Assembly (NCBI GenBank): GCA_008632985.1
Contig: QPGO01000049.1
Span: 248,001-312,000, forward strand
Reading direction: 5' to 3'
Source: Psammoneis japonica
Taxonomy: Eukaryota
Length of the DNA stretch: 64,000 bases
Part shown: positions 1 to 64,000 of the stretch, piece after piece
Layout: each line of letters starts with the position of its first letter
Position numbering within the stretch: position 1 is the first letter of the stretch
Made by a program: the position numbers and the translations under genes
Notes under the pieces: generated by a model
Database searches by the model: none
What the model was told of the DNA's origin: nothing
What the model saw: the letters and a program-made list of their open reading frames with translations, nothing else

Positions 1-936
1 TCGGCGTCGTCCTCAAACGCGGGAAAATCGTCGGGTTGGTCCTGACCGGGCGTGACGGGGCCCATGGAGGAATCATCCGCGGGTTTGGAGGGGAGAATGG
101 AAGAGCGGCGGAGCTGTGAAGCGAGACAAAGCAACAGAAAAACGCCGTGAGCAACTCTTCAGTAACAACACACAACACAACAATAAACCTATATTTCAAC
201 TCACTTGAGTATCCGACGTAAGCGAGTCTTCTGCGGCTCGCACGCGCTCCACATCCGACACTTGACTCTCATTGTCGGCTCGTTCCGTATCCAAACTGTC
301 CTCAAAGACGTGACGGTCTTCATCCTCGGGATCAAAGGGAGCCCAATCATTCTCCTCTTCCTCTTGCTGTAATTGCTGCGCCTGTTGAGTCCCCATCATG
401 GCACGACGAGCGTCGTTCTCGTCTTGCGGGTCATCTTCCGCCAAGACCCACTCGTTCGCGTCGTCGGCGGTTTGATCGAGTTCAAACGGAATCAACAAGG
501 CCGCGCCCCAATCGCCCTGCTGGCCGCCGGCGTTGTTGTTGTGATCCAACAAGAGCACGGGCTGCTCTTCTTGGTATTCTCCAAAGTTGGCTACATTGCC
601 TTCGGACTGACGTCGCTGTTCCAAATCAACCGAGGTCTTTTTCGCTTCCAAAGACGACGACCCATGAAAGGCCAGTTTGATTTTCACCATGGCTTCGGTA
701 CAATCGTGCATGAGGTACTTGACCTTGCGGGAATAAATCCGAACCACACCCAGCAACAAGTGGCCACTGACACGCAGAGCAAGTGGAACGGTCGGATTGA
801 CAATACTATCCACCGAAGCGGAAATGTCGGTATTGAAAATCTGGGGACGGCCCAGTTTCTTATCGCCCCAATGCGCCGCCAGCCAAACCTTGCCGAGGGG
901 ACCTTTTTTCGCGAGAATAATTTGTGAATAAAACAT
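1..936 (-). CDS. RAD21: Cohesin kleisin RAD21/REC8 family, 5' part (exon 1 936-205, intron 204-114, exon 2 113 to window edge)
   Basis: Starts [23 protein letters not shown]...[24 protein letters not shown] (Rad21_Rec8_N signature). GTGAGT donor at 204 and CAG acceptor ending at 114 give an in-frame continuation ([11 protein letters not shown]...). RAD21 versus REC8 cannot be fully resolved from this part. Confidence 0.92.
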
Positions 937-1391
937 TGTATTGAAGCGTTTCTGTACAGTATGAGAAAAAGAAAGCGCAAAAGTGAGAAAGCGGTGAGAG
1001 AGCGAATAAAGCTGCATAAGGACTCGATTCTGAAAACAGCGCGCAGCGGCAACAGAACGTTTTCAAACTCAACAACAGCGACGCTTCTCCAATTACACAC
1101 AGAAACAACGACTCCTTTTCCAAATCACACGCTTCTACGTTAGACTCATAAACGACACAAGCAACTCCTCATCCGACTCACCTGTTGCTGTCGCTACGAC
1201 GACTCAGTAGGATCGTGTAGGGATTGTTTTTCGCTCGTACGGTGCGGCGTGTATGATACGGATTGCTGCCGCTCTCTCCACCACTCTCTCGAGTCAATTC
1301 AAAGCAATTTCAAACAATACGACGTTCTTATCAACAGTGCAGACGACGACGACGGTATGCTATAAATCAACAATGCAGACGCAATCGGCAG

Positions 1392-1424
1392 TGTTGTTGT
1401 TGTTGTTGTTGTTTTGTTGTTGTT
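1392..1424. repeat. (TGT)n microsatellite
   Basis: Imperfect run of tgt units read directly. Confidence 0.8.
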
Positions 1425-1684
1425 CATGAAGTGAGCCGTGCTTTTTGTTGTGAAGCATGTGAGCCGGCGCGGACGTAGATCCTACGGAGACTTTGTACTG
1501 AGAATCATGTATGTACCTACATACCAAAAATCTTGTATGTAGGGATATACTAGATGCTCCGTAGAGCGCGCTGGAGGCAGTTTTTGGCGCGGCGCGGGTT
1601 CTCGTTCTGATCTCAAAAAAGAGCCAGAGAAGATAGATTGCACAGCAAAGTTTTGTGCCCCCTCTCTCTACTCTAGAGAGTAGA

Positions 1685-2000
1685 GAGAGTAGAAAGTCAC
1701 CTCGACACACCAATGCAACCATGACAAAAAAGGGTCATCCAAGAACCAAGCATTTGAGTGCAAAGTTGCATCACTTTAGGAGGGATTGTGGTGGTGTCTC
1801 CCAGAGGTGAGGAAACATCAACCCCAAAACAAAAAACAAAAGAAAAACTTGAGACTTTCTCAAAAAGTCAATTTTTGAGTTTTGTGGCCCATGACAGAGT
1901 CCAGCTCTGCTGTTGTGCACAAATGAGCACAAATGACAACCTCATTTTTTAGCTTTTGTCAACTGCTTGGAGTGCAACAATCTTGAAAAATTTGGTGGGG
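1685..2000 (+). repeat. About 320-bp dispersed repeat, inverted partner at about 12810-13127
   Basis: agaaagtcacctcgacacaccaatgcaaccatgacaaaaa...caagaaccaagcatttgagtgcaaagttgcatca matches the reverse complement of 13035-13117; similarity continues through catgacagagtccagctct and tcttgaaaaa. Confidence 0.85.
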
Positions 2001-3214
2001 CAATGTGTTGTGGTGCTGTGCTGTGAAAAAAAAAGAAAAAACAAAGAGCGTTTGTTCCTGTTGTGTTGTTCTTTGTTGTGGCGTTGTTTGCAATGCTCAG
2101 CTTTGGTCATCTCATGCATGCAGTGCACAGTTGTTGGGCTGTGCAAGTGTGTGCTTGTGTGTGTGCATGTGCTGCAGGTGGACAAAATGTGCAGAGTGGC
2201 TTCTGCTGAGTGAACTGACACACACAGCAGGCTGGTGGATGATTCTCACACCAGAGTGCCAATCTGAGGCTCTCTGCAAGGAGGAACACAAAAATTGTTG
2301 TGTGCCACCAAGGCTTTTGCACATTGTTAAATTTTCTTGTGCATCAAATGTTGACACACACACACACACACATGACAAAGATTCAAAAATTCTGAGAGGA
2401 CACTCTGAAAAAAAGCATGGAGTCCATGTGCAGAAAATGCTTCTCTGTTTGATGGAACACGAGAACAGGGCAGTTGCAAAGCACTTCTCAAATTGTCCAG
2501 AACAACAACATTGATGGCTCACAACAACCCCCCTCATTGAAACAATGCTTTGTCAAATGCATCCAGGAGGCTGCCCTGCCAAGATGAAACAACATGCATT
2601 GAAGAGATGCTTGCAGCTGACATGTCCATTCTGGCTGCAGGATGGAAGGAGGTTGACCATGAAGAAGGAGCCCAACAATGTGGTCACTGCTTGTCATTGT
2701 TGCTGCCTCCTGTTGGCAGAGGTGAGCAATGGGGGTGCAGTGGTTGTGCGCATCAGTGTGGCAGAATGGATCCAATCTGGTGAGTCATTGTGATGTTGAC
2801 ACATGAATTTTCTTCACAAGCAAACTCTGCAGCCCCCCCCTTGGCCCACGATGAACAAAGCCTGCAATGAAGCAAAGAACAACCAACCTTCCCTTGCCTC
2901 ACAGTTTTGAAAGGAAGAGCTGTGGAGTTGGTGGGGCCAAGCTTCTGTGGGATTGTGCAGCTGTCACACCCTTCATGAAAAGAGCTGTTGGTGGCATGAT
3001 GGTGTGGCATGACAGAGGCCAAAGAAGTGTGAGGTGCATTGATGCCTTCATTTCAAAGCAAGAGTGTCAACTGTGCACACATTGCTGAGCACTTTTGTTG
3101 CTCTCTCATGGGTTGGTCCATCCATCACTCAATCCTTGCGTTCTCTCGTGGAACCGCATTGTCTGCTCTCTCTCTTTCCACTCTGGCAGACACTGGCAGA
3201 GGCCAAGGAGCTCT

Positions 3215-4330
3215 TGAGAGAAAGCAGTGTGGCCCCTCATCTTCCACCCAATTGGTGCTGTTTGGTGTCTCACCATTCAATCATCACAAATTTTCTAAAA
3301 CTCAAGCATCAAAATTGAGTGGAGCATGCTCGCATCGAGATGGGATGTGATCATTCAGCTTGTCAGGGTGCAGGAACCACCCGCTTTTTGCCAATTTCCC
3401 CAAGTTGCAAAGTTTGACATTGCAGAGGCCACCCTCTCCTTTGCTCCCACAACCAAATGTTGCCTGATTGTTGCCGGACGGACTTGGGTCCCAAACACCC
3501 AATCACATCATGACCCTGCCCCAAAGTCCCATCCTGCAAAATTCCTGCTCCACCATGTGGCCAATGACAGTGATGTGGTTCCAAATTCCAAATGGATTCA
3601 CCTGACATGAACAAAACCTTGTCATTCTTGTGAATGTGATTGACAGCTGGATGTCTTGATGGTTGGATCTGGAAGAGTCTCTGAATTTGTGGAGGTGTCG
3701 CAAAGGCCCAGAAGGGCCTGCCTTTGAAATGAGAATCATGGTGGAGAAGTGGATTGATGCAAAGTGTGGCACCACCACCCAAAGAATGACTGCTGACAAT
3801 CAATTCACAGCCTTGGTTCTTGTCCATGGCTTCAACGACAGATTCTCCTGCTCTGGCAAAGAGGTGCTCAGAAAGAATGGAGATGTGGTGTGCATGAGAT
3901 TCTCCTCCCAGAAAGGGTCACATTGCATTGGAGCAGGCAAACAACAAGACAGTGAGATGTTCACCCCAAAAAAGAAAAAAAAGCATGAAGAATGTCCTTG
4001 CAAGAATGGCCAGCTGCATCAATGGCAATTTCCGAGTGCATCATGGTCCCACAAATTGCTGGTGCAATTTTCTGATGGGTGCGGGCAACCATCAAGAAGC
4101 TTTGTTGCAAATGAGCAGGATCATCTGAGCAGTGTGCATCAAAGAGAACAATGTCTGACATGGGAACTCCCGTGTGCCCAGCAATGTTTGCTTGGGTCCA
4201 ATTTCCCACATGGAGACTCAAAATGCTGTCTCCGCAGCTTTTGTCTTGGTGGTGTCAATGTTGGCGCCCACAACAATGGCATCTCCACAGGCTGCCATGG
4301 CATGCTTGACTTTTTTTTGCTTCTTTCATG
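3215..4330 (-). pseudogene. Degenerate genomic copy of the class 3 lipase at 20381-21921
   Basis: Colinear with about 20240-21485, intron included. SHSLGGGATLCINPLLH versus GHSLGGGATLCINLLLH; SGWFLHPDKLNDH shared. Frameshifts, deletions and TA->CA/TG changes. Confidence 0.92.
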
Positions 4331-4334
4331 GAAA

Positions 4335-5480
4335 GCACTTGCCACAGTTGTGACAGGGGTCTGTCTCTGGGGTTTTCTTGGTGGTGCAACCACCAGAGAC
4401 GACTGCTGCTGGACATGAGAGCACTTGGCATTGGCTGGGTCAAGCACACCGGTTGGCCATCAGGGGCGGTCTGGACCATCAGGCCAAAACCTTTGGACAT
4501 GGATTTGGGGTCTGCTGCATGCGTGGCTGGATCTCAATGGTTGTTGCTCTCAAAGTTCTGGTCACGATCGGAGACGCAGGTTGGCGGCAGATCACAGGTG
4601 AGTCCAGCTCTGCGCATGGTGCGCTTGGCATCGTCCTTGCTTTTGAAAGCAATTTCAATCAGTGGCTCATCCAACTTCTCCCTCTTCTTGCAAAAAGGGT
4701 GGCAAAACTGATTTGCATTCTCTTCATCACCACCTGCAGCAAGAACAGCAGCAAGGTGCGCCAGCGTGTGCATGACTCTCAACTCTTTTTCCTTGGTCTC
4801 TTGATCCTCAGAGAGCTCAAACAGGTCCCGCACAGGGCACTTGGGCATGCTGAGCTGTTTGATCTCTTTCTTGAGCTTGTTTAGCTGCTCAATGGATGGA
4901 CTGCAAAGAGCAATGATGAAGGCCATCCAGACTTGGGGGGGCGAGTCGGAATCCTCGACCTTGAAGTCAAGCTTGCTGACCAGATCCGGGTCCAGCAAGG
5001 CTTTCAGGAAGGCAACGACATCCCTGTTGTTTGCATGATTGCAGGAATTGCACTCAGGAGGGCCATGGAGCACCAGCAGCACAGTGCCTGAGATGGTGGC
5101 ATGTGCTGGAGATCCGACGATCCAACAATCAACAACTGCTGGCGGGGCCAGACTCTCGCTGATGGAGCCAGTGTGGAGCACTCGGCAGAGCGGGCATGGA
5201 GCATGGTCTTGGGGGCATTCTGATGGCATCAGAGCCAGAGGTTTAGGCTGCAGCTTGGGCATCCCCAAACAGAAGCGCAGAATGTGTCAAGTTGCCCCAG
5301 CTGGCAAACTGACCAGTCAAAGCACTCCCATGTGCGCGCGCTTTTTTCGGCAGTCTTCCAGTGCATCACTTGGATGTCCACTCCAAGATGATGCCTCAGA
5401 CAGGATGGTGAGCAGTGACTCTGAACTGTCAAGTGGCAATGCAACATTTGGTCAAAAGCCTTTCACAGAAACACAGCTGA
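4335..5480 (-). mobile_element. Degenerate gag-like fragment of a diatom Ty1/copia element
   Basis: NNRDVVAFLKALLDPDL...DS...VWMAFIIALCSPSIEQLNKLKKEIKQL...CP resembles diatom copia gag from memory; TpA-depleted; no LTR identified. Confidence 0.45.
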
Positions 5481-5932
5481 CTAAATCATGAGCTGTCTAG
5501 ACCAAAATCTGGTGAGCGCGACTCTGGACAACTCACAGCGTGGGGATCCATGCTGTCTGGTGCACCGCAGGAGTGACCAAGTTCTCAACAATCAATCCTG
5601 CTCTTACAAGAACCGAATTAGGCCTTGTAACATTGTTCACAGCATGTGACTGTTGTTGAGCCACAAGCTCCAACATGATCCAACGTGGCGGGAAGATTCC
5701 ACGAGGACAGACAGACACAATTTGGATCGCTGGACAGACGATCCACGACTCGGCGCTTCATTCATACGCGGAAACTGTCACATTCTACTGTATGGGATCA
5801 TGCTCTCTATGAAAGCAAATCGAAACGAATGTCAGAATCGCGTGACATCAAAAGAGGAACCCTCTCAAAAAGTTTCACGTTCGAGATCTCTCACCTTACT
5901 TACCTGACAACAACGTTATCATCAGCTGTAGT

Positions 5933-8900
5933 ATGGAATTGTGTACAGGAATGGTAGGATTTTCCTCACAAGGCGTTCGGTTTGTCACCGTGGTAATTCT
6001 TTCACTTTTCTCTCAAGACGGCGTATCCGCCATGTACGATACGATCCACCCTAACTTTCCCTGTTACAAGAACATGCTCGGGACGAAGGAATACCTGGAC
6101 GATCTGGTGGAAAAGGCGTCTTTCAATGCGGATTTGCAGGTTTCGATTCAAGAATTTGGTACCACGGTCGAAGGACGTCCCATGGAAGTCTTCCAAATCA
6201 CCGGCAATGGCGCGAATGATAACGACAAGGGTATCTTGTATTTGGAATGTGCCATTCATGCTCGTGAATGGGCCACGTCCGAAATTTGTTCCCGCTGGGC
6301 CGGCCACTTGGTGGACAATTATGGCATTGACGCGGACATTACGGCCGTCTTGGATCACGCTGAGATCCATATTGTATCCTACGCCAACCCGGATGGACGA
6401 GCCATTTCCGAATCCGGCGATCCCTACGCCTTGTTCGAAGCTTGGCATCGTAAGAACGCTAATGAGGAATACGTCGAAGCCGAAGACTTGACGTGTACCG
6501 GAGAACAGGGTGCTACCTTTGGCGTGGATTGCAATCGCAATTTCCCCTTTTTGCATGCGTTGCCGACGGGTGCTCCTACCTCCTACAGCGGATCCGACGA
6601 TCCATGTGCATCGGTCTTCTATGGTCCTAGTGGTGCCTCCGAACCCGAAACCCAAGCCATTGTCGACTACGCCAGCAGCATTTTCCCCGAGTCCCAACGC
6701 AAAGATGACCCCGAAGACGAAGCAAGCTTTGATATCCCGTATACCGAAGCCACCACGAATGGTATTTATATTGATTTGCACGCCTATGGAAACGTGGTTG
6801 CCTGGTCGTGGGCCTTTGAAGGTACGGTCGACGGTACTACTCGCCTTTCGCCCAACGAGGAATCACTGCACGCTCTGGGACGCAAAATGCAAGTCATTAA
6901 CAATGAATTGCTCATGGCCGGTCCGCTGCAGACGGAATGTCGTGACGGCAATGAACTGACCGAACCCGACCTTCCCGATAGTATTGCGTGCTTGTATCCC
7001 GTGCCCGGTGGATCGTCCGAGTGGGGATATGGGGTGCTCGGAGCCGCGGGCTACACGCTTGAATTTGGGACAGCCTTCCACCAAAATTGCAATACCTTTG
7101 AGAATAACATTGTTGAAGGCGCTCTCGATGTCTTGACCTATGCCGCCAAGGTTTCACGTTATCCCTACGTGACACCTAAGGGGCCCGAAATCTCTAATGT
7201 CGATGCCGATGCCGTGGTCTTTACGTCCAGCAGTTTGACCATTTCTGCCACAGTCAGCGACAGCGACTCGATTATTTCCGAAGATTTTGCGCCTTTTCAA
7301 CAAAACATTCAACAAGTTTGTTTGTTTATTGATGGACATCCCTACGATGCCGATGCCCCATCCTGTAACCCCATGACACTTTCCAACGTTGGTACGACCG
7401 TAACGGCCTCCTTTTCGGAAACCGTGAACGATCTTGGGTTAAGCTCGGGAAGGCACACTGTGTTTCTACAAGGCCAAGACAGTGACGACGTTCTGGGTCC
7501 GGTCACAGCCATGTCCTTTCGCGTCTTTGATCTCCCGTCGGGACCCGTTGATATTTTTTTTCTCGTGGATACTTCGGGAAGTTTTACGGAGGATCTTCCC
7601 CTCTTCAAGGCCGAAGCGCCTGACCTCATCACGGGTATTTTGGAAGAGAATCCGCAGACCCAGTTTGGTGTGGGAACCTTCCAAGACTATCCCATTGGCC
7701 CGTATGGACTTCCAGGCGACGAAGCCTACGTGCTCTTGCAGACCATCACGGACAATATTGCTGCTGTCAATGGTGCTATTGATGACTTGTCCATCTCAGG
7801 TGAAGATTCCGGCGATGACTTCATGGAGAGCCAACTCACCGCCTTGTATCAAGCAGCGACTGGCGAAGGACAAAATGTCAACGACGGAGAATATATCATT
7901 CCCGAAGGACAGCATGCTGGCTTCCGCGAAGGGGCTACCAAATTGATTGTTCTCTGGACGGACGCAACGTTTCACCGCGCCGAGGATGACGACGACTACC
8001 CCGGATACGAAACGGACGATGTGCTCGCCGCCCTTTCCACGGGTGGCGTCGTTGTTGAAGATGCTCGCCTGCGACGTGGTCGTAGGTTGGACGTGGAACC
8101 TCCGATTTCTGTTATTGGTATTAGCCGAGGTGGCAACACCGACGTCATTAACGACCTGACACTACTTGCCAGTGGTAGTGGCGCAATCGCGGGTGTTGGT
8201 GGAGTTGATTGTGATGGGGACGGGATTAGTGACGTTGATCAAGGCCAGCCGATTGTTTGTCCTGGTGTGACTGGCTCGGGCGAAGCCATAGCCATGGCCA
8301 TCAATAACGCGTTGATTGCAGTGTTCGAAACGCTCGTTCCCGTCGAAGCCGTGTGCAAGTCCATTAGCGTAATGGCCACGTTCAATTGTGAAGCAACGAT
8401 TACCCCCACTCAGATCGACGATGGATCATTCGGTTTTAACATTTTGCTGTCCATCGACGAGGACACTCTTGGGGTAGGCGAGCATGACGTAACACTATCC
8501 GCAACCGACGGCAATGGAGATGTGGATAGCGCTACATGTACAGTAACCGTTTTGGACGAATACATTAGTCTTGACGAAGTTTCTTGTGGACTTCCTGGGG
8601 GCGGCGATTGGGATATTATTGAAAGTCCCGATAGTGTAACTGCGTCAGTCGTGAAAGCCAACGGATGCTCTGCGGAAATATCTGTCGTCCAGACTCCGCT
8701 TTGTGAGCGGTGCAATGACGAGGGTATGGTCGACTATCCTGAGTGTTTCAATGGTGTTTCTTTGGAGGGGAGTGATACTATTTCGGTATCAAATATAGCC
8801 GACGGAGCAGGAACTTTTATTCGTTGGAGAGTCACGGCCGTGGGAGATTCACGACCAGGCGATCAACTCGTGTTCTTTTGTGGTCGATGTGTTCAAGACG

Positions 8901-9562
8901 GTACATTCGAGTGTCCTTTGGAAAAGCCTTCTCGCGTTGATTTGGATTCTGATATTTCGTGGCCACAAAATTCAGTGACCGAGTCCGATGGCATTCCCCC
9001 GACAATTTCCTGCCCGGATGACATTGTAGTAGGCAATGATCCCGGTCAATGCGGTGCAATCGTGATGTATGACGTGCCTGAGGGAGAAGACAATTGGTGT
9101 GCTTTCACGGTGCTTTCTGGGGGGCTTGGATCGGGTGGATTCTTTGAAGTAGGAATGGTCCACGTAGAAACTTACACTGTGGAGGACGCTGCTGGATTGA
9201 CTGCTTCGTGCAACTTCACAATCACGGTGAATGATGTGGAGCCCCCAGTTGCGTCCTGTGTGCCAGGTCCGAATCCATCGGGAAATGTCCCTCAATCTAA
9301 CAATCAAGATGGCTTTTGGACTGTGAGTGCTACTGATAACTGTGAGGTCGTAACTTTTGACATTAAGGATTCAGGTAGCGAGGAGCTCTTCCCAGGTACC
9401 TTCGATTCGGAGGGCACGAACATCCAATACGTTGTGGCTAACAAATTCCGTCAGCGAAACGGTCAGGGAGCCGTCGACTACCGACTTACGGGCCTTGGTG
9501 TTGCTGAGGTGATTGCCGTTGACGAAGCGATGAATATGGGCACGGTGACTTGTGTGGCCTAG
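5933..9562 (+). CDS. Secreted M14 zinc carboxypeptidase with vWA and HYR/Ig-like domains, 1209 aa, no intron apparent (start may be 5951)
   Basis: Hydrophobic signal segment; IHAREW, NRNF, DLHAYG and YTLEFG M14 motifs; DIFFLVDTSGS MIDAS motif near 7550-7580; HYR-like PPTISCPDDI...SGGFFEVG...TYTVEDAAGLTASCNFTITVND near 8995-9240. Confidence 0.9.
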   Translation: MELCTGMVGFSSQGVRFVTVVILSLFSQDGVSAMYDTIHPNFPCYKNMLGTKEYLDDLVEKASFNADLQVSIQEFGTTVEGRPMEVFQITGNGANDNDKGILYLECAIHAREWATSEICSRWAGHLVDNYGIDADITAVLDHAEIHIVSYANPDGRAISESGDPYALFEAWHRKNANEEYVEAEDLTCTGEQGATFGVDCNRNFPFLHALPTGAPTSYSGSDDPCASVFYGPSGASEPETQAIVDYASSIFPESQRKDDPEDEASFDIPYTEATTNGIYIDLHAYGNVVAWSWAFEGTVDGTTRLSPNEESLHALGRKMQVINNELLMAGPLQTECRDGNELTEPDLPDSIACLYPVPGGSSEWGYGVLGAAGYTLEFGTAFHQNCNTFENNIVEGALDVLTYAAKVSRYPYVTPKGPEISNVDADAVVFTSSSLTISATVSDSDSIISEDFAPFQQNIQQVCLFIDGHPYDADAPSCNPMTLSNVGTTVTASFSETVNDLGLSSGRHTVFLQGQDSDDVLGPVTAMSFRVFDLPSGPVDIFFLVDTSGSFTEDLPLFKAEAPDLITGILEENPQTQFGVGTFQDYPIGPYGLPGDEAYVLLQTITDNIAAVNGAIDDLSISGEDSGDDFMESQLTALYQAATGEGQNVNDGEYIIPEGQHAGFREGATKLIVLWTDATFHRAEDDDDYPGYETDDVLAALSTGGVVVEDARLRRGRRLDVEPPISVIGISRGGNTDVINDLTLLASGSGAIAGVGGVDCDGDGISDVDQGQPIVCPGVTGSGEAIAMAINNALIAVFETLVPVEAVCKSISVMATFNCEATITPTQIDDGSFGFNILLSIDEDTLGVGEHDVTLSATDGNGDVDSATCTVTVLDEYISLDEVSCGLPGGGDWDIIESPDSVTASVVKANGCSAEISVVQTPLCERCNDEGMVDYPECFNGVSLEGSDTISVSNIADGAGTFIRWRVTAVGDSRPGDQLVFFCGRCVQDGTFECPLEKPSRVDLDSDISWPQNSVTESDGIPPTISCPDDIVVGNDPGQCGAIVMYDVPEGEDNWCAFTVLSGGLGSGGFFEVGMVHVETYTVEDAAGLTASCNFTITVNDVEPPVASCVPGPNPSGNVPQSNNQDGFWTVSATDNCEVVTFDIKDSGSEELFPGTFDSEGTNIQYVVANKFRQRNGQGAVDYRLTGLGVAEVIAVDEAMNMGTVTCVA

Positions 9563-9849
9563 AGAGTGGCCTCGGGGGCGCTCTCGGGCTGAAAAAAGTC
9601 GTTCGTGTCTTCCCATACCCCACACGAAATTGCATATTCCTGCTTGTATGGACGCGTCAGGCTCTGTATGTTGCATCTAACATGCATGATAACACGGCAG
9701 CACGTTGAGTCTAGTTTGGAGAATCATTGGAAAAATCTACGATGGCGACTACTGCACGATACACCATTGCACGAATAACACAAAATAATCTGATTGTTTA
9801 TTCAGTTGAGCAGGGTTGCCCTATGAACAATGCAGCTGAATGCAAACAC

Positions 9850-12300
9850 ACATTCGACTTGGGGTCTTTGTGCTTGAGCTTCAGGTCACACACGTTCTTC
9901 TTTCTCTTTCACCTGTGGTGTGTTCATGTGGCTTTTTCAATTGTCCAAAAATTTTCCTCCCAATCACATCCATGTCAATGGACAATGCTGTGTGCTGGCA
10001 GCACAAATGTGAGGACCAGATTGGATCATTGTTGTGAAGTGACTTTTCAAAGACAAGGGACCATTTGAGGTGAATTCCTGATTCAATCATGGTGGTCATT
10101 TTGCAGAATGTTTGCTGCAATTGAGCAGAATGGCACAAATTCTAGGGCCCATGCTGTTTGACTCTGCTAAGACAAAACAGTCTGTTTTTGTGGCAGTGCT
10201 TTTGCTTTGACAGTGCAATCTGCCAACATCTGCACTGCATTGTGTGAACAAAAATTGTTGAATGCATTGACAAGGATCATGTTCTGCTGCGTGCAGCATT
10301 CTCAATTCTGATGTATGACAAGCAGCATCAACAATGGAGTGCAACTTGTTCGATGTCAAAAAACCAGTTGCAACCGTTGAGCTGCCTGGGGAAACACAGT
10401 CTTAATCTAAATGAAACCAACACACAGTTCACATCTGCAGTTGTTGTTCCTCCATTCTTGCCACCATGCTTTGCAAACAAACAATGAAAACTGCAAACCA
10501 GCCAATTGGAGTGCCTTTGACAGCAAATCCATGTGACATTTTTCTCCATTTGGAAATCCAAATTCAACCTGTTTGTTGTGTTGCAAAGCTGCACTGTTGA
10601 ACATGCATTTTGCTGGCAGAGTCTCCATCAAGACAAATTCTCACAATGCAAGCAGGGGTCTCTCAACATTGAACAACAGTTTTCATGAATTTGCAACATG
10701 TTTTTGTGCCATCCATTCAACAACAGTTTGCGCGGCATTTCCAATTTGATTGGCAAAAAAATTGCAGCAAGGGCAAAATTCCAAGAAACATCTTTGAATT
10801 GATTGAGAACCAAGAGAGGTCAATTGATTTCTCCCATGATCACGCATTTGTTTGCAGTGCTCCTGAACACATCGCAGACAACAACTCCAATCATCTTGCC
10901 AAATTGACAATGGCGTGGCTCTGTCCACTGCTGCTCTTGCAACTGACAACATTGTGGAATCTTTGTTGCTTGCCAGTGCCACCAAAACTGACCAACATGT
11001 TTTCATGACACATGCCCAGGTGACAAGCACTGATGTCCTTTGCTTTCTCAACTCCATTGTGGCATGGCAAGAAGCAGCATCAATTGTGATTTCAAACTTG
11101 CTTGTTTGAGAACCTGAACAAAAATTGCTGCTGCTCAACTTCTGCAGAACATGTCATCCATCCAAACGAACACAATGCACAAATGCCAGTTGTCATTTCT
11201 GTGCTGCCCCATTCAAACCATGCCCCACAACAAACCAGCAGCCATCACAGATGTTTGTTGGCTGGCCTGGAAGGCAGCAATCTCAATTCCCGAAGAAGAA
11301 ACAGCAGTCTTCATGTGATGCATGGGACTGCCATGATTAAAAATGGGCCTGTTGAGTCATGATGAGACACAGCAACACTGTGACACACAGAAGCTGATCC
11401 ATGCCACATGCATGGGCCATAGAAACAATCAAAGCTGCTTGCAAATTTCCAAAAACTCATTGGCAAATGCCTTTGGTGGGCCCACAAAAATGTTGCAAAA
11501 TCAGATGATTTTCTTCTGCTCCTGTTGAATCCAGCTCCTGGTCATCAAATGAGGAAAGCATGATGACAATGTGTTCGCAGCAATCAAGAGGCAGAGGGGC
11601 CACACCTGTTGATGTTGCAGCATTGCTTGCACACCATGTGCTGGTCAAACCTCCCAGCCACCACAGTTGCGCCAAACCAGAAGAGAAAAGCATCCAGCAA
11701 AACTTGTCCTCAAGGAGCAACTGAGGGTTTTGTGCCTCCACATCAGGCCCTTTCAGCCATGGTCAATTTTTGTCCATGGCTCAGCAGCTTCACAGTCTTG
11801 GTTTTGATCAAATGCCAGTTGCTGTGATCCAAGTGACCAAACACAAGGTTGTGGGGAGTTTTTTCAATGTTTGCTTTGGAAAACACTTTTTTTGCTGCAC
11901 CAGGTGCAAGTCTTCTTCTTGCCATGATGTTGTGAAAAAAATTCTCAGCATGCTGCTGTTGTGAAGGGCCATTTTTTTGAAGCTCCACAAACACCTGGAA
12001 GATGCCGTGATTGTGCACGAAATGTGCCAGGACAGACGTTTCAATTTGTCACATGTGTTCAGATTTGCAACTCATTTGTTGATGAAATGACATTTGCCAG
12101 CTAAACTCATTTCGATCGCCAACCCCACTCATTTTGATCGCCAACAATTGGCGACACTTTTGAGCAGCATTTGAGCACTTTTGAGCACTCGTGAGCATGC
12201 TTGAGCAATTTGAGCACATCACATTTGAGCACGTCCATTTGAGCACACAATCCAAAAAGTGATCAACTCATGTGAGCCAAGCAGCATGAAAAGTGAGTCA
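9850..12300. mobile_element. Heavily degenerate unclassified repeat or transposon remnant
   Basis: TpA- and CpG-depleted, only broken frames, ends in an array of short repeats typical of transposon subtermini. Family not recognised. Confidence 0.35.
12106..12247 (+). repeat. Short-repeat array: 2x actcatttYgatcgccaac then 8x TGAGCA
   Basis: TGAGCA at 12161, 12172, 12182, 12192, 12202, 12211, 12226 and 12240. Confidence 0.85.
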
Positions 12301-12767
12301 TTGCATCGGCACCAGTGGATTGATTCAAACCAAAGATGAAACATGTCATTTTAATTTTGCACTGCTCAGTGGCGAGATGCGCTTGGCCTCCTCTCTCCTC
12401 CTGCCCCCACCCACTTTTCATCAATGCGTCGGAGACAGTCACTTGTGCTGCTTCCTCTTCTTTCGGTGTTGTGTTGGCATTTAGAGCAGACCATGTTTTC
12501 CATCACTGATTTGTTCCATTGAGACACTTTCAGCAGGTGGCAGGTTCTTCTTCTCAAAAAAAAAAGAAAAGACTGAAGTCAAGTGTCATGAAGAACACCT
12601 GCCAACATGCACAAATGAGAACAAAAGGGAACACAAAAACTTTTCTTGGTTTTTTCCAGCACTGCACCAGGTTGCCCCCAGAGGTGCACAAATCATCTGT
12701 TGTCGTTCGCACATGCATTCGCACACTCAGCGTGCGCACGAACAGACGATTCACGCACCTCTGGTTG

Positions 12768-12812
12768 CCCCCCCCCCCCCCCCACACCCACACACACACA
12801 CACACACACACA
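12768..12812. repeat. Poly-C followed by (CA)n microsatellite
   Basis: Read directly. Confidence 0.85.
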
Positions 12813-13127
12813 CCACCACCAATTTTTTCAAGACTTTCTTTTGCACTCCAAGCTGCTGGCAAAAGCTGAAAAATTAAGTTCTCATCTGAGCACAACAACA
12901 GAGCTGGACTCTGTCATGCCACAACTCAAAAATGGTGCCCTTGTTGTTTCTTGAGCTGGGTTTTTTGGTTTGTTTTAGGGTTGATGTTTCCTTGCCTCTG
13001 GGGGGGAGACACTGCAATCCCTCCTCAAGTGGCTGATGCAACTTTGCACTCAAATGCTTGGTTCTTGGATTGCACCTTTTTGTCATGGTTGCACTGGTGT
13101 GTCAAGGTGACTTTCTGTTCCAGAGAG
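12810..13127 (-). repeat. Inverted partner of the 1685-2000 repeat
   Basis: Reverse-complement match by eye. Confidence 0.85.
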
Positions 13128-13837
13128 AACAACAACTTTTTGTTTTGCCATCTCATGCACACAGAGTGCACAGTCACAAGAACAGGCAAAACAAAGTTGC
13201 TGTTGACAAAGTGGAGACAAGTGCAAGCCCAGCAAAAGACTCTGTGTGCAATTTTGTGCAAACACAATTGACAGCCACAGATGATGCAGCAAGTGCAGAG
13301 CAACAAAATGATGTTCCTGATGGCTCACAATGACAACCTTGCATTGAAAAGATGCTCTGACAGGTGCGCCCAGACTGCGCAGCTGAGATTGAGAAGCTCT
13401 TGTCAAAAAAATGCTTGCAGCTGACATGCTCCACATTTTGGCTGCAGGACAGAAGGAGGTTCTTGACCACTGATCAATGATGTGGTCATCATTTGTCGTT
13501 GTTGCTTTTTGTTTTGGTGGTCAAACAATGAGATTGCTGGGATGTCGATGGTCGAATGGATCAAATCTGGTGAGCCACCTTGGTGGTGTCGACACACAAG
13601 ATTGTGAACTTTTCTTTTGTGCATTGAAATGAAGTCTTGCACACCTCTCACACTTCATTTGCCTCTGCCATGTCTCCCACAATGTTGCCAACAGCTTGTT
13701 TGCCCACAGGGTGTGGCCAGAAGCTGTGCACATCAATTGAAGCTGCTTGTCCCGCCCAAGCCAGCTTCACAACTCTTCTTCCACAGTTGTGATGAGGAGC
13801 ACTTGGCTGTTGTTTGCTGCTCCATTGCAGGCTTTGT

Positions 13838-16800
13838 TCATCTTGGGACAAGGGGGGCTGCAGAATTTTGCATGTGAAGAAAAGTCAGAGTGTCAGCTGC
13901 CAACTGTGTTTTTTTAAAATAGAAGATTAAGGAAGCCCATGCAGAGCGGAAGGCAACAGCAGAGGGAGGCACGGAGGCAGCTGTAGAGACGGTGGAGTAA
14001 AAGGGTCGAAGGACACAAGACGAAGGGCGTTTTGTGGAAGGCATGGGTGAGGAGGGGGCAGGGAGAGAGGAGGTGAATCGGAGGATGTGCGTAGAAAGGT
14101 GAAGAACAACGTTGTAGCCAAGAGTTTGGGTGGCCCACTGGGATGGGGTGGCTGTGCGGCAGGTGCTTCCAAAGCGATCGGCGGACAGGCGACGCCATGC
14201 GGAGTCAGCAGAGGGAAGGATTGCAGACGGAGACGACAAAGCGTAGAGGAAGGCGGAGCAGGAGGCATCGGAGTGACGAAGGTCAGAGGAAGAGGACCAG
14301 GGTGGCTTGGGCTGAGAGCAGACGGAGGGGGATGTAGAACCAAAGAGCAAGCGGTGGGCAAAGCAGCCGAGACCACCAAGGTGATCTACAGTGAAGGGGA
14401 GCAGGAAGATGCCATTGTTGTCAAGCGAAGAAACAACAAGGGATCCATCGGCAGAGGAAGCAGAGGGGCCAAGAAACTTCAATCTCACGCTCGAGTGGTG
14501 TGCCTCAGTTAAGACAGGAGAAGAGGGGGCAGGCAGACCTGGAGGAGGGCGAGAGGAAGCTTGAGGGACGGTGACGTCCACTGCAATGTAGTGATGGTGG
14601 AAGGGAGCGGAAAGGGAGGCGGGAGGGGGGATTGAAATGCCGACATCGGCGGGAAGGAGAAGCGGGCGGGTGGGGAGCAGGTTGGTGGGTTCAAGATGAA
14701 CGTCATTGGGGGATCGACAGAACTCTGCAAGAGGACCCAAAGTTTGGGCTAGGATGAAAACAGTGTCACGGAGACCATTGGAAAGCTTGGACTTGTGAGC
14801 ACGGCGGCAAGAAAAGGCATGATCACCACAGGCATCCAGAATGGCATGGCCACAGGGACAGGGAGTGTTGACAAGGGACGGAGGAAGGATGGGGAGACGA
14901 AGCTTACGAAGGGCAGCAACAGCGTAGGCGTCCGAAGAAAGGCGGGAGCTTGGAAAGCAACAAGAGAAGGAATGAAGAGGGAGGCTTGTAAGCGGAGACA
15001 GCAATGAAGGGAGTGAAGATTGCACGTCGTAAGATGAGTTAGCAAGGATGGAGGTCACTGCTTGTTGCTGATGTTCATGGTAGAGATGACGGGCCAGGCC
15101 GGGGAGAGTGGCCGATTTAACCAGGGTGGCCAAGGAAGAAGAGGAAAGGGTAGAGGCGGAAGCCAGAACGGGAGCATGACGGCGGAAGAGCGCATGGAGT
15201 CGCAGGGAAGAGCGAGGGTTGGACCAGGAAGACAGGGAGAGCCGAAAGCAGCGCGGAAGGGAAACAGAAGCGCCAGATGGTGGGCTGACACCGTGCGAAG
15301 CAAAGCGGAACGAGCGGAGAAGCGACACCAAGAAGGAAGGAATGGCGGCAGCTGTTGGGTCCCGGAGACCAAACCCGCCCAAGGAGGCAGGAAGGAAGGC
15401 GATGGCAATAGAATGGTCGGGAAAAGGAGCGGCGAAGGAAGTGACGTAGTGTAGAAAGCGGTGAGTAACGGTGAGGAGGAAATCTTGAAACGGAGAGGTC
15501 CAGAGAAAGGGGTCGGGAGGATTGTCGGGGTCGAAGTTGCAGCAGAAGTCAGCTCCAAGGAGGTGAGCAGAGGATGGAACAAAACAGTGCTTGAAGAGTT
15601 GAGCCTGGGTTTGTTTGTCATGGAGACGGGTGAGAAGCACATCAACTTTGTCGGAGAGAGCAGAGGAAGTGTCGGAAAGGAAAGAGGTGGCGAAGTCGTG
15701 GGAGCCGAGGGGCTGTCCAAGGAAGCGAACACCAGAGGTGAGTTCGGGGTTGTAAGAGGGGTCATTGGTGGGGTTTAAGAAGGAAAGTGCAGCACGGAGA
15801 GAATCGGCGCGGGAAGGGGGAAGAGCAGGGATGGGGCTAACACCGGCAATGGAGGTGAGGATCTTGGTTTTACGGAGGTTGAGGGAGATTCTGCAGGGGG
15901 CACCGAGGGCGGAGAAGCGTTCAAGGAACCATGGGAGTACGGGATGGGGAAGGAAAGCGTGAGCATCGTCAATGTAGGAGCCAACTGAGACAGAGGAACG
16001 GCCAGGGATGCGTTCTTGAAGCTCTTGGTTGATCGGACGAAGAACCAGAGAGAGGACCAGGCTGGTGAAGACAGGGCCGAGAGGGCATCCTTGGGCAAAT
16101 CCCTCTTCTTGAAGAAAGGAGCCCCAGGAAGAATTGGGTCGGCGACACCAACATGCATTGGAACTTTGACGTGGAAGGTCAAAAAAAGGAAGCAGAGGAT
16201 GGAAGGCAGGGGTGGAGGTGAGAACGTGTCGACAGGCATCTCGGGATGCTTCGTTGAACATGTTGACGAGGTCAAGAAGAAGAAGAGCCTTGGTAGAGTC
16301 GGCAGAAGAAAGACATCGTTCAATGTTGGCAAGAGCAGAGTGAATGAGATGATCGAGGCCACCTTTGACACCAATGCCAAATTGGCCATCTGGGAGGAGG
16401 CATTCGGTAAATGCAGAACCAAAGAGAGTCATGACGACAGAGCCGGCAATGCGACGAAGAGCAGTGCCGACGCCAATGGGGCGAAGCTTGTTGAGGTCGC
16501 TGGCATCTTTGTGCAGAGCGACAAAGCAGTTCGAAGCAAATGAGGAATGGACGGAGGAAGGAATGGAGCCATGGAGCAGAAGAAGGACAAGCTCACGAAA
16601 GGATGACAAGTGGGGGCATTGAGCAACACCTGTTGGGGTTTTGGTAGAATGGAGGGCGCAGGACTTGAAAAGGTCGGTAGAATCAGCAAAGACACCGGCA
16701 GCAGTCCCAGGCTTGCATTTGGAGAGAGCAGAAAGAAGAGCATCGGAGGAGAGCTCAACAGGCTCATTATGAAGGGAGGAGGCCGAGCGAGTTGAAGGAG

Positions 16801-17668
16801 GATTGGGCAGGTCGGAGGGGTGCAGGCGAGGAGGGTAGAGCTTGAGGATGGCAGGAAGGCGCTCAGGAGTGACGGCAGCAACAGGAAGCGCAGAGGTGAG
16901 CTTGGAGCAGGCCGAGTGAAAGTCATCTTCGTCGGCGCAGACTTGAGCGGAGTGGCAACAGGTGGAAGCAGAAAAGTCGGGGGAAGATGAGGAGAGGCGT
17001 GGCGTGTGGGAGTGGGCTTCGTGGCAGAGTTGGCGAATGCAGCCACGGCGGAAGAGGGACAAGCGGGAGGCAATGGTGGGGCCAAACTTGGAGCGTGGCG
17101 GGACAGGAGCAAGAATGAGAGCTTCAAAGAGTAAGAGCAGCTTCCAGAAGGGAGCAGAGTCACGTTGCCACGTAGGAATGAGGTGGGAGGGGTCAGAGAG
17201 AGGCTGGGAGGCGGCTGGCACCCAGCTTGTCACATGATGAAGAGCAGAGTAGAGTTCCTTGCGGGCGGAGGACGAGAGCTTGCGGCGGCAGGAAGCTCGG
17301 AAAGGCGGAGGCTCGAGTGCAAGAGCATGGAGCCATTGCAGCGAGGGGCCCCAGTCACCTAGATTGTGGAAGGATGAGAGAACAATGTCAGTGTCAAGGG
17401 AAGAGCGAGGAGCGAAGTGCTTGTTCTGCAAGTGATTGCGAAGGTGGGTGGTAGACAGGTGGGTGCATTGGCTGTGATTGCAATGCCTGCAGACATGCAA
17501 ACCAGCGGCATCGAAGAAGGATGCAGGCACATGAGAAAGCGAGAGGCGGGGATGCTCCTGGCGAAGATGGCTGCGCACAGAAGTGGGGAGGGATGATGCA
17601 TCAATGGAAGGAGGGGACCAGGAGCAGAAGGGGCAAGTTGGTGGGGCACGGGCTTCGGTGGGTTCCAC
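13838..17668 (-). CDS. Reverse transcriptase / RLE endonuclease ORF of the CRE-like element, partly mutated (frame reads through the element end)
   Basis: N-terminal C2H2-like fingers, KLRPIGVGTALRR, LDLVNMFN, GFAQGCPLGP, YIDD, GGFGL, CPCG...DACGDHAFSC knuckle, PADV...AVDVTV nuclease motif. Confidence 0.9.
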   Translation of the reverse strand: MEPTEARAPPTCPFCSWSPPSIDASSLPTSVRSHLRQEHPRLSLSHVPASFFDAAGLHVCRHCNHSQCTHLSTTHLRNHLQNKHFAPRSSLDTDIVLSSFHNLGDWGPSLQWLHALALEPPPFRASCRRKLSSSARKELYSALHHVTSWVPAASQPLSDPSHLIPTWQRDSAPFWKLLLLFEALILAPVPPRSKFGPTIASRLSLFRRGCIRQLCHEAHSHTPRLSSSSPDFSASTCCHSAQVCADEDDFHSACSKLTSALPVAAVTPERLPAILKLYPPRLHPSDLPNPPSTRSASSLHNEPVELSSDALLSALSKCKPGTAAGVFADSTDLFKSCALHSTKTPTGVAQCPHLSSFRELVLLLLHGSIPSSVHSSFASNCFVALHKDASDLNKLRPIGVGTALRRIAGSVVMTLFGSAFTECLLPDGQFGIGVKGGLDHLIHSALANIERCLSSADSTKALLLLDLVNMFNEASRDACRHVLTSTPAFHPLLPFFDLPRQSSNACWCRRPNSSWGSFLQEEGFAQGCPLGPVFTSLVLSLVLRPINQELQERIPGRSSVSVGSYIDDAHAFLPHPVLPWFLERFSALGAPCRISLNLRKTKILTSIAGVSPIPALPPSRADSLRAALSFLNPTNDPSYNPELTSGVRFLGQPLGSHDFATSFLSDTSSALSDKVDVLLTRLHDKQTQAQLFKHCFVPSSAHLLGADFCCNFDPDNPPDPFLWTSPFQDFLLTVTHRFLHYVTSFAAPFPDHSIAIAFLPASLGGFGLRDPTAAAIPSFLVSLLRSFRFASHGVSPPSGASVSLPRCFRLSLSSWSNPRSSLRLHALFRRHAPVLASASTLSSSSLATLVKSATLPGLARHLYHEHQQQAVTSILANSSYDVQSSLPSLLSPLTSLPLHSFSCCFPSSRLSSDAYAVAALRKLRLPILPPSLVNTPCPCGHAILDACGDHAFSCRRAHKSKLSNGLRDTVFILAQTLGPLAEFCRSPNDVHLEPTNLLPTRPLLLPADVGISIPPPASLSAPFHHHYIAVDVTVPQASSRPPPGLPAPSSPVLTEAHHSSVRLKFLGPSASSADGSLVVSSLDNNGIFLLPFTVDHLGGLGCFAHRLLFGSTSPSVCSQPKPPWSSSSDLRHSDASCSAFLYALSSPSAILPSADSAWRRLSADRFGSTCRTATPSQWATQTLGYNVVLHLSTHILRFTSSLPAPSSPMPSTKRPSSCVLRPFYSTVSTAASVPPSAVAFRSAWASLIFYFKKTQLAADTLTFLHMQNSAAPLVPR

Positions 17669-20219
17669 GAGGCGATGAGATCGCGGAGGGAGTCAATGTC
17701 AGGGGCTGCAGCCCGGATGGCTTCTTCGTAGAAAGGTTGCCAGGTGGAAAGGTGGGCCGGGCAGCAAGCACCCACGAAGGCATCAAGGACATCCAAGAGT
17801 TCCATCTCGCGCTGGGACTGCTGGGGAGAAACCGAGTCATCAGATTCGGTCTGCACAATTGCATCGGGAGTGGTGGGGGGCGGAGAGGTCTGCAAAACTA
17901 CGGCAGGAACAGCGGGGGGCGGAGAGAGAGTGTCGGGAGAAGAGTGGGGACGTTTGGAGGGAGGAGGCTCGGTGGTGAGGGAGCGGGCTTAGGGAGGATG
18001 GGAGGAAGGAGATGCAGTGGCAGGGAGCGGATCTTGGGGCTTGGGGAGCTGCCAGTCTTGAGCAAGCAGCTCAAGGGCACGACACGAGAAAGAATCTCGA
18101 GAGGGAGCGGGCGGCTGAAGAGCAGCAGAGGCGCAGGATGGGGAAGTCATGCTGTCGTCATGGGTAGATTCCGCCACAGAGGTGAGGAGATCCAAGGGAA
18201 AGCCGGGGTGGTTGTGTGGGTTGGCATCCACAAGAGCAATTGTGCACGGAGACGGGAAAAAGAGCAGCTTGTGCTTGATTGGGAGGGAGTCATGAGCAGA
18301 GAAGATGGGGATGAGGGAGCGAAGATTGGTTGCAGCAAGGAGACGACTGATGCCAGGTTGGGTGAGAGGAAGAAGAAGACGGTCAGAGACAACCACTTTC
18401 ATGTTGCTCTGACGCGAAATGAGCTCGGAGAGGGCGTTATAGGTGGAAGCAAAGTTGGCCGGGGCTGGGAAGGGAATGATGGCAGCAGAGGTCCCCAGGA
18501 TGGAGAAGGAGGCAGGTGGTGCATTGGATGGATTAGTGACATGAAGTGGGGTGTTCCAGACGGCATCGGAGGCAGTGGAAATGTAAAAAACCGGAAGAGA
18601 GCGGCGTCGCGCCTGGGCCGAGTTAGCAGGGTGTTGTGAAGGACGAATTCCAACGAGATCAAGAAAGGTGGGATGGTCTCGGAAGGATTGAAGGATGGGA
18701 TTGGTTGTAGTGCTGGAGATCTTGCCAACAAGGAAGGAACAAAGGCGTGATGGAAGAAACTCAGAAGCACGTCGAGAAGAACCGCAGAGGGTTGGAGAGG
18801 GGCCAGCAAGGACACCATGAGCCTTTTCTTCGAAAGAGTTGCAGGCCGGGATCACAAAGGTGCAGTGCCGAGCCCAAGGATCATCCACAGCCGAAACCGG
18901 AGAGAAGTCAGGGTGGAGAAAATTGGAAGGGGAGCTGGCGGAGCGGAAGGGGGTGAAGTGCGACGCAGGGTGCAGATGCCATTTCTGAAGGAGAAAAGAG
19001 AGCGCTTGGCTGCGGAAGGATTCGAAGGAAAAGGTGGTGCCGTCGGGGGTCACCGGGTGAAGAGCAACGTGAAAGTAGGACGCCCACTGATTCTGGTGAG
19101 GACAGGAGCGCTTCTTGGTTTCGGCAAGCGTCACAGAGCCAAGAGTGAGGAGGAGCGGAGAGACGCGCCGGCCATGATGCTCTGGCGTCTTGAGAATGAT
19201 GTCACGAATGACATCAGACGTGAGAGCAATGGCAGGCACGTCAGGCAGGTCAGCAGGATGAAGGACCTGAGCTAAAAGCTTAACATCAGCAGGAGGAGCG
19301 GAGGCGAGAGTAGACATGATCAAGCGAGAAGAGAAAGTTGCAGAGAGTCGTTGTTGTGTGCGGATCGCCAAAAACAGCGACAAGGTCACAGAACGTGTAG
19401 AAAGATAGGAGGAGGGAAGGTGAGGGCATGACGTGGGCAATCGTACACGAATGATCGTAGAGGATGCATAGAAACATAGGGAGGAAGGCACAAGCAGAAG
19501 CGCGAAGGGAGTCATGGAAGAGAAAGGGGCAGTAGAGAGGGCCGAAGGGTAGGGGAAGCTGTAGAGGAGTACGGAAGCAATCGTGTTCGAAGGGGCGTAG
19601 AAAGGCATGTGGAACGATAGGAGAGGAGTCATAACTAAAGGCGCGAAGGGAGTCATGGGAGGAAGGGGGGCAATTGAAGGGGTTGCTGGAGGAGGAAATG
19701 GGGAAGAGGTCAGGGGGCAGAGAGGGGCCATAGGGAAAAGAAACGAACAAGGCAGAGAAGGAGAGAGGGCATAAGGAAGAGCAGAAAGGGAAATGGCAGG
19801 GGGCAGTTGTTGGGATGAAGAAAGGGAGTGAGGAAAAGTGAAAGGGCAATGGAATGAGCAGTTGGAAGGGCAATTGGCAATCGTGGAAACTGGGGGCCAG
19901 TAGAAGGGGCGTAGAAATGTACAGGCGAAAGGAGCGAAGGGAGTGACCGAAAGGGAATGAAGAAAGGAGACGATGGCAAAGGCAAGAACGGTAGGGAAAA
20001 GGATCCGCAAAAAGAAGGATGGCCATGGCGGAGGGTCGGGAGGCCACTTCGGGAGGTGTAGCAAAGAGCTACTGCATCCATCATGGGATGCCATCGTCAT
20101 ACGAATTACCATTGTCGTCATCTTGATTTTGGCGGCATTGCTCGGCGCTTTGACTCGCATGGGCTTTTTCATTCATGTGTCGGTCGGTCGGTCCGTCCGT
20201 CAATCAATCCTTCTCGTAG
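13909..20219 (-). mobile_element. Apparently full-length CRE-clade non-LTR retrotransposon (RT plus restriction-like endonuclease)
   Basis: Short A7 tail on the minus strand (T run 13909-13915); candidate 7-bp target-site duplication AACTGTG (13902-13908) / AACTGTA (20220-20226); upstream ORF 17989-20172 plus RT ORF. Confidence 0.85.
17989..20172 (-). CDS. Upstream ORF (ORF1-like) of the CRE-like element; true start uncertain
   Basis: 727-aa open frame inside the element with the same strand bias. The N-terminal third is low complexity and may be 5' UTR. Confidence 0.5.
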   Translation of the reverse strand: MKKPMRVKAPSNAAKIKMTTMVIRMTMASHDGCSSSLLHLPKWPPDPPPWPSFFLRILFPTVLAFAIVSFLHSLSVTPFAPFACTFLRPFYWPPVSTIANCPSNCSFHCPFTFPHSLSSSQQLPPAISLSALPYALSPSLPCSFLFPMAPLCPLTSSPFPPPATPSIAPLPPMTPFAPLVMTPLLSFHMPFYAPSNTIASVLLYSFPYPSALSTAPFSSMTPFALLLVPSSLCFYASSTIIRVRLPTSCPHLPSSYLSTRSVTLSLFLAIRTQQRLSATFSSRLIMSTLASAPPADVKLLAQVLHPADLPDVPAIALTSDVIRDIILKTPEHHGRRVSPLLLTLGSVTLAETKKRSCPHQNQWASYFHVALHPVTPDGTTFSFESFRSQALSFLLQKWHLHPASHFTPFRSASSPSNFLHPDFSPVSAVDDPWARHCTFVIPACNSFEEKAHGVLAGPSPTLCGSSRRASEFLPSRLCSFLVGKISSTTTNPILQSFRDHPTFLDLVGIRPSQHPANSAQARRRSLPVFYISTASDAVWNTPLHVTNPSNAPPASFSILGTSAAIIPFPAPANFASTYNALSELISRQSNMKVVVSDRLLLPLTQPGISRLLAATNLRSLIPIFSAHDSLPIKHKLLFFPSPCTIALVDANPHNHPGFPLDLLTSVAESTHDDSMTSPSCASAALQPPAPSRDSFSCRALELLAQDWQLPKPQDPLPATASPSSHPP

Positions 20220-20380
20220 AACTGTAGAGGGTAGCGAGAGCAGTTTGCCCCCTGTCAAGATCACAAAGACCAAAATCCACCCTCATAGGGACGCCGAGAC
20301 AAGATTGATGAGTCGTCGTCTCCCGCCTAATTGGTACCGTTTGGTGTCTCACTATACAGTTATCAAAAATTTTCTAAAAC

Positions 20381-21921
20381 TCAAGCATCAAGATTGAGCA
20401 GAGCGTGCTCGTATCGAGATGGAAGGTGATCATTCAGTTTGTCAGGGTGCAAGAACCAACCGCTTTTTGCCAATTTCACCGAGTCGCAAAGTTTGACATT
20501 GTAGCTACCACCCTCTCCTTCCCACAACCAAACATTGGTCCACACAGGCAACAGCATGACGGGAACTCCAGGTAGAGGCACAAGTGGGTTATGAATAGTA
20601 TCCATGACTTGCCGGACCAGCTCCGGACTCGGGTCCCAAACACCCACTCGTGTCATAACCCTCCCCCAAAGTCCCATCTTGCCGAGTTCCTGCTCCACGT
20701 GGCTAATGGCGGCGATACGGTGCCGAACGGAATCTCCCGACATGAACGGAACCTCGTCATTCTGGTGAATATAATTGACAGCTGTCTTGATGGTCCCATC
20801 TGGAAAAGTCACTGTGCTTGTAGAAGTTGCAAAGACCGGAGGTGCCGCAAAGGCAAAGGCCCGGAAAGCCCTGTTCTTGAAACGAGAATCATTGTGGAGA
20901 AGTAGATTGATGCAAAGAGTTGCACCTCCGCCCAAAGAATGACCCGTGACGATCAATTCATAGCCTTGGTTCTCGTCCATGGTTTCGACGACAGATTCTC
21001 CTACTCTGGCAAAGAGGCGCTCGGAAAGAATGGAGATGTATGCGTGAGATTCTCCTCCCAGAAAGGGTCCTACGGTATTGAAGCAGGCAAACATTAGGAT
21101 AATGAGAAATCGCATCCCAAAAATAATGAAAAAAAGAATGACAGAATGCCCTTACGAGAATAGCCAGCAAAATCAATGGCAATTTCCGAATGCGTCATGG
21201 TCCCACGAATCGCTAGTACAATTTTCTGATGGGCGTGGTCAACCACCAAGAAGCTTCGCAAATGAGTAGGATCATCTGAGTAGTGCGCATCAAAGAGAAC
21301 AACGTCCGACACGGGAACTCCCACGTGCCCGGCAATGTTGGTTTGGGTCCAATTGCCTGCATAGAGGCTCGAAAAACTATCCGTAGCTTTCGTCTTGGCG
21401 GTGTCAATTTTGGTGCCCACAATAACGGCATCACCATAGGCAGCCACGGCATACTTGACGTATCGTTTCGCTTCTTCCATGGAAAACAGTTTGTCAAGAG
21501 TTTCCATGGTTCGTCCCTCCTTGGTATCCAGCACTGCATCACGTCGATCTTTGGTTCCCATGTCTAATCGTTGGATTCGACCCACAATCTCTTGATTGCT
21601 GGCGAAACGAGCATTCAAAATCGGCTTGATTTCCTTTTCATAAATGCCAGACGTTTCCAGGTACGAAAACAAACTTTGGTAGGCATCCTTAATGTGCGGC
21701 ATGATGGAAGGATTCGACACGACACTTGTCGTCATGCTGTGAAAAGCGCCCGTCCAAAAGAAAAATCGCCCAACGAGCTCACGAGCATAATTTTCGTTGG
21801 GAGTGCCACGCAACAACAGACGCGACCAGTCTGCATCAATGTCTGTGGTCTTTTGAGACAAGAACCAAGCGACAGCCACGGCAATCAGCGCCACCAGGAC
21901 ACTCTTTTGGAACTTAATCAT
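20381..21921 (-). CDS. Class 3 lipase with signal peptide or anchor (exons 21921-21156 and 21069-20381)
   Basis: KIVLAIRGT lid motif and TGHSLGGG nucleophile elbow; 86-bp GTAAG...TAG intron 21155-21070 joins the two ORFs in frame (YSR-PFLGGESH). Confidence 0.92.
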
Positions 21922-21969
21922 TGACAACGAGTATTCGAATATTCGACGCGTGTATGTAGTCGTAGTTCG

Positions 21970-22235
21970 AGTTGGCCAGACTACAGTACTGTGTTTGTTT
22001 GTGTTGATTGCTTCTGCGTGTTTGCAACTGATGCTCTTGTTTTTCGGCGCAACAAAAAAAAGCAGCTTCTGCTGTGCTGTGCATTCAACAACAACTCTTT
22101 AACAGCTTTGTCGACACTCTCAACTCAGTCATATCAGACAGGTGGTGCCGACCCTGTGTTTCAAAAAGAAAGAATCTTTTTTTGATTTGTTGGTTGGCGT
22201 GCTGGCGTGCTGGCACCACCGGGACCCGGAAATGT
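21970..22235 (+). repeat. About 270-bp dispersed repeat, copy 1
   Basis: agcagcttctgctgtgctgtgca...gacaggtggtgccga...aaaagaaagaatctttttt...gggacccggaaa shared with 25787-26095. Confidence 0.85.
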
Positions 22236-22532
22236 ATCTTTTCTGAAAAGCACCGCACCCTGCTGAATGCTGTGTTCTACGTATGAATACGGTACGCACT
22301 GGGTTCTATCTGGGCACACTCCCGGCTTTTAGAATTTTACGTGTTACGTAGAAATCGCGTAGAAAAATTAGCTGGCCAGACTGAAAAGTGCAACGCTCCG
22401 TGGGAGTGAGGCCTGGGCAGGTTCTGGGTTCTTGATTCTTGAGTTCTGTGTTGCCGGCATTTTTCTCGCTGATGCTCATGCTCAATCAAACCATCAAACT
22501 GCTCAATCTCGTGAGCAGTTCCCATCAGCACC

Positions 22533-23621
22533 ATGGATGCCTTGGAAAGGATTGCCAATGAGCAGCAGCAGCGTCGAGATGCCGCAGAGCAAGTTCTCAA
22601 GAACCAAGCATGGGGACCACGAGAATTGAAGGGTTGCTTCGCTTCTTCAGTGGACACAGACGATGATCCACAAACAAAGAAACTCAAGGAGAAAAGAGCC
22701 GTGCACCTGTTTCCACTGGAACAGTGCAATGGCATGTGGGAAGTTGTTCCCCCATCAAAAGCCATGGACTGCTTGTACGAGAATCCACCACCGGATGGAG
22801 CTGACTTGTCGACAGACGCCATGTCAGCTCGAGAGGCTTACGATGACGCGATCCCATTCGAGCGAGGAAGCGACGAGTGGTGCTTTGTCATTCTTCTCAA
22901 TTACAAAGCTTTTTTAGAAGTGCACAATGACGACAATCCATTGTTGAGCCTTCTGAGGTCAGACCAAGGACCCCGAGATGCATGCATTGAGAATGGAATG
23001 GTGTGCGCCGAATGTCTCAAACCAGGCACAGAATGTCACTCGCACAGCCTCTTGCAATGTTCCAAGTGTCGGGTCGTTCGCCATTGCTCACGAGACTGCC
23101 AGGCCAAAAACTGGGCCACACACAAGAAACGCTGTCGTCGCGACCGGAATCGTCTGGTGGGAGAGGAGTCAGAGAGAGACACTCGGCTTCTGTGGTGCAA
23201 TGAAACAAAGCCAGTCACTGATTTCATAAAGCGCCATGTGTTTCCCGACTGCGGAACCATGATGGTCAACAATGTGTTTGTCAGCAGTGGCATTGACTGC
23301 TCGCGAGAAATGCACAAACGCTTCCACGAAGTTTGCGAGCATGTGGGCACAAACACGTGCAAAGTCTGCGGCCGAGAGCTCGGCGAGTGTCTCAATGACA
23401 TTGGAGGGATGAATGCCATAAAACAGGGACAAAGACTGATTCAACAAGTCACACAGTCATTCACGCCGGATGGCATTGGTTCAGCCCCCCTTGCGGAAAT
23501 GCTGGCGATGAACTTGCTGTCGAGTTCGTGGGATGGGGTTGGAGAATGGTGTGGCCAAATTTGCGTGACGGGTTGCAGGCTTGAGATGTCGCAGAAAACT
23601 GTGTTCTATTTTCATTTGTAA
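22533..23621 (+). CDS. MYND zinc-finger protein, partly TpA-converted and possibly inactivated
   Basis: CAEC...LLQCSKCRVVRHCSRDCQAKNWATHKKRC; the usual Y of YCSxxCQ is H. ORF still open. Confidence 0.7.
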   Translation: MDALERIANEQQQRRDAAEQVLKNQAWGPRELKGCFASSVDTDDDPQTKKLKEKRAVHLFPLEQCNGMWEVVPPSKAMDCLYENPPPDGADLSTDAMSAREAYDDAIPFERGSDEWCFVILLNYKAFLEVHNDDNPLLSLLRSDQGPRDACIENGMVCAECLKPGTECHSHSLLQCSKCRVVRHCSRDCQAKNWATHKKRCRRDRNRLVGEESERDTRLLWCNETKPVTDFIKRHVFPDCGTMMVNNVFVSSGIDCSREMHKRFHEVCEHVGTNTCKVCGRELGECLNDIGGMNAIKQGQRLIQQVTQSFTPDGIGSAPLAEMLAMNLLSSSWDGVGEWCGQICVTGCRLEMSQKTVFYFHL

Positions 23622-24776
23622 ATGAGGTGCTCTCCAGAAATGTACGGACTTGTCTGAGATGGGGCAACTTTCGTTGTTGTGACTAGTGATCTCGCGCACG
23701 TGTGCGCGGTCATTAGACTGTGTAGGCGTGTGTGCGTGTGTGAGGTGTAAGTAGAAATACGTAGAATTACTATTGAGTGAGTTGACAGGCGGTGAATTTT
23801 CACCGGTACACAATCTACGGGCTCTACAACGAAGATAAATTTATGTGTGTTCCTGAAGCTTTTAAATATCATTGAATTTTCTCATGCCTTTTATTTATAC
23901 ATATACCAATTCAAAAGTCTGACAGAACACCCCGAAAGAACTCTGGAATCTGTATAAAAAAAATTTGTTTAACGGTCCGAACAAGGTTGTCGCGAAGCGC
24001 TTCTCAAAATGTCTTCCGATTGAATATAGTAAAATATCTACTATTGGCAAAACAGAGTCACTATGGGCAAAATAGATCCCCGTCTTTCGCGCGCAATAAC
24101 AGCGGCACGATAACGCACAACAACACCATGGCGAGCAACGCAAACGCCGTTCACTTGTCTACCAGCTGGTATTTCCAGATACCGTAAGATCAAAGCTACT
24201 GGACAATATTTATGTGCTGTGTTCCTGGGTCAAGTTGGGTTTCTTCTCGTTGCTTGTTGTCATGTCACGTTACAACGTTGACCCATGCCGTGTTTTTTGC
24301 TTTGTTGCTTCTGCTCGATCGCGCGCCACCGAACAGCTTTTCCTGCAGGGTGTGGCTAGTTGCTCATCACATCGAACCCAAACGTGCGCGACCAACTAGC
24401 CCTGCCCCGGATGACTCATGGCTAACTCATTGTCGCGTGCAGCATGCTGTGAGAACCCAAAAAACAAAGACAGCAGTTTGTTTCTCGTTGTCGATGGATT
24501 CCTTGTGGAGTCTCGTCCCAAGCGAGTGAGTGAGAAATGACAAGAATGTGGTAAATGACCCAGCCAAGCTTGGCCATTGGAGCTTGTCCTCATGGCCAGC
24601 TTCTTTGCCGAAAGAGCCTGCGTCGCTGAATTTCCGTTCATGCAGATTCAGCACCACTCGCCTGCGATGAGCAAGCAAACAGCACTTTGGCGCAATTTTT
24701 GGTGGGTCCGTCACCCATGGACCAAAAGCGGCAGGTCGAGAAAACACCACCACTTCCCATCCACAAATTGAGCACC

Positions 24777-25670
24777 ATGAGCGGATTCAACGCAAATGCA
24801 GCAGAGTGGAAGCCATTGGTGGCTGCAGTGGAGAATGGACTCCTGCAGGAATGACAGCGCCAGTGCCACCTCCAGCTCTCCTGCTTGTTCTGAATCACAA
24901 GAGTCAGCCATGTTGACAAGTCAGATCCTCTGTGGAAAGTTTGTCTCAGGATTGCAGAAAAAGACCATGAAAAAGCACTCAAAACAAGTGCTGATCCCAG
25001 TTCTTTGATGATGCAACATCCAGAGGTGGAGGCCTTGTTGGAATCTTCTGAAGTGATGGATGCAGAAGATGATGAAGCAGCAGGGGAATTGGCAGAGGAA
25101 ATGCAGGAGAAAATGGCTGCAGAAGAAACACCAGCAGAAAAAAGAAGCCAGCGTTGGCACTGGCAGCACCAAAGCAGGCACTTTCAGAAGAAATCCCAAC
25201 AGAAGAACTCAAGAAGGAGGTCCTCACAAACACTTGAATTTCCTCTTTGTTGGTCATGTTGAGGCTGGAAAGTCAACTCTGCCCTCGGGCAACATTCTCC
25301 ACACCTTGAAGATGATGTGGACAAGCACGCACTTGAGAAACTCAAATGTGAAACCAAGATCTTGAGTCACAAGCCTTGGCTCTTTTGACCTTCATCATGG
25401 ATGTGAACAAGGAGGAGTGTGCCAAGGGAAAGACAGTTGAGGTGTGTGGGTTGTGCTCACTTTTAAACCGATGCCAAACACCGCACGATTCTGGACACTC
25501 CTGGCCACAAGAGAGTCATGTTCCAAACATGACCATGGGTGTGCCAGTCAGGCTAATGTTGGTGTCCTGGTCATTTCTACACAAAAGGGTGAATTTGGGG
25601 CTGGATTTGACCATGGTTTCCAAACTGGAGAATGTGCCACATGCTCGTCAAGACCTTGGTTGTGTCTGAC
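24777..25670 (+). pseudogene. eRF3: eRF3 (Sup35/GSPT) pseudogene, 5' half
   Basis: MSGFNANAAEWKP PAM2-like start, HLNFLFVGHVEAGKSTL, FIMDVNKEECAKGKTVEV, HVPNM, ASQANVGVLVISTQKGEFGAGF, spread over several frames. Confidence 0.88.
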
Positions 25671-25786
25671 CCTGGACAAAGGGACAGCGACAGAGCAGTC
25701 AGTGCGACCAGGATGTTCTTTTCTTGGAACTTGGTCATTGACAAGAAAGAGAGTGTTCATGTGTTTCAAGGCATGGTCGCAGTTGC

Positions 25787-26095
25787 AATTGGCCAGACGG
25801 GTGTGTTTGTGTCAGTCACTTCTGCTGGTGCGTGTTTGCTGCTGACGCACTTGTTTTTTGGCGCAACAATGAAGAGCAGCTTCTGCTGTGCTGTGCACTC
25901 AACAACAACTCTCCAACAGCTTTGTGGTCACTCTCCTCAACTCATCATTCTTCCTCTCTGACAGGTGGTGCCGAACCTGTGTTTGGAAAAGAAAGAATCT
26001 TTTTTCATTTTTCTGACCGCTGCCGACCGCGGCGCATCGGCATCCTTTTTTGTTCGTTGGTTCGCGTGCTGGCACCCCTGCTGGGACCCGGAAAG
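25787..26095 (+). repeat. About 270-bp dispersed repeat, copy 2
   Basis: Direct match to 21970-22235. Confidence 0.85.
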
Positions 26096-26315
26096 GATGA
26101 AATGCCGGCGGTGCGTCAGGTCCGTCGTTTTTTCATTATTGGGCGCTTCTGCTTTTCCATCCTCTAGAGTAGTGAGTATGATAAGTCATATCTATCATAC
26201 CAGTGTCAGCCAGCACTGAAGACTGCCAAAGAGAAATGGTGGGAGATGGAGCAACAACTCTCTTGTAGTTTGAAAGGAAGTAATTTATAGACGATAGGAG
26301 CCAGGCAGTTAAAAT

Positions 26316-29300
26316 ATGGGAAGGCCGAGACTTCATTTTGAGCACTTGAAACTTTGTGAGCGCAAAGAAGAATTGAAAATTTTAAACTCAGCGTTGGATC
26401 GACTCGTCACAACCGCCGAGGAGCATTCTGGAGTTCCCATTGTTTTGTTGGAGGGACCAGCAGGGAGCGGGAAATCGTTTCTAGTAGATACAGCGTTCTC
26501 TCAACAAGAAAATGCTGTGTTTGTTCAGGGCAAATTCGAACAAGGACAAGCCAACGTGGAACCCTTTGCGGCGATTGCCCAAGCGCTCGATCAACTTGCG
26601 GCCCATCTTTTAAGAAGCAATGATCGTGACGAATGGAAAGTTCGTATCGAGCAGGCCTTTGAGCTTTTTGAAGTTCCTCAAATTCCTTCTTCTTTAATGC
26701 CGCGTCTCTCCGACCTCATGGAAAAAGCTAGCAGCGACGCACAAGGCGTGGTTTTTGAAGAGACGAATAGTGACGGGAATGACGGTGGTGATTATGCGAG
26801 GCGTGATTGGGGCTTTGAACGATTGAAGTTGTCGTTTCGAGCCTTCTTACACACGGTTTCTTCTCGCATTCCCATAATTCTCTTCCTTGATGATTTGCAA
26901 TGGGCAAGTGAGAATGCCCTTGAGGTTATACAGGACTTTGTGAAGTCAGCCAAATCACCGACACGATTCATGTTGGTTGCTACTCGTCGGCCGGTGGATG
27001 TGCCACACATTGTGCTGGATTTTGAACGGCAGCTGAAAACTGAGACTCCCGGTAATAGTTATCGCCACATTCGAATCCAGGATTTGTCACTTGAGGCTGT
27101 CGGTGAACTTCTCAATACGTTGCTTCGCAAAGAGGCTGCGGGTGTTGAGGCACTTGCTGAAGTCGTTCATCGCAAGACTGGCGGGAATGCGTTTTTTGTT
27201 GTGCAGTTTATTCGTTTGTTGGAGGAAAAAAACCTTGTATATTATTCAACAACAACGTTTGGTTGGGAGTGGAAGTTGGATTCGATTCGGCAAGAAACTG
27301 ATATCTTCTCCGACAATGTCGTTGATATGATTGCAAATAAGATTCGACAAGCCCCGGAAGACTTGCAATCGGTTCTGATGACTGCTGCCTGTTTCGGGTT
27401 TTCTCATTTTGATGCTCGTTTGGTCTTTAATATCATGGACGAGTTACTTGACTCCGACGGACAACTACAGCACCATCGCCATCAGCTTCCCACCGACGAC
27501 ACAGGTCGTCACAATATTCTACTTCCAGCTGTAGAAGAAGGCATTTTGGATCATCTGGTTGATCTCGAGTACAAATTCGCCCACGACCGCATCCGTGATG
27601 GTGCGTTGTCGCTGCTTCCTGAAGGCGTAGGAAGAGCGCGATACCAACTTTATATCGGTCAAAGGCTCAAAGCGTTCTTACTTGAAGAGTCGGCTACAGG
27701 TGGTAAAAAGGCACTACCGCTTTCGACCCTCAAAGTGGATGGCCAATCTACTATCCTGCTTCTGGCAGTTTCACAGCTCAACGCGGGCATGAATTTTATA
27801 TCAGATCCTTCCGAGAGGGTGGAACTGGCTGAGATGAATTACCAAGCCGCACGTGTAGCTGTGAAGTCATCTTCCTTCTTCCCGGCGGCCGACTTTCTAG
27901 GCAAAAGTGTATATTTGCTTGGGGATTCATCGTGGCAGACCCACTATAAACTTATGATGAAAGTCTCAACTTTGCGCCTCAGGATGGAATACTGTTGCGG
28001 GCGCCTCGATAAAAGCGTCGCGGTGGCCCATGAAGTGTTGAAGAAAGCAAAGAGCTTTCGAGACAAGAATATGGCCTACCAATCAATTGTGTTGTGCCAG
28101 ATTCAGGAAGGCAAACCAGATAGTGCTTTTCATACTCTGTTTGCGGTGCTAAAGGAGTTGAATGCTGCCTTGCCGAGAAAGTTTCTGCCCTATCATATTG
28201 TACGAACGATGCTGCGCACCAAGTCGAAGATAAGCAACATGACAGATGATGATATTTTAGTCTTGGATCGAGCAACAGATGAGACGGTTGACTATCAAAT
28301 GGGTTTCCTTGAACGACTGCTCGAGCTGTGCTTTTTCCACAATCAAGATCTCATCCCGTTGGTAATCTTGCGAATGATTGGGACGACGCTGGAGAAGGGT
28401 CACAACGTACTGTCAGCGAGGTCGTTAGCATGTTATGGCTGGTTTCTTGCTCGAATGGGAAACTATGATGAGGCAAATCGGTTTGCAAAGCTTGCCATAA
28501 AGATGGTGGAAGACCTAGAGAACGACCATCCTGACCAACGAGCTGTGATCATTTGCAATCATTTTGTGTTTCACTGGAGGCGTTCATATCAGGATGCTTT
28601 GGAGCCTTTGCTTCGTGTCAACAAGAACTTTTGGGATAACGGAATGATCGAATACGTTTTGATGGATACTATTGCTTATTTCTATGGATACTTTTGTTCG
28701 GGACTCCAGCTAGCTCCCTTAGAGAAGGATTCGCGCAAGTACTTCAATTTGCTGCGAGAATTCAAACAAGGGACTCATCTGGACCATAACGGTCAGTTCT
28801 TTCAGGCCATTTCTAACCTTATTGGAAAATCCGAATGCACAACGCTGCTCACTGGTGAATTCATGGACGAAGCTGTTTGTCAGAAACGCTGGACAGCCGA
28901 GAAGAATGCTTCTGCACTTCATCACATGCACTTCTATTCCATGATGCTCGGTTTGTTCTTTAGCGAATTCGACATGGCTCGGAAAGCCGCCGACAAATTG
29001 CTGCCGATGTCGGAGGAACCCGGTGATGAGCGAATAACGTTGCGGTTTTTCTTTGAAGGTATGATTGCTCTCATCATCCTGCAATCTGCACAGTCCCACA
29101 GGGAGCGAAAAGCGGCTCGGCGCAAGGGTCGTCGCATGTTGAGGCTGTTTAAGGGTTGGGTCAAAGATGGCGCCCCCAACGCCTACCCTATGCTCAAGTT
29201 GCTTCAAGCAGAAAAATGGGCTTCTTCCAAAAGAGTACCTTTTGATGATGTCCTGGCAGGCTTTGACTCGGCAGTCACCGCCGCCGCAAAAATTGGAATG

Positions 29301-29588
29301 CTCCACATCCGAGCACTCGCCAATGAACGAGCTGGAAACTTTTGCCTGCCGAGAGACCATGAATGGGCTCGAACTTACTTGACACGGGCCAGAGATGTCT
29401 ACAGAGACTGGGGTGCGCTCGCCAAGGTCCGACAAATGGAAAAACAATACGCTGAAAACCTTGACATTTCTGAGATTCCAAATGAGGCCAACAGTTCTCT
29501 CCGAGGCCAGGCCAGACTGTCCATTGTGTTGACCGATTCGCGACACAAAAACCTGGGAAAACTGCAGCCATCGACTGGCGATGCTTGA
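26316..29588 (+). CDS. STAND/AAA_16-type P-loop ATPase with helical repeat region, related to the core of bacterial kinase-AAA-GAF sensor proteins
   Basis: GPAGSGKS Walker A, LFLDDLQWA Walker B, KTGGNAFFV, YKFAHDRI, ALANERAG, YRDWGALAKV; 1090 aa, intact. Confidence 0.88.
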   Translation: MGRPRLHFEHLKLCERKEELKILNSALDRLVTTAEEHSGVPIVLLEGPAGSGKSFLVDTAFSQQENAVFVQGKFEQGQANVEPFAAIAQALDQLAAHLLRSNDRDEWKVRIEQAFELFEVPQIPSSLMPRLSDLMEKASSDAQGVVFEETNSDGNDGGDYARRDWGFERLKLSFRAFLHTVSSRIPIILFLDDLQWASENALEVIQDFVKSAKSPTRFMLVATRRPVDVPHIVLDFERQLKTETPGNSYRHIRIQDLSLEAVGELLNTLLRKEAAGVEALAEVVHRKTGGNAFFVVQFIRLLEEKNLVYYSTTTFGWEWKLDSIRQETDIFSDNVVDMIANKIRQAPEDLQSVLMTAACFGFSHFDARLVFNIMDELLDSDGQLQHHRHQLPTDDTGRHNILLPAVEEGILDHLVDLEYKFAHDRIRDGALSLLPEGVGRARYQLYIGQRLKAFLLEESATGGKKALPLSTLKVDGQSTILLLAVSQLNAGMNFISDPSERVELAEMNYQAARVAVKSSSFFPAADFLGKSVYLLGDSSWQTHYKLMMKVSTLRLRMEYCCGRLDKSVAVAHEVLKKAKSFRDKNMAYQSIVLCQIQEGKPDSAFHTLFAVLKELNAALPRKFLPYHIVRTMLRTKSKISNMTDDDILVLDRATDETVDYQMGFLERLLELCFFHNQDLIPLVILRMIGTTLEKGHNVLSARSLACYGWFLARMGNYDEANRFAKLAIKMVEDLENDHPDQRAVIICNHFVFHWRRSYQDALEPLLRVNKNFWDNGMIEYVLMDTIAYFYGYFCSGLQLAPLEKDSRKYFNLLREFKQGTHLDHNGQFFQAISNLIGKSECTTLLTGEFMDEAVCQKRWTAEKNASALHHMHFYSMMLGLFFSEFDMARKAADKLLPMSEEPGDERITLRFFFEGMIALIILQSAQSHRERKAARRKGRRMLRLFKGWVKDGAPNAYPMLKLLQAEKWASSKRVPFDDVLAGFDSAVTAAAKIGMLHIRALANERAGNFCLPRDHEWARTYLTRARDVYRDWGALAKVRQMEKQYAENLDISEIPNEANSSLRGQARLSIVLTDSRHKNLGKLQPSTGDA

Positions 29589-30105
29589 CATGATGCATGA
29601 ACACGGTATATTGTAGGCAGGTGATCCCTTGAAGCAAGTTGAATTACAGTACCGTAGCTACCGTGTGCTGATTGCTGGTAATAGATGGTTGACGAGTTTG
29701 ACGTTACAGCTGCTTGTTTGTGCTGAAACCTTGGCATTCGATCCCACCATCCATCGGTCAGACCCTCGATTGTGCCCCCACGGCAGAGAGGAGTGTGTCC
29801 CTTGCATCGATTTGCCGCGCATTGCCCTATCTCCTGTATTGCCACTATCACGGCTGCGTGGAGTTCCCACAGCACGTCGAGAAGGGGATTGAATGGTTTC
29901 CTGCTGCGCTGACCAGGCTTTTCAGTGTCGAGCACATTGGAAGAATACTTGTAGAGTAAAGGGAATCTTTAAGATGTGTTATTATAAAAGCTACGAATTC
30001 CTATTTGGTGATTCATTTGACACGCATTACGAAAAGCATGTAATGTTCCCCCGGTAGTTCAGCATGTGAGTGGCACTCCTTTATCCATGCATAAATCATG
30101 CTCAA

Positions 30106-30930
30106 TTCCCCAGCGAATTTGAGCTCCCGCATTTTTTACGAAGTCATTGGTGCACATGATTCCTTTTCTTCTTTCGTTAGGTCGCTGTGACATTCCATGT
30201 GGCAAACACTGTTCTGTCTGCCCTTGACACCGCCAGTTCCTCTAGCACTTGCAAGGCCAACGTGGTCTCTGCCCTTTGCATGGATGTCACACGCACCACG
30301 CGAGTTGCTTGTGTTGTTGCAGATGCGGCAGTGATCGCCAATCTTTCCAGCAAATTCTTCAGTGACAGCAAGGTGAAAAAGTTCAGTGTCAGTCTGGCTG
30401 AGGTGCTGAACCTTGCAAAGAAGGGAGCTGCATGCAAGCGGGAAAAGGCCAACATCCGTGCAGTGTCCATTTTGAATTGCCCATCGAATCTGAGCTCCGG
30501 CATTTTGTTTGTGGTCATTGGTGCACATGGATGCTTTCTCTGAAGCTGCAAGATGGTCAAGTCTGGCCATCCAGCATCCAGCATTCCATCCACTTTTGAC
30601 ACAGCTGGCTCTGCCCCCATCTGTGGTGGGGGCAACTCCATCTGCAACAAAGTCACCATTTCCACTGCATCAAGACGTGGCCTGGCTTTTGTGCGGCAAT
30701 CACAGGAACCTGGCTTGCCCATGTCATCATGCACACAGCAGCATTTGCCAGTCCTCTTGTCATTGCTTGGAAGGTTGCACAGTTTGGCATCAGTGAGACT
30801 GAGCAAGCATGGCTTGCAGCATGCCCAGCACAATTTCCCCAGCTTGCATGCTGGCAAATTTGCAAGAACTCGTGAATCTGCAGAACAGCATGAAAACAGA
30901 AAGTTCAACATGAGGCCTTCTCTGTGAATT
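30106..30930 (-). pseudogene. Degenerate unidentified coding sequence with an internal repeat
   Basis: About 65-bp repeat at 30106-30170 and 30475-30540 (NAGAQIRW peptide twice on the minus strand); TpA-depleted; broken frames. Confidence 0.35.
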
Positions 30931-31281
30931 CATGCCCACATGTGACTTGCCAATGTCGTTCTCTTCCAAAGGCACACGGCTGTGGCTGGGAAGGTGGGTG
31001 GATCTTTTGCTGATCAAAGTGCTGAGCACCAAAACGCCATGGGCTGCACTCTTGAATCTCATTTTTCATTTTCCATTTTGAAGTGGGAGCTCTTTGCAGC
31101 TGTCACAAACAAGGCTGTGTGGTCTGCAGAGAGCCATTCCCAGGGTGGGATCAAGTGTCGCATTTTGTGCACAAAGCATGTTTCACCTCTGCGTGTCACA
31201 TCATTCCCACTGGCACAAAGCACGAAAAAAGCTTTGAGCCCGACACATGTGCGACGATTGGCTTTGCAAAAGAAATTCTCT

Positions 31282-31734
31282 TGCAGCATGCATGCAGACA
31301 AAAGGTTATTTTGTCACGCCCTTTGTGACATTTAAAGGCTGCAACACGTCGCCGTGACACATTAACTCTTGTTGGCAGCTGTGTGTTGCACTCCTCCCCA
31401 TGCATCACGCGTCCATGCGGCTCTTTGCTAACGTGTGCTGACACTGCACGGTTTTGGCGGAACAGTGTGGGTACGTACGAAGGAACACACCGGTACAGAA
31501 CTGCACCGAGTTTTACGCGTTCGACAGTGATCAACGTTGCTGCAGACAACTCCCACTCGGGTTTCGAACCCCTGGCCTCCTGCCCAGTGGTTACGATGTA
31601 CCACTCCGCTGTGAATTCACAATGCAGCATGCATGCAGACAAAAGGTTATTTTGTCACGCCCTTTGTGACATTTAAAGGCTGTAACACGTCGCCGTGACA
31701 CATTGACTCTTGTTGGCAGCTGTGTGTTGCACTC
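31282..31734. repeat. Two 112-bp direct repeats (31282-31393, 31623-31734) flanking a 229-bp core
   Basis: Identical except 31342 C / 31683 T and 31364 A / 31705 G. Confidence 0.92.
31549..31620 (-). promoter_or_regulatory. tRNA-like internal Pol III promoter (A and B boxes), SINE-head-like
   Basis: Minus strand CAGCGGAGTGGTA (A box, 31611-31599) and GGTTCGAAACCC (B box, 31570-31559) at tRNA-like spacing; the cloverleaf does not close. Confidence 0.6.
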
Positions 31735-32734
31735 TTCCGTCTTGCTTGGTCTCCGGGATCATTCACACCCAAGACCAAAATTTTGAATTTTTGCCCCTGT
31801 GGTCCAGCACGACAAATCTCATTGCTTTCATCATCTTTGACCCACGTGCGTGCCCCTGCAACACATGCATGATTGTCTGCATTGTCTGTGCTCGTCGTGC
31901 TCTCCTCATGATGTGTGAGTGCACTGGCAAAGGTCTGTGTGCCTTCTGCACATTTTTCTTTTTGTTTGCAAGGTTGTGCAGCCATTGATGATGGGTGGGT
32001 GAGATCCCCCAGCACTGCGTTGCCCAGCTGGCACTCTCTGGTGGCAAGAGGAACAGGAGGGGAGATGGTGTGCAGCCGCTGTTTTCAAGATGAAAGAGCT
32101 GTGGAAATGGCAAGAAGAGCAGCGCGGCTGCTGCACAAGCGTCAAATCCTGCATCCTCAGAGAGTGCACATGGTGGCACAGCCCCACGTGCCAATCCTCA
32201 GCCCCCCAGCTGCCAAGCTTGTGATTTGGCAAAGGCCTCATTTCAGGTGTCAACAGGAGGGCCCAATGTCGGGGCTGTGTGTTTTTGTGAAGTCAGCCTC
32301 TCTTTGGCCAGCAACTGGGTCACAGCAGTCCTCAACGTCATTGCAACAAAGAAGTGCCATTGTCCCGATTCAACGGGGGTGGTCACACAATGCACAAGGC
32401 AAAGCATCCAACTCCCCCACCAGATGCACTTCCTCTTGACCAAGCGACCACACGAACAAATCGCAGAGATCCAATTGGGCAACTCTTGGATGGGGAAAGG
32501 GGACAGACCGCCAAGGTGCATTTCCGGGCTAGTACTTGGTCGCAGACACCGTTTTTCTTTGTGCGTGTTGACCTTCCGACAGCCGACAGCTGCTTCATTT
32601 CAAACCTTCTCATAATCGCATAGAGAGTACAGTAGAGATCTTGCATTTCTTCGATCGATCGTCATCATAACGGACATACCGTAACCCCTCCCTTCCTTGT
32701 TATTAAGACTGATATAGATTGAAGTTCATAGACC

Positions 32735-34354
32735 ATGAGATCCTTTGGAACAACTGTGCTAGCTATTGTCTTTGCCGTGAAGCCGTCGGCTAGCTTCACT
32801 TTCCCAATGTTTGCTCAATGCCGGGTCCGTGCACAAGTCCGAGGTGTATCCGAATCTTCCATGACCCGCAGAAATGACGTCTCTGACCTAGACACGCAAG
32901 AGGAAAACATAATGACGATTGCCTCACGTTACGATCCTTCTGATGCATTCAATGGGAAGTCACCCTACCACTCTGACCTTATGATTCGTTTGTCGAATAC
33001 TGAGACACTTCCGGAAGAGCTCGACATTGTCAGCGGCTTAGGGGTTGAAGAACCTGAAGAGGAGTCTGTTGACGACATTGTCAGAGATCTTGATGGACAG
33101 CCACTCTCGACAGAGTACTTGGCACAAAAGATGGGTGTCACGAATGTCAAATCATATACTTGCCCAGAAAAAGACGCTTTTCGCGGCTTCATGTCCAACG
33201 CCTGTCGAGTCCGTCTCGTTCCAGGCGGAGAAACCGCGTTTTACAAACGAATCGTCTTTGCACATCTTGATCATGCTCAAGAGAAACTAAAGACTGCTCC
33301 TCACAAACTGATACGTGATGCCCAGTCATACCAAGTGGTTGCTTCCTTCTTGCAATCAAGGGCTTGTCAGAAAATGATGGACAAGACCGGTGTTCTCATA
33401 CCCAAATGTTATGATGCAAAGCTCGAGCCTGATTTTAAACACCCAATGGAATCGAAATTCAGCTTTCTCCTCCAAGACTTTTCACCATCGAATGGCTGGT
33501 ATCAACAATGGCTGTTGCACGATCCCGAAGAATGCAAGGCAGCCTTGTCGGCATTTGCAAAGATCCATGCATACTTTTGGAACGGATCCTCGTTCTGGAA
33601 TGACGCAGATGCCGCCAGAGAGTTGGAAGCGGGAGTGTGGGAATCAGGTAGCTACGTCCAACCAGAAGCTCAAAATTGGAACCAATGCAAGATTGTTGCC
33701 CAAGAATGGGCGAAAAAGAAACTGAAATTCGAGAAAGAGCTCTCATGTTTTGACTACTGGGACAATTTGGGAGGGCGGCTGGAATCGGTCGCAGAAGAAT
33801 GCGGCCGCCTCGTTCATCCTTTTGCCGACGATGCCTTGTCCGAACAATACAAAAAGTATCGTACATTTACACACGGAGATCCGAAACAAGCCAACTTGCT
33901 TTTCCGTCGTTCGACCGAGACCTCCGATCTACAAGTTGGACTGATTGACTTTCAATGGTCGGGATTTGGCCTGGCGGCTTCTGACATTGCACACTTTTTA
34001 ACATCTGCCGTTCATGCTGACAGGTTAGTAAACGGCGGCGAAGATGCTCTTCTGCGGTATTACTTTGACGAACTTCAAAAGTATCTCGTCGAATATGGAG
34101 CATGCAGCACTGCAGAAGATGCCGTCCAGCACTTCAGCTACGATACATTTATTGATCAATATGAGAGGGGGGTGCTTGACATTTGTCGCCTGATGATAGC
34201 GTACACGTGGTCTAGATTTGAGATGCACGTGGAGAAAGATGACGAAGCAGGGTGTGCTCGAACGATGAACAAGACTTCCTACAACAAGTCGATACCTGTT
34301 ATTGTCTGGTTGTTGGGTCGTTGTGATGAAATAATGAAATCCCGAGGAGTTTAA
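32735..34354 (+). CDS. Ecdysteroid-kinase-like / APH-choline kinase family protein with N-terminal targeting peptide
   Basis: THGDPKQANL and LIDFQW motifs; signal peptide ending SAS-F, similar to the diatom ASAFAP plastid motif. Confidence 0.85.
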   Translation: MRSFGTTVLAIVFAVKPSASFTFPMFAQCRVRAQVRGVSESSMTRRNDVSDLDTQEENIMTIASRYDPSDAFNGKSPYHSDLMIRLSNTETLPEELDIVSGLGVEEPEEESVDDIVRDLDGQPLSTEYLAQKMGVTNVKSYTCPEKDAFRGFMSNACRVRLVPGGETAFYKRIVFAHLDHAQEKLKTAPHKLIRDAQSYQVVASFLQSRACQKMMDKTGVLIPKCYDAKLEPDFKHPMESKFSFLLQDFSPSNGWYQQWLLHDPEECKAALSAFAKIHAYFWNGSSFWNDADAARELEAGVWESGSYVQPEAQNWNQCKIVAQEWAKKKLKFEKELSCFDYWDNLGGRLESVAEECGRLVHPFADDALSEQYKKYRTFTHGDPKQANLLFRRSTETSDLQVGLIDFQWSGFGLAASDIAHFLTSAVHADRLVNGGEDALLRYYFDELQKYLVEYGACSTAEDAVQHFSYDTFIDQYERGVLDICRLMIAYTWSRFEMHVEKDDEAGCARTMNKTSYNKSIPVIVWLLGRCDEIMKSRGV

Positions 34355-34822
34355 AGTCATGGCAGGCTGTGTCCAAGATAATCATCATCATGACACTACT
34401 TCCTCGCCTTCTGCTTCTAAGCCAGGTGTTTGCTACTGTACAGAGATGAGGTCTCGTAATTTTTTTCATCGTAGTAGTCTTGCAGGACCACACTCTCAAA
34501 TTGAAAATGCTCATCACGAAATCCAACACCGTTTTCTTGCCGGAAGGCTGGACGGACCGAAGGGGTGATTTGCAACGCGCGGCTTGCGCGTGGCGTGGTG
34601 CGTAGATTTTGCCGTCTGCCCTTCGGTCGTGTTGATTCCGCTCGCGTACGATGCTCGCGCGACAACCACATGCTTTGTCGCTCTCTTTTCGAGAAAAAAA
34701 CGACAGACGACACAACACACAAAACGAAACGAATCTCAACCTCTTCGTTGCTTATACCATAAGAAGTGGCAGTTGTAGTTCATCTTGTACATCTCATATA
34801 AGTTCCTACCAGTAGTCGAAAA

Positions 34823-36118
34823 ATGGATTTTGCGAGAACCCATCTCCAGGAAGAAGGTATCACGATGCGTTCCAAGATTCGTGTCGTTCCAACAACAACG
34901 ACTGAGAATGACGAGCCTCCGTCGCTCGATGATATGGTTGTGCAAGCCGCCAACAAGGCTGCCACCGACTTGTTCCTAGGTTCCAATCCAGACGCAGATG
35001 TGAGACTTGCAGACTCGATGCTTTATCCAGAACACGTGTTGCCCACATCCTTGACGATTGAAGCGGGTGCGCTGGTTGTGATTTTTGAAAGCTTTGACAA
35101 TCTCAATTTTGTTTACGCGACACCCAAGGCCATGTTTAGCAACCGCAACGGTCATTTTGCACACGATGATTTTATTGGAAAACCGTTTGGCTGCAAAATT
35201 CGCAGTCGCAACCATGGAGGTCTGGGTTTTGTGTATTTGCTACGACCGACGCCGGAATTGTGGAAAAGGAGTCTCAAGCACAGAACGCAAATTGTGCACG
35301 AGTTGGACGCAAGTATGATTGTCTTTAAACTTGAATTGCGTCCAAATATGGTGGTTTGTGAGAGTGGAACGGGCAGCGGAGCCATGAGTCATTCCATACT
35401 CAGAACGATTGCACCAAAGGGGCGGCTTCATACGTTTGAATTTAACAAAATGAGAGCTGATCATGCGCGTGAAGAATTTGAAAAGAACAAGGTGGATCAT
35501 TTAGTGACGGTACATCATCAAGATGTTTGTGGAAAGTCTGGTGCACCGGGTGGATTTGGCTTGGGCGGTCAAGTGGCGGATGCCGTGTTTTTGGATTTGC
35601 CCGAGCCGTGGTTTGCTGTTCCTCACGCGGCGTTTACTCTCAAACCCGGCGGGAAAATCGCGTCCTACTCACCCTGTGTAGAGCAGTCGCAACGAGCTAT
35701 TGAAGCCATGAAGAATGCGGGGTTCCATTCCGTGAAAACGATTGAAGTGCGTCTTCGTGAACACTTTGTGGATGAAGTTGAGCTCGAGCCTCCACCGACA
35801 GCCAAAATCAAAAAGACACCTCCGCACGATGCTTCAGCCGCAGACACAAAAGTAGCTGCTACTACGGAGCAGAGTGGTGATGATACCGGTGCAGAAGCAG
35901 ACAACGAGCTTACAGAGGGTGAAACAGAAGATGCGAATGCGGCTGGGAACGAGATCCCAGACGAAGCAAAAAGAAGCGGGGATACGACAGGCACAACGGG
36001 AAAGAGGAAACGAATGCTTTGTACTAGGCCTTTTACAAATATGCGGGGTCATACGGCATTCTTAACCTTTGCCACTGCAGGAAACAAGGCACAGCCAGAC
36101 CCAAACGCCTCAGCATGA
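34823..36118 (+). CDS. TRM61: tRNA (adenine-58-N1)-methyltransferase catalytic subunit
   Basis: PTPELW, HRTQIV, ESGTGSG, AVFLDLPEPW, SYSPCVEQ and GHTAFL motifs. Confidence 0.95.
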   Translation: MDFARTHLQEEGITMRSKIRVVPTTTTENDEPPSLDDMVVQAANKAATDLFLGSNPDADVRLADSMLYPEHVLPTSLTIEAGALVVIFESFDNLNFVYATPKAMFSNRNGHFAHDDFIGKPFGCKIRSRNHGGLGFVYLLRPTPELWKRSLKHRTQIVHELDASMIVFKLELRPNMVVCESGTGSGAMSHSILRTIAPKGRLHTFEFNKMRADHAREEFEKNKVDHLVTVHHQDVCGKSGAPGGFGLGGQVADAVFLDLPEPWFAVPHAAFTLKPGGKIASYSPCVEQSQRAIEAMKNAGFHSVKTIEVRLREHFVDEVELEPPPTAKIKKTPPHDASAADTKVAATTEQSGDDTGAEADNELTEGETEDANAAGNEIPDEAKRSGDTTGTTGKRKRMLCTRPFTNMRGHTAFLTFATAGNKAQPDPNASA

Positions 36119-36369
36119 CTTTACTCTCGATCTCAAGAAATGAAATATGAATAGAACGATTAGAAAACAGTTTGAAATTTTGTATTTATGGGTTGGCTAT
36201 TTTTCGTATTGAACAGGATGATTCTCGAAATTAAGACACGAATAAAAAACGCGACTCCAAACTCTCCGATCTATTGTTGGTTGCAACTTGGCAACGCAGA
36301 AAACACTGCCATCGACGTGATTATTAACAATACAGTGTCATCGGTCTTCAATCTTTTGTGTATTATAAA

Positions 36370-38508
36370 ATGCTGATGCTTTCCTTATCTTCTGTTGCAG
36401 TTCTTTTTCTTCTGGTGGTTCAACAGTCTCATGCTGCAGATTCATTTCAACAAGGCGATTCCGTCCAACTCAAGGCGAACGCGCTCACTTCCATTCACAC
36501 ACAGCTTCCTCGAGAGTATTACAGTCTTGCAGTTTGTCAACAAACACAGGGAATCACAATGGATAGTCAAAGTTTAGGTGAATTTCTACAAGGTGATAGA
36601 GTCCAAAGCACGCCGTATCAAATATCAATGTTGAAAGATTCATACTGCGTTAAGCTTTGCCAACGGACTTTGAGCAATCACGAAGCCGAAACAATGAGCT
36701 ATTTTATAAAGAACGGATATCACGACAACTGGCTCCTCGATGACCTACCGTCGGCGGGTATGGGTCGCGGGCATTATAATCAACTTGTAAAGCGCTATGC
36801 CGGTGGGTTCCCGCTTGGCTTTGTTGACACTGCGTCCAAGAGACCATATGTTTACAACCACGTCAACATTCACGTGGATTATCACACACATACAAATGGA
36901 GAATACAGCATTGTTGGTTTTGCGGTGGAACCCCTCAGTGTCCGGCATCGCTTTGCGGAAGGAAATTTTGACTGGGATGGTATCTCCCTGGACGGCCTTG
37001 CCAAGCAGTTGGCCACCTGTGCAACCGAAACTCTCATTCGACGAGAGGATATTGCGCAGAACCAAGTTGTGGCTTCTGGTGCAAAGATTCTCTACACGTA
37101 CAGTGTCGTGTGGCATGAGAGCGAAGTGCCCTATACTAGTCGATGGGATATTTACCTGTCTGAGGACCACCTTGTGCCTGCTCAGGTGCATTGGTATAGC
37201 ATTACCAACAGTGCCTTGATTGCACTACTTTTGGGAGTGGTGATTGCGGTAGTAATACTTCGCAATGTCCGGAACGATTTGGGTGATCCGGATTGTACCG
37301 ATGAATCGAGGAGAGCTCAAGAGATGGAAGAAAAGGGGTGGAAACTAGTTCATGTTGAAGCCATTCGACCACCACAGTTTGCCCCGCACCTATTGGTAGC
37401 GTGCTGTGGCACGGGAGCGCAACTCATATCTACAGTTTTAGCGGTTGTGTTTTTTGCAATGCTGGGTCTTTTGAGTCCGGCAAACCGGGGCCAATTACCA
37501 TTTTCTATACTGATTGCGTTTGTCCTGTCGGGCTTTGTGAATGGATACGTCACTACGCGGCTCAACAGAACTTTCGCAAGAGAGGAGTGGTGGTCTGCCT
37601 TGCGACTGTCAATGTGGGGCTTTCCTTCCATCACCTTCGCCTTCTTTCTAGCGAAGCAAGTTCTTTTTTGGGTAGCATCGTCAACTGGTGCTGTTCCGCT
37701 GACTACCCTGTTTGTTTTGGCTGCGCTGTTGCCGGTTTCTGCGGGCTTGACTTACTTGGGTGGCCTCGTTGGATGCAACCAAGAACCTATTTTGCTTCCC
37801 GAGAGACCAAAAACAGTAATTGTTGGCAATATATTGAACCGGCACAAGCTGTCTAGAATGAGCAAGCTGTCTTGGTTGTGCGTTGTGGTTGTCTTACTAC
37901 TATTCAACGTTGTGACGATCGCCCTGGCCTTGCTCTGGCTGCTGCGACGATGTCTTGTCAAGCGCAGCTGCTGGTCTCCTTGCTGTAGCGGGGTCTTTAT
38001 GCTCCTGATTGGAGGTGCCTTCACCTTTGGGTGCATCTATGTCGAGTTGTTTTTCTTGATGACAAATGTCTGGATGGGACAATATTACTCTGTGTTTGGA
38101 TTTCTCTTTTTCATTGTCTGCATTTTGACATTGACTTGTGCTGGAGTGTCGATCGTTTTCAACTACTCGCTACTGTATACAGATGAGTACCACAGTTGGT
38201 GGTGGCAGTTTTTCTCCGCTGGTACAATATCAATCTGGTTCTTCTTCTGGACAATCATGTTCTTCAAGAGGCTGGAGGCGACGAGTTTGTTGACTCCTGT
38301 CTTGTACTTTGGATTCGTGGCATGGGCGACTCTGGCTCTATTGTTGACGACAGGCTTTATAGGGGTATTGGCCTCTCTTTGGTTTGTCAGAACTATCTTT
38401 TCCGTTGCAGAGTCAGCGGAATCGACCCGTCCGCTGGTGTCCGGTCAAGATCAAACTAAGATGGAATACGTCAAAATGGAAGATGATCAAGAAATACAAG
38501 TGGTCTAA
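36370..38508 (+). CDS. TM9SF: Transmembrane 9 superfamily (EMP70/nonaspanin) protein
   Basis: Signal peptide, LGEFLQGDR, NWLLDDLP, SRWDIYL, QVHWYSITNS, GWKLVH, GTGAQL, PANRG, YVELFF, EYHSWWWQFF. Confidence 0.93.
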   Translation: MLMLSLSSVAVLFLLVVQQSHAADSFQQGDSVQLKANALTSIHTQLPREYYSLAVCQQTQGITMDSQSLGEFLQGDRVQSTPYQISMLKDSYCVKLCQRTLSNHEAETMSYFIKNGYHDNWLLDDLPSAGMGRGHYNQLVKRYAGGFPLGFVDTASKRPYVYNHVNIHVDYHTHTNGEYSIVGFAVEPLSVRHRFAEGNFDWDGISLDGLAKQLATCATETLIRREDIAQNQVVASGAKILYTYSVVWHESEVPYTSRWDIYLSEDHLVPAQVHWYSITNSALIALLLGVVIAVVILRNVRNDLGDPDCTDESRRAQEMEEKGWKLVHVEAIRPPQFAPHLLVACCGTGAQLISTVLAVVFFAMLGLLSPANRGQLPFSILIAFVLSGFVNGYVTTRLNRTFAREEWWSALRLSMWGFPSITFAFFLAKQVLFWVASSTGAVPLTTLFVLAALLPVSAGLTYLGGLVGCNQEPILLPERPKTVIVGNILNRHKLSRMSKLSWLCVVVVLLLFNVVTIALALLWLLRRCLVKRSCWSPCCSGVFMLLIGGAFTFGCIYVELFFLMTNVWMGQYYSVFGFLFFIVCILTLTCAGVSIVFNYSLLYTDEYHSWWWQFFSAGTISIWFFFWTIMFFKRLEATSLLTPVLYFGFVAWATLALLLTTGFIGVLASLWFVRTIFSVAESAESTRPLVSGQDQTKMEYVKMEDDQEIQVV

Positions 38509-38789
38509 CCAACTGGTAAAGTGATTGCCATAAGCTCATTTCTGCATCCTTTTGAGACACTCCGGCACGCCGACAAACACATAATCGACCACTAGCAATC
38601 GCAAAACCTCGTCGGAACAGAGTGGAGAACAACAGATCTTGTGGACTTGTCAACGTCTCGTCGGACCAAAGTGGTTTCTTGGTTGGGCAGGATTTGGACG
38701 CAATGATTTCGTCGTGGTATCAGAGAATCTCTGACACATTAGGAGGTTGCGCTGAGTAGAAGCATTTCTTGTGCCGTCTAAACTCATGA

Positions 38790-39200
38790 AAGTCGGCGCG
38801 TCGCCGACCGAGTTAGATACGCGAATTGTCTGTAGCATGTTGCACCATGACTTTTGGCGGTGGATGCAGTCCCAGGCTACCATATTTGGGGAAATATGTA
38901 GTAAAAATCGATAGGTATTGTATCTGTATTTCTCCCTCTCAGCGTGACCGAAATATACCATCTCTTCAAATTGTCATTGTCAGTAGAACAAAGAACGCAG
39001 AAAACCGCCTTGTGAGCGTTCCGAAAGCCTCGTTTGGAGTATTTAACTATTCCCAAATTCGTCCTACATTCCTCATAAACACCATTGACACAAGTCAAGC
39101 CGGCTTCTTGCACAACCACTCTTCTTGTAACCAACTTTCTTTCTTTGCCATGGTCATCCTCGACTTGCACTGACACCTGACAAGTCTTCTTGTCGCATTG
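38790..39200 (-). pseudogene. Fragment of a diatom-type domain (VVVQEAG..VNGVY...KYSKRG...WYISV...IDFYY), truncated or frameshifted
   Basis: Protein-like motif string in ORF 38877-39227; GLHPPPKV continues in another frame; upstream runs into degenerate DNA. Confidence 0.4.
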
Positions 39201-41409
39201 GATTTGCTTCCGCTGCCACGCCTTCAATCCTTTGGAAAAGCTCGCTCCTTCTCACAACTCTCTCTCCCTGGCTTTGTGCCTCTTCAAAGTCCATTCAACA
39301 TGGAAGGAGAATCGGTTTATTTCGTGCCTGCTTAAGAAGATGCGCGCAGCTCCCAACAACCTTCGAACTGAAGCTGTTGCGACTCTTCTCTTCTTGGCAA
39401 CCACCGCACGAGGTTTTCCAATTCTTGGATCCAATCTGCAGTCGTGATGAGTGTCAGTTTTGTGGAACAAAAAGGACCAGGTTTGGAGGCAGCTGGCCAT
39501 TTGCTCTGGCCATTCTTGCCATTGCTGTTGTTGCACTGATCAAGGCTGAGCCAGATGTGAACAAAGTCAGGAAAAGGCAGTGAAGCTTAAGAGACTACAA
39601 ATTGGATGCCCTGCCAAGCTTTGTGATCATGCCATGCTCCTTGGTGATTGCAGTGGGTGCAACATGTGTCTTTGACTGCAGACAACTTCAACTCATGGGA
39701 TTTTGCTTGATTTTGAGTGCCCTTCATGTGTGGTTGCTGTCTGCCTTGCCAATTTTCTGTCAAGTTGATTTTCCTCATGACATCCATTGGCATGTGCATT
39801 GTGACGGTGCATGACACAACATTTGAAACATCCACAAAACTGGGATTTTACATTGATGACAATGACCCCATGGCAAGTGCAATTGCCAAGAAGTGGCCAG
39901 TGGCAAATTGACTGCATTCATCGCCTGCACCTTGGGTGGCAAACAGAGACACTCAAACAGGTCTTTCCTGATGTTTGAATGGAGTCCCAACTCAGCCATG
40001 TGTGCAAAAGTGAGCAGTTTTTCTTTGTTTGTGACTTTCTCAAGTTTGTGGAAGGAAAGATTTGCTCACTTCAGGACTTTGCTGTGACTTTCCCATTGCT
40101 TGTTTGAAGGTGAGTTTTGCAAGTGCTCCACATCATGTCAAAGATGTGAATTGACTCATTTTGGTTTTTTCTGGATGGGTTTCTGTGCCAAGGTGATGTG
40201 GGAAAATGCCAGCAAGGTCATGCAAAACAAGGTGCATGACACCATCTATGAAGAGGTTTGCAGCATTGTCATCAAGATCACTGACGACTTCAGTGAAAAC
40301 ATCAACATGAGGCATCCTTGATCTTGAGCAGGTCATGCTTTTGATGCTGTCATCAAGAATTGTGCAATCACAAGCATGATGTTTCTCAAGGTTGCCAGAG
40401 CTGAGTTTGCACTCATCAAGTGCTCGGGCATGTAACTTGGCTTCCTCTTCAGCATCATCCAGAAGATGGTCACATGGGTGCTCCACCCCACGCAGTGGGT
40501 TTTGACCTTCTTTGGCTTCCTCATTGGCCACATGACCAACTGGATTGAGATCAAGCTCATTTTCAACACATGCAAGCCACAGTGAAGCTCTCCCCCATCA
40601 TCCAGGGCCTCTTCTTCAAGTGCCAGGTTGCTCGTTCCAGCAGCAGGCGGGAATCCGTGTGACATTGGCCCACAGAAATCTGTGTGCAAGCTCCACAGCA
40701 AAAACAATCACCAGGTGATGAATGTGTCAATGACTGCCAACTGCCAACAGAAAAAGAGGCAATTTTGCCATTGCACAAACTCATTCATGATTGAAGCACA
40801 CCATTGCTCACTCAGCCAGGTGCATTTTTTGACATTGAAGAATGTGTCAGGCACATTGTTGTTCCCATGAATTTGTCAAGCAAAACATCTGGGGCTTCAC
40901 AAAACAGCGAGTCTAGAACCATTCTGTGGGAGATGCAGAATTGCACATGGAGAAAAAATGCAACAGATGACAAGCTCATCAAGCCATCATTGCCATGCAC
41001 TTCAGCATGCTGATGGCCAGCAAGGTGCTCAACTCTGACAACATTGTGAAGATGGCAAGTGAAGGCAAGACAAGCAAGCACTTGATCAACATCATGATCA
41101 AGAAGAAGTTCTGTGGCATGGTCTTGCAGAAGATCCACAAAGAAGGCAGCCTTCTCCATGCGGGACAAGCTCCACTTGCACATGCAGGCCCTTGATGCAG
41201 AGTCATTTGAGGGCATCCTTTGTCTGGCATTCCAGGAGGACAATGCATCTTTTGTGCAAATTGTGGAAAAGAACATCTTTGCACCAAACACCTCCTTTTT
41301 GTGTTTTGTGTCATGGGCCATCATTTTTTCAAAAGATTCATGTTGTTTGAGCAGCACTTCCTTCCAAAAAAACAAAATGAGGGCAAGATTTTAACCCTGC
41401 CTGATGGAA

Positions 41410-41650
41410 CACTGGTGTCTGGTCAAAATCCAACTGGGGTTGTGGAGCACACAAAAATGGAGGATGGCCAAGAAGTGCAAGTGGCTCAGCCACTGGCTGA
41501 GTGGTCAAGTGGCGCCACCATTTCTGACTTCTTGTTTTGAGACACACCAGACTCTCCAGCAGCACAACAACAAACACACAACAAACTGTCCCAGCAATGG
41601 CAATCTTGTCAGAGCCTGCAGCGGTGCTGGACAACAAATGCTGTGGTGCT
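41410..41650 (+). pseudogene. Third, short copy of the TM9SF 3' end and downstream DNA
   Basis: LVSGQNPTGVVEHTKMEDGQEVQV versus LVSGQDQTKMEYVKMEDDQEIQV; the 3' flank also aligns with 38510-38650. Confidence 0.75.
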
Positions 41651-42536
41651 GAAGATTTTGCAGAGGACACTCCACTGTGATTTTTTTGTGTTTGCTTTGT
41701 CTGTTCCAACACTCCTCATGTGCCACCAGATTCTCTTCAGGCACTTTTCTCTTGCTCTCACAGCAGCGCCAATGCGTGCCCACACCAACCCTTGCACACA
41801 TGTTCAAGGCCATTGTTCCACCCACCGCCACAGCATTGTGGCAGCCGCTGAGTGCGATGGTTGGCAGCACACCGCAAATCCACAGCCAGGTTGGAAGCTG
41901 GTCCTGTCTTGACCCATTTTAAGCCCAGTTTGGGAAAAAAGTGCACCTCTTGCTCTCTTTCTTCCTCCCTCAGCACATGCGCCAATGCTCCGGGCCTGTG
42001 GTGACACAGGATTTGCTCGGGACAGAAAACGATGACAGAACAGAAGAAAACGATCTCGGAAAGTTGTTCTCTTCCTTTGAATGATTGAAAATGACCCAGT
42101 CATCTGCCAACACATTTGTTTGACAATCACGGTCCAATTCACGACTGCCGCAGGTTGCACGACCAGTGCAACTAGCTGGTGTGTTGTGCGTGAGTCGTCA
42201 ACGTGTTTGCAAGCCGCCGCAATTACTCGCGCGACGACATGGGTTGCACTGCACTCTGCCACCGGCAGGCAGAGGGGTTTCTTTCCAACAGCATTTCTTT
42301 TCTGTTCTGAAAAGCCTCACCACCTGCTTCATGACACATGAAAGTGATCACAAGCCTTGTGCGAAAGAACTGGGCACAGGGGATGGCAACAACAAAGCGT
42401 TTTTGGAACCAAAAGTTTTGAGAAGATCCGGCACCATTGCCAGCAACAGCGCACGCTCCCAACATGATGATCTTCTTGGGCACAATCCGTTGCAGCCTTT
42501 GTTGACAAGGAAAACTGGTTTCAAAGAAGAGCATGA

Positions 42537-43385
42537 TTGTTCGATGACTCAAGCATGTTTGGGGGGCTTGAGGCAGACACTGACGTGGTTGGCGCTGCCA
42601 GATTTCCTGGCAAAACAACCGCTGTAGCCCAACCCATGTTTGTCAGAACAACGTCAGGGACCACATGCGATGCAACCAATGAATCCGTCATTGCAGAGCA
42701 GCATCGACTGATGACCAAATTCGAAGTCACACCACCTGTCATGCTGCGAACCACTTCAGGAGGAGTCTGCGACTCCACTGACAAGGACACAGTGAAAGAG
42801 CAGGAAGAAATACCAGCCCAAATCCATCTCACAACAAAGTCCATTTCAGAAGACGCAATGGAGGCTAAATGCAAAACTGCACCACTTTCACCACCTCTAC
42901 ATTCGAAAAGAGCTTCGTCTCAGTCAGACTTGTCAGCGGATTCCGAGACACAACTTGAGATTTCTGATGTTGCAAGAGCAAAGAGAGAGAGCGCAGTGAC
43001 AGGTTACACAAAAGAAGGCAAACCTGGAGATGTGAAACTGTCAAAGCAAGTGCACGCTGGAAAGACTGTCCGAATCCGCAAAAGCATCAGCGACAGGGAG
43101 GATGGCATCACTCACCGCAACGATGTTGCTGTTCAGTGCTATGAGTGCTTTGAGTGCTCTCTAGTGTCAGCGGATGCAAAGGTGCTCTGTTGCCCACTGT
43201 GCCACATGCTGTCTCCCATTGACCACAATTTACAGCTTGAGGTGGAGAATGCCAAAGGGGTTTTGTCCACAAGCCCTCGACATGCTTCCTCGCAAGTCGA
43301 TGAAGCCACTGGTGCAATTGTCGCAAAGAAGCTGGCCAAGTACAAGAAGAACATTTCAAGCGTGCGGAACAGTGCCGATTGCTGA
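42537..43385 (+). CDS. Hypothetical protein with C-terminal CxxC...CPxC zinc-ribbon motif, partly TpA-converted; 5' end uncertain
   Basis: 282-aa ORF, VQCYECFECSLVSADAKVLCCPLCHMLSPI; retains more CpG than its flanks. Confidence 0.45.
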   Translation: MFDDSSMFGGLEADTDVVGAARFPGKTTAVAQPMFVRTTSGTTCDATNESVIAEQHRLMTKFEVTPPVMLRTTSGGVCDSTDKDTVKEQEEIPAQIHLTTKSISEDAMEAKCKTAPLSPPLHSKRASSQSDLSADSETQLEISDVARAKRESAVTGYTKEGKPGDVKLSKQVHAGKTVRIRKSISDREDGITHRNDVAVQCYECFECSLVSADAKVLCCPLCHMLSPIDHNLQLEVENAKGVLSTSPRHASSQVDEATGAIVAKKLAKYKKNISSVRNSADC

Positions 43386-44389
43386 TGCCGGTGCTGACAT
43401 GTGTCAAATGACATCTTCAGTCAGTGGGCGACACATCCAGCTCACAGATGTGCTCCACACCGGGTTTTCACTGAGATGGAAGAGCTGTTCCAGAATGGAA
43501 TCGACGTGAAGCAAGCCATCCAACAATTTTGACAATTGGTCAGCAAGTTTTCACATGTGCTGATGTTCTCCTCTTGAGCACTGTTCTTCATGCTGATTTC
43601 ACAATCACAACTTTGGTCCATTCATGTCTGTGAAAGCCAAAAATGTTGCAACTAGAAGGAACATTGTAGAGAATTCCACGTTCAGCCTTCTTTCATCACA
43701 CCCGACGCACTCCCCTCACAGCCGCACTGAAACGTTTTGCCATTCGCAAACACACACCAGAAAGAGGATGAAAAGATCGACACTTTGAGATCTCGAGATT
43801 AGGCTGTGCCATGATCAAACCTTTTCCAGCCAAAATGCCAACATTGCTTGCTGTGTTTTTCTCTGATGAGTGCATCCATGAAAAGAGAGGTGAGAAAAAA
43901 CCCAAAAAATGAATGAAATCTCCTTCCTGTGATTTTTTGCTGTGTTGCTCAGACTCCACTCTCTCGCAAACTTGCGGCTTCAATTTTGGTTCATTCTCAA
44001 CAGATTGAAGAGTGGCAGCAGCAGCAGCAGCAGCAATGGAGGTGGAGGTGATGCTCTCAGAATGTCAGGGAGACTGCCCTGTTGGAATCTCCTGCAGAAG
44101 TGCACGACCTTGCATGCAGCACACAAGCGTTCAGAGATCCTCGTGTGTGAAGAGCACAAATCAAAGAGTTGCCGTGCAAGTGCATGGATGCTGGTTTGTT
44201 TGCACCAGCAGTCATGCTCACCCTGCAGGGATGGTCAGGGAGCTGCTCCTAAAAATTGCACAGCCATTGCCGACTGTTGCCCACCACAAGCTTTTGCAAT
44301 GCCTGACATGCCTTTCAACCCACAACCATGAACAGGGTCAGAGCGTGACGTGCGTGGGTGACAAAACAAGTGCATTTCTGCATTGACAG

Positions 44390-45870
44390 TTGTGGGTGGA
44401 GACACTGCAGAGCTGACAATTCCATGGAAATCTCAACCACTGTTGAAAGAAGCAATTGCCATTTTTGCCATCACCGCTGCTTCCAGCCAATGTTGTTTTT
44501 GTGGTCCTGATCTTCTGCCAGAACCTCTTCCACATCGGCCTGGTGAACCACCTTGCAATTTTGTGGTGAGAGATGGGATGATCATAGAAATGCTCGCACT
44601 CCTCTTCAATTCAATCATCCAAAACAATGTGAGTTTGCAGAAGGCTTTTGGATGTTGCCGATTCATTTGTGCACATCCGATGCAGCCGCACATCCCAAGC
44701 AACATCCCACAAGTGAACAATCAAACCAGATGCCCATCTCAGGCCCATGTTGCATTGCTCCAGACAGTCACAATGCTCCTGTTGAGCATGAGCCCACTCA
44801 ACAACCAGAAAGCCACAGGCAAAAAAACATTCTCCAACTGTCTGCTGTGCAAGAAAGATCTCTGTTGCAAGTTGGTGTTCTGACTGAGGTGTCAGTTGAG
44901 GGATCTTGTCATGCCATGATGCAAGCAGTTGAATGATGCCAAGCTTGATGTCAGGGTGAGTGTGGTGCTTTGTCAGCCACTCCTCCAGGCCTTCCAGTTT
45001 TGTCAACCACAGTTCTTGGGTGGCAAAAGACTTGCATCATAGAACATGACTCTCCTTGCATCTCAGACAAACTGGACTTTCTATTTTGTCCCATCTGTGA
45101 AGATTGTTCTTTGCAAGAACAAAACCGGTGAACCGCTTTGGTTGCCACAAGCAGCAGAAGGTGGGGCATCATTGCATTGCTTTTCCTGATGTGTTGTCCA
45201 GTTGATCTCAGCATGGGTTGGCTCTGCTTTGATTTTTTCTGTCCAGTGCTGAGAGGCGGAAGGTCCACAGATGTGATCTAGAAGTCATGGCTTGTCCCAC
45301 TGAGTCATTGGAGCTCCTTGCGGGGTCACTCCCAAAGCAAATGTTCCCATGTCAGGTGTGCTCAACAAAGCTTCTCAGCGTGTTTTTTCACTAACAAGTC
45401 CATTTCCATGTTCATCACTTCAAGACAGGTGAGTTGACTGAGATTTGCTTCCCGATTTTGGTGCCCTTTGATCTGTGCCAGTGAGACAATGATCAGAATC
45501 TCCTGAATCATGCGTGCTGATTGGACAAATTGGGTTGCAGTTGGACTGTCTGGTGTCATCACAGTTGTTGACAAAGCATGTGCTCAGCACAGAATTGCAG
45601 TCACATCCCAGGACAATTCCACCTCTTGTGATGTGCGCAGTGTCTTGCACAATTGTTGCAGCTTCTTCCAAAGAGTCCCACAAATGCCACCTGGCTCTCC
45701 CTGGTGTGCACTCTGGTCAATTTCTTGGCATGGTGTTTGATTTGCTTCTTGGCATCTGTGAGAGTGGCTCTCTGATGGGACAAACATCATTGCAGCTGTC
45801 ACCATCTTGTCCTCAAAGGAACCATCATCTGTGATGCTGACAGCCATGCTGTCTTGAATGCCCTTTGCCA
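44390..45870 (-). mobile_element. 3' fragment of an RNase H-containing diatom LINE (Ambal-like), degenerate
   Basis: AVSITDDGSF...DQSAHQGEPGGICG...GIVLGCDC RNase H-like; C-terminal AQQTVG...GFLVVEWAHAQQ...GLRWASGLIVHLWDVAWD. Confidence 0.7.
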
Positions 45871-45871
45871 G

Positions 45872-46300
45872 GGCCTTTGCAAACATGCAGGGTTATGCAG
45901 CATTTTTAACTTTTGCCACTCCAGGAAACAAGGCACAGCCAGACCCAAATGCCCAAGCATGAGTTCACTTCCTTCAACTTGCAGAACAGAACAAATTAAG
46001 AAAACAGGTTGAAATGGTGCACATTTCTGGGTTGGCCATTTTTGCAATGATGTTGTCCTGAGCAGTGAAGTGATTCTGATTCTCACTCAGAAAATTGAGA
46101 TCCACAAAATGCAAAATGGCAGCAACTGTTGCTGCTCTTTGATCTTGTTGCCACATCCATTGATGCGATTGTTGCAGTGTTGATGGTCTTCAATCTTTTG
46201 TGCTGTAAAATGCTGCTGCTTTCCTTGTCATGCATTGCAGTTCTTTTTCTTCTGGTGGTTCTGCCAGTGCAGCCTCGTGCAGATTCATTTCAAGAAGACA
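45872..46300 (+). pseudogene. Degenerate copy of TRM61 3' end, intergenic DNA and TM9SF 5' end
   Basis: ggaaacaaggcacagccagacccaaa and gcagttctttttcttctggtggtt shared with 36027-36460. Confidence 0.92.
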
Positions 46301-46589
46301 GTTCTGCATGTAGAAGACCCAGCACAGAAAGCCAAGACCCAAAGGCTGTCCAGCTCACATCAAGCCTTCAAGGTCCAAGCTCCCAACAGTTGTCACAACC
46401 CAAGTGAGGCAAGGCATTGCAACAGATGATTTTGTGCCAACCACTGCTGCTGAAGCTGATTGGATTGGCTTTGCATCAAGGTGCAAACCAGGCTGGGCTG
46501 TTTTGTGCCACCACTGGACCATGCCATTTTCCACCTCTTGGTGTTCATTGTGAAAGAGCACCAGCCAGATGATGCCCTTGTTGGCTCAG

Positions 46590-48200
46590 CTTTTGCTGAC
46601 ACACTTGGCAGGATCTTCTGCTGGTTGGGCAGCACCAGCATCAGATCTGTTGCTCATGCCATCTGACCAATTCATTTCATTGCAACACTTTTGCACTGAA
46701 ACATCCTTCTTGTGCTTTCTTTCTTTGAAAATTGCTTTGTGCTGATCAACAAACAGAATGACACAAAGGTCTTTTTTGGTGATCAACTTGTCCATCATGC
46801 CATTCTTTGCCACCATCTTTCTTGAAGCCTCTGGGTGCAAAATTCAGCATTTCCCTCCCTCTGCACTCTTTTTCTTTTTGGACTTGTCTTCATCAATGTG
46901 CCTTGTCTCTGCCACAGAAGATGCCAGCTGGAGACAGTTCTTGAGTCACTCCGGTGCCTTCTTGTCATTTGCAAAGCAACAGCGTGCCAAAATGTCACCC
47001 AGAAAGTTGAGTTTTTGCTCTGGAAGCTTCTGAGTGGCCCCAGTTGCACCAGCAAGCTCCACAATGTTTCAAGCATGAACATCAACAGAACTGGGTGCCA
47101 GAAGTTCTTGCCAAGTGCTTGTGATTTCCACGTGCATCAAGAGCAGTGCTGGGCATGAGCAGAGCTCATTTTGCTCTTTGACAACAACTTTGGATCTCTG
47201 CAAAAAAATTGGGTCATGTGAGCAAATGAAGCCTTGCCATGCAAGCCCAGCAGCTTCAATTGAAAATGGTGGAGACCATCTGTGATGTGGCCAGCTGACT
47301 TCAGGGCAGCTTCAATTTCTGTGTTTGCTTGTGAGGGCTGCTCCTTGTCACACTTTTTGGGCACCTCCCAGTCAAGGTGATCTGGGTTCTCTTTTGTGAG
47401 CTCACAGCAACCTTGCAAACTCTGGTGGTCCTTGAGGGGGATCTTGAATTTCTCTGGAAGGTTCTTGACACACTCAAGGGTGAACCTGCCATGGTTGTCA
47501 ATGGATTGAACCACAACCTTCTTGGCAGCTGGCAGAATCCCATGCCACCAAGATGGAAGAAGCAGGCACTTGTCAGTGACAGTCTCAGGCTTGGGTGCTT
47601 GTCCTGCCTCAGTGAGTGGATTTGTCTTTTTACACCACTCTGGAAAGGAAACCCTGGTGCTTGGACAAAGATTTGCTTTTTGGAACAAAGATTTCTAAGT
47701 CTCCTTGCTGGTGCCATGGCAACAACAGAGGCCTGCTGCTGGCACAAGACCTCGCTGATCATTGACGCACTTGGAGCACTTGACCAATCCTTCCTGAGAG
47801 AGGGTGTTGTTGCTCTTGGCAACAAACAAGCTGCACCCTTGCAAATTCAAGCTCTTTTGAACTTGTTGGTCATGTTGCCACTGCGCTGTGCACAGCATTT
47901 CACAATGTCCACCAAACCCATCAAGTGTTTCAAGAAACCACCGCTGTGGATTGTCACAAACAACTGGAAGACTTCTGTGTCCTTTGACAATGTTTTGGGC
48001 AATTGCATCCCATGCTTGCTTGGTCACAAAAGCACTTGGCATCATTGCAGTCATTGATCCTGGCTTTGCACTGTGTCTTGCAAGAAAATTGTCTGCAAAC
48101 CCCACCAATCATTGCTCACCAGCCAAGCACCATGCGGTTGGGCCCACACCACCACTGGCATTTCCTGCACAAACCATTGTGGCCATGCAAAAAGGGGCTC
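46590..48200 (-). mobile_element. Degenerate DDE (pogo/Tc5-like) transposase
   Basis: GSMTAMMPSAFVTKQAW...PQRWFLETLDGFGGH and FQKANLCPSTRVSFPEW, recognised from memory as DDE_1-like motifs; several frameshifts. Confidence 0.55.
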
Positions 48201-50824
48201 TTTTTGCCATGGCAGTTGAGACAGGGGAGATTGGAGTGGCTGCAGCAGCACCAAGTCTTGAAACAAAAGACTGTGCCCATGCCACAGAGCAGTTGGCTTG
48301 ATGACCAAATGTGAAGCCTCACATTCACTGCTTGGACACCTGGCCAAACAAAGAAGAATTTTGGAAGCAATTTTTTGGTCAGGATGTTGCATTTTGACTT
48401 GGCCTTTGGTGCGGGACCAACCAAATTGTTCACACACTGTGGGCCACTCATGTGTTGATTGTTGTCATGCAGTCTGTGATTTGAAGGATTGTGTGTGACA
48501 CAATGGCAAATTGGACAAGTCACATGCAGTTGATGCTCTTGTCTTTGGGAGACTTGGCAGGAAGAAGAGCACAAGCAAAGAAGTTGAAGATGTCAAGAAC
48601 AGCAAAAAATGGAAGAATGGCAACAAGCACATTCAAAGGTGGGCTTGTGACACATGCATCACTGCTGCAGGCACTGAGTCAAAGTCAGAGAAATTCCATC
48701 ATGTTGTCAAGCATTTTGGGAACATCGGTTCCAGAAGCACCCTTGTTGATGCTCTCTGCCTTGCTGGGACTTGCAAGCACAATGCAGGAATGAGAGAGCA
48801 TCTCCAAATCAATGGCATGCTGGCTGACAAGCATGCCAAGATTTTGCATTCCTTTTAAGGCACACCCACCTTTCTGAATCACAGTTGCCTTGGCTGCAAC
48901 AACAAGCTGGCAAAAAAGCTGGAGATCAACATCTGGTGAACAAGAATGTCACAGAGCTGGCACAAGAAAATGGAGAAAAAGCAACTTGAGCATTTGAGAG
49001 AGGAGCTCAAGTCAAGGAAGGTGCCAGACAACAGCACCCCCAAAAACATGTCATGAGACAGATGCATGTGCAACAACAAGTGTGGCACAAAACACCCATG
49101 TTAGACAGTGCCAACTTTGTTGAGAACTCACAGAAAAGAAAATCAAAGTCACAGCAACAGCCACCATCTGAGGAGCTGCGCACAAAAAATAAAACCTTTG
49201 AATTTGCAAGAGAAGGTGGCCTTGCCACAAAAACCACTGCCAGTGCCAACTGCACAGTGCCCCATTCCATGTTGCCTTCCAATTGCTGTCATTCCATTTT
49301 GGAACAGCTTGCCAACATTTTTGCCACCTTTCCAGATGCCGCCAAATCTGCAGCTGGATCTGAGCCAAAAATTCTGTTGTTTCTAAGCACCAGATTTTCA
49401 CCTTTCAAAAACAAACTTTCTGGGGCTGGCCACTCAAGGAAAAGTGCCACATGATGAGTGTTGTTCATCACCAAAGCAGCCTTCAAATGAAAATGCATCA
49501 TTGCAGTTGTGCTTCCATCCCACATTGCATCTGGAATTGGTGCCAAGACAGAAGATGGGAAACAGTGGGCAATGGCACTTGAACAAAACCAACCCTTGAA
49601 TCTTTTCATGTGCAATGGATTGATGTCCTCCATCTTCAATGCCACAAAAATGCAACAACAATTGAGCCACGCCCTCACTTCTGCCATTGCTGCACAAGTG
49701 CTGCACCCTTCTTCTCTCTTCCTTTCCCCAATTTCAGGAGCAATTCAAATGACACTGTTGGAGACATCATGGATCTGAAGCTGCAGTGGTGTCAGAAGAA
49801 TTTTGCTGCTGGGACTCCATCATTTGCTGTGCCAAAAGATGACAAGTCTGTGTCTCCACATTCTGTGCACTGTGAGACTGAGGGTGTCACAGTTTGTGTT
49901 GTGCAGTGGGAGCCAAACAGCATCAGCATTGAGTTGATGTGCATGGATTGTGGGGGCAGGCTTGTGTGCCAACAATTTAACATCAGAAGAGGCTGTTCAC
50001 TTGCTCCTGTTTTTGACATCAGAGGCACCACTGATTGGGCTTGCTCTGTGTGGTGCAAATGTGATGTGAGTGTGGATTGTTTTGCCTTGGCAATGCTGTG
50101 CAGCTCAAGCACTCTTTGCTGCTGAACCTGCAGACAGCCTGTCCAGTCAGTTGAAGGTGTGCCTCCACAAAAAAACAGCTTTCACATGACAAAGGCAACC
50201 ACATGCTGCACTGATCATGTGATTCAGCAACACAGAAATGGCCAGGCAACGTTGGTGTTCCTGCACCAAATGAGGGCTGCAGCCTGCAAGGACATGGAGA
50301 TGTCCTGTCATTCACAACCAATTGCAGAATCTAAGTCAACGCAGGCACTTTCCAAGTTTGAAGATTGGGTTGAACAACACATGGGCCAATGCCATCTCAG
50401 ATGAGATGTGTCACACATTCTCTTAGAGATGCAATTGGTTGTGAGAAGCACAAGTGATGCAAGTGACTGTGCCTTCATCAGTTGAACAAGAACTGCTCTA
50501 AAACTGAAGCAACTGGGCTGTTCATGGTGGGGGTTGTGACTGGTGAGATTGGCTCTGCTGTTTGTGTTCCATCCTTGGAAACCAAGGGCTGTGCCCACAC
50601 AGCAGAACAATTGGAAAAACAGCCAAATGTGCATCTGAAAGTTCATTTCTTGGATGCTTGATCAAATGACAAATTGTTCTAGAAGGAAATGTTTGACTGT
50701 GATGTGAGTTGTCATCTCAAACCATGGCACCAGATGAGCTGCATCACTTGGACATTGCAGAAGACACATGCTGAGACTTTGGAAGGCAGTTTCAGACTTG
50801 AAGCTTGCTGTGCATTGTGGCAAG

Positions 50825-50993
50825 TGTCAGACATCCGAGATGGGGAGTGCACTCCCTTGTGTCGGACAGACTGGCACAGACAGCATGGAGAGATCCGATG
50901 ATCTCTCCTTTGCTCACTTTCTTTCTCATCTAGTGCACGATTGTCATCTGTCCCAGACATCCGTTAGATTGTCCCGATGCCACTAGTCCGCAA
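50825..50993 (+). repeat. 5' LTR
   Basis: 161 of 169 positions identical to the 3' LTR by manual alignment. Confidence 0.95.
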
Positions 50994-51195
50994 GGTTGTG
51001 AGCAGCAGTGTGCTGTTCCTCTTCCTCTGTGCTCCTCCACTGCAACGCCTGTTGTGTGATTTGGCGACTTTTTCTTCGTTGAAATCGTCATCATTGTCAC
51101 AGCTGTTTTTTCACCTCTCGATTTGTGATCAAACGACCACCGTAGAACACATGCCAGAGCTCTACGTGGGAATTTGATTTTTTTCCCGCGCAACC

Positions 51196-54100
51196 ATGGT
51201 GAACAAAAATCAAAACGTCGTCGATTTGACCAAGATCAAGACGATGCAGGTTGAATTCAGCCCACACAATCGCGTGCCCGATGCCCACATTTTCCTGAGT
51301 GCTCTTTGTTTGGACGAGATCCCTGCTCCTGAAGATCTTTTGGATGAATTTGCCCCTCAAGGCCTCAAGAGCGACGCTGTTGCTGTCCTCCGACATGAGA
51401 TCGTTCAGAATCTCATCATCCCTGAAGCTCTCCAGACTGAGGATCTTGCATGAATTGGACCCATCATTGAGAAGGCTCCTCTCTTTGTGGCTGCTCCTCA
51501 AGGCCCCCCGGTTCGTCTGAACCTTGGCACTCTTCAGAAGACTGTGATCAAGGCAATTTCAGAGAATGACGATGCCATGCATCTGTGTGTTGGGACTCTG
51601 CATTTCCATTTCAGCCCTCGTTTTCGACATCATGATTGCTGGGATGATGTCTCCGATGGTCCGTGTCCGGATCCACCGACCACTTCGAGTTCTGCATCTG
51701 CACCAGTTGCTGCCACAGGTCCCACTCCCGAAGACTTTGCTGAGGCCCCAGCTTCTCACTCACCTGGTCCAAAACAGTTTGAGCAAGCTGTCACAAACGC
51801 GTTGAAGAACTCTGCTCCCAAGGTGTCGTCTCCTGCACTGTCCACCATGACCACTGCTGGCATGGCTTCTTCATCGACTGCTGCTGGTGCCACACACACC
51901 TTTAATCTGAAAGGACTTCCAAAGGATGTGCTGGCCCGCCATCAGTGCAAGGAAGCTGGGAAAGTGGCACTTGGCAAATCCCTGGTGCCCTGCAAGTCTG
52001 GAAACCTTCATTGCGAGGATGGTGCTGAGCGTCTCATCCTTGCTGATGGTTCACTCTTTGTTCATTGCACTGACTGGGACGCGAAATCATTCCTTCGCGA
52101 TCCTCTCACTTGTGATGACATCTCTCCTCAAGGAATCCGTGCATGGCACATTGCTGCAACCCAACAAGCCTCGGCTTGTGGTGCACACATGCATCCTCTG
52201 TGGTGTTTTATCAAGGATGGTGGAAATTGGGGTTTCACTTGTGGCAATGATCCCACCGATGATCCACCTCTCCGGATGACGGCAGCACTTGACCAAATGA
52301 AACTGACCATCTTCCAGTGCATTCAGAAAGTTGGAATTTTTCCGGCAGACTCCAAGCACCCTGACATCGTTCGCCAATGTCATGGTGATGGACATGCAGC
52401 TGTAAGATGATTCTCTTTGATGTCCTGCCGATTTGGACGAAGCGTCCATGTGAGTTGATCAAGAGCCACCCGCACCAAAACAACCTCATGGTCCTTGGCT
52501 GTTGTGCTCCATTCAGAGACTGCCTTCAGCTGCAAGCTGTCATCTCCAATGTTGATGCATCTCTTGATGACCCTGGTGAGCTTGACATTTTTCTCAGCAA
52601 TGCCCACTGTGGCGAGTGCCTTCACCGTAAAACAGTGGATGCCCAGGAAGACAAGACCCAACAACACAAGTTCACCCAGAAGAAGATTGTTGAAACTGTT
52701 GGTGCGATTCTCAAGGAACCGGGTGGTCCAGCTCTACTTGTCAAGGACCCTCCCAAATGTCCTCCACGTCGTCTTCACACTTCGCCTCCTCCTCCTCTTG
52801 CAGCTCCTGTCCGCGGTCTTGAATTGCTTCCCCAGGATGAAGTTTCTACTCCGCCTCCAGCGATTGAAGAGTCTCCCAAGGAATCTGCCTCTCCTCCTGC
52901 GGAAGAACCTACGGAAACTGTGGAATGCTTTGTAAATGAACTTGCTGCTGTGGATGTTCCTCCAGATGATGATGCACAAGCCCTCCATGGTGTCCACAAG
53001 GCCTGCATCCATGGGATCAAGTCCTCGCCTGCCACTGCACAGAACCGTCCATGTGTTGTTTGTGGCAATGACCACTTGTTCCACGAGTGTCCTGTGTTGA
53101 ACAATGCTGAGTGCCTGCACACCCATCTCATTTGGTTCTCCCAGTTTCTTCAACGTGACCAGCGTGCTCGTGATGCACTTCAGTCTGGCACGGCCAAGAA
53201 GGATTTTTCCTGGGGCCATTGTCATGTTCGGACAAACAATGCTGCCCATTCTCCTCCAATCCGAAAACTCCTGCAAGCGGGGTAACTGTGAAAGAGGGTC
53301 AAAATGACTTGTTGCCTTCCGCTGATCCTCCTCTTTCACCTGTCTCATTTGCTGCCCTTCTTTCGAGCTCGACGAAGGCTGGTGCTCCTGATCCCAAGAC
53401 GATTCCTGATGATGACCCTGGTGATCACAATCAGGGGAGGGAATTCGATCCTCCTACATTGGACACTGATGCTCCATTGTCCACTGATCAAGACCAAGCA
53501 TTTGAGTGTCTTGACATGACTGACACCCAGCATTTGTCGCCTCTCAGTGCCGTGCGCATCTCCCCAATTTTTTCTCCCCCGGAGTCACCTGTGACCTTTG
53601 CATCCTTGACCACCCCAGTCGTTCCCATCAATCATGTGCTTCGTGATTCAATGATGTGTCGTGCACAGATTGATGCTGGTGCTTGGGTGTCCTGTGCAGG
53701 GGACAAGAACCTCCTCCACGCACGTGCTCCTTTTGGACCGGATGACCCATGCCCTTTGAAGATGCTTCCGGCTGCTGAAGGCTCTGGTGCGGTTCCTCAT
53801 GGCTTTGGATGCCCACAGGTGCCTGCAGACAACCCCGAAGGCTTTCTTCTCGTACGCACTTTTTACCATCCCAGTCCACGATCCACTTTGATTGATGAAC
53901 GTGATTTTGCGCGGGCTTCTGGTTTCAAATCTCAGTCCATTTGATCCGAGCTCCTTGAGAAGACATGCGCCGATGGCACTTGCACTTACACTGCTTCCAC
54001 TGACACACAAGCAGCAGTTGTCCATGGCACACTTCGACATGGCAAGGCATTCACACAACCCCTGATTCCTCCGTCTCCATCTGGTGTCCCCTCGACACCG

Positions 54101-57100
54101 ACGACCCCTGACTTGTCCTTGGTTGACGACGTCAATGATGCATGTCAATGTGCAGCATTTTTTATCAACGTCCAACAAGGTCCATCTGATCCCTTGCTGA
54201 TGGATGCTGAGCTGTTTTCGGTGCAGTGTGACTCGGCTCCGTTGTCCACCCTGCTCCTGTCTGCTCTCTCAAGGTTGAGACTGAACGTCTTCTGTGGCAT
54301 CAACGCCTTGGACACCCCAGTGATCGCCACTTGTGCAATGCTCACAAGTGCATCAAGGGTGTCCCCAAGTTCCGTCATGCTGGTCCCGTCCTTGACATGT
54401 GCCCTGCGTGCATCCAAGCCAAGCAAGTCAAGACTCCTGCTGGACCGAACACGACTTGGAAGGCGACCCAACCATGCCAAGGTCTCACTGTCGATTTTGC
54501 TTTTGCTGGCCAGACTTCCAAGAATGAAGCCCGCAAGGTTGATCATCTTGGACACAATGGTGAAACATGTTGGATCACTGTCTGTGATCATCACACGCGG
54601 ATGCTCCATGGTGTAGCGAGGGTTTCAAAGGCCAGTCCTCTCAAGTGGCTTCGCCGATTCTTGGATCGACATTCACTGAATTGTCGTGACAAACATGCAC
54701 TTGTGGACCACAGTGGGGAATCATACAAAACCCCAAAGTTCGTGACCTCTTTGAACGAGAATTCCAGTGTGACATCTGTCCTTCTGGCGCTGGCGCATCC
54801 AACCAATGTGGGCCTGTTGAATGCTCACATTTGACTGTTGAGAACGCGATTCATGCGATTTTAATTGGCGCCAACCTCCCGATCCGATTCTGGCCCTGTG
54901 CATTTTATCACTGCCTCCGTGTCAAGAATGCCACTCCTGCAAAAGATCAAGATGCGGCACCTGTCACTCTTGCTGCCAGAAAGGTCAAAGATTTTACTGC
55001 TCTGAAGACTTTCGGATGTCGAGTGTGGTCCAAACGGTCCACTGCTCGTTCTGCTGCCTTCCGGGCCAATTCCAAGAAGGGTGTCTTCCTTGGTTACCTT
55101 CCCAACACCCTCAAGAATGTCATGTGGTGGGATCCTGAGACTGATGAAGTCAAGACAGCCAAGCATGTGCGCTACGATGAAGGTGTGAATGACCCACTTT
55201 TGGATCAACTTCCTCCCAATGCTGTCCATTTGCAGCATGTGGAAAATGGTCAGCCTTTTCCAGCTGAAACACAGGACACCACCATTCCCATGTTTGCGTC
55301 TTCGTTGAATCCGTTTGCTGCGACCATTGCATGCACCATGAAACGTCCTCCAAAGGACCCTGCTTGTGGTTTTGGATTTTCTCAGTGTGCGCTAATGGAC
55401 CGTGTCCATGTGTCGGAAATCAAGCAGCGCAGTCCTGCGGCTTCATTGTTTTCTTCCCTCCGTGCTGCTCGCAACAAGATTGTGGGTGCATGTGTTGTCT
55501 CTGTCAACAAGCGTGAAGTCTTTACTCCTTCGGATGCTGAAGAGGCCTCATATCAGGTCTTTCATGATAAAATTCCGACTTTCGAGATTGCTTTTGCACC
55601 GGAACGACGATTGGATTCTCGCACTCTTAACAAGGCATTTGAGGAAGCGGAGTTGTTTGAGCCGGACACTGTGGAGGACGACTCTCATGTTCCTGAACTT
55701 GCTTTGGAGGATGTGCGATCTGTTGTGGCTCTTCTCTGTCCCGATGATGATTTTTTGGATGAGGCCATTCCTGCAGATGCATTTTATGCACATCTCAATG
55801 CGATTAGCTCTCGCTCACTCACTCCGGAGGAAGCTGCTCTTGACCGTCTCACCCGTGCCAAGCTTCGTAAACTTGACACATGGCCTGAATGGGAAGAAGG
55901 CGAGCAGCGTCAACTGGACCAATTTCATGCCCTGGGTGTGTGTGGTCCTCCACAACCATGTCCCCCTGGCGCGAATGTCATGCGTCCGCATTGGGATTGC
56001 ATGGCAAAGCCGGATGGCCAACGTCGCTCCCGACAATGTGGTGATGGTTCCAAGTCGGCAATGCCGGCCTTGCATGAGTTGACTTCCACCTGTTCGTTGT
56101 GTGTGGAACGTTCCATCAAAAAGATGTTTTTCGCTCTCAGTGCGGCCATGTCGCATCTTGTCTTTGGCGGTGATGCACGGGATGCCTGCACTCATTCTCC
56201 TGGCCCATCCCAACTGGTTTTTGTTGCTGTTGATGATGCACATGCCGCCTGGTGTGAAAAACGATTTGGCAAGAAAGCACCCCGCCACTGTGTTCTCCCG
56301 CTCAAGTGTGCTCTTCAAGGCCATCCTGAAGCTGGTGTCCTCTGGGAGAAGCACATCAATTCGATTCTCATGGGTGCGAAACTTCTTTTCCGTAACACTG
56401 CTCATGATGAGTGCATCTGTTCCGGTGAATGTGATGGTGTCAAGGTCCTCCTCCTTCGTCAGGTCAATGATTTTGCTCTTGCTTGTCCATCTGAAAAGAT
56501 TGCAAAAGAGATCTACGACCACATTGGCAGGGCTCTCCAGATGGAGAATGAGGGTGCTCCTCCCTTCAAGCATTTGGGCTTGGTTGCTGAATTCAATGGC
56601 ATTGATGTCATTCAAAATGACGACTCAATCACTGTCAACGTTGCCAGCTACCTTGACCGTGTTTTCAAGACCCATGGTTGGGACACTCCCGCTGCACATG
56701 AGTCTGATTCTGATTTCAAGGCCACACCTGTTCCGGTTGATTGTGTTCCTGATCTGCACACTGCTGAAGGTCCTGAAGAGGGCACACCCGAGTGTGACAC
56801 TCTTGCTGAGTCCCAAGGATTCTCGCATCGTTCTGTCTTGGGTGAACTGGTCTTTGCCCACTCCTGTTGTCGTTTGGATGTTGGATGTCCTGTTGTCACC
56901 TTGTCCAAGTTTTCCAAGGCACCGGCTGAGCTCCACCATGATTCACTCAAGCGTGTGGCCAAGTGTTTGCGCCGTGCCAAACATTGGGGACTGACCTGCA
57001 AGAAGTCTAAACGCGATCCCGGCCTGCCTCCTCACGATTTTGAATGGCTTGAGGATGACCCATCTCTCCCGGATTTTCCTCGTGCTGTTGACCTTTTCCA

Positions 57101-57568
57101 ACTTCTTGGATTCATTGATGTGGCACATGGCAATGAACTGTGGCGTCGCCGTTCTGCTGCTGGCTGTGCGCATGTCCTTGCTGGTGCTGCGATTGACTGT
57201 CGATGCCGCACGCAAACGATCACCGCTGCTGGTTCCACAGAAGCTGAGTTCCTTGCGGCTGTAACTGCTGCAAAACAGACCCTGCACCTCGCATGGTTCT
57301 GGAAGAATTGGGTTTTCCCCAATGTGGCCCCACTCCCTTGCACATTGACGACTCCTCTGCCATCCAGATGATCAACAACAAGGTGCCTACGGAGCAATCT
57401 CGTCATGTTGACACTCAACATTTTGCTGTCCAAGACTGGCGTGACGTGGGCAAGATTGTCACTCAACATGTCCCGGGTGTCATTGACCCTGCTGATGCAC
57501 TGACCAAGGCCGTGGGTTGGATGCTCCACGCCCGCCATGCCCGCCGCTTGTTGGGACACTGCCGTTGA
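51196..57568 (+). pseudogene. gag-pol of the copia element, broken by frameshifts and stops
   Basis: CVVCGNDHLFHEC knuckle; QIDAGA protease; LWHQRLGHP; QGLTVDF integrase; ALQGHPEAG and RQVNDF RT; STEAEFLAA and PADALTK RNase H. Confidence 0.93.
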
Positions 57569-57709
57569 TTGTTGTCGGGTTTGTTGTGGATTGAGTCTTG
57601 GGTGTGTCTCTGTTTTATTTGTTTTGTTCTTTGCCATTCTGGTCCTCTCTTTTCACTCGGATCGTCTCTTTCTTTCTTGTTGAGCATTGCATTGCTCATC
57701 AGGGGAGGG

Positions 57710-57878
57710 TGTCAGACATCCGAGATGGGGAGCACACTCCCTTGTGTCGGACAGACTAGCACAGACAGCATGGAGAGATCCGATGATCTCTCCTTTGCTC
57801 ACTTTCTTTCTCATCTAGTGCACGATTGTCATCTGTCCCAGATGTCCGTTAGATTGTCCCGATGCCACCAGTCTGTAA
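57710..57878 (+). repeat. 3' LTR
   Basis: Follows the polypurine tract and is followed by the target-site duplication. Confidence 0.95.
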
Positions 57879-58007
57879 GCAAGGAGCTCAACAAAGCAAG
57901 AGCAGTTGGGGCATTGCCTCTGACAAGCTGAGCAGGAAGCAGCACAGCACCAAAGAGATCCAACAGTTCAAGGAGAGCAAGCTGTGGAAGAATCATCATG
58001 CTCCTGA

Positions 58008-59655
58008 ACAAAGAAGGGCATCACAACAACTGGCTCCTCAATGACACCTGCCATTGGCAGGCACAGGTCATGGTCCCCACAACATGCTTGCAAAGTGCCA
58101 TGCCAACAGGCGCTGCAGCCCTGCTTGGCTTTGTTGATGTTGTGCCCAAGAGACCCTGCATTTCAACCATGTCAACACTCACAGCATGGATTGTCATGCC
58201 AGTGCAAATGGAGGACACAGCATTGTCAGTTTTGCAGTGAAACCTCCAAGTGTCCAGCACTGTTTTGCAGAAGGAAAGTTTGATTTGGGCAGCATCTCCT
58301 TGGACAGCCTTGCCAAGCACAAGAGTGCAACTCCTGTCTGCAGCTTTGGTGGTTGTGTTTTTTAAAATGGTGGGTCTTTTGAGTCTGGCAAAGGCCAGCC
58401 AGGGCCAATTGTCATTTTCTGCTGGATGCATTTATCCTGTCAGGCTTTCTGAATGTGAGTGCATCACAGTGCAGTTGAGCAGAACTTTCATGAAAGAGGA
58501 GTGGTGTCTGCCTTGCATCTGTCAATGTGGGGCTTGCCTTTCATCACCTTTGCCTTCTTTCCAGCAAAGCAGCCAATCCAGCAAAGCAGCCAACAGGAAT
58601 CATTGTGGCTCTCAGAGCCATTGCATGGAAATTGTGTGGAACTGCAGCACCAAGAACAATTGTCATCAACCTGTCCATCCATCTGCACCTGAATGTCAAC
58701 TTCTTGGGAAATCAATTGAAACGTTGTCTGATCAAAGGCGTTGCTCTTTGCCATGTAAATCAAGGTGCCTTTGATCAAATGGCATTTCAACTGAGTTCCC
58801 ACAAAGTCATTAGCTCTGATCACTCTCTCATGTGACACTGTGTGCTTTTCCACATGATTTTGCATTTTCTCTTGTGTGAAATGTTGGTTGTGGCTGATGT
58901 GACATTTTTGAATGATTTCTGTTGCAAGTTCTTTTCTGGATGGCATCATCAACAGGTGCTGTTCTGCTGACTGCCCTGCCATTTTTGGCTGTGCTGCTCT
59001 TGCTGGTTTCTGTAGACTTGACCCACTTGGGTGGCTTTGTTGGATGCAAATGGCAATTGTTGGCAATGTGTTAAACCAAAACAAGCTGTCTAGAACAAGC
59101 AAACAGTCTCGGTTGTGCATTGTGGTTGTCTTGCTGCCATTCAATGTTGTGCCTTGCTTTGGCTGTTGCAATGATGTCTTGTCAAGCACAGCTGCTGCTG
59201 GTCTTCCTGTTGTGGTGGGGTCTTTGTGCTCCTGATTGGAGGTGCCTTCACCTTTGGGTGCATGTGTGTCAAGTTGTTTTTCATCCTGACAGATGTCTGG
59301 ATGGGACAGCATTGCTCAGTGTTTGGATTTCTGTTTTTTTTTTGTTGTCTGCATTTTGACATCATTGACTTGTGCTGGAGTGTCAATCCTTTTCAACTGC
59401 ACTTGCCACTGAGTGTGCAGATGAGCACTGCAATTGGTGGTGGCAGTTTTTTGACACTGGTGCAGCATCAATCTGGCTCTGGAGGTGATGAGTTTTCTGA
59501 CTCCTGTCTTTTGTGCTTTGGATCTGTGGCATGGGGTTTGTTCTTGGAGTTGTCTTTTTGGCAAAATTGTCCCATCTGCTGGCATCTGGTCAAGATCAAA
59601 CTGGGGTTGTGAAATGTGTCAAAATGGAGGATGGCCCAGAAATGCAAGGGTTGTC
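58008..59655 (+). pseudogene. Degenerate copy of the TM9SF middle and 3' end
   Basis: 58008-58319 aligns with about 36705-37007, 58320-58571 with 37411-37668, then an insertion 58572-58923, then 58924-59655 with 37666-38505 (MLLIGGAFTFGCMCVKLFF versus MLLIGGAFTFGCIYVELFF). Confidence 0.93.
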
Positions 59656-60516
59656 ATTGTCTCAATTTTGCATCATTTCAAATTGAAAAATGGCTGCCAG
59701 CAATTGCAACATTGTTGGAACCCACAGTGGTGGACATGAGTGCGTTTTGTGCCAAAGTTGTTGCAAGCACTCCTCTGCATTGTGCTTCTACATTGTGCAC
59801 AAGTGATCCATGGGATGGGATGGCAGTGCCAACTTGGGGTCATTCTGCAATCAAAGGTTGCCTGGCCTCATTCAATGAAAAGCCATGATGTTTTTTTTTC
59901 TCCAAGCTTCTGCTTCCCAGCCTGCAGTGACTCACACCACTTTGACCACACCATGTTGTCCAGGTCCCAGCCAGTGTCAGGCAGACACTTTTTGTGGCAA
60001 ATGCTTGCCAGCAGCCCCCACGTGTGTTTCTGCTCACCTTCTCGTGCTGATGTGCCCTTCTCAGACGGCACTGTGCTGGGTCTCCCAAGACCATTCTGCC
60101 CATTTCAACCAATGGCACACCCTTGTTTCAGCATGTTGAGCAATGTTTCTAAGTAGAAAATGACTGGTGTTGACTTCTTGTGCATGGCTCACATGCTCGT
60201 TGATCTTTTTTGACTCAAGAAATTTCCCACATGGACTCCAGTGCAAATTCCACACACGTCAGCAACAACCACCCAACAAATGCTGTGTCGACACTGTCAA
60301 CACTCTGAAGTGCTCACACCCATGCCCACTGGTTCTCAATGACCTTCTTTGTCTCCATCGGCCAATCAAGTGCTCCACTCTACTTGGCGAAAGCATCTCC
60401 TCTGTTGTGGCACTGATGAGCATTGATGTGAGTCTTCCTTTGGCACCAAGCAATGATCATCCTTTTGTTGCACATGTTGGCATTTCTGCACAAGATCTGG
60501 CATGATTTCTACACAA

Positions 60517-61214
60517 GACAAATGTTTTTTCCCATGACTGACACGGTTCATCTTCATGGCTTCTTGTTTCATGCCTGCAAGCCCTGTGCTGCCCAGCTTC
60601 TGCATGCTGGCTAATCAAGCTTGCCACTTTGAGTGGCGGTCTTGCTGTTCTTGCCATGGTTCCTCAAGGTGTGCAAATGAGACACCTCATGATGCCAGTT
60701 GGCATCTTTCAATCAAGCAAATTCCAGGGTCCCTTTTTGCTTCCTTTGTGGCTCCTGTTGAATTTTTCTCCAAATGCAACTGTCCTCTGTGGTTGTGGTG
60801 TAACTGACATGTGCATCACCAGCAAGACTGCAGTGAACTCCAAGTGTTGTTCTCTCTGGGTTTCACATGAGACAAATGTTTTTTCCAATGACCCAACAAG
60901 GTCCATCTTCACTGCTTCTTGTTTCACACCTGCAAGTCCTGTGCCACCTCACTTCTGTCTTCTGGCCAACCAAGCTCACCACTTTGAGTGGTGATCTCAC
61001 TGTTCTTGCTGTGGTTCCTCAAGGTGTGCAAATGAGATGCCTCATGATGCCAGTTGGTGCCTGTTGCTCTCAAGCAAATTCCAGGGTCCCTTTTGCTTCC
61101 TTTGTGGCTCCTGTTGATTTTTTTTTCAAATGCAACTGTCCTCTGCAGTTGTGGTGCAACCAACGTGTGCATCACCAGCAAGACTGCAGCAAACTCCAAG
61201 TGTTGCTCTCTCTG
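60517..61214 (+). repeat. Tandem duplication, period about 354 bp
   Basis: 60517-60858 aligns with 60871-61214. Confidence 0.9.
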
Positions 61215-61396
61215 TTTCAACCATTTCCATTGGGCATTGCCTCTGGGAGATGCCACACTTCAGGTTGATTGCATGAGCTTCTGCCGCACTCCTTGATCAG
61301 TGTGCTGGAACTGTGGGTCAGCCAGCACCAGTGTTGCTGGGCAAAGGTGCAACAGCACTTTAAATCATGTTTGTTTGTTTTTTGTCTGTGCACAGG

Positions 61397-61592
61397 AGGC
61401 AGAGAGCATTGCAAGTGCCAGCTGCTGGAGTTGAGTTGCCAGTGCAGCCTGGGAGGAGGATGGTGCTGCAGTGCCAGTCACTGGCATTTTCTGTTTGCGC
61501 ACAGGCAGAGAGCATTGCAAGTGCCAGCTGCTGGAGTTGAGTCACCAGTGCAGCCTGGGAGGAGGATGGTGCTGCAGCGCCAGTCACTGGCA
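61397..61592 (+). repeat. Two 90-bp direct repeats, period 106 bp
   Basis: 61397-61486 versus 61503-61592; differences are TG/CA and TG/CG. Confidence 0.9.
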
Positions 61593-61599
61593 GCAACAA

Positions 61600-62990
61600 G
61601 GACAAAACAAAGGAGTGTTTTAGCTGGAGAGCACAGTGAGGGCTCTTTTCCAAGCATTTGTCAAGTAAAATTTGCTGATTGCGCAGCTGGTTTGCCCCAT
61701 TTAGTTGACAGGCAAGCTGGGGCAATCTCTCCAGTGCTTTGAATTGCAGCACTGCTTTGCAAACTTCCTTTGCCTGGTGTTTTTTTTCTCCTTGGCAGGC
61801 TCAGACTTCAACAGCAGAGGCACACTGGTGTCACTTGTGGCGCTGACCCACCAGGTGGCTGTCTGGCTGCTCCCCACCCCCAGCCAGAAATCCATCAAAA
61901 GACTGCAAGGGCAGTGGTCTTGTTGTCCCATCAGAACAAAAAAAGGACTCCAGAGCTGGAATGTGCAGTGGCAGTGCATCAATGACAAAACACCATCTCT
62001 CTCAAGACTGCTTTCAATGCAACCTTCCTCTTTCCACAAACCAACAAACATCGCAGGTGGGAGTGAGCACATGCAATGGGATGGACAGCTGGATGGATCT
62101 GGCACAACAACCTGATTTTGGCAAATTGAGAATCCCAACATCTGGGTTGCTTTGGGTGGGTTGGACAGCCACCACCTCCTGGTTGCTTGAGGCATCACAT
62201 GTTGCACACACAAAGCTGGGTGTTGTCATGCCACATGATGTGGCACTTTGAAGTTGCACCCCATGCAATGCTCAGAACAACAAAGAAGTGCATCTCATGC
62301 CATGGAACTTGATTGTTTGTACATCAATGGCCACAAAGTTGATCAAGATGAGAGTTTTGTCATCACACCACAACAAGACAGTGGAAGATTTTGATGGTTG
62401 TGCTGGATTTCTTGGCACTGTTGACTGTCATGCCACATTCAGACACGCCAACAAACAGTGTGTTTGCTGACTTCCACAGGGCTCTCACAACTGCTGCGTG
62501 AACAAGTCCAAAATCACTGGGTTTGTTTCTGCTGTGCAGCAGATGCAATCATCATCAGCATCTGAGGAGTGCACGTGCACCGGCATGAACAGAGTCATTT
62601 TTTTCTTCCAGCTTCCCATGGCAGATGCACAAAATGATGTTTTGATTTCCGGTGTCAACAATGCATCTTGCACGATGTGGCAAGAGGAGCACTTGAATGT
62701 TTTTTTTCTGAAGAGAGTGGAGGAGCGCCAACTTGTGTGTCAAATGCAGCTGTTGGATGCTGTGAACAATTGTCGGCACCCACGACTCTCTCACATCGAA
62801 TGGCAGTTGTGTCCACAGATGACGCCATGCATGGATGAGATCAGCTGCACTTGCTTCTCTCATGCCCCCATCTCCCCTTGTTTGGGAAGTTTTTGCTTCC
62901 TCATCAAAGAGGCAGTCTCAGCCACAACACCTGCCTTGTTCTTTTCCACCCTGCGGTGTCAGCGCAGCTTGGCTGTGTGATGTGGCACAT
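61600..62990 (-). mobile_element. Possible degenerate LINE 3' fragment
   Basis: AADLIHAWRHLWTQLPFDVRESWV resembles the RNase H region of diatom LINEs; otherwise eroded. Confidence 0.35.
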
Positions 62991-63037
62991 GATGTGCTTT
63001 GTCACGGGACAGTGCATGAAACCCAACAGTGCAACAA

Positions 63038-63290
63038 GGCCTGTTCCAGCTCCAGGTGCTCCTCGAAGGTTCGATTCCCATCTTTTGTGCATTTGGCGCA
63101 ATTGACTTTTTCCAAATCCGTTTTTTGCCAAATCGAGGGGCAAGTGCACTCTTTGCATGTGTTTTCGGGTGCACACTCACCTCTTGATTTTTGAAACGAT
63201 CAAAATTGAAGGAGTCAATTGAAGCCAAACTGCGCAGAAAATCGGCCTCTCTCGCGATGAAAAGCGGATCACCTGGAGCTGGAACAGGCC
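63038..63290. mobile_element. 253-bp MITE-like element
   Basis: Perfect 21-bp terminal inverted repeats GGCCTGTTCCAGCTCCAGGTG (63038-63058) and its reverse complement (63270-63290); no clear target-site duplication. Confidence 0.7.
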
Positions 63291-64000
63291 ACAAGTGGGA
63301 GCTTCAAACCACCGGCGATTGGATCTGGAATCAGCTCGTTGAGCTCATTCCAAATCCATGCTCAAATGGATCGGAGTGCGCTCTCTCTGGCCTCCGCTGG
63401 CCAGTGGCTGCTCTCTGCTGCTGGCTGCCAGCTGGCTGGCAGCAGCGGCAGCACAGCCAGCGGCTGTCCTTCCTTGAGTCTGTGCGTCGTCCACACAGGA
63501 ACTAATTTTGCCCCCAGCGGACACTCTGGGTTGAGGATGGATCGTCCAGATGATGTCTGTTTGCGCATGAGCTTGCATTTTTTTGAAAAAACCTGGATTT
63601 CTCACGCTGGATGCGCGTGCTCGCCAACAAAACATTTTCAGCGATGGGCCGAACTTTGTCCCTTTGAAAGACATCACAGAAGGTGTTGGTGATGGTTGTG
63701 ACCATGCGCGATCTTTAGCTTGACGACTGTGGGTGTGTCCACAGACAGTCAAACGCCAGTTGTCGGCATTTCCTGGAAAGTCGTGGCTTGTCTCCCATGA
63801 GCAGTGCGATTTTGGCGAAAAATGGCGGTTTGTCGAATTTGACAACTGCACCGAATCCGACAATTGGCATTTGAAGGTTGAAATGTGCAGCTCGCATGCA
63901 GGCCCAACAGCCCTGATGGGGGCTGGACACACTCACAAGTGTTTGGGGGTGCTCAGAGGCATCGCAAAATGACACGGGCGAAGTGCAGGGAAATTGCAAA

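Follow-up and report, generated by a model that had tools for sequence, protein, structure and literature searches.

Probable TpA-specific hypermutation of transposons and stray gene copies in a 64-kb window of the diatom Psammoneis japonica

The closest described counterpart of the pattern analysed here comes from the chlorarachniophyte Bigelowiella natans, in which, according to the available part of a preprint (Mettrop et al., bioRxiv 10.64898/2026.01.13.699255), DNA integrated from NCLDVs and virophages is hypermutated from TpA to TpG or CpA, and A:T>G:C de novo mutations at TpA only were recovered from Illumina mutation-accumulation lines; an ADAT2-like adenine deaminase is its candidate, on bioinformatic grounds only, with reference to reports of DNA editing by ADAT2 enzymes. 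Fungal RIP, as in Neurospora and others, is likewise a transition mutator with dinucleotide specificity, degrading transposons and duplicates in place and leaving sharp compositional blocks. In the excerpt of the source used here, RIP changes C to T and generates TpA (PMC7296669), whereas the change observed in our study is A>G and destroys TpA. For diatoms, the available portions of two reports describe TEs as the main targets of CpG methylation, in domains of up to 30 kb (PMC9998398, PMC5124317).

The window considered here is the whole 64-kb stretch of P. japonica DNA that was analysed, and our claims are made for this one window. As in the accessible account of B. natans, the A:T>G:C change is found at TpA only and on either strand, foreign or mobile DNA is affected only with the remaining genome normal, and TpA-poor, CpA- and TpG-rich clusters are left behind; low-TpA coding sequences are enriched there in RT, endonuclease-RT, DDE and zinc-finger domains, and include Copia, RVT_1 and zf-MYND here. 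The two cases differ in lineage (a diatom of the Stramenopila versus a member of the Rhizaria), in degree (a saturated signature here, with TA observed/expected (o/e) of 0.06 over 36 kb of the window, versus a Rho of 0.45 for the NCLDV region) and in targets, which unlike those described for B. natans comprise retroelements of the LTR and RVT_1 types, tandem duplicates and fragments of host genes. Moreover, the process is coupled here to CpG decay and to a TAY > TAR flank preference, whereas the terms CpG, trinucleotide, flanking and diatom are absent from the available preprint text, and mutations were seen de novo in B. natans but are read here from standing sequence alone.

Dinucleotide counts gave 968 TA in the whole window (o/e 0.24), with CG at 0.58, TG at 1.49 and CA at 1.51. 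Within the strong blocks (36.1 kb in total), TA falls to 0.06 (135 observed vs 1,198–1,583 expected) and CG to 0.32, with TG and CA at 1.75 and 1.74, whereas the intact genes of the window display 0.51 for TA and 1.00 for CG. Segmentation delimited depleted segments at 1701-5600, 9801-13900, 24401-26100, 30201-31300, 31701-32600, 39201-42800 and 43201-64000, thus bearing out the blocks that a preliminary description of this DNA had reported as nearly TA-free beside normal genes, and added two milder segments absent from its list (15501-19200 and 22401-23600). Block borders are step-like, within ~50–100 bp, and the longest TA-free run reaches 1,586 bp (3296-4882), with a probability of ~1e-26 at the baseline TA frequency of 0.037 per bp. 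GC content is not raised in the blocks (0.487 vs 0.491 in genes). The features concerned are as follows.

1701..5600, unstranded: old TA/CG-erased repeat block (TA o/e 0.03, CG 0.23); its left edge, ~1691, is the start of homology to an inverted copy at 12789-13116
3237-4340, inside the 1701..5600 block: decayed copy paralogous to the intact gene region 20316-21491
5933..9562, + strand: intact peptidase M14/VWA/HYR gene, a control between two erased blocks, covered by a collinear 3,922-nt X2 contig
9801..13900, unstranded: old TA/CG-erased repeat block (TA o/e 0.04, CG 0.21), inverted relative of the 1.7-3.1 kb block
13838..20172, - strand: high-copy RVT_1 retroelement, partly hit (ORFs 13838-17668 and 17989-20172; TA o/e 0.30, CG 0.76)
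20316..21927, - strand: intact ORF pair, ancestor proxy for block segment 3237-4340
22515..23618, + strand: zf-MYND ORF that has lost TA and not CpG (TA o/e 0.11, CG 0.78)
24401..26100, unstranded: TA-erased block (TA o/e 0.05, CG 0.43)
25676-26005, inside the 24401..26100 block: decayed paralog of 21864-22182
30201..32600, unstranded: TA-erased block split by a young unit (31282-31738)
36358..38508, + strand: intact EMP70 gene, ancestor proxy and control (TA and CG normal)
39201..64000, unstranded: large TA-erased domain (39201-42800 and 43201-64000; TA o/e 0.05-0.07), continuing past the window end
45856..46297, + strand: decayed copy paralogous to the intact GCD14/EMP70 junction 36012-36454
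50824..50994, + strand: 5′ LTR of a Copia-type element, with 95.3% identity to its 3′ counterpart
54232..57368, + strand: Copia gag-pre-integrase, SH3 and RVT_2 reading frames (Tyr 0.8%, Cys 4.4%)
57709..57879, + strand: 3′ LTR of the Copia-type element, pair partner of 50824..50994
58010..59480, + strand: decayed pseudogene of EMP70, paralogous to the intact gene region 36708-38242, with an EMP70 Pfam remnant in ORF 59175-59609
60506..61219, + strand: tandem duplication with a 355-bp period, inside the block

Since TA and CG are both depleted in the same blocks, these blocks carry two conversions, and the losses (1,201 TA and 1,459 CG, or 2,660 sites) match the gain of 2,563 TG and CA within 4%. 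The erasure of TA and CG is confirmed as a real observation. TA loss as strong in unique neutral DNA would have pointed to a general effect; the value there is 0.67 (CG 1.08), which supports a TpA change limited to transposon and duplicate blocks, with unique non-coding DNA spared.

Using the intact in-window paralogs of four decayed block segments to infer ancestors, we found that 89 of the 104 ancestral TA sites now read TG (49) or CA (40) and only 4 were kept, as had been proposed for sites with an inferable ancestor, and the near-equal outcomes agree with the proposal of a targeted A:T>G:C change acting on either strand. The same holds for CG, which the preliminary description had played down: among 130 ancestral sites, 52 became CA and 51 TG (103 in all), 12 were kept, and methyl-CpG decay is the simplest explanation; the remaining dinucleotides were kept at 52–84%. 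Per adenine, A>G reached 0.44 at TpA (91/208), versus 0.057 at CpA and 0.037 at GpA, so that the TpA preference anticipated earlier is present, 5–12 fold above other adenines even at saturation; C>T at CpG was 0.415 (108/260) versus 0.05–0.08 in other contexts. A>G at ApA was somewhat raised (0.093), so TpA specificity is not absolute. RIP mutates both copies of a duplication, whereas here the parent genes from which the mutated paralogs derive are intact and unaffected, and duplication per se is therefore not established as the trigger.

The surviving TA sites are strongly biased in context (TAY lost, TAR kept; chi-square p 4e-23), with survival ratios by 3′ base of 2.04 for TAA, 1.58 for TAG, 0.67 for TAC and 0.25 for TAT, and by tetramer of 4.3 for CTAA, 3.6 for TTAA, 2.9 for CTAG, 0.09 for ATAT and 0.08 for ATAC. 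Among the polarised TA sites, TAC wins most often (33/49). The two rankings of the 3′ base are slightly discordant, TAC leading in the polarised data and TAT being the most depleted among survivors, and some surviving TAs might be newly made rather than refractory sites. In contrast, CpG survivors show a near absence of flank bias (ratios of 0.84–1.30 only), as in ordinary methyl-CpG decay, where CG also becomes TG or CA in repeat blocks with weak flank dependence. Because TA survivors are context-biased and CG survivors are not, these data suggest an enzyme-like TpA mutator superposed on ordinary methyl-CpG decay, the latter accounting for the CG half only (1,459 of the 2,660 lost sites) and TA removal lying beyond it. 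The layout would also resemble that of methylated diatom TEs as far as the available reports describe it, with methylated repeat blocks beside unmethylated genes.

We consider it likely that transposons, old repeats and stray gene-fragment copies undergo a real, in-place and site-specific TpA hypermutation. On this reading, the palindromic TpA becomes TpG or CpA by A>G on either strand in about equal shares; the change follows integration or duplication, strikes every site and every copy independently, and halts within ~100 bp of neighbouring genes. TpA is lost ~2–6 times faster than CpG in young elements. The first sites to go are those that read TAY on one strand or both, CTAA, TTAA and CTAG persist, and CpG in the same blocks turns into TG or CA with almost no flank bias, very likely through ordinary deamination of 5-methylcytosine in methylated repeats. 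Since a TA>TG/CA change creates no new stop and destroys TAA and TAG, it is missense changes (Tyr>Cys/His among them) that disable the elements, and the blocks become filled with long spurious ORFs, whereas RIP produces stop codons. The Copia element fits this expectation at 12 Tyr-consensus columns of outgroup proteins (TGY Cys 6, CAY His 2, Tyr 2, other 2), Tyr being its least conserved residue, Met excepted (0/3 columns), as does the RVT_1 copy at 7 Tyr columns of outgroup proteins (Cys 4, His 1, Arg 1, Tyr 1), with a Tyr content of 1.0% versus a family median of 2.4%.

The process would be enzymatic, with adenine turned into hypoxanthine by a deaminase of defined context specificity that is directed to silenced or foreign DNA, although we place adenine deamination only near, and somewhat below, an even chance, the remaining probability lying mainly with a modified-thymine route. 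The tRNA adenosine deaminases TadA, the source of adenine base editors, and ADAT2-ADAT3 naturally act on A34 after the invariant U33, and bacterial TadA reads U-A-C; this UA context resembles the one found here, with TAC as the commonest winner. To our knowledge, ADAT2/3 are universal housekeeping enzymes, so that gene presence alone would prove nothing, and we know of no targeting of them to repeats. In the thymine route, which we regard as unlikely, the chemistry would begin at the T of TpA through enzymatic oxidation or modification (5-hydroxymethyl- or 5-formyl-uracil, or a mark like base J from an enzyme of the TET/JBP type). Mispairing with G would then lead to T>C, and the mutation would be a side effect of marking a palindromic site epigenetically. 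Oxidised thymines do mispair with G, the double-stranded outcomes are the same as for adenine deamination, and the spectrum, LTR and context data fit equally (TAY being RTA on the opposite strand); TA is palindromic like CG, so a symmetric mark could be maintained, and the co-location of TA loss with CpG-decay domains fits a chromatin mark. However, a literature search combining 5-hydroxymethyluracil, dinoflagellate and TpA found no paper, and the sole study of the process, in its available part, prefers an ADAT2-like adenine deaminase, again on bioinformatic grounds only (10.64898/2026.01.13.699255).

Adenine deamination beside methyl-CpG decay also has to be weighed against a single deaminase of dual specificity, acting on C where G follows and on A where T precedes and so converting CG and TA alike to TG/CA, which appears improbable. 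Both conversions share exact blocks and end products, and the available preprint text refers to ADAT2 enzymes with reported editing of both A and C in DNA (10.64898/2026.01.13.699255). Nevertheless, the kinetics differ, TA being lost 2–6 times faster in young elements: the TA/CG ratio of -ln(retained) reaches 2.9 in Copia, 6.1 in zf-MYND and 2.1 in RVT_1, against 1.2–2.0 in the oldest blocks, and the zf-MYND ORF retains CG at 0.78 with TA at 0.11. Flank dependence likewise spans 0.08–4.3 for TA versus 0.84–1.30 for CG, the CG part is already covered by methyl-CpG decay in methylated diatom TEs as described in the accessible reports (PMC9998398, PMC5124317), and the hypermutable regions of B. 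natans are almost purely AT>GC in the available text (10.64898/2026.01.13.699255).

That true TA and CG were misread as TG/CA on modified repeat bases is very improbable. The window does resemble a long-read assembly (it traverses an ~80-copy repeat and shows small indels against X1), and a strand-dependent miscall would likewise yield TG:CA of ~1:1. However, the TA-free sequence is reproduced by X1, a set of DNA read-derived contigs (657,387 contigs, 140.7 Mb, 31-mer depth 63–66, broken at repeats) from the same sample as the assembly, with the platform off record, which behaves like accurate short reads and is not fully independent, since it was possibly used for polishing. Its contigs cover blocks and genes alike at this k-mer depth and restore no TA or CG, the one across 1744-5607 with 3 substitutions and 3 indels and the one across 5724-12187 with 0 substitutions, so that the artefact is largely refuted and, as far as the available reads go, TA does not reappear at block positions. 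Many further substitutions and indels also separate the block copies from their parent genes, and Illumina reads gave the same spectrum in B. natans, according to the available preprint text (10.64898/2026.01.13.699255).

In-place hypermutation, rather than the editing of retroelement RNA or cDNA by an ADAR- or APOBEC-like enzyme before insertion with chromosomal DNA exempt, is also what the repeat copies indicate. Many targets are retroelements, the deaminase-type hypermutation of mobile elements does recall the editing of retroelements and viruses by animal ADAR and APOBEC, and the 5′ order of A>G (T(U) > A > C > G) resembles the neighbour preference of ADAR. These enzymes act on RNA or single-stranded cDNA before integration and in strand-biased clusters, and the 3′ preference of ADAR is G, versus Y here. 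The preprint text available here also states that ADAR favours U upstream (10.64898/2026.01.13.699255). We found both strands equally affected and no strand-coordinated runs (86/185 adjacent outcomes alike vs a permutation mean of 92.7), unlike processive single-strand deaminases, although saturation could mask runs. The LTRs of a single insertion are identical at integration, and all 8 differences in the 171-bp Copia pair fall on TA/CG/TG/CA (YpR) dinucleotides and 0 elsewhere (2 TG/CA doublets, 3 TA vs TG/CA and 1 CG vs TG); the changes therefore arose in place, after integration, which contradicts prior editing and leaves it a highly improbable reading. Gene-fragment paralogs are also affected, as is the tandem duplication, whose copies are separated by 10 TG/CA doublets (20/49 mismatch positions). 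In the young unit, 116-bp direct repeats (97.4% identical, 2/3 differences being TA vs TG/CA) flank a 225-bp island in which TA and CG are at normal levels, and 23/24 classified variants between RVT_1 copies (read depth 570–5,100 vs ~65 in single-copy DNA) are TA/CG/TG/CA interconversions.

Finally, it is scarcely credible that no targeted mutator exists and that the pattern can be put down to GC-biased gene conversion, to biased repair of T:G mismatches, to selection against TA or to foreign sequence with an odd composition, since, even if unusual composition is frequent in repeats and bacterial biased repair can turn TA into CA/TG, the TpA excess holds at saturation, GC is not raised, host-gene paralogs take on the pattern, the LTR differences all fall at YpR sites, CTAG, which bacterial very-short-patch repair is thought to deplete, is among the best survivors, and selection at >1,000 sites of junk DNA seems implausible.

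Altogether, the earlier interpretation is partly supported. Silenced chromatin, adenine deamination and a dependence on duplication, as in a reverse RIP, are suppositions. Its term 'undescribed' does not stand for the process as such, the same TpA>TpG/CpA spectrum being reported de novo in B. natans in the available preprint text (10.64898/2026.01.13.699255), whereas novelty in diatoms does: TpA>TpG/CpA hypermutation was reported once before, in this unrelated alga, and no diatom report was found in the literature searched. By analogy, the TpA process of P. japonica may be of the same kind as that of B. natans, and its effect would be genome defence; the pattern thus resembles a targeted mutational genome defence in a diatom.

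The window as a whole holds 968 TA dinucleotides (observed/expected ratio, o/e, 0.24), with CG at 0.58, TG at 1.49 and CA at 1.51, and a 300-bp sliding segmentation recovered the TA-poor, TG/CA-rich blocks of the preliminary description, together with milder segments that were absent from it:

1701-5600, TA-depleted block
9801-13900, TA-depleted block
24401-26100, TA-depleted block
30201-31300, TA-depleted block
31701-32600, TA-depleted block
39201-42800, TA-depleted block
43201-64000, TA-depleted block
15501-19200, milder TA-depleted segment
22401-23600, milder TA-depleted segment

Dinucleotide o/e ratios in three classes of DNA of the window
Strong blocks, 36.1 kb: TA 0.06 (135 seen vs 1,198-1,583 expected), CG 0.32, TG 1.75, CA 1.74
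Seven intact genes, 14.3 kb: TA 0.51, CG 1.00, TG 1.22, CA 1.12
Unique non-coding DNA between intact genes, 4.9 kb: TA 0.67, CG 1.08, TG 1.20, CA 1.16

Block edges near intact genes are step-like (within ~50-100 bp), and the longest TA-free run in the window reaches 1,586 bp. The TA depletion is targeted and not a trait of neutral DNA, since unique non-coding DNA has an o/e of 0.67 vs 0.06 in the blocks; the equal loss in unique neutral DNA that the preliminary description had envisaged is thus not seen in this window. Its account of the TA loss stands, but it understated CG, which is erased too (block o/e 0.32). Indeed, compared with the baseline the blocks are short of 1,201 TA and 1,459 CG (2,660 sites), and TG and CA together gain 2,563. 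The stop triplets TAA and TAG fall to 1.5 and 1.1 per kb in the blocks, vs 6.5 and 7.3 at baseline. Among the 126 ORFs with 110 codons or more in the blocks, only 4 have a Pfam match (zf-MYND; gag-pre-integrase; SH3_retrovirus with RVT_2; an EMP70 remnant). A change of TA to TG or CA makes no stop codon and does away with TAA and TAG; elements are accordingly disabled by missense, and the blocks are left full of long empty ORFs.

The direction of change was read from a self-comparison of the window, in which the intact paralog copy served as ancestor proxy for its decayed counterpart:

3237-4340, decayed paralog; intact counterpart 20316-21491
58010-59480, decayed paralog; intact counterpart 36708-38242 (EMP70)
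45856-46297, decayed paralog; intact counterpart 36012-36454
25676-26005, decayed paralog; intact counterpart 21864-22182

In these four segments, 89 of the 104 ancestral TA were converted, 49 to TG and 40 to CA (11 became another dinucleotide and 4 were kept), which bears out the earlier claim that TA had become TG or CA wherever an ancestor could be inferred. Ancestral CG (n = 130) behaved similarly (CA 52, TG 51, other 15, kept 12), while the remaining dinucleotides were kept at 52-84%; the aligned segments contain 10 block TAs, 4 of them ancestral. With strands folded, A>G per adenine amounts to 0.44 at TpA, 0.093 at ApA, 0.057 at CpA and 0.037 at GpA, and C>T reaches 0.415 at CpG vs 0.05-0.08 in other contexts. 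The TpA preference whose absence had been considered is therefore present (0.44 vs 0.04-0.09), and together with the even outcome (TG 49 : CA 40) it supports the proposed mutator, targeted at TpA on either strand. The parents, namely EMP70, the ORFs at 20.3-21.9 kb and the GCD14/EMP70 junction, retain normal TA and CG as well as unbroken frames, which shows only that either a diverged paralog elsewhere escapes attack or mutated lineages were purged.

The same footprint was found in the proteins of two elements of the window:

~50.8-57.9 kb, + strand, Copia element
13838-20172, - strand, RVT_1 element

At the 12 Tyr columns on which four Copia relatives agree, the window copy has Cys (TGY) 6 times, His (CAY) twice, Trp once, Ile once and Tyr twice, and at 7 Tyr columns defined by 15 relatives the RVT_1 copy has Cys 4 times and His, Arg and Tyr once each, i.e., Tyr went to Cys or His at 8/12 and 5/7 columns. 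Tyr is the least conserved residue in Copia (2/12 kept, others 41-100%, except Met with 0/3 columns) and in RVT_1 (1/7 kept, others 33-100%).

Survival of TA depends strongly on its flanks (chi-square p 4e-23). The survivor ratio, comparing strong blocks (n = 135) with normal DNA (n = 747), is 2.04 for TAA, 1.58 for TAG, 0.67 for TAC and 0.25 for TAT according to the base 3' of the adenine, and ranges among tetranucleotides from 4.3 (CTAA), 3.6 (TTAA), 2.9 (CTAG) and 1.6 (GTAA) down to 0.09 (ATAT) and 0.08 (ATAC). In the polarised data, TAC was converted most (33/49) and TAA least (9/29). In effect, a TA site is a target when one or both strands read TAY, and thus Tyr goes to Cys more than to His. 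CpG survivors display a weak flank bias (ratios 0.84-1.30).

The time of action was given by repeats of known relationship within the window, beginning with the terminal repeats of the Copia element:

50824-50994, Copia LTR
57709-57879, Copia LTR

The two LTRs of one retrotransposon insertion are identical at integration. Pairwise comparison of this 171-bp pair gave 8 differences, all at YpR sites (TA, CG, TG or CA) and none elsewhere, namely 2 TG/CA doublets, 3 TA-vs-TG/CA sites and 1 CG-vs-TG site. The changes thus occurred in the chromosome, after integration, independently in each LTR and at a rate far above background; the TAs still common to both LTRs sit in CTAG and TTAG. In addition, the copies of a 355-bp tandem duplication within a block (60506-61219) differ by 10 TG/CA doublets, which make up 20 of 49 mismatch positions, and a young unit at 31282-31738, carrying 116-bp direct repeats that are 97.4% identical, shows 3 differences, 2 of them TA vs TG/CA. 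In the midst of a TA-free block, the 225-bp island between these direct repeats (31398-31622) has normal levels of TA and CG. It holds a GGTTCGAA-like T-arm motif; ARAGORN found no tRNA, and Rfam gave nothing at E <= 1. The unit may represent a small insertion of recent date or what is left of a tRNA-derived SINE.

The RVT_1 element has a depth of 570-5,100, vs ~65 for single-copy DNA, in X1, a set of DNA contigs from the same sample as the window, which suggests a copy number of ~10-80. Between its copies, 23 of 24 variant events are interconversions among TA, CG, TG and CA, including 7 TG/CA doublets; these 24 events correspond to 31 X1 differences in 14.4-19.2 kb, among the 40 of 110 differences listed, and the count excludes 3 differences in the 2-kb block and 6 against X2, a transcriptome-like contig set. 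The element is apparently open, with a 1,276-aa ORF in which YIDD is intact and a 727-aa upstream ORF, both rich in Ser, Pro and Leu, with TA at 0.30 and CG normal (0.76). It was either caught early in hypermutation or belongs to a family that persists because little TA is left. An age series emerges, from the young unit at 31282-31738, where TA is barely touched, through RVT_1 (TA/CG o/e 0.30/0.76) and Copia (0.11/0.59) to the old blocks (0.03-0.05/0.15-0.32). In the younger elements TA loss outpaces CG loss 2-6 fold (-ln retained ratio 2.1-6.1), and the ratio drops to 1.2-2.0 in the oldest blocks as TA reaches its floor.

The strong context of TA vs the near-absent context of CG, their unlike kinetics and a zf-MYND ORF of 368 codons (22515-23618, + strand; TA 0.11, CG 0.78, flanking DNA with normal TA) favour two processes that share one domain, namely an enzyme-like TpA mutator and ordinary 5-methylcytosine deamination. 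The zf-MYND ORF may belong either to the host, as a gene being attacked, or to a mobile element. As the available parts of two studies report (PMC9998398, PMC5124317), diatom methylation is mainly at CpG with transposable elements as chief targets, and gene-rich DNA without methylation is interspersed with methylated repeat regions of up to 30 kb; the CpG half of the signature fits this methylation biology.

Altogether, the window shows a TpA-specific, strand-symmetric and context-dependent A:T>G:C conversion, acting after integration, restricted to repeats and duplicates, and running beside CpG decay. A candidate enzyme, perhaps guided by a chromatin mark, small RNA or homology, would be drawn to DNA that is silenced or foreign and there deaminate adenine to hypoxanthine in TpA, with TAY favoured; hypoxanthine would pair with C and A>G would become fixed, and since a converted site is no longer TpA, each site would be hit once. 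We favour adenine deamination tentatively, giving it close to an even chance; no deaminase gene was found among the window ORFs scanned (12 + 126 ORFs). The main alternative, itself rather unlikely, is that the thymine of TpA is instead modified and mispairs with G, a route that would leave the same sequence outcome. That a single dual A/C deaminase writes both the TA and the CG conversions is improbable, given that their kinetics and flank dependence differ. The wider form of this idea, in which diatoms, and perhaps the SAR supergroup, would possess an active, chromatin- or RNA-guided editing defence, with one recruited dual A/C deaminase module turning both palindromic YpR dinucleotides of duplicated or invading DNA, TA and CG, into TG/CA, is likewise a long shot; if true, such a defence would be a functional counterpart of fungal RIP working by missense, not nonsense, and a TpA-specific editor of DNA adenine that occurs in nature.

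It is very improbable that TA and CG are really present and were misread as TG/CA, the base-calling artefact raised in the preliminary description. One sample carries the stretch, and its X1 set comprises 657,387 contigs (140.7 Mb, 31-mer depth 63-66, breaks at repeats); from this depth and contig pattern we infer accurate short reads at ~80x. X1 depth is equal over blocks and genes, and X1 reproduces the TA-free sequence: the contig spanning 1744-5607 shows 3 substitutions, none of which restores TA or CG, and 3 small indels, and the one spanning 5724-12187 shows 0 substitutions. Coming from the same sample and possibly used for polishing, X1 is only partly independent of the assembly. Over 2130-12714 the differences between window and X1 are 3 substitutions and a number of indels of 1-2 bp (2258, 2270, 5302, 11972, 12555, 12714), as would be expected of an incompletely polished long-read assembly; the small indels show that X1 did not simply serve as the source of the window. 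Besides the YpR changes, many ordinary substitutions and indels also set the block copies apart from their parents, which speaks against misreading, as does the same spectrum obtained from Illumina reads in Bigelowiella natans, in the available part of a preprint (Mettrop et al., bioRxiv 10.64898/2026.01.13.699255).

Methyl-CpG decay probably accounts for one part of the pattern (103/130 ancestral CG to TG/CA, block CG o/e 0.32), but it is not the whole cause, as TA makes up 1,201 of the 2,660 lost sites. Other explanations were rejected. Pre-integration editing of RNA or cDNA, of the ADAR/APOBEC type, is contradicted by the Copia LTRs, whose only differences are at 8 YpR positions; the strand-biased clusters it should leave are also missing, since strand-coordinated (processive) mutation, sought through adjacent outcomes in the paralog segments, was not found (86/185 alike vs a permutation mean of 92.7; TA only 48/82, p 0.10), and sites thus act independently of one another, with the proviso that saturation could conceal runs. 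GC-biased gene conversion is contradicted by the strong TpA specificity and by a GC content of 0.487 in blocks vs 0.491 in genes, and selection or foreign composition by this specificity, the unchanged GC and the fact that host-gene paralogs are hit.

Fungal RIP changes C to T, mainly CpA to TpA, creates TpA and mutates both copies of a duplication. Here, in contrast, TpA is destroyed, not created, and the parent copies keep normal TA/CG and intact frames, with purging of mutated parents possible. Opposite in direction, making no stops and sparing the parents, the process is therefore not RIP, though RIP-like in outcome. Its closest likeness is B. natans, for which the available preprint text (10.64898/2026.01.13.699255) reports that, in mutation-accumulation lines, two integrated viral regions held 231 of the 302 de novo single-nucleotide mutations, at a de novo rate of ~1e-7 to 1e-6 per site per generation; the viral-region changes were nearly all A>G or T>C, those GC-biased changes all at TpA. 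It also reports 124 TpA-poor, CpA+TpG-rich clusters, low-TpA coding sequences in which RT, DDE and a zinc finger are enriched, as well as an ADAT2-like candidate, and in that text CpG, flanking context and diatoms are unmentioned (10.64898/2026.01.13.699255). As there, A>G/T>C changes fall here on TpA (89/104 TA converted) and are confined, in this window, to mobile or duplicate blocks (TA 0.06 vs 0.51 in genes). For a de novo origin in the diatom, the LTR pair, the young repeats and the between-copy variants give only indirect support. The zf-MYND ORF is low in TpA here, and a zinc-finger domain also occurs among the low-TpA coding sequences of B. natans. Our literature search found no diatom report of TpA hypermutation, the B. 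natans preprint being the only relevant precedent, and nothing on 5-hydroxymethyluracil in dinoflagellates with TpA. The process is thus "undescribed" as far as diatom reports go, but TpA hypermutation as such is known from that 2026 preprint in the part available. For one window and one sample, we add to this sole precedent a second, ecologically major lineage with a saturated long-term signature, direct evidence of in-place action after integration, the TAY>TAR rule and the separation from CpG decay.

Among RVT_1 relatives, 7 of 150 have less than 1.2% Tyr, and only 6 Tyr columns are family-wide; at least half of these are Cys/His in 3 of 73 sequences, the window copy and P0175 and P0250, two environmental proteins from JGI/IMG assemblies (<1% Tyr, ~3.5-3.8% Cys, Cys/His in 3 of the 4 Tyr columns that the family conserves). 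This likeness to the window copy is a weak hint that the process may occur elsewhere. In metagenome contigs, scanned with a single protein, 2 loci matched over short stretches; their TA is normal (o/e 0.68 and 0.71), which says nothing about how widely the process is distributed. The source of the window is a diatom: the closest named protein matches are all diatoms for EMP70 (39-51% identity) and GCD14 (46-63%), with no identical protein and no close relative in the database searched. As to the gene neighbourhood, the Rad21/Rec8 N-terminal gene (1-1383, - strand) has introns at 114-204 and 952-1181, GT..AG on the minus strand, which a spliced X2 contig supports, X2 contigs skipping 113>205 and 951>1182 with CT..AC ends. 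The transcript of the peptidase M14/VWA/HYR gene (5933-9562) is 3.9 kb and collinear in X2 (contig over 5825-9746), hence an intron-poor genome; X2 has no cover at 2002-5336 and 10006-13340, which we do not take as silencing. Homology between 1691-3060 and 12789-13895 is mostly inverted (71-77% identity), so this gene lies between two copies of one old repeat. An AAA_16/STAND-type NTPase gene (1,090 aa, 26316-29588, + strand) lies between two TA-erased blocks.

These results have practical consequences. Repeat annotation fails in erased DNA (4/126 block ORFs recognisable), gene callers return long spurious ORFs for lack of TAA and TAG, and ages from LTR divergence are overestimated, since all 8 LTR differences are hypermutation. 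The erasure of TAY, the sparing of CTAA, TTAA and CTAG and the separation from CpG provide handles for an enzyme search, and the base-editing field would take an interest in a natural editor of DNA adenine that follows a TpA rule. Within one genome, local mutation rates vary by large factors. If genome-wide, the process would mean that a defence known from one chlorarachniophyte preprint also runs, saturated, in diatoms, which are among the most important groups of ocean phytoplankton, and would point to an old or recurrent eukaryotic strategy, apart from RIP and methyl-CpG decay.

Follow-up and report, generated by a model that had tools for sequence, protein, structure and literature searches.

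Results

An intact lipase gene and a truncated copy of it

The stretch of DNA analysed here (64,000 bp, hereafter the window) contains an intact lipase gene, copy B, and, about 17.1 kb away in direct orientation, a dead and truncated copy of part of it, copy A. The two segments, 3237-4340 and 20316-21491, were paired both by a repeat finder and by self-BLAST. Their features are the following:

20381-21921, minus strand: intact class 3 lipase gene, copy B, as predicted by an ORF and splice model, a Pfam match and an intron-less contig
21156-21921, minus strand: copy B exon 1, with the ATG at 21921
21070-21155, minus strand: copy B intron, 86 nt, GTAAG...TAG
20381-21069, minus strand: copy B exon 2, with the stop at 20381
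3237-4340, minus strand: dead, 5'-truncated lipase copy A, corresponding to codons ~137-484 with the intron and 65 nt of 3'UTR
about 3920-4001, minus strand: intron retained in copy A, with 0 TA and 0 CG

The product of copy B is an uninterrupted protein of 484 amino acids, which by its profile score and nucleophile motif is assigned to the class 3 lipases. In a Pfam profile search for which the exons were queried separately, Lipase_3 (PF01764) matches exon 2 with 47.3 bits against a cut-off of 22, and GHSLGG, the GxSxG nucleophile motif, is present in the translation; the best database homologues are 54% identical. A contig of the run X2, extending over 20090-22000, skips exactly the 86-nt intron (21069-21154 by the contig's alignment). 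This run is labelled 'DNA?', and since it covers gene-like stretches only, we read it as a transcriptome: on that reading copy B is transcribed and spliced as modelled, although, if the run is one of DNA, the intron-less form may represent a processed DNA copy.

The earlier note on this DNA had considered that the intact copy might itself have lost TA in excess at synonymous and intron sites. Copy B is spared, and its TA and CG content is ordinary in the CDS, intron, UTR and flank: TA odds are 0.40 in the CDS, 0.84 in the intron (6 TA in 86 nt), 0.62 in the 3'UTR and 0.61 in the 5' flank, and the CG odds of the CDS are 0.92; in six other ORFs of the window the corresponding ranges are 0.40-0.63 for TA and 0.80-1.20 for CG.

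Copy A, in its 1104 nt, has 1 TA and 12 CG (TA odds 0.01). Its global alignment with copy B, over 1078 positions, gives 84.1% identity, with 124 transitions and 47 transversions. Two in-frame stops, at codons 256 and 396, both derive from CGA -> TGA changes, and 9 of the 13 exon indels are not multiples of three. The splice donor GTAAGG has become GCAAGG, and the acceptor CCGTAG/GA has become CAATGT/GA (TAG -> TGT). Because copy A keeps the intron, the duplication must have occurred at the DNA level. By tblastn, copy A matches only residues ~133/137-484 of the 484 of copy B; lipase codons ~20-136 were searched for by tblastn and by BLAST in a purine/pyrimidine alphabet, both near copy A and near another lipase fragment at 25676-26005, and were not found in either place. 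As copy A is promoterless and lacks the first ~136 codons, it probably never was functional, and thus it was probably already non-functional before the mutations accumulated.

These data agree with the central claim of the earlier note, namely that one copy of a duplicated lipase had been destroyed while its partner, some 17 kb away, was left untouched. All four pairs of short strings quoted there are found in our alignment, the deduction of a DNA-level duplication from the retained intron stands, and the change of the donor from GTAAG to GCAAG is accompanied by loss of the acceptor as well. The 5' truncation of copy A is absent from that note.

A different concern is that the mutated sequence might be an artefact of sequencing or assembly, produced for example by miscalls at modified bases in silent chromatin; modified bases can indeed produce systematic miscalls on some platforms. 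However, the contigs of a second run, X1, contain 98% of the 31-letter words sampled from positions 2000-11999, positions 2001-5607 are covered by a single X1 contig (3867 nt) that differs by only 3 substitutions and 3 indels, and the changes in copy A come together with indels and transversions of the kind that is typical of old divergence. The depth of X1 is even, 62.8-64.8 over 2001-5335 versus 60-66 in single-copy flanks, so that the assembly chimera envisaged in the earlier note is not what is seen at this locus. X1 may be the very sample from which the window was assembled, in which case its confirmation of the sequence is not independent; even so, we regard an artefact as very improbable. 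The X2 run has no contig on 2001-5335, which we do not count as evidence of silence.

Domains erased of TA and CG

Copy A is embedded in a domain that is larger than the duplicated segment, and that is one of many in the window. The domains and the gene to which we refer below are:

1875-5419, no strand: TA/CG-erased domain of 3.5 kb holding copy A, with 1.3 kb and 1.1 kb on the two sides of the duplicated segment
5825-9746, plus strand: M14 peptidase/HYR/integrin-beta-VWA gene, with an X2 contig, in an island of normal TA and CG
10344-13798, no strand: second erased domain, on the far side of the M14 peptidase gene, with old inverted homology to 1691-3060
24472-25982, no strand: depleted domain with the second lipase fragment
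39266-50963, no strand: large erased region in two segments, 39266-42805 and 43206-50963, with TA odds of 0.05

The domain of copy A contains 5 TA (odds 0.02), where the TA odds of local genes would give ~112, and 50 CG (odds 0.23), where base composition would give 218, a pattern that is far beyond chance; CA and TG are correspondingly frequent, with odds of ~1.8. The flanks of copy A, which have no lipase homology, are just as depleted (TA odds 0.02 to the left of it, 0.04 to the right). Overall the window is a mosaic in which 36,903 of the 64,000 bp (58%) belong to 16 depleted segments; within these, TA odds range from 0.00 to 0.16 and CA/TG odds from ~1.1 to 2.0. Their edges are abrupt at a resolution of 200 bp, and the genes that lie between them encode a Rad21-like protein, the M14 peptidase, the lipase, a STAND NTPase, an EcKL kinase, TRM61 and EMP70. 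As an example, the island of normal composition around the M14 gene runs from about 5450 to 9800, and its edges fall within ~0.4 kb of the ends of the X2 contig.

The host is a diatom, in line with its best named matches: with EMP70 (identity 39-44%) as with TRM61 (identity 45-63%), all named sequences among the best 120 are diatoms, and no protein is near-identical. For comparison, we counted the 1-kb windows with TA odds <0.2 and CA/TG odds >1.4. In our stretch 69 of 127 qualify; in 75 metagenome loci that surround TRM61 homologues none of 1006 does, nor does any of the 432 windows from the 35 loci with the best matches, which are the most diatom-like. Being gene-rich contigs and not repeat-rich DNA, these loci serve as a control and are no proof of absence in other diatoms.

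About 31 kb of depleted DNA contain 158 ORFs of at least 90 aa. A Pfam search was carried out with 136 of them, the remaining 22 being left out because they overlap known gene copies or a zf-MYND ORF. Two of the 136 gave hits, both below threshold (GTP_EFTU, E 2.7e-4, at 25057-25362; Amastin, E 0.0094); no viral gene was seen among these 136 ORFs, and those of the 39266-50963 region matched no Pfam family at threshold.

Spectrum, polarity and context of the substitutions

In addition to copy A, three mutated fragments of genes in the window were recognized inside depleted domains:

25676-26005, minus strand: second lipase fragment, with the first 58 nt of the CDS and ~260 nt upstream of the lipase (21864-22182)
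45856-46297, plus strand: mutated copy of 36012-36454, comprising the TRM61 3' end, the spacer and the EMP70 start
58010-59648, plus strand: mutated copy of most of the EMP70 gene (36708-38500), with one in-frame CGA -> TGA stop

In all four gene/fragment pairs mutation is one-sided, with the fragment affected and the parent spared, and in all of them identity is far higher in purine/pyrimidine terms (92-97%) than in ordinary terms (68-86%). A BLAST search for hidden duplicates in the purine/pyrimidine alphabet added only the pair 38432-38527 and 41410-41507.

Between copy B and copy A, 36 TA of the former have become 16 CA and 14 TG, with 1 kept, and 55 CG have become 24 TG and 19 CA, with 8 kept; the opposite change, from CA or TG to TA, occurs at none of 154 sites. 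In the second lipase fragment 6 of the 8 aligned TA are CA or TG. We also pooled seven aligned segments from the four pairs, taking the functional copy as reference. Among 108 TA, 93 have turned into TG (52) or CA (41) and 4 are kept; among 134 CG, 106 have turned into TG (56) or CA (50) and 13 are kept. Of 206 CA, 164 are retained, and of 249 TG, 208; not one of these 455 dinucleotides became TA. The changes of TA, 52 to TG versus 41 to CA, are without clear asymmetry between the strands.

The direction of change was established with outgroups, as the earlier note had proposed. With seven outgroup homologues and 85 non-synonymous differences between the copies in codons 144-484, the outgroups agree with copy B at 52 sites and with copy A at 12, with a tie at 21; since they mostly agree with copy B, it is copy A that holds the derived states. 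Tyr codons of copy B correspond in copy A to His or Cys, with Lys at codon 154, and CGN Arg codons of copy B to Cys, His, Gln, Trp or a stop; most of these positions are still Tyr or Arg in the outgroups. The EMP70 pair, with ten outgroups, gives 70 sites in agreement with the functional copy, 23 with the fragment and 32 ties. The 12 lipase and 23 EMP70 sites at which the outgroups favour the mutated copy count against the explanation proposed below.

The few TA that survive are also informative. We compared the context of 97 TA in depleted domains with that of 871 TA elsewhere in the window. ATAT accounts for 0 of 97 versus 62 of 871, and GTAT/ATAC for 0 of 97 versus 142 of 871 (204 of 871 with ATAT included), while TTAA and CTAA/TTAG are over-represented among the survivors. 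The absence of ATAT and GTAT/ATAC from the survivors points to TA before a pyrimidine as the apparently preferred target.

RIP of ascomycetes changes C to T at CpA, thereby raising TpA, needs paired repeats and affects both copies. What we observe is similar to RIP in being an irreversible inactivation, by transitions only, of duplicated or mobile DNA, with a dinucleotide signature and blurred homology. A pairing-dependent process of the fungal type, from whose effects selection rescued the intact copy, might therefore be considered, all the more as the affected sequences are duplicates or transposons and RIP is defined as acting on repeated DNA (available text of the RIPCAL paper, PMC2621366). 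However, the direction is the opposite one: TpA is nearly gone and CpA/TpG are raised, CA is for the most part unchanged and none of it has become TA, and the changes are accompanied by CpG decay. The silent copy alone is mutated and its partner is intact even at unselected sites, the unique, non-duplicated flanks are affected to the same extent, the domain of copy A is at single-copy depth, and the host is not a fungus. We find this explanation hardly credible. Thus, in the reading given by the earlier note, the DNA-level duplication, the asymmetry between the copies and the targeting by domain or transposon neighbourhood rather than by pairing all hold, the last of these being supported by the depleted non-homologous flanks and by the three further one-sided fragments; the part that has to be given up is the frame of fungal RIP, since TA is destroyed and not created, and in a diatom.

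Retroelements in the depleted domains

Two retrotransposons were recognized in the depleted DNA:

50824-57879, plus strand: Copia-type LTR retrotransposon with RVT_2 and SH3_retrovirus hits, 171-nt LTRs and a 5-bp flanking repeat, GCAAG
13838-19400, minus strand: high-copy RVT_1 retroelement, with TA odds of 0.08-0.16 in the depleted segments of 15977-19198 and CG odds of 0.64-0.83

The Copia element has TA odds of 0.06-0.10 and CG odds of 0.53-0.62. Identity between its two LTRs is 95%, and it rises to 100% when only purine versus pyrimidine is compared: the 8 differences are all transitions at pyrimidine-purine steps, and the rest of the 171 nt is without any. An LTR pair is copied from a single template, so that these differences represent changes of the DNA after integration. 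Two of them are TG/CA doublets, for which the best reading is an ancestral TA or CG that mutated separately in the two LTRs; at the LTR end there is a difference of CA versus TA whose direction is ambiguous. For the RVT_1 element, contigs that represent its other copies (depth 480-4550 versus about 63) also differ from the window by adjacent TG/CA doublets. The LTRs of the Copia element retain several TA, with the interior ~85-90% depleted, and for this reason part of the depletion may predate the insertion, or the family may be natively TA-poor. A mutation rate from the LTR differences was considered and dropped as ambiguous, given the TA retained in the LTRs versus the largely depleted interior. 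The CA versus TG odds in the elements are similar to those of ordinary coding strands, and nothing is inferred from them.

The presence of retrotransposons among the targets, and the 5' U/T preference known for ADAR-type editing (as given in the available text of 10.64898/2026.01.13.699255), could point to A-to-I hyper-editing of element transcripts at the RNA level, before reverse transcription and integration. Against this stand the intron of the lipase fragment, which therefore is no retrocopy, the depletion of contiguous flanks that belong to no element, the differences at these very sites between two LTRs copied from one template, and the equal effect on both strands. Editing of RNA is a most improbable source of the pattern, and the action is on resident DNA.

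Alternatively, there may be no targeting: a neutral mutation spectrum would destroy TA and CG throughout the genome, and purifying selection alone would keep them in genes. Each depleted stretch that we examined is apparently non-functional, and the functional copies are under selection, as indicated by the agreement with outgroups at 52 (lipase) and 70 (EMP70) sites. However, the weakly constrained DNA of expressed genes is not depleted: this holds for the intron, 3'UTR and 5' flank of the lipase, with TA odds as given above, and also for short intergenic spacers (0.56 and 0.60) and for the M14 3'UTR (0.69). The abrupt edges of the domains and the restriction of all 8 LTR differences to transitions at pyrimidine-purine steps also speak against neutral decay, which we judge quite improbable, although less so than the alternatives weighed above.

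TA and CG depletion do not run in parallel. In the Copia element, the RVT_1 element and an ORF at 22539-23484, the odds are down to 0.06-0.16 for TA but still 0.53-0.83 for CG, and in old domains both dinucleotides are near zero; the reverse combination, low CG with normal TA, was found in none of the 1-kb windows away from domain edges. Since young elements are TA-poor yet retain CG, and the reverse is never seen, the loss of TA appears to be fast and that of CG slower. This observation bears on the possibility that one and the same activity, be it an enzyme such as a dual A/C DNA deaminase or a repair pathway, turns TA and CG alike into CA/TG. Such a process would account for the depletion of both dinucleotides in the same domains, with the same products and the same strand symmetry (52 TG to 41 CA for TA, 56 to 50 for CG), and the available text of 10.64898/2026.01.13.699255 cites ADAT2 enzymes for which A as well as C in DNA is a substrate of deamination. 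On the other side, the two depletions are uncoupled in the young segments, the hypermutable regions of Bigelowiella natans changed at TpA only (same source), and transposons of a model diatom are CpG-methylated, which offers an ordinary route for CG loss (available text of PMC9998398). A single process is unlikely, albeit the least unlikely of the alternatives considered.

Discussion

Proposed explanation

The lipase pair is one symptom of a hypermutation process that has barely been described. We consider it likely that silent DNA in this genome undergoes domain-confined hypermutation of TpA to CpA/TpG, with a slower decay of CpG alongside, and that this matches the process of B. natans. The sequence of events would be as follows. 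A 1.1-kb genomic piece of an expressed class 3 lipase gene was duplicated to a site 17 kb away, taking along the intron and a little 3'UTR but neither the promoter nor the first ~136 codons. It would now lie in a silent, repeat-bearing domain of the diatom genome; in such domains TpA would be converted to CpA or TpG on either strand, at very high rate and in a context-specific manner, and CpG would be converted to TpG or CpA more slowly. The probable outcome in copy A is the erasure of nearly all TA and most CG, including those in Tyr codons, in CGN Arg codons and at both splice sites. Because the process is confined to domains and independent of homology, the parental lipase is untouched even in its intron, UTRs and flanks.

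Our data demonstrate the spectrum with its polarity and strand symmetry, the restriction to domains, the lack of dependence on homology and copy number, and the effect on resident DNA. As for the chemistry, which is inferred, the spectrum is what would be expected if adenine in DNA were deaminated where it follows T (A -> I, read as G), with an ADAT2/TadA-like enzyme as a possible agent. The CG component would be a separate process, deamination of 5-methylcytosine at methylated CpG, and recognition of the domains may be through silent chromatin or through the absence of transcription. Our use of the word 'targeted' rests on the sequence pattern in one 64-kb window.

Relation to known systems

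The available text of the B. natans preprint (Mettrop et al., 10.64898/2026.01.13.699255) reports, from mutation-accumulation lines, a ~1000-fold hypermutation that consists exclusively of A->G and T->C changes at TpA. Its targets are a single-copy, silent, integrated giant-virus region and a virophage region; 124 TpA-poor, CpA+TpG-rich clusters are described, as are coding sequences enriched in RT and DDE domains, and an ADAT2-like adenine deaminase is proposed. The likeness to our data, as far as this text goes, is extensive: TpA changes to CpA/TpG by transitions on both strands; the effect is regionally confined, with the main hypermutable region there being transcriptionally silent; it is independent of copy number, as the 2001-5335 segment here is at single-copy X1 depth; and TpA-poor, CpA+TpG-rich clusters occur, with RT-type domains among the targets.

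There are also differences. Our host is a diatom (a stramenopile), theirs a chlorarachniophyte; depletion is near saturation here, with TA odds of 0.01-0.05 versus 0.45 in their NCLDV region; the recognisable targets here are retrotransposons (Copia and RVT_1) and fragments of neighbouring host genes, with no viral gene recognised; and a strong decay of CpG is found alongside here, while a rate has been obtained only there. Since CpG decay is not reported in the available text of the preprint, the two phenomena may differ as systems.

The decay of CpG, taken by itself, resembles that driven by methylation: CG becomes TG or CA, symmetrically on the two strands, in repeat-rich silent DNA. According to the available text of PMC9998398, diatom transposons are CpG-methylated, with methylation of transposons carried out by DNMT5a, and on this account the CpG decay is plausibly ordinary deamination of 5-methylcytosine. 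Methylation, however, explains the CG half of the pattern only. The APOBEC and ADAR editing of animals is another parallel, being a deaminase-style, context-dependent hypermutation directed against invading nucleic acids, and in the available text of 10.64898/2026.01.13.699255 a preference of ADAR for a 5' U is mentioned; those enzymes, unlike the process considered here, act on RNA or on replication intermediates, whereas in our case it must be resident DNA of the chromosome that is attacked, a gene fragment with its intron among it.

Significance

In tRNA adenine-34 deaminases the target adenine follows the conserved U33, and the need for a 5' T would fit enzymes of this kind for that reason. 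We may also ask whether this diatom, or diatoms in general, possess a DNA editing defence, guided by chromatin domains, that deaminates adenine 3' of T, is related to the chlorarachniophyte process as part of an old stramenopile-alveolate-rhizarian (SAR) system, and acts on any silent DNA, including fresh fragments of host genes. We put this forward tentatively, as an idea that is somewhat more apt to be wrong than right. If it were true, it would amount to an irreversible pseudogeniser similar to RIP that operates without homology sensing; Tyr codons and TAA/TAG stops would be removed by it, and silent chromatin would be recorded readably in the sequence.

Our search of the literature for TpA loss, in diatoms or in other organisms, yielded the B. 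natans preprint alone, and the available text of PMC2806351 is without it; in the literature that we searched, TpA hypermutation of resident DNA is thus represented by a single rhizarian alga, in a preprint of 2026. Occurrence of the signature at saturation in a diatom would extend the process to a major phytoplankton group, and would show that transposons and host gene fragments are struck besides viruses. It would also provide many natural pairs of sequences before and after mutation, from which target rules could be derived, and the deficits of TA and CG could act as two clocks for dating silencing. In practical terms, homology to a parent gene is best recovered in a purine/pyrimidine alphabet, and DNA free of TA yields long spurious ORFs, because TGA is its only stop codon; such ORFs can mislead gene prediction.

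Open frames in TA-free DNA

The erased domains, the segments of the window in which nearly every TA and CG is now CA or TG, hold 158 ORFs that are 90 aa or longer in about 31 kb, many of them overlapping on opposite strands. Long ORFs of this origin, exemplified by the first two frames listed below, are meaningless, and gene prediction can be trapped by them. The polyprotein frame of the Copia element (54690-57371) runs for 893 codons without a stop, despite degraded RT motifs and a scarcity of Tyr; it is still open because TA-free DNA cannot contain TAA or TAG stops. GCAAG is found on both sides of this element, at 50819-50823 and, with the LTR end moved one base outward, directly after 57879, a sequence arrangement consistent with a target-site duplication.

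Open frames and a weak domain match
3660-4418 (+), long meaningless ORF in erased DNA
4534-5286 (-), long meaningless ORF in erased DNA
5846-9562 (+), single 1238-aa open frame: M14 carboxypeptidase, integrin-beta/VWA-like domain and HYR domain
22515-23621 (+), open frame of 368 aa, zf-MYND domain (E 3.6e-7)
25057-25362 (+), sub-threshold GTP_EFTU match, P-loop start (E 2.7e-4, 21 bits versus a cut-off of 26.5), inside an erased domain

The domain architecture of the M14 frame, which is covered by a contig from sequencing run X2, is unusual. The zf-MYND frame is poor in TA (odds 0.11, 6 TA in 946 nt) while its CG is near-normal (odds 0.80), and it may represent either a recently targeted gene or a gene carried by an element. 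For Bigelowiella natans, too, a preprint (10.64898/2026.01.13.699255) reports enrichment of a zinc-finger domain, its type given in the supplement, among TpA-poor genes. The weak GTP_EFTU match may be another decayed gene fragment.

Retroelement and further repeats

Repeated sequences
13838-20172, high-copy retroelement with an RVT_1 match in ORF 13838-17692 (-)
1691-3060 and 12789-13895, old homology in inverted orientation, identity 71-77%, rising to 93% in a single 83-nt core
38432-38527 and 41410-41507 (the latter in an erased domain), small fragment from just downstream of the EMP70 gene, 93% identity in the purine/pyrimidine alphabet
60506-61219, local tandem duplication inside erased DNA, unit of about 355 nt, 85% identity
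61378-61592, local tandem duplication inside erased DNA, unit of 106 nt, 92-97% identity
31282-31738, local tandem duplication, spacing 341 nt, 97% identity

The plus strand of the retroelement has an extreme composition (GC skew +0.35 to +0.48, AT skew +0.24 to +0.44), which is intrinsic to the element, because a purine/pyrimidine skew cannot be produced by transitions. Over the element, depth in sequencing run X1 is 480-4550 versus about 63 in single-copy DNA. One end of the element lies directly beside the intact lipase gene, at that gene's 3' end.

Three features lie in the block that the inverted pair encloses: the dead copy of the lipase gene, the gene for the M14 peptidase, and a second domain of erased DNA. 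The pair could be an old element in two copies, or an inverted segmental duplication. The EMP70-downstream fragment at 41410-41507 is detectable only in the purine/pyrimidine alphabet.

Follow-up and report, generated by a model that had tools for sequence, protein, structure and literature searches.

TpA loss in converted repeats of the diatom Psammoneis japonica follows a per-strand flank preference and extends to adjacent adenines

RESULTS

The TA dinucleotides that remain in the converted DNA of Psammoneis japonica appear to be the slow end of a TpA to TpG or CpA mutation process, the rate of which is set by two bases on each side. The label YTAR is too coarse for the sites that persist; protection attaches to TA-R-A, read on either strand. 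An adenine on the same strand next to a changed TA adenine often changes with it, an observation that is new here. The stretch analysed (the window) comprises 64,000 nucleotides of contig QPGO01000049.1, positions 248,001 to 312,000 of the forward strand.

TA that remain in the converted block

The TA-converted block of the window (39129..64000) has 4.4 TA per kb, against 36 per kb in TA-normal DNA of the same window; the density is also 4.4 per kb across 39600–64000, where 108 TA are left, 70 of them with a TA-R-A half-site on either strand (as in TTTAAA or TCTAGA). Converted blocks are sharply bounded, with adjoining genes untouched, and are confined to foreign or mobile DNA, amounting to at least one third of the DNA sampled from this species, with CpG decay alongside. 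Regions vary in TA loss in step with their CpG decay, both being low in one region and one element that were spared, and one repeat family with more than 100 candidate copies has been spared from conversion. The parts that escaped include a 920-bp element and the 5′ region of family C.

A reading made earlier from the sequence alone held that surviving TA are mostly YTAR. The excess over TA-normal DNA is upheld, YTAR accounting for 45 of the 108 TA in 39600–64000 (42%), against 89 of 649 in the window's TA-normal DNA (14%; Fisher p = 1.3e-10) and 923 of 4047 in non-coding TA-normal DNA (23%; p = 2e-5), but 45 in 108 does not amount to 'mostly'. The share is 33 of 63 outside and 12 of 45 inside a Copia element, and 1250 of 2515 (50%) in converted DNA totalling 692 kb. 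Part of the contrast with TA-normal DNA arises from stop-codon avoidance in genes, YTAR being 15% where ORFs cover the TA-normal DNA. TAT, ATA, TAC and GTA had been described as nearly gone, which fits TAT/ATA (strongly reduced, at 17 of 108) but not TAC/GTA (48 of 108). Uniform depletion, named beforehand as the outcome that would count against a flank preference, is rejected over the ten strand-symmetric NTAN classes (chi2 81, df 9, p = 9e-14).

Most of the individual sites singled out by that reading were located as given: TCTAGA (40912..40917), which has two protective half-sites and is among the slowest hexamers, TTTAAG (41918..41923), TCTAAG (47694..47699) and GTTAGA (50963). Its TTTAAA lies at 58361..58366 rather than at 58371, and the unconverted partner has TG there, so that this TA is probably new. 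More generally, 19 of 38 TA in old converted copies have no TA at that place in the unconverted partner, and many apparent survivors have therefore probably arisen anew.

The Copia-type LTR retrotransposon (50824..57879, plus strand) has almost lost its TA, with 45 left, and its CG decay is partial. TCTAGT and GTTAGA are kept in both its 5′ LTR (50824..50994, +) and its 3′ LTR (57709..57879, +). The ACTAGC site is converted in the 5′ LTR and kept in the 3′ LTR, and the ACTAGT site is kept in the 5′ LTR and converted in the 3′ LTR, in agreement with the earlier claim that CTAG sites of the LTRs had changed (50873 versus 57757; 50984 versus 57869). Converted fragments of the EMP70/TM9 gene (57975..59648, +) show the direction of change by comparison with the unconverted reference (36328..38508, +). 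There are also converted copies of 36012–36454 (45856..46297, +) and of the lipase-3 region 20316–21491 (3237..4340, +); with a carboxypeptidase gene as query no converted copy was found. Contigs gave few single-copy differences from 39600–59000, including A to G at the TA site 45895.

Flank rule from young repeats

A per-strand rate model was built from 3988 observations at 118 TA sites of young repeats and assessed by bootstrapping over sites and by cross-validation on held-out sites. One of the repeats, family A (450 bp with terminal direct repeats; more than 300 candidate copies genome-wide), has a partly converted copy in the window (31282..31732) that served for rates. Copies were selected for their similarity to the query, being the best 29–49 of 134–940 candidates per family, and some are related. 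The family A reference copy, two near-duplicate copies, one indel-polymorphic site and columns in which the majority of copies depart from the reference were left out, as was L293, which had no match (34 of 35 used). Family D was unusable for rates because it is nearly unconverted.

The favoured per-strand motif is 5′-AAT[A]YB. At +1, C and T are 4.6 and 4.8 times faster than A, a TAY preference; a base other than A at +2 is about 2.3–2.8 times faster, and one other than A at either of the two positions 5′ of the T brings the rate down to 0.3–0.6. From these position effects it follows that a TA-R-A half-site slows both strands and that TYTARA is most durable. The site-held-out negative log-likelihood was 4384 for the null, 4091 with +1 only, 3992 with −1 and +1, and 3854 with −2 to +2, which bears out both an enzyme-like flanking preference and the insufficiency of a one-strand TAY rule, as had been proposed. 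Symmetric duplex models were poorer (4199 and 4162) than the strand-specific one, and adding the ±3 positions was rejected, the held-out fit being no better (3895). YTAY sites do change in both directions (TG 107, CA 45), although this alone does not refute a one-strand rule, since a graded preference yields both outcomes.

Rates in young repeats lie more than 100-fold apart by site; TTTAAA, for instance, survives in 47 of 49 copies, whereas CATACT does so in 1 of 49. TTTAAA and TCTAGA are slow, AATATT-like sites are the first to change, and ACTAGG and GTTAAT are fast despite being YTAR. The view of YTAR as slower yet not immune is correct, but it is not the protected unit: YTAR sites are kept at 0.31 without a TA-R-A half-site, 0.79 with one and 0.96 with two. 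In a held-out set the corresponding values are 0.53, 0.55 and 0.88, and non-YTAR sites with one half-site are kept at 0.81. Alternation of purines and pyrimidines, which had been suggested as the context that is hit, fails as a rule, because GTAC is kept at 0.28, like CTAC/GTAG (0.30) and above ATAG/CTAT (0.13) and ATAA/TTAT (0.20).

For 64 new held-out sites the six-base model predicted rates with rho 0.49, against 0.25 with +1 only, and direction with rho 0.55; for 42 sites in an unfitted region model and observation agreed with rho 0.54. Over 136 hexamer classes the model rate correlates with survival in the 692 kb at rho −0.81, DNA that includes some family copies.

Site variance is explained only in part by the model (rho about 0.5), and one and the same context can differ several-fold in rate between the two repeats of family A. 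Within a region, local CpG density, GC and TA density gave no account of the residual rates. Sites adjoining CG appeared slightly slower.

Same-strand changes of neighbouring adenines

With three sets pooled, A to G at +1 (TAA to TGG) accompanied 48 of 480 TG outcomes, 12 of 714 CA outcomes and none of 1074 intact TA. At −2 (ATA to GTG) the corresponding counts were 27 of 595, 3 of 635 and 8 of 391, and no coupled changes other than A to G at +1 or −2 were seen in the pooled sets. Such same-strand bystander change from A to G would be expected of TadA/ADAT-type deamination. Stratified z values are 3.75 and 5.4, with 3.18 in a second data set; at one vote per site, 32 of 39 agree against 17.9 expected (P = 9e-8). 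Native TGA was without the neighbour effect (6 of 2184, 0 of 328 and 23 of 3962). TATA pairs gave 41 TG-TG, 81 CA-CA, 20 CA-TG and 7 TG-CA (z 6.85). The coupling fades within about 3 bases, with a window of about 4–5 bases, from about −2 to +2, and no coupling of TA change to nearby C to T was found. Family B (LTR copies), which has few fast sites, showed no neighbour coupling (0 of 98 versus 1 of 254), and in old gene/pseudogene pairs it was weak (+1, 8 of 37 versus 9 of 70; −2, 10 of 69 versus 7 of 65). A single hexamer in family A contributed 25 of the 48 events at +1.

Purity and strand symmetry

TG and CA outcomes number 3854, against 16 single transversions (more than 99% transitions; transversions no higher than background). 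The A to G rate is 0.33 in TA and 0.012, 0.011 and 0.007 in AA, CA and GA, respectively, so that A to G and T to C are confined to TpA; AA to AG lies slightly above GA to GG. Both strands were changed after insertion, as seen from differences between LTRs and from TG and CA outcomes at the same site across copies. After context is allowed for there is no sense bias (TG 741 versus 736.5 expected, held-out), and same-strand neighbours number 570 versus 576 expected, with |z| below 1.7 in seven of eight distance bins. No coupling is seen between TA sites at spacings above about 3 bases, nor is there a consistent sense-strand bias. One distance bin (101–300 bp, family C) has a same-strand excess (z 2.3), and the strand term of one block excludes 1 (0.69, 0.45–0.92).

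One-base TA deletions in assembled copies of family C (9 of 3918 versus 8 of 67558) had first suggested an abasic intermediate, a suggestion that was dropped. Family A had none, and over 501 bases that include four of the deletion places no deletion was listed in short-read contigs, from which rare variants are dropped and which lack a variant row at some TA sites; the family C deletions are therefore probable assembly errors.

DISCUSSION

We give an even chance to the explanation that a short-footprint DNA adenine deaminase acts in CpG-methylated repeats, a proposal that extends to the candidate class of enzyme only. In repeats that probably carry CpG methylation, the enzyme would work on a few-base patch of a single strand, deaminating A to hypoxanthine that is then copied as G. 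It may open or flip 4–6 bases at the TpA step and sometimes slide by one or two; an A-tract adjoining the step would hinder opening, and recruitment could proceed via 5mC-marked chromatin. An enzyme of the Tad2/Tad3 or TadA fold is the natural candidate. The genome has TadA-like and probable ADAT2/ADAT3 genes, and the deaminases found resemble ordinary enzymes of tRNA modification and metabolism. One deaminase, which is fused to a 2OG-Fe(II) oxygenase, occurs widely among diatoms but yielded no link to the TA process. More tentatively, and with rather less than even confidence, the enzyme may be a natural adenine base editor of diatoms that acts on double-stranded DNA in 5mC-marked repeats at AAT[A]YB, is blocked by A-tracts, changes one to three adjacent adenines per visit, serves genome defence and is shared with rhizarians.

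From sequence data A to G on one strand is indistinguishable from T to C on the other, and every count therefore fits equally well with a modified T (of the 5-formyluracil or O4-methyl-T type, or T aminated to 5mC) placed enzymatically at TpA and on neighbouring Ts, pairing with G; the motif would then read 5′-VR[T]ATT. Dinoflagellates carry 5hmU at TpA, C5-methyltransferase domains are numerous in the present genome (27 matches), and the link of TA loss to CpG decay also suits this explanation. We nevertheless consider it unlikely, as near-complete conversion at such purity demands a strongly miscoding lesion, whereas oxidised thymines miscode weakly and in a mixed manner, and the +1 pyrimidine preference is that of TadA-type editors. 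A Tet_JBP search gave no match here and none in control genomes either, and is uninformative. A nick or gap at TpA might instead be filled over 1–4 bases by a low-fidelity polymerase (Pol iota or eta, placing G opposite T), or an adenine glycosylase might create an abasic site, with REV1 then inserting C across from it. Pol iota and zeta are known to produce tandem mutations, WA sites are hotspots of hypermutation, and opposite abasic sites REV1 places C (PMC6423074, PMC4995076); the genome has six IMS-family matches, and the slight excess of AA to AG over GA to GG is in keeping. This route is nonetheless about as unlikely: TA stands about 30-fold or more above AA, transversions are at background, coupled neighbours change from A to G only and on the 5′ side too, nearby C to T is uncoupled, and abasic bypass is described with both transitions and transversions (PMC6423074).

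Editing of element transcripts by an ADAR- or Tad2/3-like enzyme, fixed through reverse transcription, would suit the base at −1, U being favoured there by ADAR and fungal Tad2-Tad3, but it is refuted by the differences between the two LTRs of one element together with the two-strand symmetry; copied gene fragments are converted as well, and the +1 preference is opposite. We attach hardly any probability to it, and as little to the flank bias being a mere by-product, with stop-codon avoidance shaping the genic baseline and the remaining TA being new mutations or insertion sites. The lower YTAR share under ORFs than in non-coding DNA and the 19 of 38 TA absent from the partner speak for the latter, but rates taken site by site from young repeats do not depend on any genic baseline, and the context model predicts held-out sites. 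As a full explanation it is refuted, and it stands as a partial contribution.

We know of no established natural enzyme that converts A to G over genomic DNA at such a scale. The six-base motif, the same-strand window of 4–5 bases and the purity above 99% form a fingerprint with which ADAT2/3, TadA-like, polymerase and thymine-modifying candidates can be tested, and which speaks against long single-stranded substrates, RNA editing and Pol eta. If true, a natural adenine deaminase of double-stranded DNA would be relevant to genome defence, diatom genome evolution and base editing. Because TA loss by far outpaces CpG decay and other changes, repeat dating in such genomes is affected.

Comparison with known systems

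RIP of ascomycetes changes C to T and creates TpA. Both processes consist of dinucleotide-specific transitions that destroy repeats, but here TpA is lost rather than gained through C:G to T:A, non-CpG C to T is 0.001–0.005, strand-coordinated runs are absent and a family of more than 100 candidate copies is spared. RIP has been linked to DNMT4/RID (PMC9998398). Runs over tens to hundreds of bases, as expected of an APOBEC-like processive enzyme, were likewise not seen. Pol eta somatic hypermutation shares A in a WA context and tandem changes (PMC6423074, PMC4995076), but the comparable AA and TA rates and the transversions expected of it were not found, AA being at least 30 times slower than TA.

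Fungal Tad2-Tad3-Ame1, an ADAT-type enzyme retargeted by a cofactor, similarly has a strong U/T at −1, but edits mRNA with a purine (A or G) preferred at +1, whereas the substrate here is DNA with a pyrimidine at +1 (PMC11156358). TadA-derived editors are most active at TAY (PMC10879117) and edit neighbouring As as bystanders (PMC10586758), so that ABE7.10, ABEmax and TadA8e share with the present process A to G, the TAY preference and bystander changes. They are engineered, need a Cas9 R-loop and accept a base other than T at −1, whereas T at −1 is here nearly absolute, a stricter need than is described for TadA8e in PMC10586758; moreover, two bases on each side matter here and the coupling reaches only from about −2 to +2. 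Wild-type TadA, for its part, requires the sequence UACG within a tRNA loop (PMC10586758).

A literature search on flank rules and on reports from diatoms, with most subscription papers outside it, returned as relevant only a preprint on Bigelowiella natans, in which TpA hypermutation affects integrated NCLDV and virophage DNA (Mettrop et al., bioRxiv 10.64898/2026.01.13.699255). Its main text gives no flank rule, neighbour coupling or diatoms, although its Table S2 may hold such material, and the enzyme it reports is a candidate only. The rate there is about 1000-fold per generation, with only some lines active, and the experiment yielded 231 new mutations (bioRxiv 10.64898/2026.01.13.699255). 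The present case differs in its diatom host, in the third or more of sampled DNA that is converted and in the accompanying CpG decay; the two have in common A to G and T to C at TpA only, on both strands, regionally and in foreign or mobile DNA, together with the hypothesis of a deaminase.

TA retention and flanking context in the window

The window lies in a 91 Mb assembly, and a tRNA methyltransferase gene in the window has its closest named relatives in diatoms. Normal genes are interspersed with blocks that are low in TA and CG and high in TG and CA, and a two-state segmentation assigned positions 39129–64000 to the TA-low state. This block holds a Copia element (50824–57879) together with converted pieces of nearby genes, the alignments of which show TA to TG and TA to CA changes directly. 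Shuffled gene fragments in converted blocks (3237–4340, 25676–26005, 45856–46297 and 57975–59648) have as their sources genes 4–21 kb away on the same contig, and comparable local pairs occur elsewhere on this contig (C50) and on contig C1. At 50848 and 50958, and among Copia copies, double differences of TG versus CA (LTR against LTR, copy against copy) mark TA sites converted on opposite strands. A separate element with an RVT_1 reverse transcriptase (13838–20172, minus strand) is very strongly skewed in both GC and AT (about +0.4); its TA is lost in part and its CG mostly retained.

The sequence-only reading proposed that surviving TA steps in 39600–64000 are mostly YTAR. The class makes up 45 of 108 TAs, which is short of most but clearly enriched over the 89/649 of TA-normal window DNA (p=1.3e-10); the share is 33/63 outside the Copia element and 12/45 inside. 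Four of its five example sites lie where it placed them, the tttaaa being at 58361 instead. The ten NTAN classes are depleted non-uniformly (chi2 81, df 9). TAT/ATA is indeed scarce (17/108), but TAC/GTA, also described as nearly gone, is not rare (48/108). Avoidance of stop codons inflates the genic YTAR contrast and does not create it, because non-coding TA-normal DNA has YTAR at 923/4047 (p=2e-5 against the 39600–64000 share). Across 27 alignments of unconverted with converted copies (9.7 kb), TA was retained at 17/57 YTAR, 2/79 RTAY and 5/157 YTAY/RTAR sites. In the 25 older pairs, just 19 of the 38 TAs found in converted copies are matched by a TA in the unconverted partner, and the remaining TAs are therefore a mixture of survivors and, probably, new sites.

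Site-specific rates and a six-base unit

For each alignment one natural TA-rich copy served as reference, to which natural copies were aligned: 47 of a 450-bp repeat (family A), and 29 LTRs (family B) and 29 inner parts (family C) of a young Copia family. In family A, TA changed to TG/CA at 1158/1583 positions versus 51/1124 for CG to TG/CA. TTTAAA was retained in 47/49 and 46/49 copies, and GTTAAT, ACTAAT and ACTAGG in only 5–11 of 49. The 450-bp repeat (window 31282–31732; genomic locus L036:1501–1947; over 300 candidates) has terminal direct repeats of about 115 bp and, by eye, a tRNA-like internal box; of the two identical terminal repeats, the left is converted faster.

A model with one rate per strand and one exposure per copy and block was fitted to 118 sites (3988 observations). 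Site-held-out scores were 4384 for the null, 4199 for symmetric flanks, 4091 for +1 only, 3992 for −1/+1 and 3854 for two bases on each side. Relative to A at +1, the base 3' of the changed A, the rate is 4.6 (3.3–7.3) for C, 4.8 (3.5–9.9) for T and 1.4 for G; non-A at +2 gives 2.3–2.8. On the 5' side of the T, non-A reduces the rate to 0.43–0.64 at the first base and 0.32–0.52 at the second. The favoured strand motif of the fitted model is AAT[A]YB. Its slowest predicted site is TTTAAA and its fastest AATATT, both composed entirely of A and T, and melting is therefore probably not the sole cause. For 64 new sites in 34/35 fetched copies, held-out prediction reached rho 0.49 versus 0.25 for rate and 0.55 versus 0.39 for direction, with 741 TG outcomes against 736.5 expected.

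The protected unit spans six bases. The half-site TAAA or TAGA, read on either strand, occurs in all five examples of the sequence-only reading (5/5) and at 70/108 TAs in 39600–64000 versus 146/649 in normal DNA. Among 2515 de-duplicated TAs in 692 kb of converted DNA, TAAA is enriched 3.3-fold and TAGA 2.1–2.5-fold; TTTAAA, TCTAAA and TCTAGA stand close to the top, and CCTAGG, itself a YTAR hexamer, is absent.

Coupled changes and mechanism

Neighbouring adenines on the same strand as the changed A of the TA often change together with it. A>G at +1 was found in 48/480 cases where TA became TG, 12/714 where it became CA and 0/1074 where it was intact; at −2, two bases 5' of the T, the counts were 27/595, 3/635 and 8/391. 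No other substitution was coupled to the TA change, nor was any at offsets of at least 3. The +1 change is not a second target made by the first, since native TGA changes at the background rate. With one vote per site the result is 32/39 versus 17.9 expected, some bases being counted for two sites. TATA pairs show joint one-strand conversion in 122/149 (z 6.85); if the two sites changed one after the other with flank effects as fitted, the favoured outcome would be TG-CA, which is the rarest TATA class. Beyond the coupling range TA sites are independent, except in one distance bin (z 2.3). Old pairs show the coupling only weakly, and family B does not show it. Some assembled copies (loci L191, L202, L193 and L200) have one-base deletions at TA sites; these are not seen in short-read contigs and are probably assembly errors at variable sites.

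The data show the motif, the independence of the strands at a distance, the short-range coupling, the purity of the outcomes and the regional covariation with CpG decay. As mechanism we favour, at about even odds, adenine deamination, in which a candidate enzyme would engage a few bases of one strand. A modified thymine fits the same counts, and we regard it as unlikely. Short gap filling or abasic bypass would account for the doublets, to judge from the available parts of PMC6423074 and PMC4995076, but by the same sources is at odds with an outcome of 3854 TG/CA transitions versus 16 transversions; it appears quite unlikely.

Regional variation

Regional TA conversion covaries with CpG decay. 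In region 280–780 of family C, TA loss is 0.07 versus 0.33 and CG loss 0.008 versus 0.028, and the context model still orders the sites within this spared region. In most copies of this family the TA-rich leader (L188:1490–1990, the 5' region after the LTR) has largely escaped conversion, unlike the LTR and the coding region; L191 has approximately the reverse pattern. Family D, a 920-bp AT-rich element with inverted ends (L218:1549–2469; L219–L247; 134 candidates), escapes the mutator: nearly all 71 TAs are intact in 29 copies despite 13–61 other differences, CpG decay is low and non-CpG C>T normal. Many of its copies sit in TA-free flanks. Diatom repeats are CG-methylated, and loss of DNMT5a depletes methylation in P. 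tricornutum (PMC9998398, in the part available), from which we infer that the process may be targeted to methylated chromatin.

Candidate genes

Deaminase genes of the genome include a TadA-like one, probable ADAT2/3 genes and others, and C5-methyltransferases and Y-family polymerases are present as well; none of these genes is tied to the TA process. The ADAT2 and ADAT3 labels are putative and based on motifs. The deaminase at L250:1327–2055 (plus strand) resembles bacterial TadA (E 1e-30) more closely than ADAT2 and is perhaps the organellar enzyme. At L252:313–1785 (minus strand) an HxE/PCxxC deaminase domain is joined to a DIOX_N/2OG-Fe(II) oxygenase, an arrangement conserved in many diatoms. 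Of the 27 C5-methyltransferase matches (contigs C297, C301, C10 and C28), several lie in clusters and some carry internal stops, a pattern suggestive of mobile or expanded copies.

Comparison with known systems

In the available parts of the respective sources, TadA-derived editors resemble the process described here in their TAY preference (PMC10879117) and bystander editing (PMC10586758), while fungal Tad2-Tad3 differs in the +1 base (PMC11156358). Our literature search for a flank rule or a diatom report returned nothing relevant besides a preprint on TpA hypermutation in Bigelowiella natans (bioRxiv 10.64898/2026.01.13.699255), the main text of which states no flank rule, although its supplements may bear on flanks. 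As far as that text describes it, the Bigelowiella process works alike, and its testable features are found here. The likeness lies in features of the process, and machinery common to the diatom and Bigelowiella natans is a candidate explanation. The YTAR bias is real.

What the first reader, a model, noticed from the sequence alone, without database searches (positions are those of the whole stretch)
50825..57878. Every difference between the two LTRs is a transition at a TA/TG/CA/CG step
LTRs are identical at insertion. The 8 mismatches are 50848-49 TG vs CA, 50873 TG vs TA, 50958-59 CA vs TG, 50984 TA vs CA, 50989 CG vs TG and 50991 CA vs TA. No transversions or indels. Three sites keep TA in one LTR only, and the retained TA alternates between the two LTRs. 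Two sites were resolved in opposite ways (ancestor TA or CG). The mutation therefore happened in situ after integration and outpaced background mutation.
Basis: seen in the sequence. Interest (0 to 1): 0.88.

Follow-up and report, generated by a model that had tools for sequence, protein, structure and literature searches.

The report
Hypermutation erasing TA and CG steps
The two end-repeats of a young copia-type jumping gene, in what looks like a diatom genome, differ only by changes between TA or CG and TG/CA, and the non-gene DNA around it has lost nearly all its TA and CG, much like a TA-targeted hypermutation reported so far in one unrelated alga.

Summary
The LTRs (50825-50993 and 57710-57878, 169 bp, with TSD GCAAG) differ at 8 of 169 positions. 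All 8 are transitions at pyrimidine-purine steps, with no indels. Chance is about 1e-3 to 1e-5.

The window explains the pattern. Non-genic DNA has TpA observed/expected of 0.01-0.1 and CpG of 0.05-0.25, with TpG/CpA near 1.8-2.0. Genes keep TpA at 0.4-0.7 and CpG near 1, and the boundaries are sharp to 100-200 bp.

Comparing genes with their decayed duplicates gives the direction. TA became TG or CA at 83 of 96 sites, and 4 stayed TA. CG became TG or CA at 99 of 117. Reversals to TA were 4 of 390. Outgroup proteins back this direction.

Contigs from a public run reproduce the sequence, so it is not an assembly error.

Best reading: silenced DNA undergoes TpA-specific A:T>G:C hypermutation plus CpG decay. 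The first is the kind shown in Bigelowiella natans in a 2026 preprint. The host here is diatom-like.

Direction at the three TA-polymorphic LTR sites is probable but unproven, because no genome or family copies were available.

The parts
50820..50824 (+). Target-site duplication GCAAG, left copy
   Evidence: identical 5-mer on both sides of the element
50825..50993 (+). 5' LTR (169 bp, starts with TG)
   Evidence: 161 of 169 positions identical to the 3' LTR. It holds TG at 50848-49, G at 50873, CA at 50958-59, TA at 50984-85, CG at 50989-90 and CA at 50991-92.
50994..57709 (+). Internal region of a Ty1/copia-type element, with its reading frame broken into several ORFs
   Evidence: one search gives the ORFs. 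One search gives gag_pre-integrs (54232-54834, E 2.4e-9), SH3_retrovirus (E 2.4e-10) and RVT_2 (E 9.1e-6, 25.9 bits, below the 31.6 cut-off) in 54690-57371. One search gives TA 38 (o/e 0.10), CG 261 (0.59), TG 742 and CA 546.
54690..57371 (+). Integrase/RT ORF (893 aa) that is poor in Tyr and rich in Cys
   Evidence: Tyr is 0.8% against 2.3-4.0% in 4 homologs. Of 24 Tyr positions in the nearest homolog P0241, the window has Tyr at 2, Cys at 10, His at 6 and another residue at 6.
57700..57709 (+). Polypurine tract next to the 3' LTR
   Evidence: read directly from the sequence (CAGGGGAGGG)
57710..57878 (+). 3' LTR (169 bp)
   Evidence: X1 record 4 (57837-58721) matches with 0 other letters.
57879..57883 (+). 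Target-site duplication GCAAG, right copy
39100..64000 (.). Compartment depleted of TA and CG, in which the element sits
   Evidence: per kb there are 1-11 TA, and 2-14 CG outside the multi-copy elements. TG/CA o/e is 1.5-2.0. The onset lies between about 39100 and 39500, some 600-1000 bp past the EMP70 stop codon.
58010..59480 (+). Decayed duplicate of the EMP70 gene, used to set the direction of change
   Evidence: of 40 gene TA, 23 became TG, 15 CA and 1 was kept. Of 50 gene CG, 27 became CA, 20 TG and 0 were kept.
45856..46297 (+). Decayed duplicate of 36012-36454 (GCD14 3' end and EMP70 upstream region), part of the same segmental duplication
   Evidence: of 21 TA, 9 became TG, 6 CA and 2 were kept. 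Of 13 CG, 6 became TG, 4 CA and 0 were kept.
36328..38508 (+). Intact EMP70/TM9SF gene, the reference copy
   Evidence: EMP70, E 5e-126; homologs. One search gives TA o/e 0.62 and CG 0.80.
1700..5600 (.). Second depleted compartment. It includes 3237-4340, a decayed copy of 20316-21491.
   Evidence: of 35 TA in the 20-kb copy, 16 became CA, 14 TG and 1 was kept. Of 54 CG, 23 became TG, 19 CA and 8 were kept.
9800..13800 (.). Third depleted compartment
   Evidence: TA 12 (o/e 0.04) and CG 42 (0.22) in 10001-13800. The onset is about 240 bp after the M14 ORF stop.

Best explanation
The element is a young, dead Ty1/copia-type LTR retrotransposon in a diatom-like nuclear genome. It lies inside a chromatin compartment covering everything outside gene units, where two context-specific transition processes run far faster than background. 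(1) TpA changes to TpG or CpA. This is an A:T>G:C change at the self-complementary TA step. It is most simply explained by enzymatic deamination of adenine to inosine in DNA at T-A, as proposed for Bigelowiella natans. (2) CpG changes to TpG or CpA. This is the classical signature of deamination of 5-methylcytosine in methylated, silenced DNA. Both processes end in TG/CA, which is why TG/CA is about twice the expected frequency and TA and CG are nearly gone. The 8 LTR differences record these processes since integration. About 5 hits fell on ancestral CG and about 3 on TA, split 4:4 between the LTRs, with no background change yet. What is shown: the pattern, its compartment limits, its direction in host-derived duplicates, and that the sequence is real. 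What is inferred: the chemistry (A deamination, 5mC), the link to silencing or defence, and TA as the ancestral state at the three TA-polymorphic LTR sites.
For: LTR pair: 8 of 8 differences are YR-step transitions and 0 of 89 non-YR positions differ.
Compartments: across the 64 one-kb windows, TA and CG o/e correlate (Spearman 0.87). Each correlates negatively with TG/CA (-0.85 and -0.94). The edges are sharp to 100-200 bp near ORF ends.
Direction: pooled over three comparisons of a retained copy against a decayed copy, 83 of 96 TA became TG (46) or CA (37) and 4 were kept. 99 of 117 CG became TG (49) or CA (50) and 8 were kept. TG was kept at 183 of 218 and CA at 143 of 172. TG/CA became TA at 4 of 390.
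Outgroup: in single-difference non-synonymous EMP70 codons, 40 homologs favour the gene state 13:4 (4 ties) for TA>TG/CA and 18:4 (3 ties) for CG>TG/CA. In the copia ORF, homolog Tyr (TAY) aligns to window Cys/His (TGY/CAY) at 16 of 24 positions. The reverse case occurs at 2.
Two processes rather than one: multi-copy elements and the MYND ORF are TA-poor (o/e 0.10-0.36) but keep CG (0.59-0.79).
Not an artefact: X1 contigs of depth 61-72 match 8 unique stretches between 46000 and 63022 with 0-1 other letters each.
Precedent: in mutation-accumulation lines of B. natans, 230 of 231 mutations in silent viral inserts are A>G or T>C. The paper states that all of these GC-biased mutations fall on TpA. 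TpA-poor, CpA+TpG-rich clusters there are enriched in RT and DDE domains (bioRxiv 10.64898/2026.01.13.699255; Results and Discussion read).
Against: The direction at the three TA/non-TA LTR sites is not measured. Flux balance uses junk TA:(TG+CA) = 80:5499 and copia = 38:1288. It gives only about 2:1 for loss over gain, or about 4.6:1 using the 2 shared LTR TAs per 30 TG+CA.
The family comparison is mixed. At 23 internal places 90% or more of family depth differs from this copy. Taking the family letter as ancestral gives 3 CG losses, 1 TA loss, 2 TG/CA doubles, 3 reversals (2 CG gains, 1 TA gain), 6 other transitions, 4 single transversions and one CG-versus-TT pair at 57529-30.
The EMP70 outgroup test is noisy. 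Over all 113 non-synonymous codons the homologs favour the gene 66, the decayed copy 25, and neither 22.
The source role of 20316-21491 is assumed, not tested against an outgroup.
Most TA depletion of the copia predates this insertion: internal TA o/e is 0.10, yet only about 30% of LTR TA/CG sites have been hit. It is therefore a lineage property and not all in situ.
B. natans shows no raised C>T, so the CpG half has no counterpart there.
X1 may be the sample the assembly was made from.
No methylation, modified-base or enzyme data exist, and only 64 kb was examined.
Confidence: 0.7

Rival explanations
1. Cytosine deamination alone explains the LTR differences. The ancestral LTR had CG at the two TG/CA sites and at 50989, and CA/TG at the other three. 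All 8 changes are then C>T or G>A from 5mC at CG plus non-CG sites (CAG/CTG, CAA), or from a RIP-like CpA>TpA process. TA would be gained, not kept.
For: All 8 differences can be written as C>T or G>A. Two of the three TA sites sit in C[T/C]AG or CT[G/A]G, a CWG context. Flux balance leaves roughly a 20-35% chance per site of a TA gain. One family-majority comparison shows a TA gain in this copy at 54615.
Against: A process that makes TA cannot be dominant where TA o/e is 0.01-0.1. In the directed comparisons, TG/CA became TA at only 4 of 390 sites, against 83 of 96 for TA to TG/CA. Three gains among about 60 CA/TG site-copies would need a CpA-specific rate well above background. Background left 0 changes at 89 non-YR positions. 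Tyr>Cys/His at 16 of 24 conserved Tyr positions shows TA loss in this very element.
Confidence: 0.12
2. One mechanism acts on both self-complementary YR steps. An example would be an oxidase or deaminase system that recognises a 5-methylpyrimidine followed by a purine (5mC-G and T-A). TA loss and CG loss would then be two faces of one enzyme system.
For: TA and CG depletion share the same compartments and edges (Spearman 0.87). Loss is similar in the LTR pair (about 3 of 10 TA site-copies and 5 of 18 CG site-copies) and in old copies (4 of 96 and 8 of 117 kept). Both resolve evenly to TG and CA.
Against: The two are uncoupled in multi-copy elements and in the MYND ORF, where TA o/e is 0.10-0.36 and CG is 0.59-0.79. 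B. natans mutates TpA without a C>T excess. Sharing a silenced compartment would by itself produce the correlation.
Confidence: 0.1
3. A genome-wide mutation bias against TA and CG operates everywhere, and selection preserves TA and CG in genes. There is no targeting of silent DNA.
For: Depletion covers all long non-genic DNA seen, not only repeats. Genic TA o/e is itself lowish at 0.40-0.63.
Against: Genic CG o/e is 0.80-1.20, including synonymous positions. That is incompatible with CG loss at ten or more times background acting in genes. Undepleted DNA extends 250-1000 bp beyond the ORFs and then stops within 100-200 bp, which looks like a domain edge rather than codon-level selection.
Confidence: 0.05
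4. Sequencing or assembly artefact. Modified bases in heterochromatin are misread as transitions.
For: Platform-specific errors at modified motifs are known in general (recalled, not from a call). The library type of X1 is not on record, and X1 may be the data the assembly came from.
Against: Contigs of even depth 61-72 reproduce eight unique stretches with 0-1 other letters each, including copy-specific LTR letters. An artefact would not turn conserved Tyr codons into Cys/His codons across a multi-copy family. It would also not leave TG/CA differing between near-identical repeats in a stable consensus.
Confidence: 0.03

Closest known systems
TpA-specific hypermutation of integrated viral DNA in Bigelowiella natans (Mettrop et al., bioRxiv 10.64898/2026.01.13.699255; abstract, Results and Discussion read)
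   Same: TA changes to TG or CA, depending on the strand. The effect is confined to silent or foreign-type DNA. The long-term footprint is TpA-poor, CpA+TpG-rich clusters that carry reverse-transcriptase ORFs. The process runs orders of magnitude above background.
   Different: The host here is diatom-like (Stramenopila), not a chlorarachniophyte. Depletion is near saturation (TA o/e 0.01-0.1) and covers more than half of this window. In B. natans there are 124 clusters in about 95 Mb, with a cut-off of Rho 0.43 or less. Here CpG decay goes with it, whereas B. natans shows no C>T excess. The targets here are LTR elements, pseudogene duplicates and all intergenic junk. Nothing here is measured as de novo mutation.
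5-methylcytosine-driven CpG decay in methylated transposons (vertebrates, plants, diatom TE methylation)
   Same: CG changes to TG and CA evenly (49:50). Decay is restricted to non-genic or repeat DNA, and genes keep CpG o/e near 1.
   Different: It does not explain the loss of TA. Methylation itself has not been measured here.
Fungal repeat-induced point mutation (RIP)
   Same: Transition-only degradation of repeats, read off as dinucleotide bias. LTR and duplicate comparisons are the standard way to see it.
   Different: RIP changes CpA to TpA and so raises TpA, whereas here TpA is erased. RIP mutates both copies of a duplication, whereas here the genic copy is spared. The host is not a fungus.
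Very-short-patch repair bias in E. coli (CTAG depletion with CCAG/CTGG excess; recalled, not from a call)
   Same: There is a net TA>CA/TG drift at a T:G-mismatch-prone step. Two LTR sites are CTAG against CCAG/CTGG.
   Different: That is a weak genome-wide repair bias in a bacterium. It is not a compartment-specific process that reaches saturation.

Membership tests
Ty1/copia LTR retrotransposon | Two direct LTRs flanked by a short target-site duplication | tested here: met
   169-bp LTRs at 95.3% identity, with a 5-bp TSD GCAAG
Ty1/copia LTR retrotransposon | Integrase-related domains upstream of a copia-type RT (RVT_2) | tested here: inconclusive
   gag_pre-integrs and SH3_retrovirus pass their cut-offs and lie upstream. 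RVT_2 scores 25.9 bits, below its 31.6 cut-off. The nearest homologs carry PF07727.
Ty1/copia LTR retrotransposon | Primer-binding site and polypurine tract | tested here: inconclusive
   A purine run abuts the 3' LTR. The PBS was not compared with any tRNA.
B. natans-type TpA hypermutation | Mutations are A:T>G:C at TpA, giving TpG or CpA | tested here: met
   83 of 96 TA became TG/CA in directed duplicate comparisons. Outgroup support is 13:4. Tyr>Cys/His at 16 of 24 positions.
B. natans-type TpA hypermutation | Confined to silent, foreign or TE-derived regions, with the standard genome spared | tested here: met
   Genic TA o/e is 0.40-0.63 against 0.02-0.05 in junk, with sharp edges. Transcriptional silence itself was not tested.
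B. natans-type TpA hypermutation | Observed as de novo mutation at about 1000 times the background rate | not testable with these tools
   No lines or resequencing data. The LTR pair gives only 8 hits at hypermutable steps against 0 elsewhere.
B. natans-type TpA hypermutation | No accompanying excess of C>T | tested here: not met
   99 of 117 CG became TG/CA in the same copies
B. natans-type TpA hypermutation | ADAT2/TadA-like candidate deaminase in the genome | not testable with these tools
   No genome is held. None of the 21 ORFs scanned in the window matched a deaminase family.
Fungal RIP | C>T at CpA that raises TpA and lowers CpA/TpG | tested here: not met
   TpA o/e is 0.01-0.1 and CpA/TpG is 1.5-2.0 in the affected DNA
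Fungal RIP | Both copies of a duplication are mutated | tested here: not met
   The EMP70 gene keeps 92 TA and 97 CG, while its duplicate kept 1 of 40 TA and 0 of 50 CG
5mC-driven CpG decay | CG>TG and CG>CA in equal measure, limited to the methylated compartment | tested here: met
   49 TG against 50 CA. Genic CpG o/e is 0.80-1.20 against 0.21-0.23 in junk.
5mC-driven CpG decay | Cytosine methylation present on the affected DNA | not testable with these tools
   No methylome data are available

The most novel reading that the evidence does not exclude
Diatoms, or at least this lineage, run a chromatin-targeted DNA editor that erases every TpA outside gene units. It is coupled to, or mechanistically the same as, the system that erases CpG. 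On this reading a single 'self-complementary YR-step eraser' defines the silent compartment. It forces transposon lineages to purge TA (conserved Tyr becoming Cys/His) and makes TGA the only stop codon left in junk DNA. This would make TpA editing an ancient genome defence of the SAR supergroup (Stramenopila, Alveolata, Rhizaria), not a chlorarachniophyte oddity. It would also point to a natural double-stranded-DNA A>G editor with TA specificity.
Probability: 0.12. Interest if true: 0.92.

Novelty: new member of a known kind. Interest (0 to 1): 0.78.

Why it matters
TpA-specific A:T>G:C hypermutation of silent DNA has one report, a 2026 preprint on a chlorarachniophyte. No other report turned up in six full-text searches.

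Finding its footprint at saturation in a diatom-like genome suggests the process is widespread in the SAR supergroup. It can also shape more than half of a genomic region. Here it acts on LTR retrotransposons and decayed gene duplicates, and it sits beside CpG decay.

There are practical consequences. LTR-divergence dating fails here: 4.7% divergence coexists with zero background change. TAA and TAG vanish, so junk DNA is full of long spurious ORFs. Homology searches on such transposons lose sensitivity; the Pol ORF found only 4 relatives.

If an enzyme is responsible, it is a natural DNA adenine editor with TA context. That would interest both genome-defence biology and base-editing work.

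Tried and rejected
- Whole-genome LTR census: no genome is held for this window.
- Family copies from public collections: the Pol protein and a 27-letter LTR pattern found nothing usable. In metagenome contigs, 20 pattern matches included no relative by tblastn. Viral contigs gave nothing.
- The family-majority letters listed cover only 23 internal places and no LTR position. They give a mixed picture. 270 further rows were not shown.
- No RNA holder was listed for the element, so nothing can be said on expression.
- Earlier notes of this scan: none by place, words or sequence.
- RNA-level (sense-strand) editing: the copia sense strand has TG 742 against CA 546, a ratio of 1.36. Host genes range from 1.08 to 1.45. 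Tyr goes to both Cys (10) and His (6). There is no strand signal, so this was not pursued.
- Outcome by strand in the directed pairs: TA gave TG 46 and CA 37; CG gave TG 49 and CA 50. No asymmetry.
- Flanking context: surviving TAs in depleted DNA are poor in ATAT (1 of 182), ATAC/GTAT (4) and GTAC (3). They are rich in CTAA, GTAA and TTAA. This may reflect enzyme context or the sources of new TAs, and it is unresolved.
- Chance, and RIP, were considered and rejected (see the rival explanations and membership tests).
- One paper search failed on a syntax error.
Full report
OBSERVATION. The direct repeats 50825-50993 and 57710-57878 are 169 bp each and align without gaps. These are 50848-49 (TG/CA), 50873 (TG/TA), 50958-59 (CA/TG), 50984 (TA/CA), 50989 (CG/TG) and 50991 (CA/TA). 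All 8 are transitions, and all lie in a pyrimidine-purine (YR) step. TA is present only in the 5' LTR at 50984, and only in the 3' LTR at 57758 and 57876. GCAAG flanks both ends as a 5-bp target-site duplication. A purine run abuts the 3' LTR.

THE ELEMENT. The ORFs between the LTRs match gag_pre-integrs and SH3_retrovirus above their Pfam cut-offs. They match RVT_2 below its cut-off, at 25.9 bits against 31.6. The domain order fits a Ty1/copia-type element. The coding region is split into at least six ORFs, so this copy is dead.

CHANCE. 80 of the 169 LTR positions lie in YR steps. Having 8 of 80 changed against 0 of 89 gives Fisher p=0.002. Suppose a random substitution is a transition with probability 0.5-0.8. 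Then six independent events (counting each TG/CA pair once) all being YR-step transitions has probability 1.8e-4 to 3e-3. Eight events have 1e-5 to 4e-4. One logical point: any single transition at a YR step links {TG, CA} with {TA, CG}.

THE WINDOW EXPLAINS IT. Over the whole window TpA is at 0.24 of expectation, CpG at 0.58, and CpA/TpG at about 1.5. In 1-kb windows the picture is bimodal.
- Gene-bearing windows hold 22-50 TA and 41-83 CG per kb (TA o/e 0.3-0.7, CG 0.6-1.26).
- Long non-genic stretches (about 1700-5600, 9800-13800, 25-26 kb, parts of 30-32 kb, and everything from about 39.1 kb to the end) hold 1-11 TA per kb. They hold 2-14 CG per kb outside the multi-copy elements, which keep 29-48. 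TG/CA o/e there is 1.5-2.0.

TA and CG o/e correlate across the 64 windows (Spearman 0.87). Each correlates negatively with TG/CA (-0.85 and -0.94). The edges are sharp. Counts fall to near zero within 100-200 bp, about 240 bp after the M14 ORF stop. They recover within the 250 bp upstream of the M14 ORF start. The drop comes about 600 bp beyond the Rad21 ORF and 600-1000 bp after the EMP70 stop.

DIRECTION. The window holds duplicates in which one copy lies in normal DNA and the other in depleted DNA.
- The intact EMP70 gene, with part of its upstream region, has a decayed duplicate at 45856-46297 plus 58010-59480. That duplicate is interrupted by 11.7 kb, which includes the copia.
- 20316-21491 has a decayed copy at 3237-4340.

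Pooled over these three comparisons, 96 source TA gave 46 TG, 37 CA, 4 TA and 9 other. 117 source CG gave 49 TG, 50 CA, 8 CG and 10 other. TG was kept at 183 of 218 and CA at 143 of 172, the two best-kept dinucleotides; the others were kept at 50-82%. TG/CA became TA at 4 of 390 sites and became CG at 4 of 390.

The EMP70 direction was checked against 40 homologs. In codons with one difference that changes the residue, homologs favour the gene state 13:4 (4 ties) for TA>TG/CA. They favour it 18:4 (3 ties) for CG>TG/CA. Over all 113 non-synonymous codons the count is gene 66, decayed copy 25, neither 22. So the test is noisy, and the two copies may have diverged as paralogs for a while. For the 20-kb/3-kb pair the source role is assumed from composition and was not tested against an outgroup.

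THE COPIA ITSELF. Its Pol ORF has 0.8% Tyr and 4.4% Cys. Its four database relatives have 2.3-4.0% Tyr and 1.4-2.7% Cys. At 24 Tyr positions of the nearest relative (P0241, 42% identity) the window has Tyr at 2, Cys at 10, His at 6 and another residue at 6. The reverse case (Cys/His in the relative, Tyr here) occurs twice. TAY>TGY/CAY is exactly TA>TG/CA. Arg to Cys/Trp/His/Gln shows no such excess (4 against 7 reverse), which fits the element's CG o/e of 0.59.

The element's interior has the TA density of the surrounding junk (3-10 per kb) but about ten times its CG density (31-44 against 3-9 per kb). Only about 30% of inferred ancestral TA/CG sites in the LTRs were hit since insertion. Most of the TA loss therefore predates this insertion and belongs to the family lineage.

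IS THE SEQUENCE REAL? One public run (X1, coded) holds 64% of the sampled words. Its contigs, at depth 61-72, match eight unique stretches between 46000 and 63022 with 0-1 other letters each. Two of them cross from unique flank into an LTR. These reproduce 50848-49 and also 57843-44, 57869, 57874 and 57876. The interior of the element has depth 825-1750, about 12-26 copies. The bins holding the LTRs reach 4507 and 6373. Across the families laid, 261 of 303 variant places are transitions. X1 may be the sample the assembly came from and its library type is not on record, so this is not fully independent. Even so, a base-calling artefact is unlikely.

WHAT STAYS OPEN AT THE LTR. If junk DNA is near equilibrium, TA:(TG+CA) = 80:5499. 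The per-site TA-loss rate is then at least about 69 times the gain rate. The copia's ratio of 38:1288 gives a loss:gain flux of only about 2:1. The 2 shared LTR TAs per 30 TG+CA give about 4.6:1. Each of the three TA/non-TA sites is thus more likely a loss than a gain, and zero background changes push the odds higher. A C>T gain at one of them is not excluded.

The family-majority letters visible touch no LTR position. At 23 internal places, taking the family letter as ancestral gives 3 CG losses, 1 TA loss, 2 TG/CA doubles and 3 reversals. It also gives 6 other transitions, 4 single transversions and one CG-versus-TT pair at 57529-30. That does not help my reading. It probably reflects subfamily structure.

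The two TG/CA 'doubles' have two possible origins. Both LTRs may have been hit at one ancestral CG or TA. Alternatively, a background change may have created a short-lived TA or CG that was then resolved the other way. Such doubles are common in all pairs. Two examples are 10 dinucleotides in the 60506-61219 tandem pair, and 1 of the 2 differing sites in the 61397-61592 repeat.

ONE PROCESS OR TWO? Shared compartments and similar loss fit a single system. But multi-copy elements and a MYND-finger ORF are TA-poor while keeping CG: copia 0.10/0.59, RVT_1 ORFs 0.26-0.36/0.74-0.78, and the MYND ORF 0.12/0.79. B. natans mutates TpA without a C>T excess. I therefore favour two processes aimed at the same silent chromatin.

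HOST. TRM61/GCD14 finds only diatoms among its named best hits, at 46-60% identity. The named taxa are Nitzschia, Cylindrotheca, Bacillariaceae, Chaetoceros, Cyclotella, Skeletonema and Thalassiosira. The top hit, unnamed, is at 63%. The named EMP70 hits are also diatoms. Genes are long, uninterrupted ORFs. The host is a diatom or a close relative, and its proteins are absent from the database searched.

KNOWN OR NEW? Six full-text searches found one relevant paper, the 2026 B. natans preprint. I read its abstract, Results and Discussion; its supplements were not seen. It reports the following:
- Two silent viral inserts mutate at about 6e-7 per site per generation.
- 230 of their 231 mutations are A>G or T>C.
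- It states that all of these GC-biased mutations fall on TpA.
- TpA-poor, CpA+TpG-rich clusters are enriched for RT and DDE domains.
- It proposes an ADAT2-like DNA adenine deaminase.

No report for diatoms was found in those searches. The CpG half of the pattern is the classical footprint of methylated DNA. RIP is excluded because it creates TpA and hits both copies of a duplication.

MECHANISM I COMMIT TO (confidence 0.7). Silent, probably CpG-methylated chromatin outside gene units is exposed to two processes. One is a TA-specific A>I (read as G) DNA deamination. The other is 5mC deamination. The LTR pair is a short-exposure record of both. The footprint, its limits and its direction in host-derived DNA are shown. 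The chemistry, the enzymes and the defence role are inferred.

Noticed in passing
window 13838-20172, minus strand: Two long ORFs (1284 aa with a weak RVT_1 match, and 727 aa) have a very pyrimidine-rich sense strand (A 0.14, C 0.40, G 0.17, T 0.29). This gives GC skew of about +0.4 and AT skew of about +0.3 on the plus strand. Transitions cannot create such a purine/pyrimidine asymmetry, so it is intrinsic to this retroelement and unexplained.
   Followed up: partly
window 40001-50800 and 50000-58500: TAA and TAG have almost vanished from the depleted DNA (TAA 16, TAG 14, TGA 278 in 10.8 kb). Long spurious ORFs therefore pile up in all frames: 35 stop-to-stop ORFs of 100 aa or more overlap 50000-58500. 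Gene finders would over-call here.
   Followed up: partly
window 22515-23621, with repeats 21864-22182 and 25676-26005: A MYND zinc-finger ORF is TA-poor (8 TA, o/e 0.12) but keeps CG (0.79), like the transposons. It lies between two direct repeats of 74% identity spaced 3.8 kb apart. It may be a mobile or foreign element. The B. natans preprint also found a zinc-finger motif enriched among TpA-poor genes.
   Followed up: no
window 45856-46297 and 58010-59480, against 36012-38242: The segment from the GCD14 3' end through EMP70 has been duplicated about 10-20 kb downstream. The copy is split by 11.7 kb of inserted DNA that includes the copia. Only the downstream copy has decayed.
   Followed up: yes
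window 61397-61592: This is a tandem repeat of period 106 with 1.8 copies. Its two 90-nt copies differ at 3 positions, all at YR steps: one TG/CA double and one TG/CG.
   Followed up: partly
window 62828-63428, with a joint from 63290 to 57713: This is the repeat with the highest depth in run X1 (9001, against about 66 for unique DNA). One contig joins 63290 to the first bases of the LTR, so elsewhere in the genome this repeat lies next to an LTR of the same family.
   Followed up: no
window 1600-1800, 5500-5900, 9700-9900 and 39000-39600: The edges between normal and TA/CG-free DNA are sharp to 100-200 bp. They sit 250-1000 bp outside the ORFs, as if they marked the limits of transcription units or chromatin domains.
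   Followed up: partly
window 1691-2025 against 12789-13116 (inverted), 2512-2704 against 13318-13506, and 2797-3060 against 13620-13895: Old repeat fragments of 71-77% identity are shared by two depleted compartments. Their differences include many TG/CA doubles and about as many transversions as transitions.
   Followed up: no

Follow-up and report, generated by a model that had tools for sequence, protein, structure and literature searches.

Erosion of TpA dinucleotides and conserved tyrosines in a copia-type retrotransposon and decayed gene duplicates of a diatom chromosome

Within a 64-kb stretch of diatom DNA (the whole stretch analysed, hereafter the window), a copia element has lost nearly all of the tyrosines that its relatives conserve, mostly to cysteine or histidine, and roughly half of the window consists of TA-poor blocks, the older of which are CG-poor too, with TG and CA about doubled. 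Taken as a whole, these observations are very probably explained by regional hypermutation at TpA after integration, joined by a slower loss of CpG. As far as sequence can tell, the signature, its direction and its regional limits appear established; by analogy, the process may be a defence-like one, directed by chromatin or repeats, of the kind described in Bigelowiella natans.

Judged by its repeats and domains, the element belongs to the diatom type of Ty1/copia LTR retrotransposons. Direct LTRs identical at 161 of 169 positions and a short target-site duplication (the 4-base CAAG, alternatively, if the LTR is one base longer) enclose protease, integrase, reverse transcriptase and, last, RNase H, in that order, collinear by tblastn with P0001 residues 1-1427 in four frame pieces.

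50820..50824, + strand: target-site duplication GCAAG, 5' copy (the same 5 bases flank both LTRs)
50825..50993, + strand: 5' LTR, 169 nt, beginning TGTCAG
51454..53285, + strand: a presumed gag region, by position only, made up of two long frames (51454-52410 and 52389-53285) upstream of pol
53288..54154, + strand: pol N-terminal region (protease side), frame 2; tblastn to P0001 residues 1-287, 36% identity
54256..54735, + strand: integrase N-terminal part, frame 1; Pfam gag_pre-integrs, E 2.4e-9; 60% identity to P0001 328-487
54720..57341, + strand: integrase core, SH3-like region, reverse transcriptase and RNase H, frame 3; 51% identity to P0001 483-1354; carries the motifs listed below
57290..57559, + strand: pol C-terminal end, frame 2; 66% identity to P0001 1338-1427
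57710..57878, + strand: 3' LTR
57879..57883, + strand: target-site duplication GCAAG, 3' copy

The purine run GGGGAGGG directly adjoins the 3' LTR. Pfam assigned no family to the two frames at 51454..53285, and in pol gag_pre-integrs and SH3_retrovirus (frame 3, E 2.4e-10) pass their cut-offs; RVT_2, at 25.9 bits, stays under its cut-off of 31.6, as expected of a decayed copy, and the relatives have PF13976, PF25597 and PF07727. Domain order and content are those of diatom Ty1/copia elements, which we take to be the so-called CoDi groups, and the best named relatives come from Nitzschia inconspicua and Cylindrotheca fusiformis (45-46% identity). Unlike these elements the window copy is dead, with two frameshifts (near 54725 and near 57290), one internal stop (a single TGA at 53942, in the protease-side frame), a loss of 33 of its 36 conserved Tyr, and ND in place of the catalytic DD. 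The frame from integrase to RNase H nevertheless runs for 856 codons without a stop, and it is reasonable to suppose that the process at TpA would kill an element without creating new stops.

The pol was aligned with 46 full-length relatives, and all columns in which one residue reached at least 60% among them were scored (n = 708). Where that residue is Tyr (36 columns), the window pol has 3 Tyr, 17 Cys, 10 His, 3 Phe, 1 Arg, 1 Ile and 1 Trp; 3 of 36 retained compares with 510 of 708 for conserved columns overall (Fisher p = 2e-16), and stricter conservation leaves 2 of 18 Tyr columns retained at 80% and 1 of 8 at 95%. When each of the 46 relatives was set against the other 45 as a control, Tyr retention was 61-97% (median 81%), the replacements being mainly Phe (251, with 24 His and 5 Cys). 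The composition of pol follows suit, with 0.8% Tyr and 4.4% Cys in the window as against 2.4-4.7% and 1.1-2.3% in the relatives. Opposite majority-residue columns, 18 of 40 Cys codons face Tyr, as do 13 of the 48 His codons of the window. The strand outcome at Tyr, 17 Cys versus 10 His, does not differ significantly by our estimate.

A first-pass annotation, made from the letters alone, had proposed a systematic replacement of Tyr by Cys or His in copia motifs, and 27 of the 36 majority-Tyr columns indeed now hold one or the other. All eight motifs that it quoted are present in the window, in the tblastn frames, and the majority residue of the 46 relatives is Tyr at every one:

FWPC, codon TGT at 54897: Tyr in 39 of 46 relatives
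QPCQG, TGC at 54475: Tyr in 34 of 46
ICSG, TGT at 56418: Tyr in 46 of 46
FSHRS, CAT at 56826: Tyr in 41 of 46
AHS, CAC at 56859: Tyr in 46 of 46
VGCPV, TGT at 56886: Tyr in 41 of 46
AKCLR, TGT at 56964: Tyr in 46 of 46
AAGC, TGT at 57165: Tyr in 33 of 46

In RRSAAGC, the two Ala face Thr in 46 and 45 of the 46 relatives (GCT preceded by T). Relatives sharing the Cys or His residues, which would speak for residues native to the family, were looked for among the 46; these carry Tyr in the columns concerned, and the native-residue reading was rejected. The span first given for the pattern, 54280..57300, is right for pol but too narrow for the phenomenon, which takes in the whole element (50825-57878) and about half of the window.

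The mutational direction read by the first pass, TA to TG or CA, is borne out by four independent lines, namely changes outside Tyr codons, other copies of the family, pairs of genes and duplicates, and the counts of Cys and His codons. With the ancestral state inferred from relatives at most 51% identical to the window pol, 132 unambiguous one-step changes were counted, among them 45 A>G (41 after T) and 22 T>C (16 before A), that is, A:T to G:C changes mostly at TpA; since most TA>CA changes that span a codon border are silent, this count gives a biased excess of TG. For A>G outside Tyr codons (I>V, T>A, M>V and others), the preceding codon ends in T in 24 of 28 cases, and of the 27 Tyr losses 10 appear as T>C when read along the sense strand. 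Ordinary decay is present as well among the 132, in the form of 37 transversions and of 18 G>A changes, just 7 of which follow C. TG and CA outcomes succeed one another at random, in 101 runs where shuffling gives a mean of 93.5 +/- 6.4, and form no strand tracts.

Further copies of the family were seen in the sequencing run X1, where depth suggests about 20 internal copies and some 100 LTRs and where 239 places, 214 of them transitions, vary against the window copy. X1 was the only run listed as containing the stretch, and no RNA run was listed for it. The 34 best-supported sites among the best 40 of these 239 places include five TG-versus-CA doublets, one at a conserved Tyr, and the best 40 take in only 1 of the 27 Tyr-derived Cys or His codons. 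At that conserved column (54544) the codon is CAT in the window copy but TGT in the greater part of the depth that other copies contribute; as each is one step from TAT and two from the other, the pair supports TA as the ancestor. The QVND of the reverse transcriptase, which had been attributed to CG>CA, fits as well: the codons read GTC and AAT, other family copies have G at 56466 (depth 712 of 813), and Asp stands there in 46 of 46 relatives. A TA loss common to the roughly 20 copies would date part of it before the insertion in the window.

The two LTRs bear on timing. They differ by 8 mismatches in 169 nt, at 6 sites, all of them transitions within TA, CG, TG or CA dinucleotides and none elsewhere, which argues that the process acts on integrated DNA; with 3 and 4 TA left per 169 nt, the LTRs are less saturated than pol. 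Judged from the LTRs and from the interspersed outcomes, an action after integration and without strand tracts appears demonstrated.

The composition of the window is divided accordingly into depleted and normal parts:

1601..5800: depleted block in which the lipase gene and its neighbour recur in decayed form (3237-4373)
9801..13840: depleted block, in which Pfam recognised no domain
20316..22182, - strand: lipase gene region, intact and of normal composition; reference for the decayed duplicates 3237-4373 and 25652-26005
36328..38505, + strand: EMP70 host gene, intact, with normal TA and CG (Pfam EMP70, E 5e-126); reference for the decayed duplicate
39401..50819: block poor in TA and CG, upstream of the element, with a decayed GCD14 3' end and spacer copy (45856-46297)
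57884..63200: TA- and CG-depleted block downstream of the element, with a decayed EMP70 copy (58010-59648)

Observed over expected (o/e), TA falls to 0.01-0.11 in the affected blocks, and the whole window stands at 0.24 for TA, 0.58 for CG, 1.49 for TG and 1.51 for CA. Genes hold 33.8 TA per kb, whereas the element has 6.4 and the depleted blocks have 2.8. At the codon border 3|1, host genes show TA 0.61 and CG 0.90, the copia pol 0.10 and 0.34. Eight non-coding spacers adjoining genes are normal (TA 0.45-0.75, CG 0.70-1.67), and the switch from normal to depleted takes a few hundred bases, as seen over the 64 kb covered. Outside the element, 67 long frames and 73 shorter ones were searched with Pfam, which recognised host genes, a single RVT_1 element and the remnant of EMP70 but nothing else; as the remaining depleted DNA holds no Pfam domain, it cannot be called mobile elements.

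The intact genes and their decayed duplicates were also compared site by site. Where the gene has TA (n = 106), the duplicate has TG at 48 sites, CA at 40 and TA at 4, that is, TG or CA at 88; where it has CG (n = 133), TG stands at 51, CA at 50 and CG at 11, so that 101 of 133 sites show the decay expected of deaminated methyl-CpG, methylation being presumed. TG and CA are themselves largely retained (193 of 242 and 156 of 204). None of 27 Tyr survives, 12 having become His and 9 Cys, and 9 of 38 Arg are left, with 6 each of His, Gln and Cys. The duplicates also bear indels and transversions.

On the bases around the target we make two side observations. The 3' neighbour is a pyrimidine in 33 of 45 TA>TG and 22 of 40 TA>CA changes, a weak trend on which we make no claim. 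Surviving TA in old blocks is mostly YTAR (42 of 66; the figure for normal DNA is 80 of 614), which is suggestive, although newly made TA could contribute.

Relatives of the element were also sought in metagenomes. When 34 intact relatives were aligned and used for the scan, 77 loci came up, a sample poor in fully mutated copies since one of its two patterns demands Tyr or Phe at conserved Tyr; a scan with the window's own mutated protein gave 24 pattern matches and no relatives. The 77 loci have medians of 40.8 TA and 41.4 CG per kb, the window element 6.4 and 38.8; TA thus lies some 6-fold under its relatives' but CG nearly equals theirs, which argues that TA is lost faster than CpG. The signature recurs in 4 of 76 loci, with Tyr retained at 3 of 21 positions in L065 (9 Cys, 7 His), 3 of 11 in L049, 7 of 19 in L041 and 7 of 18 in L057. 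For three of them (L065, L049 and L057) the match to the window element is limited to 151-211 bases at 68-72%, and blastn found no match to it for L041. Across the 76 loci, TA o/e and Tyr retention correlate weakly (Spearman 0.24, p 0.035).

We picture the following course. The copia element would have inserted, with a 5-bp target duplication, into a stretch of diatom chromosome that had already decayed, and a regional, DNA-level hypermutation would then have converted TpA to TpG or CpA (A:T to G:C), choosing the strand independently at each site and ending once the dinucleotide was no longer TA. Because all Tyr codons contain TA, nearly every conserved Tyr would become Cys (TGY) or His (CAY), and TA spanning codon borders would turn Ile into Val, Thr into Ala and Met into Val. 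The stops TAA and TAG would be lost rather than gained, leaving long frames open and the protein ruined. A slower, ordinary conversion of CpG to TpG or CpA in the same blocks, presumably by deamination of methylated cytosine, may have changed QVDD into QVND. Both processes would be limited to blocks with mobile elements and decayed gene duplicates, and neighbouring genes and spacers would be spared. As for the chemistry, we tentatively suggest enzymatic deamination of adenine in DNA, which may well prove not to be the answer.

The trigger and the chemistry could each differ from this picture. Duplication itself might set off a RIP-like process through homology sensing, with neither chromatin state nor foreignness involved. 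Every recognisable sequence in the depleted blocks is indeed repeated, from the copia family with its approximately 20 copies to the lipase, orf21097, GCD14 and EMP70 fragments, each of which has a second copy in the window. Yet for the greater part of the depleted DNA no second copy could be detected in the window, the intact partner genes are unmutated, whereas RIP in fungi is described as mutating both copies (PMC2621366), and the hypermutable viral region of B. natans is reported as single-copy (bioRxiv 10.64898/2026.01.13.699255); we consider a duplication trigger unlikely. The same targeted process might instead run through a modified thymine, such as hydroxymethyl-uracil at TpA, pairing with G. 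T>C at a T before A is indistinguishable, by sequence, from A>G at the A after T on the opposite strand, and in dinoflagellates the hydroxymethyl-uracil of the DNA is concentrated at TpA. The one study so far of such a process, however, proposes an ADAT2-like adenine deaminase, itself a prediction (bioRxiv 10.64898/2026.01.13.699255), and a thymine route seems to us distinctly unlikely.

Explanations that dispense with targeted DNA mutation fare worse. A genome-wide bias against TA and CG wherever selection is absent would agree with the low values of the window as a whole and with the depletion of most long intergenic stretches, but the weakly selected codon-border sites of host genes and the eight gene-side spacers are normal, and composition switches within a few hundred bases, which makes such a bias very improbable. 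RNA-level A-to-I hyperediting of the transcript by an ADAR-like enzyme, fixed by reverse transcription before integration, would account for the commonest inferred change, A>G after T (41 of 132). Editing of this type favours an upstream U (bioRxiv 10.64898/2026.01.13.699255). Against it, ADAR is not known outside animals, sense-strand T>C lies behind 10 of the 27 losses of Tyr, and TG gives way to CA and back again over tens of bases, with no tracts. The editing hypothesis is contradicted above all by the LTRs, identical when integrated and now different solely at TA, CG, TG and CA sites, and by host-gene duplicates that are not retro-copies and show the same signature, so we hold it to be highly improbable. 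Least credible of all is a sequencing or assembly artefact in which modified bases of silenced DNA are miscalled. The depleted blocks do coincide with DNA that is likely methylated, and the stretch was found in only one sequencing study. A miscall, however, would be systematic, and here TG or CA is random per site; the decayed copies carry indels and transversions as well; run X1 contigs at about 66x repeat the depleted flanks, including block 57884..63200, with 0 other letters over 671, 1877, 885, 565 and 767 bases, although X1 is one study, may be the sample behind the window assembly and is hence not independent; the Tyr to Cys or His pattern also occurs in contigs of other metagenome series; and Illumina data of B. 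natans gave the same spectrum (bioRxiv 10.64898/2026.01.13.699255).

If regional hypermutation at TpA is the right reading, several practical consequences follow. With TAA and TAG removed, dead DNA retains long open frames in six frames, which gene callers annotate; similarity scores of mobile elements fall under family cut-offs, and dating by LTR divergence becomes wrong. A simple screen offers itself, for low TA, raised TG and CA, and Cys or His in the place of Tyr, and the sequence preferences of the putative enzyme can be measured directly from gene and duplicate pairs and from multi-copy families. The window and the four metagenomic relatives together point to a widespread process in ecologically dominant algae. 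On a more speculative note, for which our confidence is lower than for adenine deamination as such, diatoms may possess a RIP-like defence of opposite chemistry, in which directed DNA adenine deamination erases TpA to saturation in retrotransposons and duplicated gene fragments, far faster than CpG decays. Were this true, its occurrence in a chlorarachniophyte and in several unrelated environmental diatom elements would make it an old system, spread widely through the SAR supergroup, and a single dual A/C deaminase might even explain why TpA and CpG are lost from the same blocks.

In fungi (RIP, C>T) and in animals (APOBEC, ADAR), the silencing of mobile DNA by hypermutation is well established. 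A process directed at TpA with A:T>G:C changes has one prior report, from 2026, in one alga and in viral inserts (bioRxiv 10.64898/2026.01.13.699255). In a mutation accumulation experiment with B. natans, that preprint states, two integrated viral regions gathered 231 mutations, of which 230 were A>G or T>C, all at TpA, the rate being about 1000 times that of the background, and TpA-depleted coding sequences of this alga were enriched for reverse transcriptase and DDE domains. Literature searches for a TpA-erasing signature in diatoms returned no report within the library covered; in the window it occurs at saturation in a diatom, on an LTR retrotransposon and on decayed gene duplicates.

The likeness to B. 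natans is close, in that TpA alone is targeted and becomes TpG or CpA by strand, and yet the differences are several. The host is a diatom, hence a stramenopile, and not a chlorarachniophyte; the targets are a retrotransposon and duplicates of host genes, where B. natans has giant-virus or virophage inserts; TA o/e is near saturation at 0.01-0.11, as against 0.45 in the B. natans viral region; and CpG loss accompanies the process here, of which the abstract, Results and Discussion of the preprint make no mention (bioRxiv 10.64898/2026.01.13.699255). ADAR hyperediting of repeat RNA shares the A>G change with its preference for an upstream U or T, but it acts on RNA in strand-coherent clusters and should spare integrated LTRs and duplicates that are not retro-copies; with the LTR differences, the lack of tracts and the affected gene duplicates, its fixation by retrotransposition was rejected. 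The decay of CpG in methylated transposable elements resembles our findings in the CG to TG or CA changes at 101 of 133 duplicate sites, and diatoms do methylate transposable elements, via DNMT5a (PMC9998398); it explains the CpG part only and cannot yield A:T>G:C or Tyr to Cys or His. Fungal RIP, finally, is likewise hypermutation limited to repeats and mobile elements, ruins coding by transitions and leaves a dinucleotide signature, but it proceeds by C>T, mainly CpA>TpA, and enriches TA (PMC2621366). It was rejected here on both counts, since TA goes to TG or CA until it is virtually erased and the intact partners of the duplicates are spared.

The first-pass annotation drew its motifs from the pol of a Ty1/copia LTR retrotransposon at window positions 50825-57878 (+), in which both LTRs are bordered by a perfect 5-bp target duplication (GCAAG) and four pol frame pieces run collinear with full-length relatives:

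50825-50993, +, 5' LTR (169 nt)
53288-54154, +, pol frame piece 1
54256-54735, +, pol frame piece 2
54720-57341, +, pol frame piece 3
57290-57559, +, pol frame piece 4
57710-57878, +, 3' LTR (169 nt)

The Pfam families gag_pre-integrs and SH3_retrovirus exceeded their cut-offs on the element, and RVT_2 stayed below threshold (25.9 bits; cut-off 31.6). A protein search returned 143 pol relatives with a top identity of 51%, the named ones being from the diatoms Nitzschia inconspicua and Cylindrotheca fusiformis. The named homologues of the host genes beside the element, GCD14 and EMP70, are all from diatoms (best identity 63% and 51%, respectively), and the host is, judging from these homologues, a diatom. 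Highly identical database entries are lacking for its proteins, which excludes Bigelowiella natans as the host, provided that the published proteome of that alga is part of the collection.

We aligned the four frame pieces with 46 relatives spanning 1250 residues or more (from the first 55 matches, 9 shorter ones being left out) and treated as conserved the 708 columns in which one residue reached at least 60% among the relatives. The element retains the majority residue in 510 of these, including Trp in 15/15 columns, His in 27/28 and Gly in 54/60. Tyr is kept in 3 of its 36 columns and replaced by Cys in 17, His in 10, Phe in 3, and Arg, Ile and Trp in one each (Fisher's test, p = 2e-16); at 80% and 95% conservation, 2/18 and 1/8 are kept. 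When each relative was compared with the other 45, it retained 61-97% of the Tyr in question, and Phe predominated among the replacements (251; His 24, Cys 5). The alignment to intact relatives therefore confirms the systematic Tyr to Cys/His replacement that had been noticed in the sequence. All of the quoted motifs are present, Tyr holds the majority at every claimed site (in 33-46 of the 46), and Thr stands opposite both Ala of RRSAAGC (46/46 and 45/46), as D does opposite the N of QVND (46/46).

A direction of mutation had also been read from these motifs, namely TA to TG/CA, with QVND taken as consistent with CG to CA. The 198 changed columns comprise 132 with one unambiguous base change, 49 with more than one and 17 ambiguous. 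Of the unambiguous changes, 45 were A>G (T preceding in 41), 22 T>C (A following in 16), 18 G>A (C preceding in 7) and 10 C>T (G following in 7), and the other 37 were transversions. For the 28 A>G changes that fall outside Tyr codons, such as Ile>Val, Thr>Ala and Met>Val, the base in front sits in the previous codon, which makes them a test in their own right; that base is T in 24 of them. Within majority columns, 18 of the 40 Cys codons of the element stand opposite Tyr (11 opposite Cys, 3 opposite Arg), as do 13 of its 48 His codons.

A comparison of the window with itself, which needs no distant relatives, paired intact host gene regions with decayed copies:

20316-22182, lipase and neighbour, intact; decayed copies at 3237-4373 and 25652-26005
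36012-38500, GCD14 end and EMP70, intact; decayed copies at 45856-46297 and 58010-59648

Across seven aligned pairs in total, the 106 TA sites of the intact copies read TG (48), CA (40) or TA (4) in the decayed copies, and the 133 CG sites read TG (51), CA (50) or CG (11); TG was retained at 193 of 242 sites and CA at 156 of 204. The intact members being conserved diatom genes, the ancestral states are TA and CG. In translation, none of their 27 Tyr is retained, 12 being His and 9 Cys in the decayed copies, and 9 of 38 Arg are retained (His 6, Gln 6 and Cys 6 among the rest). The proposed direction is thus backed by both the base-change contexts in pol and the gene/duplicate pairs, and the reading of QVND also holds, as other copies of the element in a public sequencing run containing this stretch (run X1) carry G, preceded by C, at 56466. 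The loss of TA is near saturation.

The loss of TA and CG to TG/CA is regionally confined. Depleted blocks at approximately 1.6-5.8, 9.8-13.8, 24.6-26.0, 30.2-32.4, 39.4-50.8 and 57.9-63.2 kb (TA observed/expected 0.01-0.16; TG and CA 1.7-2.0; CG 0.05-0.19 in older blocks) alternate with normal stretches (TA 0.45-0.64, CG ~1) that contain host genes for Rad21, an M14 peptidase, a lipase, a MYND protein, a STAND ATPase, EcKL, GCD14 and EMP70. TA occurs 2.8 times per kb in the depleted blocks, 6.4 in the element and 33.8 in gene regions. At codon border 3|1, which is under weak constraint, TA and CG ratios are 0.61 and 0.90 in host genes and 0.10 and 0.34 in copia pol, and eight non-coding spacers adjoining genes have normal composition. 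The border values and these spacers rule out selection on protein sequence as the cause of the contrast; because the spacers and the host-gene borders are normal, genome-wide bias is likewise rejected within the 64-kb window.

Several further features of this mosaic were observed. The decayed host-gene duplicates sit in depleted blocks; those of the lipase include its neighbour orf21097, and that of EMP70 is interrupted by ~11.7 kb of inserted DNA, the copia element included. Over the 23.2 kb of depleted blocks 66 TA survive, mostly as YTAR (CTAA/TTAG 23, TTAA 14, CTAG 5); YTAR makes up 80/614 of TA in normal DNA, and ATAC/GTAT falls from 118 there to 1 in the blocks. These contexts hint at a flank preference of the TpA process. 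The downstream block carries tandem repeats at 60541-61214 and 61397-61592, one of ~355-nt units (83-90% alike) and the other of a 106-nt unit (97%). The region 13841-20172 (-), with a strongly purine-rich + strand (G 40%, A 29%) and intermediate TA ratio (0.17-0.35), contains a pair of very long open frames (1284 and 727 aa), which match RVT_1 weakly (36 bits) and encode Ser/Pro/Leu-rich products (Tyr 1.0-1.4%); it is possibly a second, partly mutated retroelement whose frames stay open through scarcity of TAA and TAG.

The two LTRs show 8 mismatches over 169 nt, all of them transitions and all confined to 6 dinucleotide sites (two TG-vs-CA doublets, TG/TA, TA/CA, CG/TG and CA/TA). Being identical at integration and now differing only there, they indicate that at least part of the process acted on integrated DNA, and it far outpaced ordinary mutation. 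TA was lost faster than CpG: the element has 6.4 TA and 38.8 CG per kb, against medians of 40.8 and 41.4 in 77 metagenomic relatives. CpG depletion is stronger in the flanks than in the element, which is therefore the younger insert. TG and CA outcomes are interspersed at random in the gene pairs (101 runs vs 93.5 +/- 6.4 in shuffles) and at copia Tyr sites (13 runs vs 13.6), each site having mutated on either strand independently. RNA editing fixed by reverse transcription is rejected by the post-integration LTR differences, by this randomness, by the sense-strand T>C origin of 10/27 Tyr losses, and by the gene duplicates, which are not retro-copies.

Run X1, from one study, is the one public run found to contain this stretch and may be the assembly source, hence not independent. 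Its contigs match the depleted flanks with zero other letters at a word depth of ~66, and the depth of ~1100-1800 in the element interior and 5800-7700 in the LTRs corresponds to roughly 20 internal copies and ~100 LTRs. The LTR depth (50807-51207 and 57624-58024) suggests numerous solo LTRs of this family. Relative to this copy, the others vary at 239 places (214 transitions), and the best-supported 40 of these form 34 sites that include 5 TG-vs-CA doublets; some of the Tyr losses may be common to the family rather than private to this copy. One conserved Tyr column, at codon 54544, reads CAT (His) in this copy and TGT (Cys) in most of the other depth, which is parallel decay of a single TAT.

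Scanning metagenomes with an alignment of 34 intact relatives yielded 77 copia-like loci, 76 of which had enough data for scoring at 28 conserved Tyr positions; the element itself shows Tyr 2, Cys 12, His 8 and Phe 3 there. Four of the 76 fell under the lowest Tyr retention among database proteins, namely L065 (3/21 kept, Cys 9, His 7; locus TA ratio 0.24), L049 (3/11), L041 (7/19) and L057 (7/18). L065, L049 and L057 align with the element at just 68-72% identity along 151-211 bases, and blastn found no match to it in L041; the four therefore represent other families or hosts. Because one of the two scan patterns admits only Tyr or Phe at a conserved Tyr position, the prevalence of such loci is under-estimated. 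Across loci, TA ratio and Tyr retention correlate weakly (Spearman 0.24). Milder Tyr>Cys/His loss occurs in L027, L029, L013, L054 and L055.

The original observation was therefore correct, and the analysis supports the interpretation given to it: the element is one casualty of a regional TpA-erasing hypermutation. With TAA (212) and TAG (232) about six times rarer in the window than TGA (1452), dead DNA stays open over long stretches in all six frames. No stop interrupts the 856 codons of the IN-RT-RH frame, although 33/36 conserved Tyr and one catalytic Asp have been lost; 99 stop-free frames of at least 140 aa lie on both strands, and those without a family match, which are the majority, are a trap for gene callers.

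As to mechanism, the depleted blocks would be silenced DNA, and the TpA process would be enzymatic and defence-like, with adenine deamination as the candidate chemistry. A modified thymine mispairing with G would leave an identical signature, though we consider it quite improbable. Every recognisable sequence in the depleted blocks is repeated, as expected if duplication as such, rather than chromatin state, were the trigger, but the intact partner copies are spared and we regard this trigger as unlikely.

A literature search for the TpA signature turned up one match, a preprint of 2026 on Bigelowiella natans, and nothing on diatoms. In mutation-accumulation lines of that alga, A>G and T>C changes, every one at TpA, accounted for 230/231 mutations in two integrated viral regions, arising at ~6e-7 per site per generation (1000x background) and only in some lines; reverse transcriptase and DDE domains were enriched among TpA-poor coding sequences, and an ADAT2-like deaminase acting on DNA was proposed, as a prediction only (10.64898/2026.01.13.699255). 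CpG is not mentioned in the abstract, Results or Discussion of that preprint, whereas the blocks described here lose CpG too. As diatom mobile elements are reported to be methylated via DNMT5a (PMC9998398), the CpG part fits ordinary methyl-cytosine decay; many diatoms also have DNMT4, which is related to RID, the RIP enzyme of fungi, and is described as of unknown function (PMC9998398). Fungal RIP, in which CpA>TpA changes strike both copies (PMC2621366), is a functional analogue of the TpA process but has a signature opposite to the TA loss seen here, and neither of these two features was found in the window. The present element and its surroundings thus provide a new, saturated case, in a diatom, of a process reported once, in an unrelated alga.
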